Positions 1-64,000 of a stretch of DNA of 64,000 nucleotides are shown one piece after another. Below the pieces are notes generated by a model. The model had not been told where the DNA came from. It made no database searches and saw only the letters and a list, made by a program, of their open reading frames with translations. Origin of the DNA: Selaginella moellendorffii (Eukaryota; Plantae; Lycopodiophyta); contig NW_003314331.1 in the NCBI RefSeq assembly GCF_000143415.4, positions 622,164-686,163 of the forward strand. The letters are read 5' to 3'. Within the stretch, counting starts at the first letter, position 1. Each line of letters opens with the position of its first letter. A program made the position numbers and the translations under genes.

Positions 1-36
1 AGAACTTGGGCGATCGAACAAACGAAGTAGAAGATC

Positions 37-483
37 ATGGCTCGACGGAGGAAGAGCCGGAGCCGGAGCCGGGGTGGCAAGAAAGTCCGCGTGCCAAAGA
101 TGAAACTCGCGGTGCGCGATGCTCTGGCGTCGCTCAAAGCCAAGAGAGGTGTCACAGCTGCGGCGGTGGCCCGGAAGATCAAGAAGAAGTATGGAAACGA
201 TCTCCCCAAGCGCTTCCAGGCCCAGGTGGGGCGATCGCTGCGCGGGCTGGTCCGAGCGGGGCGGCTGGAGCGTGTGCGCGGCCGCTTTGCGGTGGCCACT
301 GGCAAGAGTGGACGAGGCGGGCGACGTAAAAGAGGTGGACGGTCGAGATCGAGATCGACGTCGCGGAAGGGCGGGCGGCGCCGCCGCCGTCGCCGCCGCC
401 GCCGCCGGGGTGGACGGCGATCGCGATCGCGGTCGCGGTCGAGGAAGGGCGGGCGGCGCCGCCGGCGTCGCAGACGCCACTAG
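37..483 (+). CDS. Arginine-rich protamine-like (PL-type) sperm nuclear basic protein derived from linker histone H1
   Basis: Intronless 148-aa ORF, about one third Arg. N-terminus MARRRKSRSRSR. Central segment (PKMKLAVRDALASLKAKRGVTAAAVARKIKKKY...LRGLVRAGRLERVRGRF) fits the H1/H5 winged-helix pattern. C-tail has two GGR-SRSRS-RKGG-R8-11 repeats. Confidence 0.85.
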   Translation: MARRRKSRSRSRGGKKVRVPKMKLAVRDALASLKAKRGVTAAAVARKIKKKYGNDLPKRFQAQVGRSLRGLVRAGRLERVRGRFAVATGKSGRGGRRKRGGRSRSRSTSRKGGRRRRRRRRRRRGGRRSRSRSRSRKGGRRRRRRRRH

Positions 484-2797
484 AAAATGGTGCGGGCGCA
501 TATTCCTTTGACTCGTTGGTTATTTTTGTGGTTCTTTTACGTGTTTGTGGAGGTTTTTGGTGCAGGAATCAGAGACGCATTCGATGATGAGATCCATGAC
601 ACGAACATCCTTTAATTTTTTCGAAAATGCCACTACTGTGTTCTTTTGACGAATAAAATTTTGAGATTAGATCCGACCTCGAGCTTCTTCCTAATTTCTT
701 CTTTAACTCCTCCGACTTTTTTTTTATCCACGCCCGCCCCATCCGTTTGGAAGTTCCGCTCTAAATTCAGCAACGAATTCATTAGTTTTCGCCTTGCATT
801 GCAGCAAGAAAGGGAAGCAAATCATCGGAGAGGCGGGGCTTTTCGAGCGAAGTAGGTCGTCTCGCGAGCCGACTCTGCGCACTAGACAATTACACACAGT
901 GTTTCGAATTAGAGTTTTCATGAAGAACTTGCAAACTTTGGACTGGGCTGGTGCTTGAAAGGAAAAAAGTAGAAAGAAAGATTGTGATTTCAATGGACCT
1001 CATGTCGTCCAGTGTCTGCTGGCATTTCAGGTAATGAAAAGACGACGTTTAACTTTGAAGCAGCGAACTCTATCTACGACTATGTTCCAGCGCTTCTACT
1101 ACAGATCCCACTTCATTGCGACCAAAAAAGTGGCAGCGTCCAAGGACTGGTATCCAGGGATGAGTTCACAAGCACGGAAAGACTTGAAATTGTAACCCAT
1201 CATCTGGTAAGAAGCTGCAAGGATGATCCCTCTGCGACTAAGGCGTCTGCTGTGGTTAAATTGGAGTTTCGAACGTCCAAGGAGAGTACTGGTAGTCTGG
1301 GCGCCCACTCCCCGGCCTCCACACCAGATCCGATCTGGCTCATTTGGTTCGTATGAATACTGGACGGCGTGCTTGAACGACGTCTCTGGGTACATTCTGG
1401 AAAACTTTTCATGGTGAGGCTTATTGCATTGATTCAAGAATTGTTTTAATAACTGGGAAGGAAATTTTGACCTCGTTAAAGTGGATTGTAGAATTATAAA
1501 TTTTTATTAGAGATTATTATCTAAAATAAAATGTACTTTTTATAATAGTAAGATAGAATTGGCTGAAGTAAGAACAGTATAAAAAATAGTTGTGTTTATA
1601 CAGAATTTATAATAACTGCAAGCAAGGTGCTTTAAGTTTTTATGGAAGTAAAATTGCATTTTATGGTATATTTGGTAGTAAATACAAAAATATTTTTCTG
1701 TTATATAGTTTTTTGGGGGTTTAAATATAAATGTAATATAATAAGAATACAGTCAATTTAACCTATTAAAACTCAGTATATAGTATTTAGAAATATTACT
1801 TGATAGGCTGATATAACATTTGAAGTTTTGCTTAATTTTCAAACATTTCAGAGTGATTTTTTCTAAATGTAATGTTCTATTTATTCTTTTATAATTATAT
1901 ATAAATATATTCTTAAACAGCTCAGTTCTATGCAAGTTGATGAGATCCCTTAAAATATTAACCATCCAATTAATAGGAAGCTAGAACTTCTTACATCTTA
2001 AGAATTTAATGAACCATTCTACTTTCTAAGATTTCCTCACCAATCAAATTAATCTAATGCTTTGTGATCCTTTTTATAAAGTCATTTTCTTTGTAATAAT
2101 CAAATGTGCATATTTATTATCAAAATATATTGAACAATAACCAGCTGTTTCTTGATTAAAATGCAAAACTTACGTATCTTTTTGTTATGTGTGTGTACTT
2201 TATTACTTCATATTAAAGCATCTATTTAATTCTATGTAGGCCAGAATAGACGGATTCTTTGTTAGTCTCTATATATAACTTAAATTACAAAAGCACATTT
2301 TAAATATATACTCTGAATATCTATTAATATTGCTGCACGGATTCTTTTGTACTCTTTCTCTTCCTTCCTCTCTCCAGCTTCCCTCCACTTGCTCGGCTTG
2401 TTTGTTCAGGGAGCATTTCCTCCCTTCTCATCTCTCTTTTGCTGAATTGGAGAGTTCTTATGGGACAAATCCTGACCCTTATCTTACTTAAGAATATGCG
2501 TGGTATAAAGGTTAGCGTTTGAGGGTTGCATCAGTGAGATCGATTCGATTGATTCTCCCGCCTGCCAGGTAATCGATCGCCAAGCTCGGTCGCTCATGGA
2601 AACCTAATTATTTGTGCCGCCCAGACTGTGGTCGCGCATCGGAGCTACATCTTGTTCCAAAGCTCTTCTCAAGGCCCTCTTTGATTGCATTGCTTCGTTC
2701 CTCCAGATAAGGGATTAAACGTATCTTAAACGTATCTTTTCAATACAGTAGGGACAAGAACAGCTACCTGTGGGTTCTAGACATTTCCTTTTTGAGG

Positions 2798-3677
2798 ATG
2801 AAGGCTTACGACGGCAGCAGTAGCAACGGGCAGCACAAGAAGGCCTACGGCGGCAGCAGCAACGGGCAACACAATGTGTTCACAAAGGAAAAGCCCAAGG
2901 AGGTGGACATTTTTGCAATCGAGAACCCTGCTGAACGCAGGCGAGCAAGGTAAGCAAGACTGAGTTTGATCTTTACTTGCTTTTGTTTGTAACAGGTACG
3001 AGATCATAGGAACTCATCGTCCGGGTGAGGAGGAGGGCTTACTCGTCGACCAATGCAGAAGATGTAAGCAGAGAGGCCATTGGGAAAGACACTGCAAGGG
3101 GGTAAGAAAGCTCACTTATTTCCCAGATTTGACTTTTTGTTTCTTCTTTTAGCCTGGAGTGGATCCTTTTGCTCATGAACAAAAGAAATGCTACCTCTGC
3201 CTAATGAAGGGACACGATACTTATCAATGTTCAAGAGATCCCCTGCGAAATGAGGACTGGGCAGAGAGGACTTACACTGGACCAATGAAGAGACTTCGTC
3301 TTCAGGTTTGTATCAGTTTCTATTCTCTGTTTCTTTGTATGTTTATTTGTGTACGTTTTCAGGTGGGTTATATCGTTCAGGTAGCAGACTTCCCGCAATA
3401 CCATCCTCGTTTCTGCGTCCAACGGATTGAATACGAACACCTCAAACGGATCTGCAAAAAACATCCAGACTTGGGAATCATGGTTGTGCCTGAGCCACCC
3501 TGTCCTCTTGCGGCCCTTATCTGGGAATATTTTCAGCGACTGGATGAAGTTTTATACGAAGCAGGCCTAGGCTTCGAGTTTTACAGATCCGATGAAGAAG
3601 TGCCTCCAGGGTATGACCGGTATGCGGCTGCAGAAGAAGCATATATTGAAGAATTGAAAAATGAAGCGAAGCATTGA
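2798..3677 (+). CDS. Uncharacterised double CCHC zinc-knuckle protein, copy ZK1 (4 exons: 2798-2949, 2996-3101, 3153-3305, 3363-3677)
   Basis: GT-AG introns join into one open frame: MKAYDGSSSNGQH repeats, CRRCKQRGHWERHC, CYLCLMKGHDTYQC, then a C-terminal domain ending EELKNEAKH*. Structure conserved in five other copies. Confidence 0.8.
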
Positions 3678-3879
3678 AAGGTGATGTGTTTTAATAAAGT
3701 AATAGAATAAGTATTATAGATGAGAAGACCTTTATAAGTTATTTTTCGTTTTCATTGATGGGATACTTTTCGCATTAATTAAAACTAGCTAATGTTTATG
3801 TTTAAAACTAGTTTAACGCCTAGAGAGATTCTTTCTGGGAGAGTGAAGAACTCCTCCTTCCCGCTCAAGCGTTTTAGGG

Positions 3880-6359
3880 TTCGCATTGGCGCTGCGGAGC
3901 TGGAAGCGGCGGGCGCTGGATCGTCCCCACAAGAGGCAAGACTGCATTTTGCGAGAAATTTCTGGCCTGAATCTTGGCGTTGTTGGCAGTAGAATCGCCG
4001 AAATCTTTGCTCGCCGCTTCCCTGGTAGAAATCTGGTGCTTTTGTGTCTGTGCCTAGGCAGCGCAGCGATCCATGGGCCTACGCTTTCATCGAGCTGGAG
4101 AGGTCGCAACGCGGTGCTGGTACTCACGAACCGCCGCCGCCGGATGAGGCGTTGGTGCCTGAAACGAAGCTGGTGTTGCGCCATCATTCCAGCCGCGGTC
4201 CAAAGCTTTGCTACCTCGACAAGGCCGCGGACATTGGTCGCTTGAGGAGCTGCGACGCAGTAGAGGGTATCCTAAAGACGATGAGGGAGCAGCACGAAAG
4301 CATTCAGAGGAGGAACAACAAAGTTAAGAACTTTTCACTACACCAGTGGGACAAAGTCCAGCAGGAGCTGCAAGAATCGATCGTTCACTGGAAGCTGCTA
4401 CAGGGACTCGCCTCGACGTTTACATCCTTCATCCTTCAAAATATACGAGCTAATCAGGTACCAACCACAAGCTTTTTTGTTATCTTGGTTTCATCGCATT
4501 AAACTATGAACACTGCTACAGGTCACTGTGCTGATTGGTGAGACTGGCTCTGGGAAGAGCACTGGACTCATGCAGTATTTATGTGATGGTGGTTTATCGA
4601 GCAACGGGAAGTTCCATCGTTTGTACACAGCCTAGGAAAGTAGCAGCATTTGCTCTTGCACGACGGGTTGCCGAAGGATGCCGCTGAGAAGACGAATTCC
4701 ATTGGCCTCTTGGAATACAGGGCTCAACAAGACCTTGCCAAAATGGTACGGATTTACTCCTAGCAGTGCTGAAGGAATGTTTACGCGCACTTGAGAGTCA
4801 TCGTCATGTCAGCTACAGCCGATGCCGAGCTTTTCGTTCTTGGAAGGAATTTCCCGGTTGAGATCCACTACGAACAGCGTGAGACTTCAACCACGTAACA
4901 AGGACAATGGAAAGAGTTTGCGAGCTTCACAAGGAGGCCGATTGAGGGAGATATATTGGCTTTCCTCACGGATATCGAATGGGTCTGCCAGTGATTGGCA
5001 AATACGCCGCGTGCACTTGTGCTGCCTCTTCATGGAAGGCTTCGTCAAGAGGATCAGCAACTGGTATTCGAGGCAGCACCACCTGGTACGGGAAAGATGG
5101 TCTTTGCAACAAATATCGCCGAGACGTCTTTGACGATGCCAGGAATCAGGTACTTCAAAGTTCTTTTACGATAATCTTCCTTGAAGCATGTAGCTGATAC
5201 TCGCTTTCTCGGCTTCTAGGTACGTGGTGGATCCAGGATTGTCAAAGCAAGCCATCTTTGATCACAGACTGGGATGACAACGCTGGAGCTTACGGCAATC
5301 AGTCAAAGCCGCGACTCAAAGAGCTGGTCGTGCAGGGCGCATTAGTTCTGGTGTCTGCTACAGATTGTACAGCGATGAAGACTTTGACGACAATGCTCTG
5401 GTGGGGACTTCGGAAATTTCCCGTTCTCACATGGGGATTATCAAGCTCCTGGCACTAGGCGGATGATGAAGTGAAGAACTGGAGGCTCACGAAAAACTGG
5501 CCAAGATAGGAGTGGAGCCACGGCTAGGCAAGATCATCCTCGACAGCCAGGCTCACTGTTGTGGTCGAGAAGTCAGTACCCTGTGATGACCATCTTCTTC
5601 CGAGCCGGCTCTGAAGAAGCAAGCTCCTGGCAGACCGCCGGAAGATGCGCTGCTGTCATCGGCATGGAGACCTGTTCAGCCTCTTGGACGTGTACCGGGA
5701 ATGGAGCAGCAAGCTCGGCTGATAGCGACAACGAAATGAAGAAGCGCAGATAACACAGTTGACTTTGAAGGTATGCTACTACTCTTCATTCATGTTCCAG
5801 TAGGAAACCACTTTGTGAAGGTATCTCCCAAGGCGTATGGTACGAAGCGAATCGAGATCTCGTCCTGGAGCTTGCAAAGGCAGCTCTAGATAAACTGGTG
5901 GAAGGCGCTCCTTTTGAAGACGGCCTGCTGGACGAAGCTGCAATGAATGCAACCAGAAGGAGCGACAGATCTCACTGACGTCCACTTGGGATGATGAGAG
6001 TTCTGGTTGGAAAATCCGGGGTCGACTTAGCCGGGCTGGAAAAATCAGTGGGAGCTCCAGTGGCATTCCTTGTACGTACATGGGGACGAGGAATGCGTGG
6101 AGAAAGCAAAGCAGGAAGCAGCGTCCTGGAAGAACGAAGCAACCCAGCAGTGGCAGCGATCGTCAACGAGTGCAAGCTCAGGCTGTCAGGAGGTGTTCCT
6201 CGCCGTCGACTTCGCGGCCTTTCAGCAAATGGACGAGCTGTGCAAAGCTTCCGTGGGAGTTTGCGTGGCCACGAGCGGGGGAGCCACAGGTCCGGACTGC
6301 GAAAGCTCATCAGCGATCTTTGTCTAGAGAGCTTACTAGAGATTGAAGCAAAAAGATAA
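3880..6359 (+). pseudogene. Pseudogene copy H1 of an RRM-DEAH-box helicase-RING/IBR gene (DEAH11/DEAH12-like)
   Basis: Frameshifted fragments: RNP1-like AYAFIELE, Walker [47 protein letters not shown]2-like EPRLGKIILD, C-terminal RING-like remnant. Introns retained; many deletions. Confidence 0.85.
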
Positions 6360-6413
6360 GTAGTTTGCTATATATAGCATTAGGTTTACTCAGCCCTCTT
6401 CAGCGACGACACA

Positions 6414-7130
6414 ATGGAGGAGGCTGCTTTGGAGTTGCTGCGGTTCTACGTTTCTCACTTCGATCTTCCCACAGTGAGAATAGCTCCTGTAAAGAAGCAA
6501 AACGCACGCAGGCAGGAGTTCATAAAATGGCATTCTAGTGCCCAATCTTTTCGTTTGATGGGCCTTCTCCCCAAGGAGGAACTTCCTCCTGATTTGCGAC
6601 GCTTTGGGTTTGATACTTCTCCGGAGGCTCCACCGCCCACAAGGGCACCACGCCCTGTGGCGCCTACTTGCTGGGGTCGTTCACGACCCGAGTACGAGCG
6701 CCTCAAGGCTGCATATGACACAAGAGTGCAAGCGATGGAAGACATGTATCGTGCGGCAAGGGATGCCTGGGATGTTCAACACCGAAATAGAGTCCGCCAG
6801 CAAGCTGTTGTTTCAAGGTTCAGGGCTCTTATTGAGAGCCACAGAGGGGCACCTCAGTTGCACGTGCTAGGTGCTTCTTTCCAACATAGTGGCAAGGTGG
6901 AGACTCGTTTTGATGGTCTCTATGTGGTTGTGGATGGTGGGGAAAGGTTCCTCTGTCTTACTCCAGAAGAGATCTTCCCTAGTGGTGTGCAGGAGATCCC
7001 TTTGTTTGGGATATGCAGGATTGGCGACATTAATCATGAATTTTACTCCTGGGTTATGTCGAAATTCGAGGTAGGTCATGTGGTGAAGTATCCGGATTAC
7101 ATACGAGAGTACCCACACGGCATACCATAA
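6414..7130 (+). CDS. Orphan intronless 238-aa ORF of unknown function
   Basis: ATG-to-stop ORF with protein-like composition (Pro-rich linker, helical/coiled segment). Two decayed paralogues at 16229-17000. No recognisable domain. Confidence 0.5.
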   Translation: MEEAALELLRFYVSHFDLPTVRIAPVKKQNARRQEFIKWHSSAQSFRLMGLLPKEELPPDLRRFGFDTSPEAPPPTRAPRPVAPTCWGRSRPEYERLKAAYDTRVQAMEDMYRAARDAWDVQHRNRVRQQAVVSRFRALIESHRGAPQLHVLGASFQHSGKVETRFDGLYVVVDGGERFLCLTPEEIFPSGVQEIPLFGICRIGDINHEFYSWVMSKFEVGHVVKYPDYIREYPHGIP

Positions 7131-7499
7131 ATGCTCCCTCTCTACTGTCAACTGTAAATTGTTCTGTGGTAATAAAAGTATAATAAAGCTAATGTTTCAA
7201 TATAAAATGTAAACAGTAAAGAATAATGTGTCCATTTTAGTTGATAGAAAATTGCTATATCACTTTCTTGCCCAAGAGAAATCTGAAATGAGCAATCAAG
7301 CACATAGAGGAATGGAACTGGCTTGCGTGTGTGTGATAGTGTGTGCCACACTTGGCACGCACACGCTGGACGAAATGGGAGACAAAGACCTCCTCCTAGA
7401 GCTCTCCATAAAGAAATTCTGTCTTCACATCGAGCTAGTGAGCTACTTGTCCTAATGTGCATTTGAAGTCTGAGAATCGCATGGACACAAATATTTTGC

Positions 7500-7730
7500 A
7501 GCAGTAGCTGAACTCTGTCAAGCAGGCTCTTCTCCATAGGCAAAACAATGGCGTGCAGCTATGGAGGAGGAGTACCATTCGCAGCAGGCAGGAAGGAGGG
7601 TGGTCAGCACGAATGCTGTTCAGGCTCAAGCTTGATGCTGCTGAGGTGCTGCGCTACAAAGATTGCTTTGTAGCAAGAGGACTTTCCCAGGTGGCAGGAG
7701 TTGATTTCTCATAAACATTTCCTCTAGGTG
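7500..7730 (+). mobile_element. Ty1/copia reverse transcriptase N-terminal fragment
   Basis: Translates across frames as KQWRAAMEEEYHS...LFRLKLDAAEVLRYKDCFVARGLSQVAGVDFS*TF, the typical copia RT motif (YKARLVARGFxQxxGVDYxETF). Confidence 0.75.
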
Positions 7731-8850
7731 CATTTTGGAAAACTTGTCATGGTGAGGCTTACAATCTCCAATCTTCCACTGTGCATTAGATCTAATAAGT
7801 GGAAAGGAGATTTTGACCTAGTTCATCAGCATAAAGTAAATTAGAGGGATTGTTATAAATGTTTATTAGAGATTACTATTAAAAAGAAAATGTATTTTTT
7901 TATACTAGTAAGGATAATTTGCTACGGGTTGCATGTAACAACGCTTGGTTTGCTTAATAGTAGTATCATTCCTACTTATTAATCCAATTGATCAAATAAA
8001 AAATTAGAATTATAAAAATATTTATAATTTATAAATACATGCTATCAACCATTAGATGGTAGAATAAAAAAGAATATACTAGAAAGCGTTTAAGAAAGTT
8101 TATAAATTATAAACATGGTTATAAATCATAAATACAAGATTAATCTAAATAAATAACAACCATTGGATGGTAAAATATCCTAGAATATCCAAGAATATTT
8201 TAAATATATCCACTACCATCCCAGTCCCTTTACAGGTTTGCTTAAGCAAACCAAAAAATAGTTATGTTTACAAAATTTAATAGTAACTGCAACCAAGGTG
8301 ATTTAAGTTTTTATGGAGGCAAAATTGCATTTATGGTATATTGGGTAGTAAATACAGAAATAGTTTTTCTGATATATAGCTTTTTTGGGTTTAAAATTTA
8401 AATGTAATACAATATGAATGCAGTCACTTTAAGCTATAAAAAGTCACTGTATAATATTTAGAAATATTACTTGATAGGTTGATATAACATTTGAAGTTGT
8501 TCTTAATTCTCAAACATTTCAGAGTGATTTTATCTAAATCTAAAGTTCCATTTGCTATTTTATAATTATGTATAAATATTTTCTTAAACAGCTCGATTCT
8601 ATGTAGGTCGTTGATTAGATGCCTTCAAATATTGACCATCCAATTAATAACATATTTCCTAACCACAGAACAAAAAATAGAGCGTTATTGTATTGGAATG
8701 CCAAACTGGGAATAGATATGGAGCATTATAAAAGTAAAATAAAATATAAAAACATTATTTCTATGCATGTATTAATTTATATAAAGCATTTTAAAGGTCT
8801 AGTTAAACTATAGTCAATATTTATAAATGTTTTAATTAGAAAAATTATAA

Positions 8851-8853
<3 letters not shown>

Positions 8854-8935
<82 letters not shown>

Positions 8936-8950
8936 TGTATATGTATATAT
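8854..8950. repeat. (TA)n/(TATG)n microsatellite
   Basis: Directly visible. Confidence 0.95.
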
Positions 8951-8959
8951 TCTATTTTG

Positions 8960-9900
8960 TTGTTTACTTCTTAGCAAATTGGGCCCAAACTGTCTGGAAG
9001 GGGTATAGTCCTTATAAAACTTAAATACAACAAACCATAATTGCTGCAAAGCAGTATAATTTTTTAAATATAAAAGTCCAACTTTTAATGATATATATCT
9101 TAAAGCTATAAAGAAATATAAATATGATTTTTATTTTAGATTCCCATGTCTAACACCAAGTTTGTACATACTCTTTGTTCCACCTATGTCTTCATCTCGT
9201 GAATTTCCTCAGCTCTTCTAATATCTAAGGATTTCATAATTGCAAAATGTATTAGGCAATAAAAAACAACTGTATCAATCTCCTTTCAGCATTCTCCCAC
9301 CCTTTCTTATATATGATAGAACTAATTCTCAAATATAACAATTCTAGTATATATATTAGTATAGATATGAATTGTATATGATACCTTTATTAATGTATTT
9401 GCTATCTGATGTGTCAATATCATTTACCACAACTCTAACCACTTTTTGTAGAAATGTTTCAATTTATTAGTTGGAGTTTTATCCTCAACTATTTGGAACA
9501 ATCATAATGTCAAAGTCGAACTTCTTAAGATATATATAAAGGAAGAATAAATCATCCATTTTTGTAGGCTAAAAATGCTAGCCTTTAAGAAACTTTCTTC
9601 TCTTGTCTTTGATAATATTTGTTCTTCTGTGGAATGTAGCACCTTTGTGATATTAATGATGTAAATTGTTAGGCAGAAATGTTACCACAGCAATCTTTAC
9701 ATGAGTGTAAACACCAGCAATATATATATATACACATCATTGAATTCTACATTGTCTACACATGGACCTATATATAGGTTGAAAGCATCAATATGTTTTG
9801 CAATTAGGAAAAAATGTATGTTTTAGAAATAAATATGCTTAGTAAAATGGATTTATGTTCCTCTATAATGTTCCATTTAACTTTTCTACCCGGTCAAACT
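8960..9900 (-). mobile_element. Highly decayed retroelement remnant, probably Ty3/gypsy 3' region
   Basis: AT-rich with no ORF. Minus strand retains YIGP-like (9765-9780) and YVQTW-like (9145-9175) motifs resembling post-integrase/chromodomain segments. Confidence 0.35.
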
Positions 9901-10580
9901 CTAGTTGACTGTTTATTTTAGTTTATTGGTCTTTTAGCATAAATATTGCATTGAGAAGACAAAAAACAAAAACTCAAAAGGAATCAATTGTAAATTACAA
10001 GTAAACGTATCAGTCTATAGGTAAAATTCAAAAATAATATGCATTACTTTTTCTAAAAGCCAGATAATAATTCTGTGTGTGTATTTTACTATTCATTCTA
10101 ATTTTTTTTATAAAATTAAAACATCTATTTAATTTTATTTAGACCAGCATAGACTCTATATGTAACTTAAACCACAATAGCATATTTTAAATATATACTC
10201 TGAATATCTACGAATATTGCTGCTGGATTGTGGATAAAATAAACCTTTAAGTGGATTCTTTTGTACTCTTTCTCTTCCCTCCACTTGCTTGGCTAGTTTG
10301 TTCGGGGAGCATTTACTCCCTTCTCATCTCTCTTAAGATTACTATCGTTGCTGGGACAAATCCTGGCCGTTCGTTCGATATGCAACTTCAGAATATGCTT
10401 GGTATAAAGTTAAAAATTTGTGTTATAAGAATATAAAAATTTAAGCATACGTGTGTGTCATTTACTCAGTTTTTTAAAAAGTAAATTGAAACTATAACTT
10501 AATTATCATCCAAAAATTATTCATCTCTAAGTTTTGTAAATACATGTGTATATATATATGTATTACCCTGCCTAGATTAT

Positions 10581-10680
10581 NNNNNNNNNNNNNNNNNNNN
10601 NNNNNNNNNNNNNNNNNNNNNNNNNNNNNNNNNNNNNNNNNNNNNNNNNNNNNNNNNNNNNNNNNNNNNNNNNNNNNNNN
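10581..10680. other. Assembly gap (100 N)
   Basis: Run of n. Confidence 1.
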
Positions 10681-11330
10681 ATTTATGAACCATCCATAGT
10701 AGACCTTGAAAAGAGTACTTGTTGTAGGTTACCTAACAATGACCCACTAATATGTGTTTTGCTATAAAAGTTTATTCACAGGCTAAATTACGGATGTTGC
10801 GGATTATTTAATTGTTTCACGAACTCATATTAAAATTTATGTGGGTTGTGTAATTTTTAAATACATAAAGACAAACATATATTATGTGTGTGTAAAAATT
10901 AAGTAAGGTGCATAAATGGTAATTTTAGCCGTTGGATCTACCTTCTATGCTGGGACAAATCCTGGCCGTTCCTTTGTAATGCAACCTAAGAATATGCTTG
11001 GTATAAAGGTTAGCGTTTGAGGGTTTCACCAGAAAAGTAAGGTAATCTCGAGATCGATTGCATCCTCCAGGTATCGCCCAGCCGATCGATTCTATCGATC
11101 GCCATGGGGTGGAAGCTCGGTCGCTCATGGAAACCTAATTATTTGTGCCGCCCAGGCTGTGATCGCGCATCGGAGCTACATCTTGTTCAAAGCTCTCCTC
11201 TCCGCCGTAGGCCCTCTTTGATTGCATTGCTTAGGTAAGGGATCTTCGATAAACAGGATGAATTAAAGCTCGCATCTTTTCAAGAACAGGGTATAGCTAC
11301 CTGTGGGCTCTGGAGATTTCCTTTTTGAGG

Positions 11331-12282
11331 ATGAAGGCTTACAGTAGCAGCAGCAACGGGCAGCACAAGAAGGCTTACAGCGGCAGCAGCAACGGGCACT
11401 ACAGCAAGGCTTACGACGGCAGCAGTAGCAACGGGCAGGACAAGAAGGCCTACGGCGGCAGCAGCAACGGGCAACACAATGTGTTCACAAAGGAAAAGCC
11501 CAAGGAGGTGGACATTTTTGCAATCGAGAACCCTGCCGAACTCATACGAGCAAGGTAACCGAGATTGAGTTTGATGTTTACTTGCTTTTGTTTGTAACAG
11601 GTACCAGATCATAGGAACTCATCGTCCGGGTGAGAAGGAGGGATTACTCATCGACCAATGCAGAAAATGTAAGGAGAGAGGCCACTGGGAAAGACACTGC
11701 AAGGGGGTAACAAAGCTCACGAATTTTCCAGATTTGACTTTTTGTTTCTTCTTTTAGCCTGGAGTGGATCCTTTTGCTCATGAACAAAAGAAATGCTACC
11801 TCTGCCTAGCGAAGGGACACGACACGTATCAGTGTTCAAGAGATCCCCTGCGAAATGAGGACTGGGCAGAGAGGACTTACACTGGACCAATGAAGAGACT
11901 TGATCAACAGGTTTGTATCAGTTTCTATTCTCTGTTTCTTTGTATGTTTATTTGTGTACGTTTTCAGGTGGGTTATATCGTCCAGGGAGCAGACTTCCCG
12001 CAATACCATCCTCGTTTCTGCGTCCAACGGATTGAATACGAAAACCTCAAACGGATCTGCAAAAAACATCCAGACTTGGGAATCTTCATTGTGCCTCGGC
12101 CACCCTGCCCTCTTGCATCTCAAATCTGGGAATATTTTCAGCGACTGGATGAAGTTTTATACGAAGCAGGCCTAGGCTTCGAGTTTTACAGATCCGATGA
12201 AGAAGTGCCTCCAGGGTATGACCGGTATGCAGCTGCAGAAGAAGCATATATTGAAGAATTGAAAAATGAAGCGAAGCATTGA
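11331..12282 (+). CDS. Zinc-knuckle protein copy ZK2 (4 exons)
   Basis: Same exon structure as ZK1; four N-terminal repeats; both CCHC knuckles intact; no stop or frameshift in exons. Confidence 0.8.
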
Positions 12283-12499
12283 AAGGTGATGTGTTTTAAT
12301 AAAGTAATAGAATAAGTATTATAGATGAGAAGACCTTTATAAGTTATTTTTCGTTTTCATTGATGGGATTATTTTCGCATTAATTAAAACTAGCTAATGT
12401 TTATGTTTAAAACTAGTTTAACGCCTAGAGAGATAAAAAGAAGGTTCTTTCTGGGAGAGTGAAGAACTCCTCCTTCCCGCTCAAGCGTTTTAGGGTTCG

Positions 12500-15400
12500 C
12501 ATTGGCGCTGCGGAGCTGGAAGCGGCGGGCGCTGGATCGTTGGCGCTGCGCGGCGGGCGCTGGATCGTCCCCACAAGAGGCAAGACTGCATTTTGCGAGA
12601 AATTTCTGGCCTGAATCTTGGCGTTGTTGGCAGTAGAATCGCCGAAATCTTTGCTCGCCGCTTCCCTGGTAGAAATCTGGTGCTTTTGTGTCTGTGCCTA
12701 GGCAGCGCAGCGATCCATGGGCCTACGCTTTCATCGAGCTGGAGAGGTCGCAGCGCGGCGCTGGTACTCACGGACCGCTGCCGCCGGATGAGGCGTTGGT
12801 GCCTGAAATGAAGCTGGTGTTGCGCCATCATTCCAGCCGCTGTCCAAAGCTTTGCTACCTCGACAAGGCCGCGGACATTGGTCGTCTGAGGAGCTGCGAC
12901 GCAGTAGAGGGTATCCTAACGGCGATGCACGAAAGCATTCAGAGGAGGAACAACAAAGTTAGAACTTTTCACTACACCAGTGGGAAAAAGTCCAGTAGGA
13001 GCTGCAAGAATCGATCGTTCAGTGGAAGCTGTTACAGGGACTCGCCTCGACGTTTTCATCCTTCATCCTTCAAACTATACGAGCTAATCAGGTACCAGCC
13101 ACAAGCTTTTTTGTTATCTTAGTTTCATCGCATTAAACTATGAACACTGCTACAGGTCACTGTGCTGATTGGTGAGACTGGCTCTGGGAAGAGCACTGGA
13201 CTTATGCAGTATTTATGTGATGGTGGTTTATCGAGCAACGGGAAGATCCATCGTTTGTACACAGCCAAGGAAAGTAGCAGCATTTGCTCTTGCACGACGG
13301 GTTGCCGAAGGATGCCGCTGCTGTTACGAGAAGACGAATTCCATTGGCCTCTTGGGATACAAGGCTCAACAAGACCTTGCCAAAATGGTCTACACCACGG
13401 ATCACATACTATCTTTTGGCTCGAAATCTCGACCAATTCAGCTGCATTGTTGTGGACGAGCAGGGATTTACTCCTAGCAGTACTGAAGGAATGTTGACGC
13501 GCACTTGAGAGTCATCGTCATGTCAGCTATAGCCGATGCCGAGCTTTTCAGCGGCATCGAACAAGCACCACTTGTCGTTCCTGGAAGGAAGTTCCCGGTT
13601 GAGATCCACTACGAATTGCGCGAGAATTCAACCACGTAACAAGGACAATGGGAAGTGTTTGCAAGCTTCACAAGAAGGCCGATTGAGGAAGATATATTAG
13701 CTTTCCTCATGTCCCAAGACGGATATCGAATGGGTCTACAAATGATTGCTTGTGCTGCCTCTTCATGGAAGGCTTCGTCAAGGGGATCAGCAATTGGTAT
13801 TCGAGGCGGCACCACCTGGTACGGGAAAGATAACGGGAAAGATAGTCTTTGCAACAAATATCTCCGAGACGTCTTTGACGATGCCAGGAATCAGGTACTT
13901 CAAAGTTCTTTTTACGATAATCTTCCTTGAAGCATGTAGCTGATACTCGCTTTCTCGGCTTCTAGGTACGTGGTGGATCCAGGATTGTCAAAGCAAGCCA
14001 TCTTTGATCCACAGACTGGGATGACAACGCTGGAGCTTACGGCAATCAGTCAAAGCTCCACGACTCAAAGAGCTGGTCACTAGTTTTGGTGTCTGCTACA
14101 AATTGTACAGCGATGAAGACTTTGACGACATGGCTTTGCTGGGGACTTCTGAAATTTCCCGCTCTCACATGGGGATAGTAGTTCTCAAGCTTCTGGCACT
14201 AGGCGTACAGGACGTGGAAAACTTTGACTTTGTGGAGCCTCCCAGTGCCAGTGCTATCAGTCACGCAATGACAAGTTTGCAGCGGCTGGAAGCCATAGCT
14301 AAGGATGACGAAGTGAAGAACTGGAGGCTCACGAACTTCGGATTAAAACTGGCCACGATAGGAGTGGAACCACGGCTAGGCAAGATCATTCTCGACTGCC
14401 AGGCTCACTGTTGTCACCTGGGACGACCATCTTGGCTAGAGTTTGCGGCTAGAGTTTGCGGCAAAAACCAGAGCGGACTAGCTTGAGCAGCCACACAAGG
14501 TCCAGGATCGAGAGTCGCATGAACGAGCTTATGCATGCAGCGTCTGGTGGTGGAAACTGTCATGACAACTGTGGCGAGACAGAAGCGCTGGCTTCAGCTG
14601 GGATTTCGAACGCCCGTGACTCTGATCGGGTCTGCCGGAATGGTGAAAGAGATAGTGGCGCCTGGATCGTTCACGAGCGTGGAGGCCCGCTATGCAGACA
14701 CCTCGAAGCTGGTTGACAACGAGCTGCTCATTCTCTTCGACGAGTGCAGTGAAGGCATCCACAAGTTTTTTGGAGCGTCACCTCAGACAAGGTGGCGTTT
14801 AGATCGTGAGCTTCTGCCCAACTTGCGCTGAAACTCGGGGTCCAAGACGCACAATGTGACACTTTCAAGGCTGCCAACAGTCTGCTTATCACTCCCGTGA
14901 CGGAAACCTAACCAGTGAGCTGCGTTTGCTGCTGTATCTCATGGTGTCGTCTACGAGCTAGTTGCCGAGTGCGATCCTGGAGACATCGATGCCGTGATAC
15001 TTTCATGTACAGGAAAAGTCGTCTGTGGCTCATACGTTACGTGTAAAGTCAGCCAGCGCTCACAGTCCGGTGTGTTCATCTCCGGCTTCACCGACCTTGA
15101 TCTGGATCCCGAGAAACTGAAGCAAGAACTAAGAAATTCAACAACACCTTGAGTGCCGTAGGGCCTTCCCTCTTCGGCTGTACACAACAAGAGAAAGAAA
15201 AGAAAAAAGAAACCATGGCAGCCAGAAGCCAGTAAAAACTGTGGGAGTTTCATGTTCTCGGGAAGCCAGTCGGGCTCGGTTCGAGCGTTGATAAGCGACA
15301 CAATGGCACTGCACAGGCTTTGAGTGGGAAGAAGATGATGAAGGTTATCGTGCTTCATGGGAAAGCCGCGGGTGAACGCTCTGCAAGTGGGTACCAGCGG

Positions 15401-16009
15401 GTCTTGGTGCTGGAACAGACAAGTTTGAGGTTGAGGTGATTGATGCGTTCGGAGGCTTGTCGGCCAAAGCTTGGATCGGGAATGATCACGACGCTGCAGC
15501 GCGTGGTCTTGCTAGCCTTGAAGGCACGACTCCCGATGTACAAAACTGAGTTTTGGGGCTCGGTGCTCGTCATCATTCCCGTCTATACTTTACTCACGGC
15601 TGATAGCGACAAAGAAATGAAGAAGCACGGATAACACAGTTGACTTTGAAGGTATGCTGCTACTCTTCATTCATTTTTCACTCGGAAACCACTTTGTGAA
15701 GGTGTCTCCCAAGGTGTATGGTAGAAGCGAATGTGTGGAGAAAGCAAAGCAGGAAGGAAGCAAAAGAACAAAGTAATCCAGTAGTGGCAGTTGAAGGAGC
15801 AAAGGATTCTCCGGTGTGTTTATGCCAGATTGTCAACACTCACGCCATCGAAGGCTGCCAGGAGGTGTTCCTTGTCGTCGACTTTGCAGCCCTGCTCAGC
15901 AAATGGACGAGCTGTGCAAATCTTCCGAGGGAGTTTTTGTGGCCATGAGCTTACTAGAGCTAAAGCAAATCAAAAGATAAGTAGTTTGCTATATATAGCA
16001 TTAAGTTAG
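12500..16009 (+). pseudogene. DEAH helicase-RBR pseudogene copy H2
   Basis: [50 protein letters not shown]2 segment FDFVEPPS...LTNFGLKLATIGVEPRLGKIILD, RING-like SPVCLCQIV...EGCQEVF; multiple frameshifts. Confidence 0.85.
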
Positions 16010-16228
16010 GAAATAAGTACTAAGATTAAGAGAATAAGAATAACTATACTGTAACAGGTTTTGCATTAATGGTAGAATATTTAAACATACAAAGCACTGA
16101 AGTTTAATATATACACAAGCGGGGTTCCAATCTTCATGTTATCCTTTGCAGTACAAGATGGATGATTAGTGTGAATTCTTGTGGGAGATGAGCCCTCTTA
16201 AGTGACAACACTCTTTAGTGACAATTCG

Positions 16229-17000
16229 ATGGAGGAGGCTATTTTAGATTTGCTATGGTTTTATATTTTTCACTTTGATCTTCTCATGATGAAAATAATT
16301 TTTATAAAGAAGCAAAACACTCACAGGCAAGAATTCATAACATAATATTCTAATGCTTAATTTTTTCATTTGATAAGCATTTTCCCTAAAAAGGAAATTA
16401 CAATATTATAGGTTTAATATTTCTTCGGAGGTGCCATTATTCACAAAGGCATCATGTTTTGTGGTGCCTACTTGTTGGGGTTGTCCATGACTCAAGTATG
16501 AGCTCCTCAATATTACATATAATAGAAAAATGTAAATGATTAAAAATGCATATTATGTAGCAAAAGATGTTTGAAATGTTCAACACCAAATGTTGGTAAG
16601 CAGCACCTAGTATATGCAATTGAGGCATGTAACTCTCAATGAGAGCTTTGAACCTCAATATAACTGTTTGCTTGCAAACTCTATCTCAGTGTTGGAAAAC
16701 TTACACATCTCTTACCACATGATATGCAGCTCATACTCATATCATAAATAACCCCAAGAAATAAATACCATAAAATATAGTGCTTTTGTGGGTGGTGGCA
16801 ACTCAATAGAAGTGTCAAACCCATTGAAAAGAATTCCTTCTCAGGGAAAATGACTACCAAATGAAAAGATTAACATTAAAATGCTATGTTATAAATTCTT
16901 ACCTGCAAGGATTTTACTTCCATATGAAATTCATTTTAAATGGAAAGATTAAAGTGGAAAGCATAAAACCACAACAATTTCAGAACAGCCTCCTCCATCG
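16229..17000. pseudogene. Two convergent, heavily mutated partial copies of the 6414-7130 orphan ORF (about 16229-16590 on +, about 16600-17000 on -)
   Basis: ATGGAGGAGGCT start at 16229 (+) and its reverse complement near 16997. Both align to 6414 onward, with mostly C>T and G>A changes. Confidence 0.8.
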
Positions 17001-17029
17001 TGTTGTTGCTGAAAAGGGCCAAGCGTCAC

Positions 17030-19420
17030 TTAAACCTATTGCTATAGATAGCGAACTACTTATCTTTTTGCTTTATCTCTATAGAGAAAGATCGCTGATG
17101 AGCTTTTGCAGTCCGGACCTGTTCGTGGCCATGCAAACTAGCCTTGCACAGCTCGTCCATTTGCTGAGCAAGGCTGCAAAGTCGACAACGAGGAACACCC
17201 TGCTGGCAGCCTTCGTTGGCGCAAGTGAGCTTGTACTCGTTGACGATCAGGCTGCGTCGACTGCCACTGCCACTGCTGGATTGCTTCGTTCTTCCAGGAC
17301 GCTGTTTCCTGCTTTGCTTTCTCCACGCATTCCTAGTCCCCATGTACGTACAAGGAATGCCACTGGAGCTCCCACTGATTTTTCCAGCCCGGCTAAGTCT
17401 GACCCCGGATTTTCCAACCAGAACTCTCATCATCCCAAGTGGAAGTCAGTGAGATCTGTCGCTCCCTCTGGTTGCATTCATTGCAGCTTCATCCAGCAGG
17501 CCGTCTTCAAAAGGAGCGCCTTCCACCAGTTTATCTAGAGCTGCCTCTGCAAGCTCCAGGATGAGATCTCGATTCGCTTCGTACCATACGCCTTGGGAGA
17601 TACCTTCACAAAGTGGTTTCCGACTGGAAAATGAATGAAGAGTAGTAGCATACCTTCAACGTCGACTGTGTTATCCGCGCTTCTTCATTTCTTTGTCGAT
17701 ATCAGCCGTGCTTGCTGCTCCCTTCCCGGTACACGTCCAAGAGGCTGAACAGGTCTCCATGCTGACAGCAGCGCATCTTCCAGCGGTCTGCCAGGAGCTT
17801 GCTTTTTCAGAGTCGGCTCGGAAGAAGATGATCATCACAGGGTACTGACTTCTCGACCACAACAGTGAGCCTGGCTGTCGAGGATGATCTTGCCTAACCG
17901 TGGCTCCACTCCTATCTTGGCCAGTTTTAATCTGAAGTTCGTGAGCCTCCAGTTCTTCACTTCATCGTCCGCCTAGTGCCAGGTGCTTGATAATCCCCAT
18001 GTGAGAACGGGAAATTTCCGAAGTCCCCAGCAGAGCATTGTCGTCAAAGTCTTCATCGCTGTACAATCTGTAGCAGACACCAGAACGAGTGCGCCCTGCA
18101 CGACCAGCTCTTTGAGTCGCGGCTTTGACTGATTGGCGTAAGCTCAAGCGTTGTCATCCCAGTCTGTGGATCAAAGATGGCTTGCTTTGACAATCCACCA
18201 CGTACCTAGAAGCCGAGAAAACGAGTATCAGCTACATGCTTCAAGGAAGATTATTGTAAAAGAACTTTGAAGTACCTGATTCCTGGCATCGTCAAAGACG
18301 TCTCGGCGATATTTGTCGCAAAGACCATCTTTCCCGTACCAGGTGGTGCCGCCTCGAATACCAGTTGCTGATCCTCTTGACAAAGCCTTCCATGAAGAGG
18401 CAGCACAAGTGCACGCGGCGTATTTGCCAATCACTTGCCATTCGATATCCGCCTTGGTGTAGACCATTTTGGCAAGGTCTTGTCGAGCCCTGTATCCCAA
18501 GAGGCCAATGGAATTCGTCTTCTCAGCGGCATCCTTCGGCAACACAAGAGCAAATGCTGCTACTTTCCTTGGCTGTGTACAAACGATGGAACTTCCCGTT
18601 GCTCGATAAACCACCATCACATAAATACTGCATGAGTCTACCAATCAGCACAGTGACCTGTAGCAGTGTTCATAGTTTAATGCGATGAAACTAAGATAAC
18701 AAAAGAGCTTGTGGTTGGTACCTGATTAGCTTGAAGGATGAGATCCTTTTGGCTGTACAGAGGCAAGCCAGCACGAAGTCACGCTGTCAGATGGAAACCA
18801 TTTGCCCCCAGCTCCATCCTTGGCCTAGAAACAATGATCCAGGCGGCTGTTGTTCATCCCCAACAGATCCATTTACGTGAGCTTCCAGAGTATCTAACGA
18901 GGATGAGACGAGCCCCTGTAGCAGCTTCCAGTGAACGATCGATTCTTGCAGCTCCTGCCGGACTTTTTTCCCACTGGTGTAGTGAAAAGTTCTTAACTTT
19001 GTTGTTCCTCCTCTGAATGCTTTCGTGCTGCTCCCTCATCGTCGTTAGGAACCCTCTACTGCGTCGCAGCTCCTCAAGCGACCAATGTACGCGGCCTTGT
19101 CGAGGTAGCAAAGCTTTGGACCGCGGCTGGAATGAGGCACCAACGCCTCATCCAGCGGCGGCGGTCCGTGAGTACCAGCGCCGCGCTGCGATCTCTCCAG
19201 CTCGGTGAAAGCGTAGGCCCATGGATCCATGCGCTGCCTAGGCACACACACGAAAGCATTAGATTTCTACCAGGGAAGCGGCGAGCAAAGATTTCGACTA
19301 CTGCCGCGAACGCCAAGATTCAGAGAAATTTCTCACAAAATGCAGTCTTGCCTCTTGTGGGGACGATCCATCGCCCGCCGCTTCCAGCTCCAGCAGCGCC
19401 AATGCGATGCGACCCTAAAA
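17030..19420 (-). pseudogene. DEAH helicase-RBR pseudogene copy H3 (inverted)
   Basis: Minus-strand SIVCTQPRKVAAFAL, ATQRAGRAGRTRSGVCYRLYSDEDFDD; shares diagnostic deletions with H1. Confidence 0.85.
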
Positions 19421-19909
19421 CGCAGGAGGAGTTCTTCACTCTCCTTTCTATCAGGCATTAAAATTAATGCGATAAACAATAGTTATTTTTAATTAATGCA
19501 AAAAGTATCCTTCAATTAAAACGCAAATGGAAAACCAGTGGGGGCAGCAAGCCGCGAGAATCTCCCAGATCTTGTACACACTTGGAGCTGTTCGATCCAC
19601 GGAATCACACGGAATTCGGTGCTGCCGCTCCCGAAATCATCAATGTCGTGGCGGAGAGGCTCATGAATCAAGAGATGCGCGGAGAAGAGAAGATGAAAGG
19701 AGGAGGAGAAATTTCGCATGGGTAATTATCGGAAGAACAATAGTTGTCGTGCCAAGATCTCCAAATTGACAGGCGTGCTGGTAGCCATATTGTATACATA
19801 AGAATCTGACATTAAAAATAGAAAGAATTTACTTCTTGGTTTCCTTTCTTTTATAAAAGAAGGAAAATATATTTTATATTAATAAAATAAAATAGAAGGT
19901 CCTGCTTTT

Positions 19910-20560
19910 ACTCTCATCCATCATATCCCCTTAACAGAGGTCTCAAGGAGTTTCAAAGTTGTCTGTCTCTAATGTGTTGCTCCAGATGCTACACATTTTG
20001 AATTTCACATGTTTGAGCTCACAGTCAAATTATGATATTCATGGTGATTTGGGTGAAGAACTAGAGAGTTAAATAATAACCATCACCAAATCTTGGGAGT
20101 GCAACTGGATGCTCACTTGAGTCCTACTTGCTCTATACAATTTCAAAGTAGAACATCCAGCTTTGTGATATGGACCATGTCCATTGTCATTCTTTTCATG
20201 TGAATCTTCTTTTCTTATAGTTTCATACTAATCATATTGCAGTAAGTTGTTTGTGTCTGGGACAAGCCCAAGCAAGGATGTGGTGAAATGGGAACTGCTG
20301 ATATCATACTACCATGTGCACATGATGGTTTCTCAAATAGTGTTTTTTACAAGCAAAACCCTAGCTCAAACATTTTACAAGTCAGAAAAGCATGAGCTTG
20401 TTTCAAGCAGCTGATCTCGAGACTCTTCCAGCCTATGGGTGTGTAGACTGTAGAGTCCAGTGACATGCCTTGCAATCTGGCTGGCTGTAGAGATTTTGTG
20501 TGCTCTCACCCTGTTTGTGCTAGCCCTTTCCTAGATTGTTGCAGCCGCTGAAAGGTTACA
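19910..20560 (-). mobile_element. Possible decayed transposase-like remnant between H3 and ZK3
   Basis: Stop-riddled minus-strand translation includes MDMVHITKLDV, loosely like the CACTA DxMHxxKNV motif; weak. Confidence 0.2.
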
Positions 20561-20894
20561 AAAGTGAAGTATTCTTATTTACCTTAACCTAAGCATATTC
20601 TACGTTTTAATTTTATTCCTTTTTATATATTGATTTTCCACCTCTTTATTTAAAGATGTATTAATTTATCTTTATTTATTAATGATAAAAATAAATAGAA
20701 TATTGAACTTTATATCTTGGATTTCTAGTTGGAGCTATATCTCTTTTAAAGATTATATTCGACTTTTAGGTCTTAAAAGTAGATTTGTATAAGTTGATAA
20801 TATTTTAAGAGAATTCATGAAGTATTATTATTCCCCTTCACATAAATTTGCAGCCTAATATTTATTCTATTACTTTATGAAAACACATCACCTT

Positions 20895-21818
20895 TCAATG
20901 CTTCTCTTCATTTTTCAATTCTTCAATATATGCTTCTTCTGCAGCTGCATACCGGTCATACCCTGGAGGCATTTCTTCAATGGATCTGTATAACTCGAAG
21001 CCTAGCTCTGCCTCGTATAAAACTTCATCCAGTCGCTGAAAATATTCCCAGATAAGGGCCGCAAGAGGACGGGGTGGCTCAGGCACAACCATGATTCCCA
21101 AGTCTGGATGTTTTTTGCAGATCCATTTGAGGTTTTCGTATTCAATCCGTTGGACGCAGAAACGAGGATGGTATTGCGGGAAGTCTGCTACCTGAACGAT
21201 ATAACTCACCTGAAAACATACACAAATAAACATATAAAGAAACAGAGAATAGAAAGATACAAACCTGAAGACAATATCTCTTCATTGGTCCAGTGTAAGT
21301 CCTCTCTGCCCAGTCCTCATTTCTCAGGGGATCTCTTGAACACTGATACGTGTCGTGTCCCTTCGCTAGGCAGAGGTAGCATCTCTTCTGTTCGTGAGCA
21401 AAAGGATCCACTCCAGGCTAGAAAAAGAAACAAAAAGTCAAATCTGGAAAATTCAGAATAAGTGAGCTTTCTTACCCCCTTGCAGTGTCTTTCCCAATGG
21501 CCTCTCTGCTTACATCTTCTGCATTGGTCGACGAGTAATCCCTCCTTCTCACCAGGACGATGAGTTCCTATGATCTCGTACCTGTTACAAACAAAAGCAA
21601 ATAAACATCAAACTCAGTCTTGCTTACCTTGCTCGCATGTGTTCGGCAGCGTCCTCGATTGCAAAAATGTCCACCACCTTCGGCTCTTCCTTTGTGAACG
21701 CATTGTGCTGCCCGTTGCTGCTGCCGCCGTAGGCCTTCTTGTGCTGCTGCCCGTTGCTACTGCTGCCGTCGTAAGCCTTCCTGTAGTGCCCGTTGCTGCT
21801 GCTGCTGTAAGCCTTCAT
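20895..21818 (-). CDS. Zinc-knuckle protein copy ZK3 (4 exons, inverted)
   Basis: Three N-terminal repeats, both knuckles intact. A 2-nt deletion falls inside intron 3 (55 nt), so the spliced frame stays open, which supports the intron call. Confidence 0.8.
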
Positions 21819-22116
21819 CCCCAAAAAGGAAATGTCCAGAACCCACAGGTAGCTATACCCCGTTCTTGAAAAGGTACGAGTTTTAATTCATCCTGTATAT
21901 CGAGGATCCCTTACCTGGAGGACCGAAGCGATGCAATCAAAGAGGGCCTTGAGGAGAGCTTTGGAACATCACTAGATGCAACCCTCAAACGCCTTAAGTT
22001 AGATATGGCCATTTACCCGTCCTGGGCTCGATTCCCGCAGACGACACACAAAAAAAAAAAAGAAAATAATTTTTAAAAAATCCCTGAAGCGCCACTTTTT
22101 CAGCTCTGCAACACCC

Positions 22117-24466
22117 CTACTGCTGCTCCAGAGGAAGAGGAAGATACTTGGATAAGATCTCTCTCAACTTCTGGAACATCACGGGCTTTGGGATGAAAGC
22201 ATCCATCCCGTGCGCGAAGCACCGCTCGATATCGGACCTCAGCGCGTTGGCGGTCACGGCGATGATCGGTATCCTCGGCGACGTCCCCGTGCTATCTTCC
22301 TCCCTCCCTCCATTCCGGAATCCCTCCAGAGCGGTCGAGAGCTCCTTGCTATCGTTCCCGTCCCAGATCCCTTCCGGCCAAGAACCAGTCTGCTCGAACT
22401 TCCGGATCGCGTAGGCCACTTGCAAGCCGTCCATGAGCGGCATGCATATGTCGAGCAGCACCAGATCGTATTTGTCCTTCCGCATCGCCTCGAGAGCCTC
22501 GACTCCGTTTGCCACCACCTGTGCCGTGAATCCCAGCCTCTTGAGCATGGAGATCGCCACCATGACGTTCACTTTGTTGTCCTCGGCCAGGAGGATCTTC
22601 GGCTCTTTCCTGCGGTGGTTGCACGGCGGCCTGTTGTCCACAGGCTTTGCGGTCGGCTCTGGGCTGCAATCTCGATCGTGCGACTTGCACAGGACGCTGA
22701 ATGTGAACACTGACCCCTTGCCGACTTCGCTGTGCACTGTCAGTCGACCACCCATGAGTTCCACCAACTGTAAAGTTAAGATTGTTAAATCTTTGTCCTG
22801 CCTAGTTGTACGTACCTGTTTGCAGAGAGCCAAGCCCAGGCCAGTCCCACCATGATTGATAGTGCTCGAGAACTTTAATCCGCGGAAGTGATCAAACAGC
22901 GTTGCAAATGCCTGGAAATAAGCCACCGTTAATGGTGAAAGTACGTTCGAGCATATAGACGCTTACCTCTTTCGGGATTCCAAGTCCAGTGTCAGCTATC
23001 TGACAATAAAGTACAAAGTCGCCTTCGCGACACCCACTTTTCACAGGCTGATCCTTTTGACGCTTCTCACGTCCAGTAACAAGCTCTTCACTAGGAAACC
23101 GTGGATCGTCCGGTGTTCCCAGCATGGGTATTGAATCTAATCTAATCTGAACACTGCCCTCTTGAGTAAACTTAATCGCGTTCAGCACGAGATATTTCAT
23201 TACTTGACGAACTCGCAGCCCATCACCTATCACCTGACAAGTTTCATTAGCAAGCCCCAGGAAATAAAACAGAAATGTTTTGCTTACCACCTCTGGTACG
23301 CTCTTTCCAACATAGCTCAAGACCTCCAATCCTTTTTCATGTGTAGCTGCAACAGCCATTTTCGCTATCTCATGGACAATATCGGCCGGGCTGAAAGGCT
23401 GCGTCTCCAACTTCATGGCACCTTGAACCCCAGTTGGTATACGCAGCATAAAATGTGATGTAAAGCTCACCTGATTCCATGCTGGCTAGATCTAAAATGT
23501 CGCCCAGTATGTCTGCGATGATTGTACCGGACGACACAATTGCTTGCAAGAGTTCTCTTTGGTCCCTGTCCAATCCCGAGGACTCCAAAGCCTGAGCAAG
23601 TCCAAGCAGTCCGTTCAACGGAGTTCGAATCTCGTGGGACATGATGGAAAGAAACATGTTTTTTGCTCGAATTGCTTCCTCTGCAACAGAAACAGAAGAG
23701 CGGCATGAGAAAGATTTTCCGGAAAGAGGACGCTATAAGTACCTGTCAGCCTTACTGCTTCTCTCAGCTCGTATTCTGTGGTCCTGCTTCGGACCAGCGC
23801 TTGTGAATCACCAGCCTGAAATAAACATGTCAAGCATGAATTAATGTCCACTGAGACAAATACCAGTGGAATGTTTAAGCATGTTGTGATCACGCCAACT
23901 GGGACTTCCTGCTTTCCTCCTTCGTGACCAAAGCTTGGATTAGCTATGACAAGCCAAGTCATGTGTCCCCGATCGGGTATGAATACTTGCACGTAATCCA
24001 TCTGTAGGCTGCCACTTTCCAACGCTTGTTTCCGAAGAAAAGTGACTTCTTCTAGCCCTTTAGTCTGGACGGGAAAGATCTCGTCATCATGTTTTCCATG
24101 CACGATCTGCAGGTACAACACTAGGCATGAGAGGTAAAAGAAAAAAAAAAAAAAATCTCGAAAACACGCGCTTACCTTCCCGGCGAAAGATTCTAAAAAG
24201 TGGGTCGCCCAGACATATCGAAGATCACTGTCGCAATAGCTGATGGAAATGCACGAATCCTTGAGAGCCGAGAGAAGCCCGGCAATCTCTACGCTCGACT
24301 CCACCTCCGGAGAAGCAATTCTCGAGGATCCTGTGAGCTTGAGCTGTTCCACCTCGCGAATCAGTGCCTCGTTTTGCGACCTCAGCTTGGCATTCTCCGC
24401 TCTTACATTTTCTAGCTCCGCGGCACAATTCTCCGTGGAGCTCCGATCGATGGCGGAAGAATCCAT
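22117..24466 (-). CDS. Hybrid histidine kinase (coiled coil-PAS-like-HisKA-HATPase-receiver), AHK5/CKI2-like, multi-exon
   Basis: PAS-like ISYCDSDLRYVW...GKHDDEIF; H-box FLSIMSHEIRTPLNG; LNAIKFT; DTGLGIP; GGTGLGLALCKQLVELMGG; receiver LLAEDN...LLDICMPLMDGL...AVTANA...PKP. No transmembrane segment seen. Start codon uncertain. Confidence 0.9.
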
Positions 24467-25600
24467 CGGGATCGCTTTTAACTGATCGAGAAGTGTTGGA
24501 CCTGCTTTAAAGCCACCATTGAACTGCCCGTCTCTGTCTCGCAACAAATCCGCTATCGCGAGATCAGCCTCGGGTCCACCAAGGATTTGTCAAAGTGAAG
24601 GCCCCCACGAGCCTGCATTGCCGCCTGGGCATCCCAATCCAGAGATCAGTGCGCCGCCGCCGCGCGAGCAAGAAATTCCAAAAGCCGGCAGCGGGAAGGA
24701 AGATCGCTGAGAATCTGGCAGCCAATGGCCTGTGTGGAGACGGGATCACGGCGATCTAGCGATATTTCCAGGAATATTATCGGATCACCAGGATCGGCGA
24801 CGAAGATCACCTTGCAACGAATGTAACCTCGATCCGATCCATACCTGGCACCGATTCCACAAGCACCGCCGTCGCTAATTCTTCCCGGAGAAAGAAAGAA
24901 GGGGGGGGAGAAATGGAATGGAGAAATGGAATCCCTAGCACCAAGAACACACGCCCGATTTTAAAGGAGGAGAATAAATTTTTTAACGCGACGAGACGAC
25001 CCCCCCAACCAGTTTAAATCGGGACAGATAGGACCTCGGTTCCTCCGTCCGTGTGATTGCGCACACAAGATCGCCCAAAATGTATCAAATCCGATTTCCA
25101 AAGCACAGGTCTGCCGATAATATCTCGCGCCCATCGCGGCCGTCGGTCCGCGCCGCGCGGACGGCCCGGATCGCGACCCACCAGTTTTTACCCTGCCAGG
25201 TGGGCCAGTCCGATGCCGTCGGGCCCGCGGACGGTCCAGATGGGAGGGAACATTCCACGGCATAAGGCCCCTCTCTTTTTTTGCCCTTGTACGGCCTCTC
25301 CTTTGCAAGATTTGGAGATTTTCCTTGCGGTCTCCCTTGCCTGTCAATTGGTGTTTGCCCTTAGAAGCAACAAGCGTTCGTTTTCACCCCCATATCTATA
25401 TGCGATTGGGAGATCCCGAATAAAATCCCCCCATGGTAGAAACAATTTTTTCTTTTCTCACCTTTTTCGCCTTTTTTTAAATTTCGTGTAATCTTTATCG
25501 TATAAAAATACAAATAGAAAAATTATCAGATTATATTCTTTGGGCGATCTGGGAAATCCCCGCCCAAATCACGTAGCTCTCGTCATGAGATTGATAAGAC

Positions 25601-25692
25601 CGTGGATCTTTCTTAAGACACTTTCAATTAACAACAAAACGTAGTGGCGTGGATCTTTCTTAAGACACTTCCAATTAACAACAACGTAGTGG
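25601..25692. repeat. Two-copy tandem repeat of about 46 bp
   Basis: CGTGGATCTTTCTTAAGACACTT(T/C)CAATTAACAAC...CGTAGTGG occurs twice. Confidence 0.85.
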
Positions 25693-26210
25693 CGACTAAC
25701 ACTTAAGTTGGAATTTGTTGTGATCCCTGTGACAATATCAACATTTGTTGTGATCCTCGTTACAACTCTTGCCTGGAACAATGTACTCATGGATATAGTG
25801 GGCTCCCCAAAATCTACGCCTTATAAAATGCCCCGACGTCGCCGGATCGATTCCCGGCAACTGCGATATTTTCCAGTCAGAGATTTTTACAGCTTTCTAG
25901 CTTTTTTTTCTTTGCTTTTGCGATGGCGAAACACATGTACAAGTAAAAAAATCTGTGAGAACCAACAAGCGAATCTCTGTGGTACCTGGAGTGGCATTTA
26001 ACCGCGAAAGCGAAGTATGGCTGTGTTGTGTGTGGTCTTGCGTGTGGCTTCCTTTCTTTTTTTACAAGTGAGCGGCGATATCAAATACTTACAAGCTGCA
26101 GGAACACAGAAAAAAAAAAAGGATTGTAAGAGGCAAAAACTGACAACCTGCGTCATCACCCACCGGCATGGAGATTTGATCCATTTTTGCTGAAAGTTGC
26201 GGGCAAAGCA

Positions 26211-27226
26211 TCAGCCAAGCATTGTGGGAGGCCCAGTTTGCAGCATCCGTTTGAACATATCCATTCCAAACGAGGAGTCCGACGAGCTGGGGAAAAACGA
26301 AGAAGTGAAAAGAAACATGTTAGAGCAAACCAAGATAACGAATGAGCAAACCTTGGTATTGATATCTCATACGGGAACGAGACTACATCCTGGCTAGTGA
26401 CGGGTGGTACGTGATCCTTCTTCTCGTTTACTTGCTGTAAGATCTGGAGCATCACTTCTTTCAATCCGGACTCGAGTAGCGCATGACGCTTCGATCTTTC
26501 ATCGGTCATCAAATCTGTGAGTGCGAGGAAAAGCTCAAGAGAAACACGCAAAGTCGCATAGACTGATAGAAAAAAACAAAGAAACGCACCAAGAGCGTCG
26601 CCAAGCTTGTCGTGGTGAGGCTTGCTCCTTAAGTGTGACTGCTGGACGGTGGTGTTGAGCGTGACATACCATTGCTCCCAATACAAGCGTTCCATTTTGT
26701 GTCCAAACCACGCATTCTGCTTGCTTCTAGTTTCGTAGAAGGAAAGGCAAACCTGTGCATCAAAACGTCATCCAAGAGTGACAACGAAGGTCGATCAAAG
26801 AAGCAAAGTTTGATACACACTGTGATTTTCTTGTTTGGATGTTTTTCCACCCAAGCAATGAGCTGGTCGATTTTTTCCTCCATCTTCTTCTCAAATGTTA
26901 AGTCGCCACATTGCACCTAAAGGGCGAGAGACCATGAAAGAACTAAGCGAAGAAAAATTTCGAGACTTACATAAGTTAGATCGAAGAGCTCGGAATCGAC
27001 GTCGCGCGGCCGGACGAGGCCCAATGCCCTGTTAAACATGACCGTGTGGAGTATGCCTGGGAAATCCACGAGTTTTAGAGCGCAATCGGCGGCAAAGAAG
27101 AACTTACATCTCAAAACCTCGCGGATTTGATACGGCTCCACGTCCTGGAAGAACATTTGAGCGAACGAAGCCGTGAAATCGAGAGCGACATACCAGTTCT
27201 CTCAGGTGGAACATCTCGCAGTTCAT
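26211..27226 (-). CDS. ATG101: Autophagy-related protein 101 (multi-exon)
   Basis: MNCEMFHLREL|DVEPYQIREVLRC|ILHTVMFNRALGLVRPRDVDSELFDLTY|...ERLYWEQWYVTL...KKDHVPPV...FPYEISIP|...GMDMFKRMLQTGPPTMLG*. Confidence 0.95.
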
Positions 27227-27638
27227 CCCTCTGGGCAGGAACCCTAAAATCAAGACGACGAAAGTATATGCGGGGGATATCTACGAAAACCCCTTTCCCC
27301 TTTCGTACATTGGCGGGTTTATGACCATGTGTAATGGACCGCCCGCCATAGCTGGACTTTAGATTAGGGTTTTGACGTAGCAGCGATGGAGGGCGACGAT
27401 AGGGCGGAGCGCTTGCGGGCGGCAGCAGCATTCCTGCTCGCTTGCGGGGATTGGACGCTAGCTGAGGAAGCAGGAGCTTGGATTTGCCAGGAATTCGGCA
27501 TTTCGGGAGCGAAGGTTTTGCGGGAGGGCAAGGCCGGGCGACGAACAGAGCTGTGAATCGAGGTATCTAGCCGCATTTGTGTGAATTCTGGGAGGAAAGA
27601 GAGGGTTTCTGGTGCCGCGGCGAGGGGAAATCTCGAGA
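27227..27638. promoter_or_regulatory. Probable bidirectional promoter between ATG101 and KEG; telo-box TTAGGGTTT at 27364-27372
   Basis: Start codons are divergent and only about 410 bp apart; GC-rich; telo-box motif visible. Confidence 0.6.
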
Positions 27639-30600
27639 ATGAAGCTCCCGGTGTGCTCGGTGTGCCAATTCACGTACAATGAGGAGGAGAGGGTGCCGCT
27701 GATGCTCCAATGCGGCCACTGTTTCTGCAAGGAATGCCTGGCACAGATGTTTGCGCGGTGCACGGATCACACCCTACTGTGCCCGCGCTGCCGCCAGCCG
27801 ACCAAGGTGGGTAACAGCGTCGAGACCTTACACAAGAACTTTGGCATGCTATCTCTCATCCGGCGAGCTCCATCCGAGTGCCGGGCGGACGAGGACTCGG
27901 ACGAAGAGGAGGATGAACAGGACGACGTGGACGAGTGGCTCGGTGGTGGCGGTGGGATTTATGGAAGCTCTCGCCTCGCAGCTAGCCCGAGATGGTCGTC
28001 AGCGAGCTGTAGTGGGATCCCAGTGGACTTGGGATCTCACATCATGCGGCTGGTTAAGCCGCTTGGAACTGGTCCTCGAGCTGGTCAGGATGTTTGGTCT
28101 GGAACACTCTCGGGCCCCGGAGGATGCCGTCACAAAGTTGCCGTGAAGAGGATCGATGCGGCCGCCGGCATGGAGCTGGAATGGGTCCAGGCGAAGATCG
28201 AGAACTTGCGTCGCGCGGCGATGTGGTGCCATAATGTGTGTGCCGTGTATGGTGCGTGCAAGAAGGATGGCAAGCTTTGCATCGTCATGGACAGGTACCA
28301 GAACTCGGTGCAAAGTATGATGCAGCAGAACGAAGGTCGGCTCACGCTGGAACAAATTCTAAGGTATGATTGTTGCTTGTAGTCTTTGCTCACGCGTTAA
28401 AGGTCTCCTTTTTCTTTTTGTACTTCACAGGTATGGTGCTGATATTTCCCGTGGTGTTGCCGAGCTCCAAGCTGCGGGAATTGTGTGTCTCAACTTGAAG
28501 CCGTCGAACTTTCTGTTGGACGCGAAGGGGAGAGCTGTTGTGTCCGACTATGGAATCCCCGACGTTTTGAAGCGGCCGAACTGCAAGAAAGGTCGTGGCA
28601 GTGGAAATGACGAGGAAACGCCGAGTGGTCATTTCTGCATGGAGTGTGCCATGCTGAATCCTTGCTACTTGGCTCCGGAAGCTTGGGAGCCGCTACGAAA
28701 GACAACAATCAACCTGTTTTGGGACGATGGGAATGGGGTATCGGCGGAGTCGGATGCCTGGAGCTTTGGGTGCTCTCTAGTGGAGATGTGTACAGGAGCC
28801 AAACCGTGAGTTCTGCTTTGTCGCTTTTTCGATTCGTAGTTGAAACCCTCTCTTATGTTTTTCAATCCAGATGGGCTGGTTCAAGTCAGGATGACATTTA
28901 TAAAGCTGTTGTAAAGAGCAAACGCTTGCCTCCTCAGTACAACGTTGTTGGTAGTGGGATACCACGGGAACTTTGGAAGATGATTGGAGACTGCTTGCAG
29001 TTCAAAGGTTCAAAGCGGCCGAATTTCCACGCCATGCTTGCTATGTTTCTTCGCCACCTTCGAGAAATGCCATCAAGTCCTCCTGCAAGTCCAGACAAGT
29101 AAGCTTGTATACGTTTTGTTGGAAGGCTAAAAAAAATTGAGGGGGTCTTTCAGTGATCCGGCCAAAAGTTCCGGAGGAACGGAGCCTTCACCTTCGTCGA
29201 CTCTAGACTTTTCCGAGGTTAATCACACTTACCTTCATCAACTTGTGTCAGAAGGGAATGAAGATCGAGTGAGGTAGACACATTGGTCAAGTAATTTGAA
29301 TATCAACTTTTCTGCATTATGTTTCAGGGAGCTCCTTGCGAAGGCCGCTACAGGGCGTTCAATCCGAGCTCTCCTGGAGAGCCATAACAGCGATGGACAA
29401 ACCGTGCTGCATATTGCGGCCCTGAGGGGGTATTCTTCTATCATTGAGCTCATATGTAGCTACGAAGAGGCAGATGTTGAGATTCTCGACAAGGATGGGG
29501 ATACCCCTCTAGTTTGTGCCGTTGCCTCTGGAACACCGGAGATCCTAAAGGCGCTTATTCGGAAAGGCGCAAACGTAAATGCACGTTTAAAAGACGGGCT
29601 CGGTCCATCAGTGGCACACGTCTGTGCTTTCTATGGCCAACCTGACTGCATGCGGGTATTCGATTTTTCTCAAATATTCTGGCACGGAACTAACGTCTAT
29701 CAAATAGGAGCTTTTACTGGCTGGAGCGGATCCACTTGCAATTGGAGATGATGGTGACTCGGTTCTCTATCAAGCCGTGGCGAGGCGAAATACGGATTGC
29801 GCCGTTGTCATTTTGGAAAATGGTGGCTGCAGTTCAATGGCATATCGCAACGCGGAGAACTTTACGTATGTCATTTCTTAACAGCTTTTCTATCAGTTCT
29901 CTTTAACCGGCTGTGTTACTGCAGACCTTTGCATATGTGTGTTCTCACAGCAAACGTTGCTGTTGTAAGAAAATGGGTTGAAATTGCGTCGATTGAAGAC
30001 ATTGAGAATGCCATTGAGATTCCGAGCCCTTTAGGAACAGCCTTGTGCTTGGCATCATCTCTTAAAAAGGCTCACGAGGAAGGTATGCTATCAAAGGTGC
30101 ATTTATAGTCACACGGAACTCTGTTTCATATTGGTGCAGAAGCGAGAGAGCTAGTGAGATTGTTTTTATATGCTGGAGCAAACGGCGATGCAATGGATCC
30201 AGAGCAAGGCCAGACGGCCTTGCATGTTGCAGTTGCTGCTAACGACGTTGAAATGGTTAAGGTATTCAATATTGTGTAAGAGAGGAAGTTTGCTAATGTG
30301 ATTTTTTCTAGACCATCCTTGATGCTGGCGTAAGTATTGACGTTCGTAATGCACAAGGCTCTACTCCGCTTCAAATAGCACTAACAAAAGGATCAAAACA
30401 ATGCGTACATCTGCTTCTTGATCGCGATGCCAGCTGCACTATACAGGTTGGTCTTTCTGGTTTCAGATTTGAATCTCACTATCGGCGTTGCAGGATGAAA
30501 ATGGGAATACTGCACTTCATATAGCTGCAGAAATGGCGAAAATGGTTCGGGAAAACCTTGATTGGATTGTAATTATGTTAAATAAAAGTGATGCGGCCAC

Positions 30601-33361
30601 GGACATAAAAAATCACAGGTTAGTATTCTTTTCAGAGCTTTTAGTTTTTCTGTTTTTTTTTTACAACTTTTTTTGTTTTTCTTTTTTACAATACAGTGGA
30701 AAGACTTTACGGGATTTACTCGAAGCTTTGCCCCGTGAATGGATTTCGGAGGACTTGATGGATGCTCTAGACGAAAAGCAAATTCAGTTGTCACCAACAG
30801 TGTAAGTGCTGTATTTTGATGTCAATAATTTTCGTTACTAATATTCTTTTTGGCTGTAGCTTCGATGTGGGGGACTGGGTAAAATTTAGAAGGACGATAA
30901 GCACGCCTCGCTATGGATGGGGTAGTACAAGGCCGTCGAGTGTTGGCTTTGTCCAGAACATAATTGATGGAACTACACTCCTTGTTTCTTTCTGTTCCGG
31001 GGAAGCTAAAGTGGCAGTAGACGAGGTTGTGAAACTCATTCCACTGGATCGTGGTCATTCAGTAAGACTCAAATCAACCGTGAAACAACCAAGGCAAGCT
31101 TTTCTCCTCTTCGTTTTTTCTTTCTTTTAACATTTCCTTTATGGCTTAGATTTGGTTGGCGCGGTCAGTCTCGAGAAAGCATTGGAACAGTATTATGTGT
31201 TGATGACGATGGAATTCTTCGAATTGGCTTTCCTGGTGCATCACGAGGATGGAAAGCTGATCCTGCCGAGATGGAAAGGGTCGAAGAGTTTAAAGTCGGC
31301 GATTGGGTTCGCATTCGACTAACTCTTACGTCTGCAAAGTATGGTTTGGGGTCCGTAACTCCCGGTAGTATCGGAGTCGTACACAGTATACGTCCTGATA
31401 ACAGCTTGTTAATCGACTTCACTTACCTCACAAGTCCCTGGCATTGTGAGCCCGAGGAAGTGGAGCGAGTCGAACCTTTCAAGGTACAAAACATTTCATA
31501 TTTGTTTAAAGGCTCTCAACAGGTTTCTTTCAGGTTGGAGATCGCATCTGCGTGAAACGATCTGTGGCGGAGCCTAAGTTTGCATGGAATGGAGAATCGC
31601 ACCACAGCATTGGAATGATCAGTGAAATCGCGAGCAATGGTCTCCTTCTTGTGGATCTTCCTTCACGGTCCACGAACTGGGAAGCTGATCCTTCTGATGT
31701 GGAGATAATTGAGGACTTCAAGGTATGTCTTTTATTAAAAATCGAAAACCTTACTTAGTTTCTACTTCTCAGGTTGGTGACTGGGTTCGTATCAGAGCTT
31801 GCGTGTGTTCACCGAAGTTTGGCTGGGAGGATATAAACCGGGCAAGTGTTGGTGTTGTGTTCTACCTTGACGAGTGCGACATGGGTGTAGGCTTCGCTCA
31901 CCGCAGTAAGGCTTACACTTGTGCCATCACCGACGTTGAGAAAGTCACACCATTTGAGGTGGGACAGGAGGTCCGCATAGCTCCAGGGATAAGCGAGCCC
32001 CGCTTAGACTGGTCTGGTGAAACATCTGCATCCAAAGGCAGAATATCACGAATCGACATGGACGGAACGCTAAATGTAAGAGTTTTCATTTGATTTATGT
32101 TGTATTAATTCTCGTGGGATTTCTGTACCAGGTGAAGGTGGCAAACAGAACTACGATGTGGCTTGTGGCTCCCGGAGATGCTGAAAGATTGTCAGGATAC
32201 GAGGTAGGGGATTGGGTCCGGCTAAATCTTCCAACAGGATTGAAGCCCAGCTACGATTGGCACGGGTCTACAAGCGAAAGTGTTGCGGTGGTTCACAGTG
32301 TCTCCGATTCCGGGTACTTGGAACTATCAGGGTGCTTCAAGTCTGGCCGCTGGATGGCACACTATACGGAGGTGGAAAAGGTTCAGGTTCTTCGTGTTGG
32401 ACAGCACGTAAGATTTCGACCAGGAATATCTGAACCACGGTGGGGGTGGCGAGGGTGCACAGCGAGCTCTAGAGGTGTCATAATCGGGGTCCATGCCGAC
32501 GGAGAACTGCGGATAGCATTTCCCGGACTGAAGACTCCCTGGCGTGGAGATCCTGCCGACCTTGAAAAGGAGGAGATTTTCGAAGTAGGCGACTGGGTGA
32601 AAGTGAAAGACGATCTCCAAGAGACCAAGTATGGTTGGAAAGGTGCTCGGCCAGGCAGCGTGGGAATAGTGCAGGGAATCGGCTATGAAAACGGAGGTGA
32701 CTACGACGAGCGTGCACTGCTCGTGGGATTCTGCGGTGAACAGGAAAGGTGGATCGGCCTACCGTCGGAAGTGGAAAGAGCCATGCCTCTGAAAGCCAGC
32801 CAGAGGATACGCGTGAAAGCCAGCGTCGCGCAGCCGCGGTTTGGATGGCCGGGACACGACCACTCCACGATCACGACGATCACCACGGTGGACGCGGATG
32901 GAAAGCTGAGAGTTTACTCGCCGGCGTCGCAGCGGTCGTGGGTGCTGGATCCAACCGAGGTGGAACTTTACGAAGAGCAGCCGATATGCATCGGCGACTG
33001 GGTGAGAGTGAAACCGAGCGTTCCATCGCCAACTCACCAGTGGGGGGAGGTGACGCACAAGAGCATCGGCGTGGTTCACAAGATCACTGACGACGGGGAC
33101 TTGCGAGTAGCGTTTTGCTTCCTGGAGAGGCTGTGGGTTTGCAAGCCGGGGGAGATGGAGCGCGTGGAAGCGTTTCGGATAGGTGACCGGGTACAGATAA
33201 AGCACTCGGGGAACGAAACGCTGGCGAGCAGAGGTGTGGTCTATGGAGTGGACGCTGATGGAAGGCTGCGAATTCAGTTTGCTCGTCGAGAGGGGAGGCC
33301 CTGGATTGGAGATCCCGCGGATGTTGAGCTCGAGCAAGGTGGTGCTACTACTACGACTTAG
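27639..33361 (+). CDS. KEG: E3 ubiquitin ligase KEEP ON GOING (RING-kinase-ankyrin-12 HERC2-like repeats), multi-exon
   Basis: RING MKLPVCSVC...PLMLQCGHCFCKECL...CPRCR; kinase CLNLKPSNFLLD...VVSDYG...LAPEAW; ankyrin repeats (GQTVLHIAA, GDTPLVCAV); twelve VGDWV-type repeats. One GC-AG intron (donor 31094). Confidence 0.97.
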
Positions 33362-33610
33362 AGAAGTTCTGGGTGTTCTTCCGAGGATTTGCTGGCTAGG
33401 CGGTGGATCGATTGACGGTCAGTCCTCTGGTGGCGCTGCGATTCTTAACACCTGGGATGGTATAGAGCTGCTGCTATGACTTTGAGAAGTTCTTGAGTGT
33501 TCCTTCTTCTGCGGATTTGCTGGCTAGGCGGTGGATCGAGGGTCCTCTACTCCTCTGGTGGTGCTGCGATTCTTAACACCTGGGATTCGAGCATGAGGTA
33601 TAGAGTTCTT
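33360..33610. repeat. About 125-bp two-copy tandem duplication just after the KEG stop
   Basis: GAGAAGTTCT...GGATTTGCTGGCTAGGCGGTGGATCG...GCTGCGATTCTTAACACCTGGGAT...GTATAGAG repeated. Confidence 0.8.
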
Positions 33611-34676
33611 CTCTCTTTCTCGTTTTCTTTTTTCTTTTCTCTTTGCTTTCTTTTTTTTTCCTTTTCTTCTCTTTTTATCGTTCAAGGAGAAGAACCAGGT
33701 TGGAATCGCATTGCCACCAGGTTCATCGCTTATTCGATAAATCTCATTGATGTAAAAATTGGAGAGTTTAATAGAAATTTGAGGGTTATATGAGTATATT
33801 CCAGTGCCGTTGGTTCAATTAGTTTTAAACTGTGTAATTAGGCTCATTAACTCAAGCACGCGATGCGCCGCAAAGCATTGGACACTTGGAACATCCAAGT
33901 GGATTTTGCCGAAACAGAACAAAACTACATGGCCAAGATCTCAGGTTTGGAAAAAATAAAACACTTAAGCGTACCAAAGTTTATCTCAGTGGGCATCCAC
34001 ATATATAAAGTGCTAGGAGAGCAAAGATTCTTCCCCAAAAGAACATGTAGACGTTGCCATCTGCTCGAATTTTAATGAAGCCAAGATGCCGGAGAAATCA
34101 GTCATACCACGCCCTGGGAGATTGCCCCAAACCATAGTGTGCTTTCTTGAGTCAAACAAATGTCTCTTTGCCTCAGTAGAAAAAACCTTCTACAAAGACC
34201 TCCTCCTGGATCTCTCCATACTTCACATCGAGCTGGTGAGCTTTGAGATTCCAGCGAGCTGCAATCCAGAGAAGTCAAATGGACCACAAGTGAAAATGTT
34301 TCTGAAAAAATCAACTCCCGCCACCTGGGAAACTTCCATGACCAAAAAGGTAAGATGCGCGCAACAAGAAATCCCTCGTTTGGCTCACGCGACTAGAGAC
34401 CCAAGCTCTAGCCGCCACCGCCACCGGTGGCCAAGGACAACAAGTGGCATCCTCCAGGTATCGCTCGATTCTCCCGCCTGCCAGGTAATCAATCATGGCG
34501 GTCGCTCATGGAAACCTAATTATTTGTGCCACCCAGGCTGTGATCGCGCATCGGAGCTACATAAAGCTCTCCTCAAGGTCCTCTTTGCTTCGGCCCTCCA
34601 GGTAAGGGATCCTCGATAAACAGGATGATTTAAAGCTCGTATCTTTTCAACACCAAGAACGGGGTATAGCTACCGG

Positions 34677-35626
34677 ATGAAGGCTTACAGCAGCAGCAGC
34701 AACGGGCAGCACAAGAAGACTTACGGCGGCAGCAGCAACGGTCACTGCAGCAAGGCTTACGACGGCAGCAGTAGCAACGGGCAGGACAAGAAGGCCTACG
34801 GCGGCAGCAGAAACGGGCAGCACAATGTGTTCACAAAGGAAGAGCCCAAGGACGTGGACATTTTTGCAATCGAGAACCCTGCCGAACGCATCCGAGCAAG
34901 GTAAGCAAGATTGAGTTTGATCTTTACTTGCTTTTGTTTGTAACAGGTACGAGATCATAGGAACTCATCGTCCGGGTGAGAAGGAGGGATTACTCGTCGA
35001 CCAATGCAGAAGCTGTAAGCAGCGAGGCCATTGGGAAAGACACTGCAAGGGGGTAAGAAAGCTCACTTATTCTGAATTTTCCAGATTTGACATTTTGTTT
35101 CTTTTTCTAGCCTGGAGTGGATCCTTTTGCTCATGAACAAAAGAAATGCTACCTCTGCCTAGCGAAGGGACACGACACTTATCACTGTTGAAGAGATCCC
35201 TTGCGAAATGAGGACTGGGCAGAGAGGACTTACACTGGACCAATGAAGAGACTTCTTCTTGATGTTTGTATCAGTTTCTATTCTCTGTTTCTTTGTATGT
35301 TTACTTGTGTACGTTTTCAGGTGGGTTATATCGTTCAGGTAGCAGACTTCCCGCAATACCATCCTCGTTTCTGCGTCCAACGGATTGAATACGAAAACCT
35401 CAAACGGATCTGCAAAAAACATCCAGACTTGGGAATCTTCATTGTGCCTCGGCCACCCCGTCCTCTTGCGGCCCTTATCTGGGAATATTTTCAGCGACTG
35501 GATGACGAAGCAGGCCTAGGCTTCGAGTTTTACAGATCCGATGAAGAAGTGCCTCCAGGGTATGACCGGTATGCAGCTGCAGAAGAAGCATGGACTGAAG
35601 AACTGAAAAATGAAGCGAAGCATTGA
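34677..35626 (+). pseudogene. Zinc-knuckle copy ZK4 with premature stop
   Basis: Same 4 exons; TCA>TGA at 35189-35191 immediately after the second knuckle; 9-nt in-frame deletion (DDEAG vs DEVLYEAG). No helicase fragment follows. Confidence 0.8.
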
Positions 35627-35699
35627 AAGGTGATGTGTTATAGAATAAGTACTATAGATATTAAGCTACAAAATTATGAGATAATACTTTGAATCATGA

Positions 35700-36700
35700 T
35701 GAAGCTAAGCTGGATTGAGCACATGGAGAAATATAAGTACCTAGTCAATCAACACCTCCTGTGAAAACTGAAGTAGAGGAGCCCATCACATCAGTGGCAA
35801 GGGCTTCCAATCAACGTACATAGGTGGGGTGTCAAACACACCTATTACATGACAAAAGTAACAATAGTGGCTTTGTATGGAGCAAAAGTTAAGTCCAAGA
35901 CTATAAGCATTTCATCTCAGCAGAATTTAGGGTGTACAAGGTTCTATATCTGGAGACAAGCTTACTTCCAATGGAGATTTTCTCTTGGAGACATTGCATC
36001 ATGTATGTGTGAAGTGCATACTTTCTCCATAGGCAGAAACTTACAGATGCAGCAATTGCTGAATCACAACACATGGCCCAAGTGCTTGGAAAAGGTTAGT
36101 GGCAGACTCTCGAGATATGGACAGCCACCCTTGGCCATGACTTCTCCACATTGATGATAGAACTATTCGAACAATTGGAGTTTTGGACCTGGCAATCTCT
36201 AACGTTGGTGTGACGCTTGGATGAATCCCTTTTGGAATTTATGTGAACACCATCAACCCGAGGTGCCAATTCGGTTTCACAATCTATAACAACCTCACCC
36301 CCTTGCAATCAGAGAATCTTGCCAAGATTGATAATGGAATTTGAACATTGTTTGAAACCGTTGCTACTGCCTCTGCACCACATGTTATGAAGAAGTTTGA
36401 AGATGTGGAGCATGTGGTCAACAGGCAAATGTTTGGCCAAGGACATTTGTAAATTTCTATGAGAAATGGAGATCAAACACCAATCCTTAGTCATTGATGC
36501 CATGCTTGTGATCATATTGCAGCTGAGTTAGAAGCAAAACAAGGGTGACAACACTTCTCATTGTAAATGCCAAGGATTGTGTTGAGGTTCCAACCCAAGA
36601 TGCATCAAGAGGAGCAATAGGCAAGTTGGTGAAGTTGAGGGCGGGGACAGAAGGTGTGGTGGCGGAGCTTAGCAAACAAATGGCTCATAAACATGATAAA
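35700..36700. mobile_element. Probable decayed retroelement fragments
   Basis: Short matches to the copia-associated segment near 7500 (CTTCTCCATAGGCA) and stop-riddled frames; family not securely identified. Confidence 0.25.
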
Positions 36701-37007
36701 CTAATTATGAATTATTTTAAAACTGTATCAAACTTTAATAGGTGATCAGAATATTCATGGGAATAGATAATTAGTAAGCTCTGCTTTGCCCTAATTCTCT
36801 CTCTTTTGTTCTTCGAGAATGCAGCCCCCCAGATTAGGTCTTAGCTAGCGGGATTCTCTCTCGATCGATCATGGTAGCTCGAGCCGACTAGGGAATCCAC
36901 CGTATCGCATGGTAGCTGATGTGAATCTGTGTAAGCGGCATCGAATTCCTTGCTTGTAGCTCCGATGGATGGGTTTTTGTGCGATTGTGGCAGCTCCTCC
37001 GGGGATT

Positions 37008-39842
37008 ATGGTGATGGAGAGGGAAATGGCGCAGTTCTCGCAGCTGCCGCGGCTGTGTGCGTCAATGCGGCTCTTGGAATTTCCAGAGCGGTATGTCTTT
37101 GAGCCGATGGACGGACCTCATCGGCCTCTTTCGTTTGATCGCGTGACTGGAGAAGCGTCTCTTGTTGGTATGGTAGATTTTATTTTCTTTTGTCTTCGTC
37201 AATGAAAGTTTTTCTTTCTTTTTCTCTTTTCAGAAGTCATGCCCATTGATCAAGACGTGCCATCTTCTACAGTTTATGGAATCCTTGGGATGATCAGACT
37301 ACTGGCAGGCATGCTACTCTTTTCTAAAGTCTGGACAGCATTTTTTTTTTTTTTTTTCGATTTGCGCGTGTTTCAGGAACTTATATCTTCGTGATTACCT
37401 CGAGGGATGAGACTGGAACTTACCGCGGCGTGCCAATTTTTAGAGTGTCGTCAATGAGGATCCTGGAATGTAATGCACAGTTTGAAGGCCTAGGTGATGA
37501 AGAGGTTGTAACAGCTTCTACGCTCGTCCTGTCTTAAAGCTTACTGTGTTTCTTTCTCTGCAGAAGAAAGATGAGGTCCATTTTCTAAGCCTCTTGAAAT
37601 CAGTGGAGGCATCTCAAGGACTGTATTTCTCCTTCGAGACGGACTTGACGCTTACGTAAGTATGAAGCTCGTTAATTGTAATGTCGCTGCTGAAGGCGCT
37701 ATTTTTTGGCAGCACGCAGCTATCGCATGGAGTGCTAAAACCAGAATTGCAGTCGCTCTGGAAGATGGTACAATTTCTTAGTGCAGTTACTTGAAAAATC
37801 ATGCTTGTTTTTTCGTTTCCCTCACAGGCAGATCCCAGATTTTTGTGGAACAGGCACTTGCTAGAGGAGCTTATCGAAAGGAAGGTCAGTAGCAGATGAT
37901 GCGCCCTCAATTGAATTGACGTTCTACTCTCTGCAGCTGGAACCGTACATACTGCCGGTTATTCAAGGCAATATCCACACCCTGGGGATAGTTTTTCTAA
38001 AATGCTTACGACTCCTTAACATGACACACGCTATCAGACAATGCAGATATTGATAGGAGACAAATTGGCAACTATTGCTTTGCTGTCGAGACGCTGCATC
38101 CGCAGAATTGGTAACACAGCTCTTTTGATTTTACTCCTGTTTCAATTTGTCGGTTTTGCACTGTAGGTACGAGGATGTGGCGAAGGGGAGCAAATCTTGA
38201 AGGCTATGCTGCTAACTTTGTTGAGACGGAACAAATACTTGAGGTTGATGGTTATACTGCATCATATGTACAGGTATTCGTCGTGTTACACTGAAGTCTT
38301 TGTGATTTTTAAACAGTAATTTGCAGGTTCGGGGCTCAATACCTGTAGTATGGGAGCAAATAGTGGACCTCACGTATAAACCAACGATCCGGCCTTTGTG
38401 TCTAGATGAAACGGTATGCTTTTAAGTCACTTGATCATGAAATGAATTCACCTCCCGTGATCAGCCTAAAGTGGTGGAGCGTCACTTCCGTGACATATCA
38501 AAAAGATATGGTTCTGTTGTGGCGGTAGACTTGATAGACCAGGTGAGGCTGCCGTATGTATGCAATATGTGTATTTATAGTGTGCAACTCTTTTTCAGCA
38601 AGGGAGTGAAGGGGTCTTGAGTTTAGCATATGCAAATGCTATGCAAAGGCTCGTAACTGACAAGCTACGGTAAGGATGCAGTTTATTTCATAAGTTTGTG
38701 GTTATCAATATTCATTTTCATGTGCAGCTATGTGCAGTTTGATTTTCATCGTATATGTGGTCACATACACTTTGAACGTCTATCCGTGCTTTATGAGGAC
38801 GTGAAAAACAGTATTCTCGAACAGAGGTACACGCAAAAATGTTGCCGCTGTTGATGTTTGCTGCTTTTAACAGGTTCTTCTTGGCCAATGCCACTGGCGA
38901 CGTCGTTCAAATACAGCTTGGTGTTATTAGAACTAACTGCGTGGACTGCTTAGACCGGACAAATGTTACTCAGGTTCCGAACTTGACAAGCTAAAAGAAA
39001 AAGAAACTAATATCTCGTTTGTGTTTTCTCTAGAGTTTGTTTGGAAGGAAAGCACTAGAGACTCAGCTTCGGCATCTCGGTGTTTTCAAGGCTTCAGATA
39101 CAATACACAAGGATCCAAGTTTTGACGCGAAATTCAAAGCAAGTAAGTTCATTGTATTTTCAATACAAAAAGCCTTCACGAATGCGCGTAGTGTGGGCGA
39201 ACCACGGGGACGAGATAAGCATACAATATTCAGGAACCCCGGCGTTGAAAGGGGATTTCGTAAGGTAAGTCTGAATTGGATATGCAATCTTCCGTCTGAC
39301 TCTGTGATAGATACGGGAAGCGTACCGTTTTTGGCCTCATTCGCGACGGCTTTAATGCACTTGCTCGATATTTCTACAACAATTTTACAGACGGTGTCAA
39401 ACAGGTAATGTGTGCCCCCACTGCAAAGAGACCCCTGATGGTGACATGTTCTGACCCTGTCCAGGACGCCATGGATCTGGTAGCCGGTCATTACACTGCT
39501 GCACGAAACAAGCCATCACCTTTCAAGCTGAATGGCCTCGAAGCTCTGGCTGTATGAAAGCTTTTTGCTGTTCAAGCTCTAACATGTCATTTTGGCAGTA
39601 CCTTCCATTCGCTTCAGCTGTTATGCTCACAGGATTAACAATGACGACTGTATCATTGCGGCAAGGTATTAAGAAATCCTAGCGAGAGATTTGACTGTAA
39701 ACTCTGTTTTGCAGTTGGCCAAGATATATACCAGTTTTTTTACTCGGTAGTCTGGGCCGGTCTGACAGCGAGCACGATGGCTCTGGTCAAAGCAAACGGA
39801 CGCCAATTTTGTAACAGACCTCGGCTTTGCGCGCTTCATTAA
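37008..39842 (+). CDS. SAC8: SAC-domain phosphoinositide phosphatase, SAC8-like (many short exons; one AT-AC and one GC-AG intron)
   Basis: [12 protein letters not shown]; [10 protein letters not shown]; ADPRFLWN; [24 protein letters not shown]; [10 protein letters not shown]; catalytic [15 protein letters not shown]; [14 protein letters not shown]; C-terminal TM segments and [15 protein letters not shown]. Start could be 36969, 37008 or 37014. Confidence 0.9.
37971..38029 (+). other. U12-type AT-AC intron in the SAC gene
   Basis: 5' ATATCCAC, branch site TCCTTAAC at 38013-38020, 3' AC. Removal restores LPVIQGSYQTMQI. Confidence 0.9.
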
Positions 39843-40222
39843 GAACTCAGGTACTTCGAAGTCGCACAGGCAGGTGGTAGTAGACTTCTACTCACATCAC
39901 GTCTTTAAATGGCGCAGATTTGGCGAATCGACTCTGGAATTCCTCCAAAAGATAAGTAGTTTCTGATGTTTAATATCCTCTCATCCTTGCGAGCGCGAGC
40001 CGCGAGTCCGCGACTCATATGCAAACGCAGCAAGCGAAGAAGAAGAAGTAGAAGAATGTTCACTCGTTGGCTCGAGAGCTCCTGTACATACGTGACTTTG
40101 TTTAAGAGGCAGTGAGATCCGGTTGAGATATTCACCCATGTTACAGGTACTGTGGGTATGTGTCCCCGGCTAGAATGGACAGCAGCTCTGTCTCCTTGGA
40201 CCTTGCAAAGAGCATGTGAGGA

Positions 40223-41418
40223 TGTGGAGCGTAAATGCTGTTGCCGAGAAAAGTTTTTTCTTCTCGTCGGGCCAGCGGAACTTGACTCCCCGTTGCAAGG
40301 CAAGCAAGTTTTCCTAAGTTGTATTCTAATCTTTCTCTCTTTGTTGCTTGTGGCAGAAGCTGGTGATCAAACGTCCCAGCGTGTCAAAGAGCGAGGTAAG
40401 ATTTTCTTTCCATTTGTTTTGGGGTTTGAGGCTAACAATGTTTACGCAGTGCAAACTGTCACCACCAAACGCGGTGGATTTGTTTGATCCAAACGCTTTG
40501 CATTCCAGTGAAGAGGAAGAAGAAGAAGATCATATGGATGGATATGCATTGACATCACGTAAATTAACTGGCGCTGAGTACACCTCATTGACAAGGAGCT
40601 GTTATCGTGTGGAGGTACTTTGGCGAGTAGAATTGTTTGGGTGTGTTTGCTGTTACTGGAACAACTGTGACCCCTACGTGATTTGTTTTGTCTGTCGCTG
40701 TTTCGCTCGTCGTCGTGTGGCGTCGAAAGCTTTGGCTGCTTTGTTCGTTTCTAGTGAACTTCCATCTATATAATTTGGACGAGCAAAATGTTAAAGAATA
40801 GTTTTCAAAAGACCTGCACGAACACGAGCTCAGCGCTGATAGATTTATGTAGCTTGGAGCCAACAAAAGAGCGCCCACCTTCTTTGCGACTTCTTTTTTA
40901 AAAGGCTTCCTTCTCTGGCATCGATCGAGCAAACACCATTCGAGGACACTGCAAAGAGTGGTATCAGCAAATGACAAGAGCCAAAAGAGCATGAAAACTT
41001 ACAGGAGAACTCCAGCTTTGGTGTCGGCAGCGTCGCGAGAGTACCGAGAAAAGTGGTGAGCGAGACAAGCGAAAAGCAAAAGGAATGCCTTCCCTCTTCC
41101 AGGATCGAGATATTCAGTTCCGCTGGAGCAAGCAAGAATCTTTTGAAAAGCTCCAGACGTTGAGAGGATCGCAAGCAGCAGCAGCAGCAGCAGCCACCCC
41201 GTATGTTGGGCATGATTCCCAGGCGAGTTTTTGTACTTCCGATATGTTCCAAGGGAACATATCGATCGGAGCGAAGTGTCTTGCGCGCGTTTTCCACCCC
41301 CTCTCGTCTGCGAGAAAATGATTCAGTCGAGACGACCAAAGCTAAAACAAAAAAGCAAAAGCTCTCCACTAGAACATTACCTGGACTGGACGATTCTTCC
41401 TTCGACCCGAAGTGTTAA
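40223..41418 (+). pseudogene. Putative spliced lineage-specific gene or pseudogene
   Basis: Plausible exons flanked by GC/GT-AG sites (KLVIKRPSVSKSE|CKLSPP...EEEEEEDH...), then a long hydrophilic frame broken by TGA codons. No domain recognised. Confidence 0.3.
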
Positions 41419-41709
41419 CTGTTTCGCTCTCTCTCTCTCTCTCGCTCTCGCTCTCCAGTTCTCACGTCACGCCGCCCTGAGCTTTGGCAGCGGCACGTCC
41501 AGTATATACAACCTACGTCCACAGGCAACATCAGTAGTTGGACCACAGCTTACTGTGCAAAGAAATGAAAAACAAATGCAAAGGAAAGGTGTAGAGGACA
41601 AACCGCAGAGGGGCAAATGGTCCAAAATCCAAAATGTTGGCATCCATATCGCAAGTTGCTGTGGTGTTCTAGGGACGAGGCCCCCACTCTGTGCTTACTG
41701 TGCCGGTCC

Positions 41710-41718
41710 TATATAAAT
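41710..41718 (+). promoter_or_regulatory. TATA box of the polyamine oxidase gene, followed by a (CT)n leader
   Basis: TATATAAAT with a downstream CT-rich tract, about 700 bp upstream of the CDS; leader intron 42287-42401. Confidence 0.55.
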
Positions 41719-42214
41719 GGACCGCGACCGCTCATAGAGACCCACCACTGCTCTCTCTCTCTCTCTCTTTCAACTCCTTCAAGTGTGTGTTTGTCGCAAC
41801 AGCAGTTCATCACAGCTTCTCACTGCAGCAGCAAGAAAAGGGAGCATTAGTTAGCAGTAGTGGAACAAGTGTTGCTTGCGGTGGAATAGCAAGCCAACAG
41901 CAAAGAGAAAAAAGGAAAAGAATCTACCTCGGCTTTTGGTACCTCTGTGCCAATCCTTTTCTTCCTCGTGCCTCCGACTTCCCCTTGCTGTGATCTGTCT
42001 CTCTCCCCCTCCATTCTGCAGTGTCCAAAGACAGGCCAGCTCGCATTCCAGTCCCCGACTTTCTTCTGTCTGCCTTTTCTTCTGATTAGCGCTGCGCAAC
42101 TTGTCCCTGCCACTGCCTTGTCAAGGCTTGGCATTTTCGCTTCAATTGAGCTTCTCCTCTTCTCCTTCTCAGACTTGCGGTCGTTTAACGTCTCGTCGAA
42201 GTGGAAACGAAGCA

Positions 42215-42256
42215 ATGACCTGCGCAACCAGCGCAATCGAGCAACGCTGTGCTTGA
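42215..42256 (+). promoter_or_regulatory. uORF (MTCATSAIEQRCA*) in the predicted PAO leader
   Basis: Only ATG between about 41740 and the leader intron donor; in frame with the main ORF after splicing. Confidence 0.5.
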
Positions 42257-42416
42257 ATCTTCTCCTCCAAAAAAGCTCAACGTCAGGTACCGCATGCATG
42301 ATTATAATCATAAGCATACCCTCCTTCTCCATTCAACTCCCTCGTGAAGATGAAGTGACCAGTTCGTCTTTCGCTTTTCCTTTCCTTCTTCCTTCCATCA
42401 GGCCTTGCGAAAGCTC

Positions 42417-44063
42417 ATGGAGCTCAAGAAGCTATGCGGAAAACCCCGCGTGATCGTCATTGGAGCCGGCATTTCGGGCCTCTCAGCAGCTCGTCGCTTG
42501 TACTCTTCCCCTGCTGCTGCTCGCGACTGGCAAATCACCGTTTTGGAAGCGAGTGACAGGATCGGCGGCAGAATCTTCACGTCCCAATTCGACACTGGAG
42601 AGCAGATTGAGATCGGTGCTACGTGGATTCACGGCGTCGAAGGCAGTCCCATTTTCGACATCGCTGAAAAGTCCAGAGCACTCCACGGGGATGTTCCGTT
42701 TGAGTGCATGGACGGCTTTCCGGAGCCCCCAATTGTCAAAGCTCAGGGAGGAGTCACTGTGCACTCCACCATTGCACACGACGTTGCCTCCCTCTACAGG
42801 CAGCTCGTCGACGATGTGAACGACCGGAGAGGAGAGCCACCGGAAGTAACCGCGGAGACGCTCGAGCATGGAGACTCTGGCAACCTGGGGTCGTATCTTC
42901 GTCGTGGTTTCGAAAGTTTTCTCGCCAAACAAGCTGCTACACCTGCTGGAGTCAATGCTGCTGAATTGCTGCTCAAACAGGACAACCCCTCCATCGCTTC
43001 CAGCGGCTGGAACTTGAGAGCTCTTCAAGAAGGTGTCTTCACAATTCAGGAGAACTGGGAGCGCTGCGTCACTGCTGCCGAGTCGCTGCACGATCTAGAC
43101 CTCCTTGCGTTCAACGAGTACTGGGAGTTCCCTGGTGAGCAGATAACCATAGGTAAAGGATTCTCCTCTGTTGTCCAGGCTCTCGCCAAGAGCTTGCCAC
43201 CCGACACCATCCGGTTCCACAAGAAAGTCGACAGGGTTGTCTGGACTGATGTAGCTCGAACTTCTGCTTCCTCCGGGTATCCTGTCCAGCTGCATTGCGA
43301 AGACGGCTCCACCTTCGAAGCTGACCACGTTATCGTCACGGTCTCTCTCGGCGTTCTCAAGGCAAAGGCTTTGGAAGAACAGCAGCTATTCCAGCCTCGC
43401 CTGCCCGACTGGAAGCTGGATTCCATAGAGAAGCTCGGCTTCGGTGTCGTGGACAAGCTGTTCGTCCTCGTCGAACCTCCTCCAGATGGCTCTCAACATC
43501 CCAACTTGCAGTTCATCCACAAGTCTCAGGCAGACGCTGACGAAGACGAGGTCCCTCGTTGGATGCGGAAGACTCATTCCCTGTATCCCATCCATAAGAA
43601 GTCCAACGTGCTCGTTGCGTGGTTCGCTGGAGCCGAGGCAAAGGAGATGGAGAAGCTGTCCGACGAAGAGATTGCCCGAGGTGTCCAGAAAACTCTCGCT
43701 GCTTTCGGTGACAAGCGTCGAGTTGCAGGTCTGGGGTCACAGCGGCAGCATTGTTGCAATGGTGGCGACGCCAGTTCTAACGGTGGCACGCACAGCGGCA
43801 AAGTTCACGTAGCTCACGGGTGCTGGAATCGGAATCCTTTGTTTCTCGGCTCCTACTCCTACGTCGCAGTTGGTTCCAATGGTGATGATATCGACCACCT
43901 TGCAGCCCCGGTTCCACGTCTAAGTGACTCAGGTCCTCCATTGCAGTTGCTCTTTGCCGGTGAGGCAACTCACAGGGATCAGTATTCGACGACGCATGGT
44001 GCTTATTTCAGCGGACAAAGGGAAGCCGATCGCCTGATTCAGCATTACAAGGTCGCGAGTTAG
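42417..44063 (+). CDS. PAO5: Flavin-dependent polyamine oxidase, intronless PAO5-type (thermospermine oxidase clade)
   Basis: FAD motif VIVIGAGISGLSAA, LEASDRIGGRI, IEIGATWIHG, ADHVIVTVSLGVLK, GFGVVDKLF, NPLFLGSYSYVAVGS, LLFAGEATHRDQYSTTHGAYFSGQREADRLIQHYK; single coding exon as in AtPAO5. Confidence 0.93.
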   Translation: MELKKLCGKPRVIVIGAGISGLSAARRLYSSPAAARDWQITVLEASDRIGGRIFTSQFDTGEQIEIGATWIHGVEGSPIFDIAEKSRALHGDVPFECMDGFPEPPIVKAQGGVTVHSTIAHDVASLYRQLVDDVNDRRGEPPEVTAETLEHGDSGNLGSYLRRGFESFLAKQAATPAGVNAAELLLKQDNPSIASSGWNLRALQEGVFTIQENWERCVTAAESLHDLDLLAFNEYWEFPGEQITIGKGFSSVVQALAKSLPPDTIRFHKKVDRVVWTDVARTSASSGYPVQLHCEDGSTFEADHVIVTVSLGVLKAKALEEQQLFQPRLPDWKLDSIEKLGFGVVDKLFVLVEPPPDGSQHPNLQFIHKSQADADEDEVPRWMRKTHSLYPIHKKSNVLVAWFAGAEAKEMEKLSDEEIARGVQKTLAAFGDKRRVAGLGSQRQHCCNGGDASSNGGTHSGKVHVAHGCWNRNPLFLGSYSYVAVGSNGDDIDHLAAPVPRLSDSGPPLQLLFAGEATHRDQYSTTHGAYFSGQREADRLIQHYKVAS

Positions 44064-45899
44064 AACCGCAATGAGAAAGTATTTCTAAACGGCATGAGCG
44101 GCAGCAGTTTGATGCGTCTTCTCTAAACATCAAGGAGGCCTTCTAAAACCAAAAGAGGACGATCGTATTACCTTGTTGATAGCGAATTTTGGAAGGTCTG
44201 TCGCCTTCCAGCAGCTTTTTTTTTCCATGCCTAGTATGCCTTACGCGTGTTGATTTGGCTATGTAGTCGTGGTTGCACTTGCACAGAAGAAGCACTGGCA
44301 TGTCAATCACATATATAGTGAGTGCGATAATATAAAACATGGAGAATGAGAAAGATACCTTCGGTTGGAATAGTTGGCTAGCTCTCGCTTGCGGAATCTG
44401 TGGAGACAGTCCATATCCTTTGCAACGGATAAGGTTCCACCTCCGTGGTAGTGCCGACAAAAGCTTCATCAAGTTACGTTTCTCCCAATCATTGGAGTGC
44501 TTCCCTGAAGCATCACCTAGTAGTGCCAGAATTGCTGCTCTGGGATTATAGTGGACGTGAAAGCAATCATCACAATGGCCGTGAGCGATGGCGACGAAGA
44601 ACAGCGAGCAAAGGCTGAAGGAGTTGCGAAACTTTGACCTGTTTAAACGGAGCTCTGTCCTCACTAGCCAACCTCCTCTGGAGAAAAGATGATCAGGATT
44701 GATCCTCGGGAAGTTCAAGCCTGGATGAATCCACGTCGAGAGGACGTCAGCGCCAAGTGAGAGTTTTGACACCTTGACGAGACGACAACACTCTTTTAAC
44801 CACCTTTTCTTCCGCTGGCTTCTTCTGAGCACCCAGTAGCTGTCTTTCATCCTGCCAAGACTAGAAGGCCCAGCCCACGAAGCACTGCCCATGTTTTAGA
44901 AACCATAAGAGAAAGCTCCCCCTTCTTCTTCCTGGTTTCTCCACCACTTTCTTAATCTTTTCTTCTCGCTCGTACGTCAGCTAAGTAGCTTAGAGTGATT
45001 CCCACGGAGCAGCGCTCTGGCTCGAAGCTGGCAATGGGAAGAATTCTAAAAAATCTGGCCACTGCCCGACCTGTGCCCTGCCCTCTTTCTTCCCTTCTCC
45101 TTAAATTTCCTTCTGGGACGATGGAGATGGAGAGCGACCCCACAGCTGCCCCGTCTGTCACTGAAGTCTTTTCTTCCACATTTCCAATGCTTCTCGCTCC
45201 TTAGATGAATGCGCGAAAGAAAGAGGGTACCACTGCCGGATCCCCTGAGATATCGAGAGCTGAGCGAGAGAGAGCCTGGCGTCATACCTCGAGGACGAAG
45301 CCCTCCTCCGCAATAAGAACCCTAAACACTTTACAATTTCCCGCCAAATTTTGGAAAAGCAAAGAGCCCTATTTAGTGATGGAGCATGACATTTTTGAAG
45401 AGAAAAGCATCAAAACTACGAGTGTGTGCTCTTGCGTGTTTTTCACTCTATTGATACCTTTCCTGGAATGTTTCTAACTTTTTGATTTGCTTAAGTGGTG
45501 GATATAATGCTTGGATATTCTAAAATATTCTACCATCTAATTCTTTTAGATTAATGTTGGCCCAAGAACAGATTGTGCCCTGCACTTAAAATGTGTTAGT
45601 GAGAGAGAAGCTAAAGAAGAATTAAGGTTCTAGGGAAAAATCCATTTGATGGCACTTATGTTTATGGTTAAACTTTAAGCCACACTTTCAAATAAAACTA
45701 CTCAAAAATCTGGGGTTCTGCCAGGTATTTCTTGCAGAAAACATCATTAGAAGCCTTGAGTTGTTTTTTTTCCAGGTCATGGGAGACGAATCAAATTTAA
45801 AAATGTGGAAGACAAAAATGCAGCCCTTGAGTCCCTTGTAGCTAAGGAGGAAAAACTTCTAGTCTAATTAGTTTTGAAAGATTTGTGTAAATTTTTTAG

Positions 45900-48800
45900 T
45901 TTTATTGATAGAATATAAATGTATAGCATACTTCGATAATCATTGCTTAACTAAGCTATCAACAATTATATCATGCTTAAAATGATCACAATATAATTAC
46001 TATAATTTATTTGATTATTATTATATAGTTACTCAAAGAGTTCATTGTAGAGTATAATACCAAGTCATTAATCTAAAATAATCTTGGAACTCTCACCAAA
46101 AACCTAATTCTCTTCTAATAAAAGCTTTTAGAATTCTTAATTATATCATATATTGATCAATTGAACTAATAAGTGAATAATTTTTTAAGGTTAGGTTTTT
46201 AGATATAATATTTTAAATATGAAAGTTCATTGATGAATTTCTATATTATAAATCTATGTAATGCTCTATTGGATTAATTACTTCAATGCCATAGGACATG
46301 GATTTGTGAGTGCATAGAATATATATCAAAATCTTACTATGTTAATATTAATATATGCCATCATAACCATATATTTGAACCTTACATCATCTCTTTTTCT
46401 CATAAGGATGGAATGTAATTAAGGTTTTTTGGTTGATAAATTAGAATCTAGAAGAACTTCAGGAGGAGGTATCAGTGGATCTGTATATGGTGTAATTTAT
46501 TCCTAATCCCTTTGTATGAAGCACTTCAACCATTATATATATGCATAATTTCTAAAGGATTGATTTATTGAATATCATGCCAAACTTCATAAACTTGCAA
46601 TCTAATTTATCACCACACTCAATATGGTCACTTTAACTAAGTAAAGAGCCTTTTAGACAAATCACGTATTATATGATTGAGAAAACAAACTAATAGTAAG
46701 TCATTTATTTTGTACTTTACAGGTGGATGCCAATAAGAGTTATAGCACCATTGTTATCTCACTTGTATGCAACCAAAGTGTTTTAACAAACTCTATTCAA
46801 ACAAGTAAAAGAATGCTCATCAAATATTTTTCCCAATATCTAAGCTCATGATAATTGTGAAGGTAAACTCAACTCCATTAAAAGTATTACATCATGATTA
46901 TATAAAAGTTTATATAGTGAAGTATTAATGAAACTTTGAACTCTTGTAACATACACATCCTGAAGAAATCATCTTAATCTAAATGTTTAAAGTTTAAATA
47001 TTTTGTGATCATTCATTTGAAGATCCAAATAAGCCATTCCACTAAACCATCCATCTAAGCACTCTTGATAGTGTGGCATATCTCTAGCCTAGATATTAAG
47101 ATGTGAATGCGTCAACCATGAATGCAAGATCATTATCCGAAAGAATCTAATTAAGGAAGAAATATCCAATAGTAGTCACTGATGCATTAGCAAGACCACT
47201 AACTTTCACCTAGCGAGTCAAGTAATTGGAAGCAATAATGATATATTCTTTGTGAACAATTGAACATGGAAAAGGCCCCATTAAATTCAAATGCCATTAA
47301 ATTCAATAAGAGGAAGTAAATTTTACTCTACACTTTGTGGATATTGAACATTAACTATAATAATTACTAACAATATAGAATCCTCGTCTAGAAATGACAC
47401 TAATGCTGGAATAACAGATTTGTAAAGAACATGAAAAGAGAGCAAAATAAAAAGTAGAACTTGGAAAAGGGCATTAGCATTAACTATACAACTCCCTTAA
47501 TGATGAATAACCTCAAAATTATATATCTAAAACTTAAAAGTCCATTAAACCAACCATATGAAGTACCATAGCATGATTATCTTTTAGTAATGTCTGAGAA
47601 CCATGCAAATATCCATGAAACAAATTGTTACTAAATATTCATTCTTTATTATAAAGTAATTTATTTCCACTGATTATAATGTATTACTCATATATACAAT
47701 AAGATAACACTGAACAAATATATTTGTGCTTTTTTACATCAACACATCTCTTAAACTAATATCAAAAACATCCACATACAAAGTAAAAGGACAAAGTGTA
47801 ATTAGGATACACTAAAATTAAAAGAGTTATCAATAGCTCTTTCAGATTTAAAAGTGCTATTTTGCAATCTTTAAACTTGATGAAAGATGATATTGATGGC
47901 TTTACCAATACTTATAATTGTGCAGTATGATATAAAAAATGATCAATAAAATAATTGAGATATTACATTTTACCTAAAAAGTATTGCATATTATTCATAC
48001 ACTTTAAGTAGAGAACTTTATAACAATTAAAAGTTTGTCAGAATTAACTTTCAAATTTTCACAAGAAATATAATACCTAAAATAAATTATATCTTTAGAT
48101 CCAAATATACACTTTGATTGCTTTAGCTTTAAACTAAATTCGCACAATCTATTTAACACCTTGCAAACATTACAAATGTGCCCTTCTTACATCCCCTATG
48201 AGTGCATTAAGACATCATCAATAAATTCACTAATCACTTTTGGCATGTCGCAAAAACCCTCATTCGCTGGAAAATTTGCCAAAACATTGTTCAAATTTAA
48301 AAGCATCACTAACTTCTACAAATCAAATGATGTACAAAAAACAATTTTAGGAACATTTGTTTTAGCCATTGACATTTACTAACACTTTAAAAAAAAAATT
48401 AATTTGATGAACCAACTACTTTTCTAAAAACAATCTAGAAAATTAGTAATGTGAGGAAGAGGGTACACATTCAAGATAATCACTTTATTTAACTGACAAT
48501 AGTTGATATAGAATCAAATACTCCATAGGCTTTGTTATAAAATAATATTTATATGTTTAAAGATTTTAAGACTTTTGGATAATACCCTTCTTTAGCATCT
48601 CCTTGACATTTGCAAAAAAAATCTTTATCTCCTTTAATGATTGATGTTGAATAAGAATTTTGATTGAACAAGCTTACTTATAATGTTACTTCATTGATAA
48701 TCAAGCCATTGTGATTTTTATATATTATTCTAGTGATTGTGAGCAATGTGTTTACGAAATTAATTACTTAAATGATAATTAACCCCAAAGTGCTTAATAG
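45900..48800 (-). mobile_element. Decayed Ty3/gypsy pol remnant (RT-RNaseH-integrase), copy A
   Basis: Minus strand LKLKQSKCIFG-type RT motif near 48100-48140; AT-enriched, no intact ORF; paralogue of 55100-61250. Confidence 0.75.
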
Positions 48801-48854
48801 TGATGCTAATTAGTATCTGTGCCAATGACAAAAGCACAGTTTCCAACAGTATAC

Positions 48855-50270
48855 TATAAGCTTGTCTTCTTCAAAGCCAGCTCAAAAGAAGATGTCATCA
48901 CAGATGATATCAGAGTACTAAGAACCACACCTTCTTGACCACACGCATGAGCCTGGCAGTTGAGAATGATCTTGCCTAGCCGTGGCTCCACTCTAACCTT
49001 GGCCAGTTTTAATACGAAGTTCATGAGCCTCTAGTTCTTCACTTCATCATCCTTAGCTATGGCTTCCAACCACTACAAACTCATCATTGCGTGACTGATA
49101 GCACTGACGCTGGGAGGCTCCACAAAGATGAAGTTTTCCACATTAGTGCCAGAAGCTTGAGAACTACTATCCCCATGTGCAAACGGGAAATTTCAGAAGT
49201 CCCTAGCAGCAGACACTAGAACTAGCGTGCCTTGCATGACCAGCTCTTTGAGTCACAGAATTGCCATAAGCTCCAACATTATCATCCCAGTCTGTGAATC
49301 AAAGATGGCTTGCTTTGACAATCCTGGATCCACCTAGTAGCCGAAAAAGTCAACTACATGGTTCAAGGAAGATCATTGTAAAAGTACCTGATTCCTGGTA
49401 TCGTCAAAGACATCTCGGCGATATTTGTTGCAAAGACTATCTTTCTCGTACCAGCTGGTGCTGCCTCGAATACCAGTTGCTGATCCTCTTGACGAAGCCT
49501 TCCATGAAAAGGCACCACAAGCGTACATGGCATATTTGCCAGTCGCCCATTCGATATCCGTTTGGGACTTGAAAAAAGCTATATCCCCGTCATCAGCGTC
49601 CCTATGGAGCTCACAAACTCTTGTCCTTGTTACATGGTTGTCGATGTTGGCATTCCTGCGCAGTTCGTAGTGGATCTCAACTGGGTACTTCCTTCCAGGA
49701 ACGACAAGTGTTCGATGCGAAAGTAGTCGCTGAAAAGTTCCGCATTGGCTGTAGCTGGCATGATGATGAGTCTCAAGTCCGACCATGCACGCATACATTC
49801 CTTCAGTACTGCTAGGAGTAAATCGATGCTCAGGCTTCGCTCGTGTGCTTCATCCACCACAATGCAGCTGAACCAGTCGAGATTTCTAGTCGAGAGATAA
49901 AGTTGAAGCAGTACGTGATCCGTGGTGTAGACCATTTTGGCAAGGTCCTGTTGATCCCTGTATAACAAGGTGCCAATGGAATTTATCTTCTCGTAACAGC
50001 CGTGGCATCCTTTGGCAACCCGTCGAGTAAGAGCAAAAGCTGCTACTTTCCTTGGCTGTGTACAAAGGATGGACTTGAGAAACAACCATCACATAAATAT
50101 TGAACGAGTTGAGTGCTCTTCCCAGACTAATCAACACAGTAACCTATAGATTAATGCAAAGAAACTAGATGATAAAAACTTCTGGAGGTTCAGGCCAGAA
50201 ATCAGTCTTGCTTCTTGCGGGGACGATCGCTTCCAGCTCCAGCGAACCCTAAAACCCTGGGAGAAAAACG
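48855..50270 (-). pseudogene. DEAH helicase pseudogene copy H4 (partial)
   Basis: CTQPRKVAAFALTRRVA, CIVVDEAHERSLSIDLLL, LRLIIMPATANA, VPGRKYPVEIHY; truncated by the gypsy remnant. Confidence 0.9.
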
Positions 50271-50377
50271 TTTGAGCGGGAACATTATAGCCTCTAGTGT
50301 CACGATGGTTTAATTTCCAAGGTCTAGATGCCTTCTATTATTAAACCTTTCCACTCCTATCTATTTTTACTTTATTT

Positions 50378-51324
50378 TCATTCATTCATTCGTATACTGT
50401 TTAGCAGAGAAGCATACTCAAACTCATCCAGTTCTCCTTTGCTCTTCAATTCTTCAATCAATGCTTCATCTGCAGCTGCATACCGGTTATACCCTGGAGG
50501 CATTTCTTCCTTGGATTTGTATAACTCGAAGCCTAGGCCTGCGTTGAGAAATCCATCGAGTCCCTGAAAAGCTTCCCAGATTTGAGATGCAAGAGGGCAG
50601 GGTGGCCGAGGCACAATGAAGATTCCCAAGTCTGGATGTTTTTTGCAGATCCGTTTGAGGTTTTCGTATTCAATCCGTTGGACGCAGAAACGAGGATGGT
50701 ATTGCGGGAAGTCTGCTACCTGAACGATATAACCCACCTGAAAACGTACACAAGTAAACATACAAAGAAACAGAGAATAGAAACTGATACAAACATCAAG
50801 AAGAAGTCTCTTCATTGGTCCAGTGTAAGTCCTCTCTGCCCAGTCCTCATTTCGCAGGGGATCTCTTGAACAGTGATACGTATCGTGTCCCTTCGCTAGG
50901 CAGAGGTAGCATTTCTTTTGTTCATGAGCAAAAGGATCCACTCCAGGCTAAAACAAAAAACAAAGAGTCAAAAATTCAATAAGTGAGTTTTCTTACCCCC
51001 TTGCAGTGTCTTTCCCAATGACCTCTCTGCTTACATTTTCTGCATTGGTCGACGAGTAATCCCTCCTTCTCACCGGGACGATGAGTTCCTATGATCTCAT
51101 ACCTGTTACAAACAAAAGCAAGTAAACATCAAACCATATAAGCTTGCTTACCTTGCTTGCATACGATCGTAATCGTCCTCGATTGCAAAAGTGTCCACCT
51201 CCTTCGGCTTTTCCTTTGCGAACTTCCTGTTGCTGCTGCCGCCGTCGTAAGCCTTCTTGTGCTGCCCGTTGCTGCTGTTGCCGTCATAAGCCTTCTTGTA
51301 CTGCCCGTTGCTGTAAGCCTTCAT
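50378..51324 (-). CDS. Zinc-knuckle protein copy ZK5 (4 exons; long C-terminus subtype)
   Basis: Intact exons and knuckles; ends EELKSKGELDEFEYASLLNSIRMNE*. Confidence 0.8.
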
Positions 51325-51456
51325 TGTCGGAAAGAAAATGTCCAGAACCAACAGGGAGCTATACCAGATCGATAAGAGAGCCAGAGGCTAGGGCGCTAGG
51401 GCGAGAGGATATAAAGCCCTATATATAGCCTTGTATTGGTTTAATCAATAAAAGCT

Positions 51457-54400
51457 TCAGGCTTCCGGCCTGGGTACGTAGCCGAGCGTTTCAAGCGCAA
51501 AGAAAATGAGCTCTTGAGGCAGTCGACAAAACCTGTAGCTCCCCCCGCTCAAGGCCCGAAAACTCCCACGGAAGCTTTGCACAGCTCGTCCATCTACTGC
51601 GCTGTGAGCAAGGCCGCGAAGTCGACAACCCTGGCAGCCTTCGCAAGTCCATCCCTGTTCCTGATGCTCGATCCAAGCTGGTTGGCAATGCTGTCGCGGC
51701 AAAAGCTGTGGCCTCGAGCCCCTTCGGGCATAAACACACCGAACAATCCTTTTGCTGCGTCTATTGCCACTGCTACTGCTGGATTGCTTCCTTCTTCCAG
51801 ACGCTGACGATCTGTGCTTTGCTTGCTCCAAGCACTCATCCCCGTGCACGCCACCGGTGGTTCATGCTCACTGCAGCTCCCACTGATTTTTCCAGCCCGG
51901 CTAAGTCGACCCCGTATTTTCCCAAACACAGCTCTCATCATCCCAAGAGGAGCTCCCGTCGCCTCGCAGTGAGATCTTCTGGTTGCATCTAACCATGGCC
52001 GGTTTCCTCTTCAATCTTCTTTGCCAGGCGAAGCCCCTCTCTCGTCTTCATTGCAGCTTTATCCAGCAGGCCCTTCGAGAGGAGAGTCTTCCACCAGTTG
52101 TCCTGCCTTGCACCGAGCCACACCTTTCTCGTACGCCTTCGGAGATACCTTCACACAGTGGTTTCCGAGTGGAAAACGAAAATTGAATAAGAGTAGCATA
52201 CCTTCAAAGTCGCACCTAGTGTGTTATCCGCCTTGAGCTGCTCCATTCCCTTGGCAGAGTAAAGTGTAGACGGGAAGAGAAACTCCGCTTTGCATGTAAC
52301 TTTCTGCCACGCCTTCCCCACGCCTCAGACATCCACTTTCCTGTGCATGAAAGTATCACGGCATCGATGCAGCAAACGCGCCAGCTTTGAAAGTGTCGAG
52401 TTTCACCGCAAGTTGGGGAGAAGCTGTGCGTCAAAAGGCGACCAAACCCCACTTTGTCTGAGGTGACGCTCCAAAATCTGGAGATGCCTTCACCTCACTC
52501 ATCAAACACTATCTCTTTCACCATCCAGACACGATCAGAGTCACGGGCGTTCGGAATCTCAGCTGCTTCTCGATGCACTCGTTCTGAAGCCAGCACTTCT
52601 GTCTCGCCACTGTTGCCATGACAGTATACGTGCAGCTCGTTCATGCGGCTCTCGATCCTGGACCTTGTTTGGCTGACACCTTTGGCCTCGAGCTGCTTTT
52701 GTAGCAAAGCTAGTCCGCTCTGTTCTTTGCCGCGAACTCTAGCCATGAGAGTGTTCCCCAAGTTCGATATGACCGCTCTGTGACTCCAAATCATACCCGA
52801 ACGATCGGCCACCCATTCGGGATCCACGACGGTCACGCAGCTCAAAAACTCCCTCGACGAGCAGAAAAATACCAGCCCCAGTGGACAGTCTCTGGATGAA
52901 TGTGAGCCTCTCGACCCAGTCGTATCCGATTCGCCCGTTGCCAGAAAACTGCCAGCTTCTCCATAAAAGCCGACGTGACGATCTTCCTGATTGTCTCGTC
53001 CTTCAGGCCTCTTATCTGTTCCTGGAAGCTCCTCAGTGACTTTGCGTTGATGCTGTACACGTCCAAGAGGTTGAACAGGTCTCCATGCCAATGAGATGGT
53101 CGTCGAACTTCGACGGTCGAAGATGATATCAAAGGAATGAGAACCAGACCACAACTGTCGAGAATGTTCTTGGTGTTAATCCGAAGTTCCCAGTTCTTTA
53201 CTTCATCATCCAGCCGCTGCAAACTCGTCATTGCATGCCTGATAGCGCTGATGCTGGGAGGCTCCACGAAGTCAAAGTTTTCCACGTCCTATATGCCTAG
53301 TGCCAGAAGCTTGAGAACTACTATCCCCATGTGAGAACAGCAACGCCATGTCGTCAAAGTCTTCATCGTTGTACAATCTGTAGCTGATACCAGAACTCGT
53401 GCGACCTCTTTGAGTTGCGGAGCTTTGACTGATTGCATTAAGCTCCAGCGTTGTCATCCCAGTCTGTGGATCAAAGATAGCTTGCTTTGACAATCCTGGA
53501 TCCACCAAGTGCCTAGAAGCCGAGAAAGCGACATGGTTCAAGGAAGATCATCGTAAAAGAACTTAAGTACCTGATTCCTAGTATCGTCAAAGACGTCTCG
53601 GCGATATTTGTTGCAGAAACTATCTTTCTAGTACCAGCTGTTGCTGATCCTCTTCACGAAGCCTTCCATGAAGAAGCAGCACAAACAGCGTATTTGCCAA
53701 TCGTTTACAGACCCATTCGACATCCGCCTGGGACATGAGGAAAGCCCATCGGCCTCCCTGTGGAGCTCGCAAACTCTTTCCATTGTCCTTGTTACGTGGT
53801 TATCGATGTTGGCATTCCCGCGCAGTTCATAGTGGATCTCAACCTAGTACTTCCAGGAACGACAAGTGGTTTCGATGCCAAAGTAGTCGCTGAAGAGTTC
53901 CGCATCGGCTGTAGCTAACATGACAATGACTCTCAACATTCCCTCAGTACTGCTAGGAGTACTGAAGGCTTAGGCTTAGTTCCTGTTCTTCGTCCACCAC
54001 AATGCAGCTGAAACCGGTCGAGATTTCTAGTCGAGAGATAAAGTTGAAGCAGTACCAAGGTGCCAATGGAATTTATCTTCCCGTAACAGCCGTGACAGCA
54101 GTTCCCACTGAGCGACCGATTCTTGCATCCTCCTGGACTATTTCTCACAGTTCTAGTGAAAAGTTCTTAACTTTGTTGTTCCTCCTTCGTGCTATCGTCT
54201 TTAGGATACCCTTTACCGTGTTGCAGCTCCTCAAGCGACCAATTTAGGCAGTGAAGACAAACCTTTCCAAGGATCTCGCCGTTTTCTTGTTCGGACCACT
54301 GCTCGGATGAGCTACCCTGGGGATCCCTCAAGCGAAGACCCAAAACTCATCCAAGGGCTCTTCCCTCAAGCGAAGACCCAAAACTCCACCAGGGAGGCCG

Positions 54401-54740
54401 CAGCCTTGTCGAGGTAGCAAAGCTTTGAACCGCGGCTGGAATGATGGCGCCACACCGGCACCAACGCCTCATCCGGCGGCTGCGGTCCGTGAGTAGCAGC
54501 ACCGCGTTGCGATCTCTCCAGCTCGATGAAAGCGTAGGCCCATGGATCGCTGCGCTGCCTGGGCACACACACGAAAGCGTTAGATTCCTACCAGGGAAGC
54601 GGCAAGCAAAAACTTCGACGATTCTACTGCCGCGATGATTCTAACGCCAAGATTCAGGCCAGAAATTTCTCATAAAATGCAGTCTTGCCTCTTGATCCAT
54701 GGCGCCGATCGCCCGCCGCTAGCGCCAATGCGAACCCTAA
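51457..54740 (-). pseudogene. DEAH helicase-RBR pseudogene copy H5
   Basis: VPRQRSDPWAYAFIELE, VDPGLSKQAIFDP...ISQSSATQRG, NFDFVEPPS, HIHPETVHWG, C-terminal RING-like remnant; many frameshifts. Confidence 0.85.
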
Positions 54741-57700
54741 AATCCTGGAACAAAAACGTTCGAGCGGGAAGGAGCTCTACCTTCCCAAAAAAGCAAGCTT
54801 CCATATCTTCTAGTGTAGGTTTTTTCCATAGCCATGATGAGTACATTGTTTAATTTCTCGTCTCTAGCTATAGATCTATAGATTACTAGACCAGTTTTAA
54901 ATTAATGCGATAAACATGGAACAAAAACTAGTATTAGATTAGATTAACCCGCCCCAAACAAAACCCCCCAACCGAGCTGCTACTGGCTTGCTCTAGAGCG
55001 TATGCTATCTCGATGAGTGTTTTTCACTCTATTAATACCTTTCCTGGAATGTTTCTAACTTTTTGATTTGCTTAAGTGCTTGGATATTCTAAAATATTCT
55101 ACCATCTAATTCTTATATTATTATTATAATTTATCTGATTGCTAGTATATAGTTACTCAAAGAGTTCATTGTAGAGTATAATACCAAGTCATTAATCTAA
55201 AATAATCATGGAACTCTCACCAAAAAACCTAATTCTCTTCTAGTAAAAACTTTTAGAATTCTTTCAATTGAACTAATAAGTAAAACTGAACAGGAATAAC
55301 ACTACTATTTAACAAAATAATAGTATTTTTTTAAGGTTAGGTTTTTAGATATAATATTTTAAATATAAAAGTTTCATTGATGAATTTCTATATTATAAAT
55401 CTATAATATTATATTTGTAATTCTCTAGTGGATTAATTACTTCAATGCCATAGGATATGGATTGGATTAATTACTTCAATGCCATAGAACATGGATTTGT
55501 GAGTGCATAGAATATAAAAATGTGTATATTCAAATAGCCTAAAAACCTTAATTTATATATAGAAGTGACTGTTATAAGAAACCAATCTAATAGATATCAA
55601 AATCATATTACGCTAATATCAATATATGGCATCAAAGCTATACACTTGGACCTTACATTATCTCTTTTTCTCGGAAGGATGGAACGTACTTAAGATTCTT
55701 TGGTTAATAAAAAAGAATATGGAAAAACTTCACGAGAAGGTATCTAGATGGTGCAACTTATTCCTGATCCTTTTGTATGAAGCACTTTAACCACTATATA
55801 TATATATATACATAATTTTTAAAGGATCGATCTATTAAATATCATGCCAAACTTCATAAACTTGCAATCCAATTTATCACAACACTCAATATGGTCATTT
55901 CCACTAAGTAAAGATCTTTTTAGACAAATGATTGAGAAAACAAACTAATACTAGGTCATCCACTTTGTACTTTGTAGGTGGATGATAATGAAAGTTGTAG
56001 CACCATTATTATCTCATTTGTATGCAACCCAAGTATTCAATAAACTTCACTCAAACCAGTAAAAGAATGCTTATTAAATATTGCTTCTAGTACCTAGCTC
56101 ATGACAATTGTGAATGTAAATTCAACTCCTTTGGAAGTATTAAATCATGATTATATAAGAGTTTATATGGTGAAGCACTAATGAAACTTTGAACCTTGTG
56201 ACATACACATACCAAAGAAATTATCCCAATCTAAATGTTTAAAGTTTATATATTTTGCAATCATTCATCTAAAGGTCTGAACAAGCTGTTCCACTAAACC
56301 ATTTATCTAAGCATTCTTGACAGTGTGGGATATCTTTAGCTTAGACATTAAAACATGAATGCATCAATTATAAATTCAAGACCATTATTCGGAAGAATAT
56401 ACTCTGAACAAAAATGCTAAAACACTATTCAATTGAGGAGGAAATATCCAATAGTAGTTGCAAATGCACTAGCAACAACACCAATTTTCACCTAGTGAAT
56501 CATATAATTGAAAACAATAATGACATATTCTTTGTGAATAATTGATCGTGGAAAAGTCCCCATTAAATCAAATGCCATCAACTCAAATGGACTCAAATTT
56601 ACAATTGACTCAAACCATCTTTCTGCATCATGAGTCGGAGTATTATTAACTTAATATCAAACATAACTATGCATATACTAGATAATATCATGTTGCATCT
56701 TCAACCAATACAAAAATATATATAACTTTTCAGTCACACATTAATGTTCTATATGCCTACCTAGAATAGAAGAGTCATTGTAGGTGTGGAGAAAATATAG
56801 AATAAAGATTGAAGGCACCACCAATTATAAATAATCAGTCTCTATAAAATAATAAGGTTGTCCTTAATATGATATTAATATTGTAAATGCTGAAATGATA
56901 AGTTATTAACAAGTGATTTAAGATTCTCAAACCCATCATGAAGCAGTTGGAACCACAATTCAATCTTTTGAGCTTTATGAACCTAGATAAATTTTACTCT
57001 ACACCTTGTGGATATTGAACATCAACTATAGTAACCATTGACCACACAAAATTTTTGTTTAGAAAATGACACTAATGCTAGAATAACAGGCTTGTAAGGA
57101 ACATGGAAAGAGAGCAAAAAGATAAGCAAAACTTGAAAAAGGGCATTAGCATCAACCATACAACTCCCTCAGTGATGAACAACCTCAAAATTATATATCT
57201 AAAACTTCAAAGTCCACTAAGTCAACCATATGAAGTACCATAGCATGATCACCTTTTAGTAATGTCTAAGAACCATGTAAATATACATGAAGCAAACTGT
57301 TACTAAATATTCATTCTTTATCATAAAGTAATTTATCTCTACTAATTGTAATATATGACTCATATATGCAATAAAATAACACTAGCCAAACAATCAAACC
57401 ATACAACTCCCTCAGTGATGAACAACGTCAAAATTATATATCTAAAACTTCAAAGTCCACTAAGTCAACCATATGAACAAACTATTACTAAATATTCATT
57501 CTTTATCATAAAGTAATTTATCTCTACTAATTGTAATGTATGACTCATATATGCAATAAGATAACACTAGCCAAACAATCAATACATCAATATAAAAAAT
57601 ATCCATATACAAAATGAAAAGTCAAAATGTAGTTAAGATACACTACACTTAGAAGAGTTATCAATAATGTAAGCAATCAAAGGGAACAACTCGAGAGATA

Positions 57701-57921
57701 ATCCATAGAAATTCAAATATAAAGGGAAAGAGCCCATAAATAAAAGTGTACTTTTTTTTCCTAATTGGTTAAAGGTTTTGGGATATTTGGGGTTAAACAT
57801 TCTTGGGTTTGAATAGTACTAGGTTGAATGACCTTTCGAGAAGTCCAAATTCAAGAGCTTACATTTGGTATACCTTTTTTTCCAATCGGTTAAAGGTCTT
57901 GGGATATTTGAGGTTAAACAT

Positions 57922-60216
57922 TGTAGCGCATCCTATCTCTCTCCCCTTAAGCCAACTGGAAAAAAAGCAATTGCTTGATAAAAGAGCCTTTAGTGGCTAT
58001 TTTATCCCCATTTATCCCCCAAGGTTCCAAGGATCCACGGTGACAATATATCCAAATCTCATCCCATGATCTCATGCGCTACACTCACCCCCTCTTCAGA
58101 AATGTCAATGTCTTCATTGACTATTGACTAACAACCCCTACTGAGTGTTAGGATCCTATCCCTTACACCCTAAGCCAACTGGCTAAAGTGGTGATCACTT
58201 GATTGCAAGGCCCTTTCTTTATCCTATTATCCTGATCTAGTGCCTAACAATCCTCCCCTCATCAGGGAGTGATCATCTGCAATCATAGTTAGGCCACCCT
58301 CTGTAAGCAACCAAAGGGAACGACTTGAAAGACGATCCATGGGGTTCAAATATAGAGGGAAAGGGCCCATGAACAAGAGTGCACCCCCTTTTCTAATTGG
58401 TTAAGGGTCTTGGGATATTTGGGGTTAAGCGTCCTTGGGTTTGAATAGTACTGGGCTGGGTGACCTCCCGGGAAGTCCAAACCCAGGAGCTTACATTTGG
58501 TATCGGAGCGGTCTCGGGTCTGACTCTGTTGGTTGGCTTAGGGGAATCGCACGGGAATCGCACCACGTGTTGATTGACATCTGGCTGGTCCAGTTTGCTC
58601 CTGCTGGGCTCGACCCGAGGGGTAGGGTGTCAAGAGAGCAGGGCTCTCGGGAGAGCTGCGGCTCTCAACTTCTGTTCACGAGGGCGTGAACTTGCAGGGA
58701 AGCATGGTGGATTGTAAGCAACCAAAGGGAACGATTCGAAAGACGATCCATGGGGTTCAAATATAGAGGGAAAGGGCTCATGAACAAGAGTGCACCCCCT
58801 TTTCCAATTGGTTAAGGGTCTTGGGATATTTGGGGTTAAGCGTCCTTGGGTTTGAATAGTACTGAGCTGGGTGACCTCCCGGGAAGTCCAAACCCAGGAG
58901 CTTACACCCTCCCCTCGTCAGGGAATGATCGTCTGCAATCATAGTTAGGCCACCCTCCGGTCACCATGGTCCTTCTTTTAGGGTCTACCAAACCTTGGTT
59001 CTCCCCCTAGATTCACCATGTTGAATATTCCTTCAGAATATTCTTGCCCCACTCGTCAGCCATGAGAATCAAACTAGGCTCCAATACCAATAGTAGGATC
59101 CTATCCCTTACACCCTAAGCCAACTGGCTAAAAGGGTGATCACTTGATTGCAGAGACCTTTCTTTATCCTATTATCCTGACCTAGTGCTTAACAATCCTA
59201 TCTTTCAAAGATGTCAATGTCCTCATTGACTATTGACTAACAACCCCTATTGAGCCAAGGGGAACCAACACTTCCATTTCCACACTAGGCTCCAATACCA
59301 ATAGTAGGATCCTATCCCTTACACCCTAAGCCAACTGGCTAAAAGGGTGATCACTTAATTGCAGAGACCTTTCTTTATCCTATTATCCTGACCTAGTGCT
59401 TAACAATCCTATTTTTCAAAGATGTCAATGTCCTCATTGACTATTGACTAACAACCCCTACTGAGCCAAGGGGAACTAGCACCTCCATTTCCGCACTCAA
59501 TCTATCAATCCTTCCATTGTGTAGATTAGCTATTCCATGTGAGATAACTAATCATCCACCCGTACCGTAGTCATCATCCACCCGTACCGTAGTCCCATGG
59601 TGGATAGATACTCCACACAAGAGGAAGGACGTACGCATGGATGCCCAATACGTACGATTTCAAATTTAGGGGTAGGAATATATCTTGCTCAAGGGTATAT
59701 TATACTTTTAAGTAGCCACTAATAAATGGGAATCAAACCCGTGCCATTTGCTCCGATACCAACTGTAGCGCACCTTATCTCTCTCCCCTTAAGCCAACTG
59801 GAAAAAGGGCAATTGCTTGATGAGAGAGCCCTTAGTGGCTATTTTATCCCCATTTATCCCCCAAGGTTCCAAGGATCCATGGTGACAGTATATCCAAATC
59901 TCATCCCATAATCACATGCGCTACAACATGGATGTCCAATACATATGATTTCAAATTTAGGGGTAGGAATATACCTTGCTCAAGGGTATATTATATTTTT
60001 AAGTAGCCATTAATCAATGGGAATTGAACTTGTGCCATTTTCTCTGATACCAACTGTAGCGTACCCTATCTCTCTCCCCTTAAGCTAACTGGAAAAGAGG
60101 CAATTGTTTGATGAGAGAGCCCTTAGTGGCTATTTTATCCCTATTTATCCCCCAAGGTTCTAAGGATCCACGATGACAGTATATCCAAATTTCATCCCAT
60201 AATCACATGTGCTACA
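57922..60216 (-). mobile_element. TRIM family B (about 162-bp LTRs at 57922-58083, 59764-59925, 60055-60216), containing TRIM family C (about 104-bp LTRs from 58146, about 59092, about 59302)
   Basis: TGTAGC...GCTACA termini; AACAT TSD on both sides; reverse-strand Met-i PBS (TGGTATCGGAGC, TGGTATTGGAGC) next to LTRs; no coding capacity. Confidence 0.8.
58302..58906 (+). mobile_element. Intact Cassandra-like TRIM (605 bp; 194-bp LTRs with a 5S rRNA-derived segment)
   Basis: LTRs 58302-58495 and 58713-58906 differ at about 5 positions; PBS TGGTATCGGAGC; purine-rich PPT; CCCTC TSD. The LTR segment GTTAAGCGTCCTTGGG...TAGTACTGGGCTGGGTGACCTCCCGGGAAGTCC matches the 5S A-box/IE/C-box region. Confidence 0.92.
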
Positions 60217-61280
60217 AACATCCTTGGGTTTGAATAATACTAGGCTGGGTGACCTCTTGGGAAGTTCAAATTTAGAAACTTATAAATAGTTCTTTCAAAT
60301 TTACAAGTGCCCTTTTGCAATCTTTAAACTAAATAAAAAATGATGTTAATAACTTCAGTAATGCTTACAACTGTGCAGTATGATCAGAAAGATAATCAAT
60401 AAAATGACTGAAATATTACACCTTATCTAGAAAGTATTGCACATCATTTATACACTTTGGAGTATAGAACTTTATAACAACCACAAGTTTGTTATGATCA
60501 ACTTTCAAATCTTCACAAAAAATATAGTATCTAAAATAAGTTATATCTTTAAACCCAAACACGCACTTTGACCTCTTTAGTTTCAAACTAAATTCCCACA
60601 ACTTATTTAACACCTTGTAAACATCACAAATGTGCTCTTTTTACATCCCTTATGAGTGGATTAAGATATTATTGATGAAGTCACCAATCACTTTTAACAT
60701 ATTGTAAAGAATCTTATTTGCTAGAAAATTGCTAAAACATTGTTCAAATTGAATAACATCACCATGAACTTGTATAAATCAAATAGTACAAAAAACAATT
60801 TTAGGAACATCCTCTTTAGCCATTAGCATTTGCTAACATCTAAAATCAAAATTTAATTTGATGAACCAATTATTTCTCTAAAAACAGTCTAAAGTGTGAG
60901 GAAGAAGGGATATATTCAAGATAATCACATTGTTTAACTGACAATAGTTGATGTAAAATCAAATACTCCCTAGGCTTTATCATAAAATAATGTTCATATA
61001 TTCTGAGACTTTTCAATAATACCTTTTTCTAATATCTTTTTGACATTTGCATATATAATCTTTATCTCTTTTAATAATTGATGCTAAATAGGAACCTTGA
61101 TTGGACAAGCAATTATAATGTTGCTTAATTGATAATCAAGCCATTGTGATTTTTATATAATATTCTAGTGATTGTGAGCAATGTGTTTACGAAATTACTT
61201 ACATAAATGATAATTAACCCCAAAGTGGTTAATAATGATCTTGCAAAAAGCATCTATGCCAATGATAAAAGCACAGTATA

Positions 61281-62620
61281 CTATAAGCTTGTCTTCTTCA
61301 AAGCCATCTCAAAAGAAGATGTCATCACAGATGATATCAGAGTACTAGGAACCACACCTTCTTGACCACATGCATGAGCCTGGCAGTCAAGAATGATCTT
61401 GCCTAGCCATGGCTCCACTCTAACCTTGGCCAGTTTTAATCCGAAGTTCATGAGCCTCCAGTTCTTCACTTCATCATCCTTAGCTATGGCTTCCAACCAC
61501 TACAAACTCATCATTGCGTGACTGATAGCACTGATGCTGGGAGGCTCCACAAAGATGAAGTTTTCCACATTAGTGCCAGAAGCTTGAGAACTACTATCCC
61601 CATGTGCAAACGGGAAATTTCAGAAGTCCCCAGCAGCAGACACTAGAACTAGTGTGCCCTGCATGACCAGCCTTTTGAGTGGTAGAGCTTTAACTGATTG
61701 CCATAAGCTCCAGAGTTATCATCCCAGTCTGTGGATCAAAGATGGCTTGCTTTGACAATCCTAGATCCACCACGTACCTAGTAGCTGAGAAAGTGAGTAT
61801 CAACTACATGGTTCAAGGAAGATCATCATAATCGTTAAAGATGTCTCAGTGATATTTGTTGCAAAGACTATCTTTCTTGTACCAGCTGATGCTGCCTCGA
61901 ATACCAGTTGCTGATCCTCTTGACGAAGCCTTCCATGAAACAAGCGCGCATGGCATATCCGTCTGGGATGTGAAAAAAAGCTATATCTCCATCCTCAACG
62001 TCCCTATGGAGCTCACAAACTCTTTCCATTGTCCTTGTTACATGGTTGTCGATGTTGGCATTCCTGCGCAGATCTCAACTGGGTACTTCCTTCCAGGAAC
62101 GACAAGTGTTCGATGCAAAAGTAGTCGCTGAAAAGTTCTGCATTGGCTGTAGCTGGCATGATGATGAGTCTCAAGTCCGACCATGCACGCATACATTCCT
62201 TCAGTACTGCTAGGAGTAAATCGATGCTCAGGCTTCGCTCGTGTGCTTCATCCACCACAATGCAGCTGAACCAGTTGAGATTTCTAGTCGAGAGATAAAG
62301 TTGAAGCAGTACGTGATCCATGGTGTAGACCATTTTGGCAAGGTCCTGTTGATCCCTGTATAACAAGGTGCCAATGGAATTTATCTTCTCGTAACAGCCG
62401 TGGCATTCTTTGGCAACCCGTCGAGTAAGAGCAAAAGCTGCTACTTTCCTTGGCTGTGTACAAAGGATGGACTTGAGAAACAACCATCACATAAATATTG
62501 AACGAGTTGAGTGCTCTTCCCAGACTAATCAACACAGTAACCTATAGATTAATGCAAAGAAACTAGATGATAAAAACTTCTGGAGGTTCAGGCCAGAAAT
62601 CATGCGGGGACGATCGCTTC
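61281..62620 (-). pseudogene. DEAH helicase pseudogene copy H6 (partial; sister of H4)
   Basis: CIVVDEAHERSL, CTQPRKVAAF, NFGLKLAKVRVEPWLGKIILD; same truncation as H4. Confidence 0.9.
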
Positions 62621-62759
62621 CACCTAAAACCCTGGGAGAAAAACGTTTGAGCGGGAACACGCCAAAAACAGTAACCTTTATAGCTCTCTAGTGTCACCCC
62701 GATGGTTTAATCTCCAAGGTCTAGATGCCTTTCCACTCCTATCTATTTTTACTTTATTT

Positions 62760-63717
62760 TCATTCATTCATTCGTATACTGTTTAGCAGAGAAGCATACT
62801 CAAACTCATCCAGTTCTCCTTTGCTCTTCAATTCTTCAATCAATGCTTCATCTGCAGCTGCATACCGGTTATACCCTGGAGGCATTTCTTCCTTGGATTT
62901 GTATAACTCGAAGCCTAGGCCTGCGTTGAGAAATCCATCGAGTCCCTGAAAAGCTTCCCAGATTTGAGATGCAAGAGGGCGGGGTGGCTCAGGCACAATG
63001 AAGATTCCCAAGGCTGGATGTTTTTTGCAGATCCGTTTGAGGTTTTCGTATTCAATCCGTTGGACGCAGAAACGAGGATGGTATTGCGGGAAGTCTGCTA
63101 CCTGAACGATATAACCCACCTGAAAACGTACACAAATAAACATACAAAGAAACAGAGAATAGAAACTGATACAAACTCCAAGATGAATTCTCTTCATTGG
63201 TCCAGTGTAAGTCCTCTCTGCCCAGTCCTCATTTCGCAGGGGATCTCTTGAACAGTGATAAGTATCGTGTCCCTTCGCTAGGCAGAGGTAGCATTTCTTT
63301 TGTTCATGAGCAAAAGGATCCACTCCAGGCTAAAACAAAAAAAAAACAAAAAACAAAGAGTCAAAAATTCAATAAGTGAGCTTTCTTACCCCCTTGCAGT
63401 GTCTTTCCCAATGACCTCTCTGCTTACATCTTCTGCATTGGTCGACGAGTAATCCCTCCTTCTCACCGGGACGATGAGTTCCTATGATCTCGTACCTGTT
63501 ACAAACAAAAGCAAGTAAACATCAAACCATATAACCTTGCTTACCTTGCTTGCATACGATCGTAATCGTCCTCGATTGCAAAAATGTCCACCTCCTTCGG
63601 CTTTTCCTTTGTGAACTTCCTGTTGCTGCTGCCGCCGTCGTAAGCCTTCTTGTGCTGCCCGTTGCTGCTGTTGCCGTCATAAGCCTTCTTGTACTGCCCG
63701 TTGCTGTAAGCCTTCAT
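62760..63717 (-). CDS. Zinc-knuckle protein copy ZK6 (4 exons; long C-terminus subtype)
   Basis: Intact exons, nearly identical to ZK5 except for clustered amino-acid changes. Confidence 0.8.
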
Positions 63718-64000
63718 TTTCGGAAAGAAAATGTCCAGAACCAACAGGGAGCTATAAGAGTCCGTTCTTGTCCTGCGGTATTGAAAACCAGCTTTAATTC
63801 ATCATGTGTATCGAGGATCCCTTACCTGGACAATACTATCAAAGATAGCCTTGAGGAGAGCTTTGGAACGCGATGTAGGTACCAGATCGGCAAGAATTCC
63901 TGTAGCAGCCTGCTGCATTGAAAAGATACGATGGAAGACCGTATCACGGAGGGCCTTGAGGAGCGATGTAGCTCCGTGCAACACGATCACAGGCGACGGC

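Follow-up and report, generated by a model that had tools for sequence, protein, structure and literature searches.

We identified a small family of zinc-knuckle genes, here called ZK, which is probably best read as a family restricted to Selaginella moellendorffii that arose by local duplication together with a helicase gene, evolves by birth and death, is under selection in its live copies and encodes putative RNA binders built from paired knuckles and a tail domain. According to this reading, a unit of one ZK gene and one HrpA-like DEAH helicase gene would have been multiplied by local duplication and inversion at the DNA level, after which decay would have affected the helicase copies and about half of those of ZK. 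Selection would have kept the frames of the remaining ZK copies open, with the knuckles most constrained and with rapid change in a few short patches, and frequent gene conversion among copies would have accompanied birth and death. We propose nucleic-acid binding from the knuckle motif, according to which this small protein would bind single-stranded RNA (DNA is less likely) through its knuckles, and the tail domain may contact a partner.

The window, which is the whole stretch of 64,000 nucleotides that was analysed, corresponds to about 622,164-686,163 of scaffold GL377635.1 of S. moellendorffii. Using blastn and tblastn, alignment and a check of the ATG, we located six ZK copies, all where a first-pass annotation of this DNA had placed them. 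Each has four exons, GT..AG at all three introns and a CDS total divisible by three, and the encoded proteins are 241-265 aa long; the ATG, splice sites, both knuckles and frame are retained in all six, in agreement with that annotation. On the plus strand, ZK1 (2798-3677; exons 2798-2949, 2996-3101, 3153-3305 and 3363-3677) is intact and encodes 241 aa. ZK2 (11331-12282; exons 11331-11554, 11601-11706, 11758-11910 and 11968-12282), also on the plus strand and intact, carries tandem repeats of 36/39 nt in exon 1 (11333-11479), and its 265-aa product is identical to RefSeq XP_024515575 (P0001). An assembly gap of 100 N (10581-10680) falls within none of the ZK copies and precedes the ATG of ZK2 by about 650 nt; the region is collinear on both sides in the other haplotype, which has 222 nt at this place, compared with 217 nt here if the 100 N are counted.

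Three further intact copies lie on the minus strand. ZK3 (21818-20895; exons 21818-21628, 21581-21476, 21417-21265 and 21209-20895) encodes a core of 254 aa, beyond which its RefSeq model P0002 has an extra upstream extension. ZK5 (51324-50378; RefSeq P0003) and ZK6 (63717-62760; RefSeq P0019, GL377635.1:684923-685880) each encode 263 aa with the long tail ending in ..SIRMNE. The exon structure of the RefSeq models P0001 (ZK2), P0003 (ZK5) and P0019 (ZK6) agrees with the scheme found in all six copies. The two tail types described previously, ..NEAKH and ..SIRMNE, are present and originate from a single indel of 8 nt, some 12 codons ahead of the stop codon. Only ZK4 (34677-35626, plus strand) is a pseudogene, and among the six it alone has an in-frame stop, as had been noted: a TGA at 35189-35191 in exon 3. 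Its exon 4 has also lost 9 nt in frame. No other duplicated unit is as short as that of ZK4 (about 34460-35680), which directly follows a KEG-like host gene.

Most ZK copies are followed by decayed pieces of a helicase gene. Downstream of ZK1, a decayed HrpA-like DEAH helicase remnant (3886-7130, plus strand) retains motif I (GETGSGKS) near 4540, followed by a frameshift. The decayed remnant downstream of ZK2 (12540-16900, plus strand) includes an HA2-like piece of 127 aa (14103-14486) that matches the HrpA structure at 1.5e-14 and DHX15 at 1e-9. It stands tail to tail with the decayed remnant downstream of ZK3 (16900-20620, minus strand), which pairs with the ZK2 unit in inverted orientation. 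On the minus strand, the decayed remnants downstream of ZK5 (47814-50126) and ZK6 (60268-62524) give weak DEAD/DEAH Pfam matches (PF00270) at 49630-50085 and 62013-62483, respectively, and a further remnant without a ZK copy of its own lies upstream of ZK5 (51500-54055). The remnants thus share with known DEAH helicases both motif I (GETGSGK) and an HA2/winged-helix-like region. An intact helicase ORF is absent from all units sampled, in which ORFs are short and many indels are not multiples of three. The co-duplicated flanks have accumulated 467 substitutions and 67 indels, 48 of which (72%) are not multiples of three, which together with the fragmentary ORFs bears out the claim that the co-duplicated helicase has decayed. 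The "gypsy" sequences reported alongside it were not confirmed, since the tested ORFs of the AT-rich blocks of the window gave no match to retroelement Pfam domains.

The annotated family members map only to GL377635.1 and GL377629.1, two scaffolds that are allelic (96-99% identity, same host genes). All known members therefore form a single cluster of about 100 kb on both haplotypes, with about ten loci per haplotype. Ordinary host genes lie between the ZK copies, and therefore segmental duplication in a genic region is favoured. A word-index protein search found no relatives outside S. moellendorffii, and an exhaustive profile search, which covered 1.84 billion representative proteins, returned this family and two marginal knuckle-only matches, nothing else. 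As far as public proteins show, the ZK family is restricted to S. moellendorffii, and the profile and Pfam searches bear out a real species-restricted family with an orphan C-terminal domain. As a gene it is not undescribed: the members are already listed in RefSeq and UniProt as uncharacterized proteins of the CCHC type. A literature search with the species, the gene topic and six locus tags returned no relevant paper.

The ZK protein begins with a 13-residue repeat rich in Ser, Gly, Asn and Tyr, which occurs 2 to 6 times and is probably disordered. Every copy has two C-x2-C-x4-H-x4-C knuckles, 12 residues apart, with eight of eight ligand residues invariant (in ZK1, knuckle 1 at 3054-3095 and knuckle 2 at 3189-3230, plus strand). 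Pfam recognises them weakly: PF00098 scores 17.2 bits on exon 2 against a gathering cut-off of 20.8, and PF13917 scores 22.5-23 bits on exon 3 and on P0001 against a cut-off of 27. The PF13917 similarity extends from knuckle 2 into the residues behind it; among family members, the best Pfam knuckle match has an E of 1.7e-6, and a precomputed database table gives PF13917 for P0001-P0003. Across each exon and seven family proteins, Pfam returned weak knuckle matches only, with exon 1 and exon 4 blank. With E values of up to 1 allowed, none of the exons or family members matched the G-patch motif (PF01585). These searches took exon sequences or database proteins, and spliced ZK sequences were built for the rate analyses only.

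The knuckles are followed by an orphan tail domain of about 105 residues, which begins with an invariant H-x3-C-x12-C-x2-H (codons at 3402, 3414, 3453 and 3462 on the plus strand of ZK1) and also contains an invariant PPGY. The H-x3-C-x12-C-x2-H is a possible third zinc site and falls on a region that low-confidence models predict as strand-strand-helix. Compared with the classical beta-beta-alpha C2H2 finger, however, the ligand order is reversed, and none of the Pfam zinc-finger families matches this region. The tail appears to adopt an alpha/beta fold. AlphaFold2 gave a pLDDT of 37 for the full protein and 49 for the tail domain alone; because both models are of low confidence, we infer the fold, the zinc site and the disorder from sequence. 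A PDB profile search with the tail domain found nothing below E 0.8, an ESM Atlas feature search gave no usable match, and Foldseek against PDB with the tail model (pLDDT 49) found nothing below E 4, as expected at such model quality. The C-terminal domain, previously called unrecognised, is therefore without a relative in the Pfam, PDB profile, ESM Atlas and Foldseek searches.

ZK resembles the cellular CCHC proteins CNBP, Air1/Air2 and the ZCCHC family (PF00098, PF13917) in being small and in having CCHC knuckles as its sole recognisable modules. However, it has two knuckles only, scores at or below the Pfam cut-offs, and carries repeats and a tail without relatives. Air1/2 and ZCCHC8 partner with RNA helicases. 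ZK likewise adjoins a helicase gene, but one of the DEAH/HrpA type rather than Mtr4, and a pseudogene in every unit sampled.

The wider cluster, which extends beyond the window and includes the other haplotype, contains at least seven dead ZK copies, both ZK4 alleles among them. They were broken by frameshifts, one truncation and one copia insertion, and the two ZK4 alleles were broken independently; moreover, the dead or live state of copies differs between haplotypes. The presence of live and dead copies in one cluster therefore indicates birth-and-death evolution. The family had been described as expanding; it is locally amplified, but with at least seven dead copies this is not pure expansion. 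The window alone flatters the family.

Gene conversion is demonstrably active in the ZK family. The four-gamete test was failed by 467 of 2080 site pairs. Divergence between ZK5 and ZK6 is 2% for the gene against 8.9% for the flank, and between ZK1 and ZK2 it is 5% for the gene against 2.5% for the flank. For the near-invariant stretch formed by intron 3 and the start of exon 4, a structured RNA was considered and rejected (fold z-score +1.45, no Rfam family), and gene conversion would explain it more simply. With intact copies as donors, conversion could also erase some lesions in the absence of selection, and it raises the substitution counts obtained from trees. In mode, the cluster resembles plant NLR or F-box clusters, with tandem and inverted segmental duplicates, conversion, pseudogenes, haplotype differences and fast patches; it differs from them in encoding an unrelated protein, and the ZK family has very few members, occurs in one species only and has no known link to immunity.

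A minimum of 119 mutations, or 182 when counted on the ML tree, has occurred in the core CDS of 11 young copies, which contains 1 stop and 2 frameshifts, against an expectation of 6-9 stops and 12-19 frameshifts (P 0.02 to 1e-6). The flank-derived neutral rate predicts 5-10 times more stops and frameshifts than these copies contain. Indels in intact copies are 3, 9 or 12 nt long, and the 8-nt tail change is the sole out-of-frame exception. Moreover, omega is 0.39 in the knuckle half, and M1a is preferred over M0 by 14 lnL units, with 55-57% of codons at an omega near 0. These comparisons indicate that the open frames of the live ZK copies are not due to youth alone and that selection holds them. 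The depletion of stops and frameshifts relative to the co-duplicated flanks and the knuckle-half omega uphold the claim of the first-pass annotation that the live copies are selected. Its proposed check of dN/dS and indels against the flanks was favourable for frame retention and knuckle constraint but not for the overall omega, which at 0.81 is indistinguishable from 1.

In the C-terminal half, one block is invariant and other patches change fast; among the latter is a hypervariable spot of four codons (3294-3305 in ZK1, plus strand) that adjoins the invariant block and has five or more states with zero synonymous change. M2a is preferred over M1a, with an LRT of 17.2 overall and 27.5 in the tail half. 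Such patterns would suit a live part of a genetic-conflict system, one that either defends against retroelements or viruses or acts as a selfish locus of the killer/antidote type, and in which the variable patches determine specificity. Local amplification, birth and death, haplotype differences in copy state and the nucleocapsid-like knuckles are also consistent with this idea, which we nevertheless consider unlikely; the drive, antidote and TE-defence roles raised by the first-pass annotation gained no support from these analyses. Site-model tests are prone to false positives under recombination and multi-nucleotide changes, both of which are present here, and the positive-selection signal is uncertain because gene conversion is demonstrably active. 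In addition, pairwise pN/pS in the tail half is about 1, and no partner gene is present, the adjoining helicase being dead. We give an equally low probability to a more specific proposal, namely that ZK proteins are a species-specific and rapidly turning over set of nucleocapsid-like RNA binders engaged in conflict, that the four-codon linker and the tail patches set target specificity, and that the tail is a new zinc-binding fold.

Alternatively, the copies might be young functionless duplicates, pseudogenes in waiting whose frames remain open through recency and gene conversion. The overall omega would fit, as would the active conversion, the many dead copies in the wider cluster and a mean divergence that is no lower in exons than in introns to any marked degree (0.070 versus 0.079). 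Exact-product look-ups in transcript-derived assemblies for P0001, P0003 and P0004 also gave no match, in an index that has few of these RefSeq products. However, even with a single count per variable site (119 mutations), the expectation is 6 stops and 12 frameshifts, compared with the 1 and 2 observed, and the in-frame indels of intact copies, bar the 8-nt tail change, contrast with flanks in which 72% are out of frame. The strong rate heterogeneity, with over half of codons at an omega near 0, the knuckle constraint and the decay of a helicase from the same duplication events likewise argue against it. Neutral evolution explained by recent age is thus contradicted by the deficit of stops and frameshifts, although not by the overall omega, and we judge it improbable.

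With the nucleocapsid of retroviruses and LTR retrotransposons, ZK shares two tandem C-x2-C-x4-H-x4-C knuckles of exact spacing with an aromatic residue in each, and single-stranded nucleic-acid binding is therefore suggested. Unlike Gag, ZK has three spliceosomal introns, found in all six copies as claimed, an orphan domain after the knuckles, and no capsid-like domain, protease/pol, LTRs or similarity past the knuckle. The approximately 90 residues upstream of the knuckles comprise the repeats and a short conserved stretch and gave no match to Retrotrans_gag or related Pfam families. Self-comparison and a survey of neighbours revealed neither pol nor LTR next to any copy, as the first-pass annotation had stated, and self-comparison found no flanking direct repeats; the neighbours are helicase remnants or host genes. 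Kinship with the gag of a copia element inside the cluster was considered and rejected, since the similarity ends at the knuckle. Pfam and profile similarity to known transposable-element proteins is likewise confined to the knuckle, and the view that this is not an ordinary gag therefore stands. That ZK is part or cargo of a mobile element, gag-derived or a host fragment in a DNA element, copied by transposition, is very unlikely: the tandem retroviral-type knuckles, the occurrence in both orientations scattered among unrelated host genes and the TE-rich region speak for it, but there is no reverse transcriptase, integrase or terminal repeat at any copy, the profile search found no polyprotein bearing the tail domain, the annotated members are all grouped in one allelic cluster instead of being spread over the genome, and the differing unit lengths with a common helicase neighbour are typical of segmental duplicates.

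Taken together, we favour a species-restricted family that was duplicated locally with its helicase and is maintained by selection in its live copies. Its practical importance is limited: it occurs in one spikemoss, has no known phenotype, and its members are already listed as uncharacterised. The co-duplicated helicase provides an internal neutral control within the same duplicated units. Both haplotypes are present in the reference assembly with different dead and live copies, and therefore gene retention and loss, and conversion versus selection, can be addressed in one genome. If the live copies are expressed, the ZK cluster would be a compact case of a very young plant gene family in which an orphan domain is maintained and diversified.

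Searches with blastn and tblastn using ZK1 as query found exactly six copies of the zinc-knuckle gene in the window (ZK1-ZK6). A multiple alignment confirmed the first-pass annotation in that 6/6 copies keep their ATG and both knuckles and have a CDS in frame across three GT..AG introns, and in that a single copy, ZK4, carries an in-frame stop (TGA in exon 3, 35189-35191). ZK4 has, in addition, lost 9 nt without a change of frame. Both tail types proposed in the first-pass annotation (..NEAKH and ..SIRMNE) were recovered too, and one 8-nt indel close to the 3' end of exon 4 sets them apart. Search queries were exon references and database proteins rather than the joined ZK1 model. The spliced models of ZK2, ZK5 and ZK6 are identical to the RefSeq products P0001, P0003 and P0019 (ZK6 being P0019, GL377635.1:684923-685880), and the same introns were therefore used by independent annotation. 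From the position of P0019, the window corresponds to about 622,164-686,163 of the 997,799-bp scaffold GL377635.1. Exon 1 of every copy contains a 36/39-nt coding minisatellite encoding a 13-residue repeat (in ZK2, for example, at 11333-11479), present in 2 to 6 copies and varying among paralogues and among alleles.

About twenty family products are annotated, and cluster look-ups placed all of them on GL377635.1 or GL377629.1. GL377629.1 is the other haplotype of the cluster, with 96-99% identity across shared sequence and identical host genes in identical order. On this haplotype, the ZK2 allele and the copy at the ZK5 position are intact; an inversion breakpoint (L004 6974/6980-7017, L004 being a stretch of this haplotype) cuts the ZK3 allele short; the ZK4 allele is free of the window's stop but has lost 4 nt from exon 1; a 1-nt frameshift affects an extra copy, and a more distant one is decayed. 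An extra ZK-plus-helicase unit lies at L004 10001-13141. ZK1 and ZK6 also appear to have intact alleles, the RefSeq products P0010 and P0020, which differ mainly in N-terminal repeat number; repeat-number differences give allele lengths of 241 aa versus 265 aa for ZK1 and 263 versus 276 for ZK6. The window's own scaffold has three further dead copies 18 kb upstream (stretch L001). A Ty1/copia element interrupts one of these (ZK pieces at L001:4740-5201 and L001:9709-10078), with Pfam matches to gag, integrase and the retroviral polymerase SH3-like domain at L001 6545-9510. An 819-aa intronless ORF without a Pfam match (L001:1022-3481, minus strand) and a dead ZK copy are 1.2 kb apart. From the dead and live copies beyond the window and on the other haplotype, the cluster therefore covers ~100 kb, with about half of the copies dead, so that the earlier view of an expanding family holds for local duplication but not for pure expansion. 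The 100-N assembly gap at 10581-10680 does not affect the finding: it is ~650 nt upstream of the ZK2 start, outside all copies, and its flanks are collinear on both sides in the other haplotype (222 nt there versus 217 in the window including the N run).

Ordinary host genes stand between the copies: an H1-like histone (37-483, plus strand; linker-histone H1/H5 domain, Pfam 1.3e-8), a histidine kinase/response regulator (~22.1-26 kb, minus strand), an amine oxidase (42405-44063) and a KEG-like gene with RING, kinase, ankyrin and five Mind-bomb (MIB/SH3) repeats (27612-34000, plus strand), which immediately precedes ZK4 and seems to be intact in the two haplotypes. At corresponding places, the other haplotype has annotations for ATG101 and a Syja_N gene. 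Same-strand DEAH helicase pieces follow 5/6 ZK copies; ZK4 is a short unit of ~1.2 kb without helicase. Helicase motif I is directly readable, and one piece of 127 residues is similar to E. coli HrpA (1.5e-14) and to DHX15 (about 1e-9). The ZK2 and ZK3 units lie inverted to one another as a large imperfect palindrome (11118-21967), their helicase remnants joining tail to tail near 16.9 kb. The decay ascribed to the neighbours is evident for the helicase, every unit of which is fragmented into short ORFs. No gypsy sequence was confirmed: no retroelement protein domain was found among the ORFs tested in the AT-rich blocks. These blocks (25-35% GC) occupy 8000-10000, 46000-48000, 55000-58000 and 60000-62000, and include a repeated segment (46318-47146 versus 55589-56398, 82%).

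For codon rates, 198 codons in eight copies were analysed with in-house likelihood code of the GY94 type. The single omega, 0.81, is not different from 1, and rates are highly uneven: M1a assigns 55% of codons an omega near 0, and M2a, which puts 15% of codons at omega 4.6, improves the fit (LRT 17.2, p 2e-4). When each half was given its own tree, the knuckle half showed omega 0.39 and no positive class, and the tail half gave an LRT of 27.5; for pairwise pN/pS, the first and second halves give 0.3-0.55 and about 1, respectively. The clearest hot spot, the final four codons of exon 3, has at least five states and no synonymous changes, and adjoins intron 3 and the initial ~100 nt of exon 4, both near-invariant. 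This block (3306-3465, with counterparts in all six copies) has a pi of 0-0.02, the 12 nt upstream being hypervariable; it has no predicted RNA structure (z +1.45) or Rfam match and probably represents a tract of gene conversion. Such conversion is clearly active in the family: 467/2080 informative site pairs fail the four-gamete test, gene-body and flank divergence mismatch in both directions, and patch types are shuffled among copies, even between ZK4 alleles. Because of this conversion and shuffling, positive selection on part of the codons is only suggested. A speculative role in genetic conflict would fit the pattern.

All protein-search matches (100%) came from Selaginella moellendorffii. 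A profile built from seven family proteins and scored against 1.84 billion representatives recovered only the ZK family itself and two marginal matches to generic knuckles. Exons 1 and 4 have no Pfam match, and elsewhere Pfam gave sub-threshold knuckle matches only. PDB sequence profile, ESM Atlas and Foldseek searches found no relative, in agreement with the description of the C-terminal domain as unrecognised; the structural comparison proposed earlier was run on a poor model of the tail, both AlphaFold predictions being unreliable (pLDDT 37 and 49). Two features of the tail are invariant: PPGY and, on a predicted strand-strand-helix segment, the set H-x3-C-x12-C-x2-H, a putative third zinc site. 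A transposon origin, to which the knuckles might point, is unlikely: every annotated member belongs to a single allelic cluster, and all other retroelement features are absent.

Co-duplicated flanks, used as a neutral yardstick, contain 467 substitutions and 67 indel events, of which 48 have lengths not divisible by three, whereas indels in intact copies are 3, 9 or 12 nt. About 5% of random substitutions in the ZK CDS would create a stop. In the 621-nt core CDS of eleven young copies, picked irrespective of intactness, we counted 182 substitutions on the ML tree (at least 119 counting each state change once), with one stop and two frameshifts against 6-9 and 12-19 expected (P from 0.02 to about 1e-6). 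Simple neutrality is therefore rejected, and with it intact ORFs from youth alone, although some lesions may be lost through conversion by intact donors.

Taken together, the best-supported reading is a species-restricted CCHC-knuckle family that arose through segmental duplication of a ZK-plus-helicase unit. On this reading it undergoes birth and death accompanied by gene conversion, and selection holds several copies open and the knuckles unchanged. Judging from what is known of such motifs, the knuckles would bind single-stranded RNA and the orphan tail would contact a partner.
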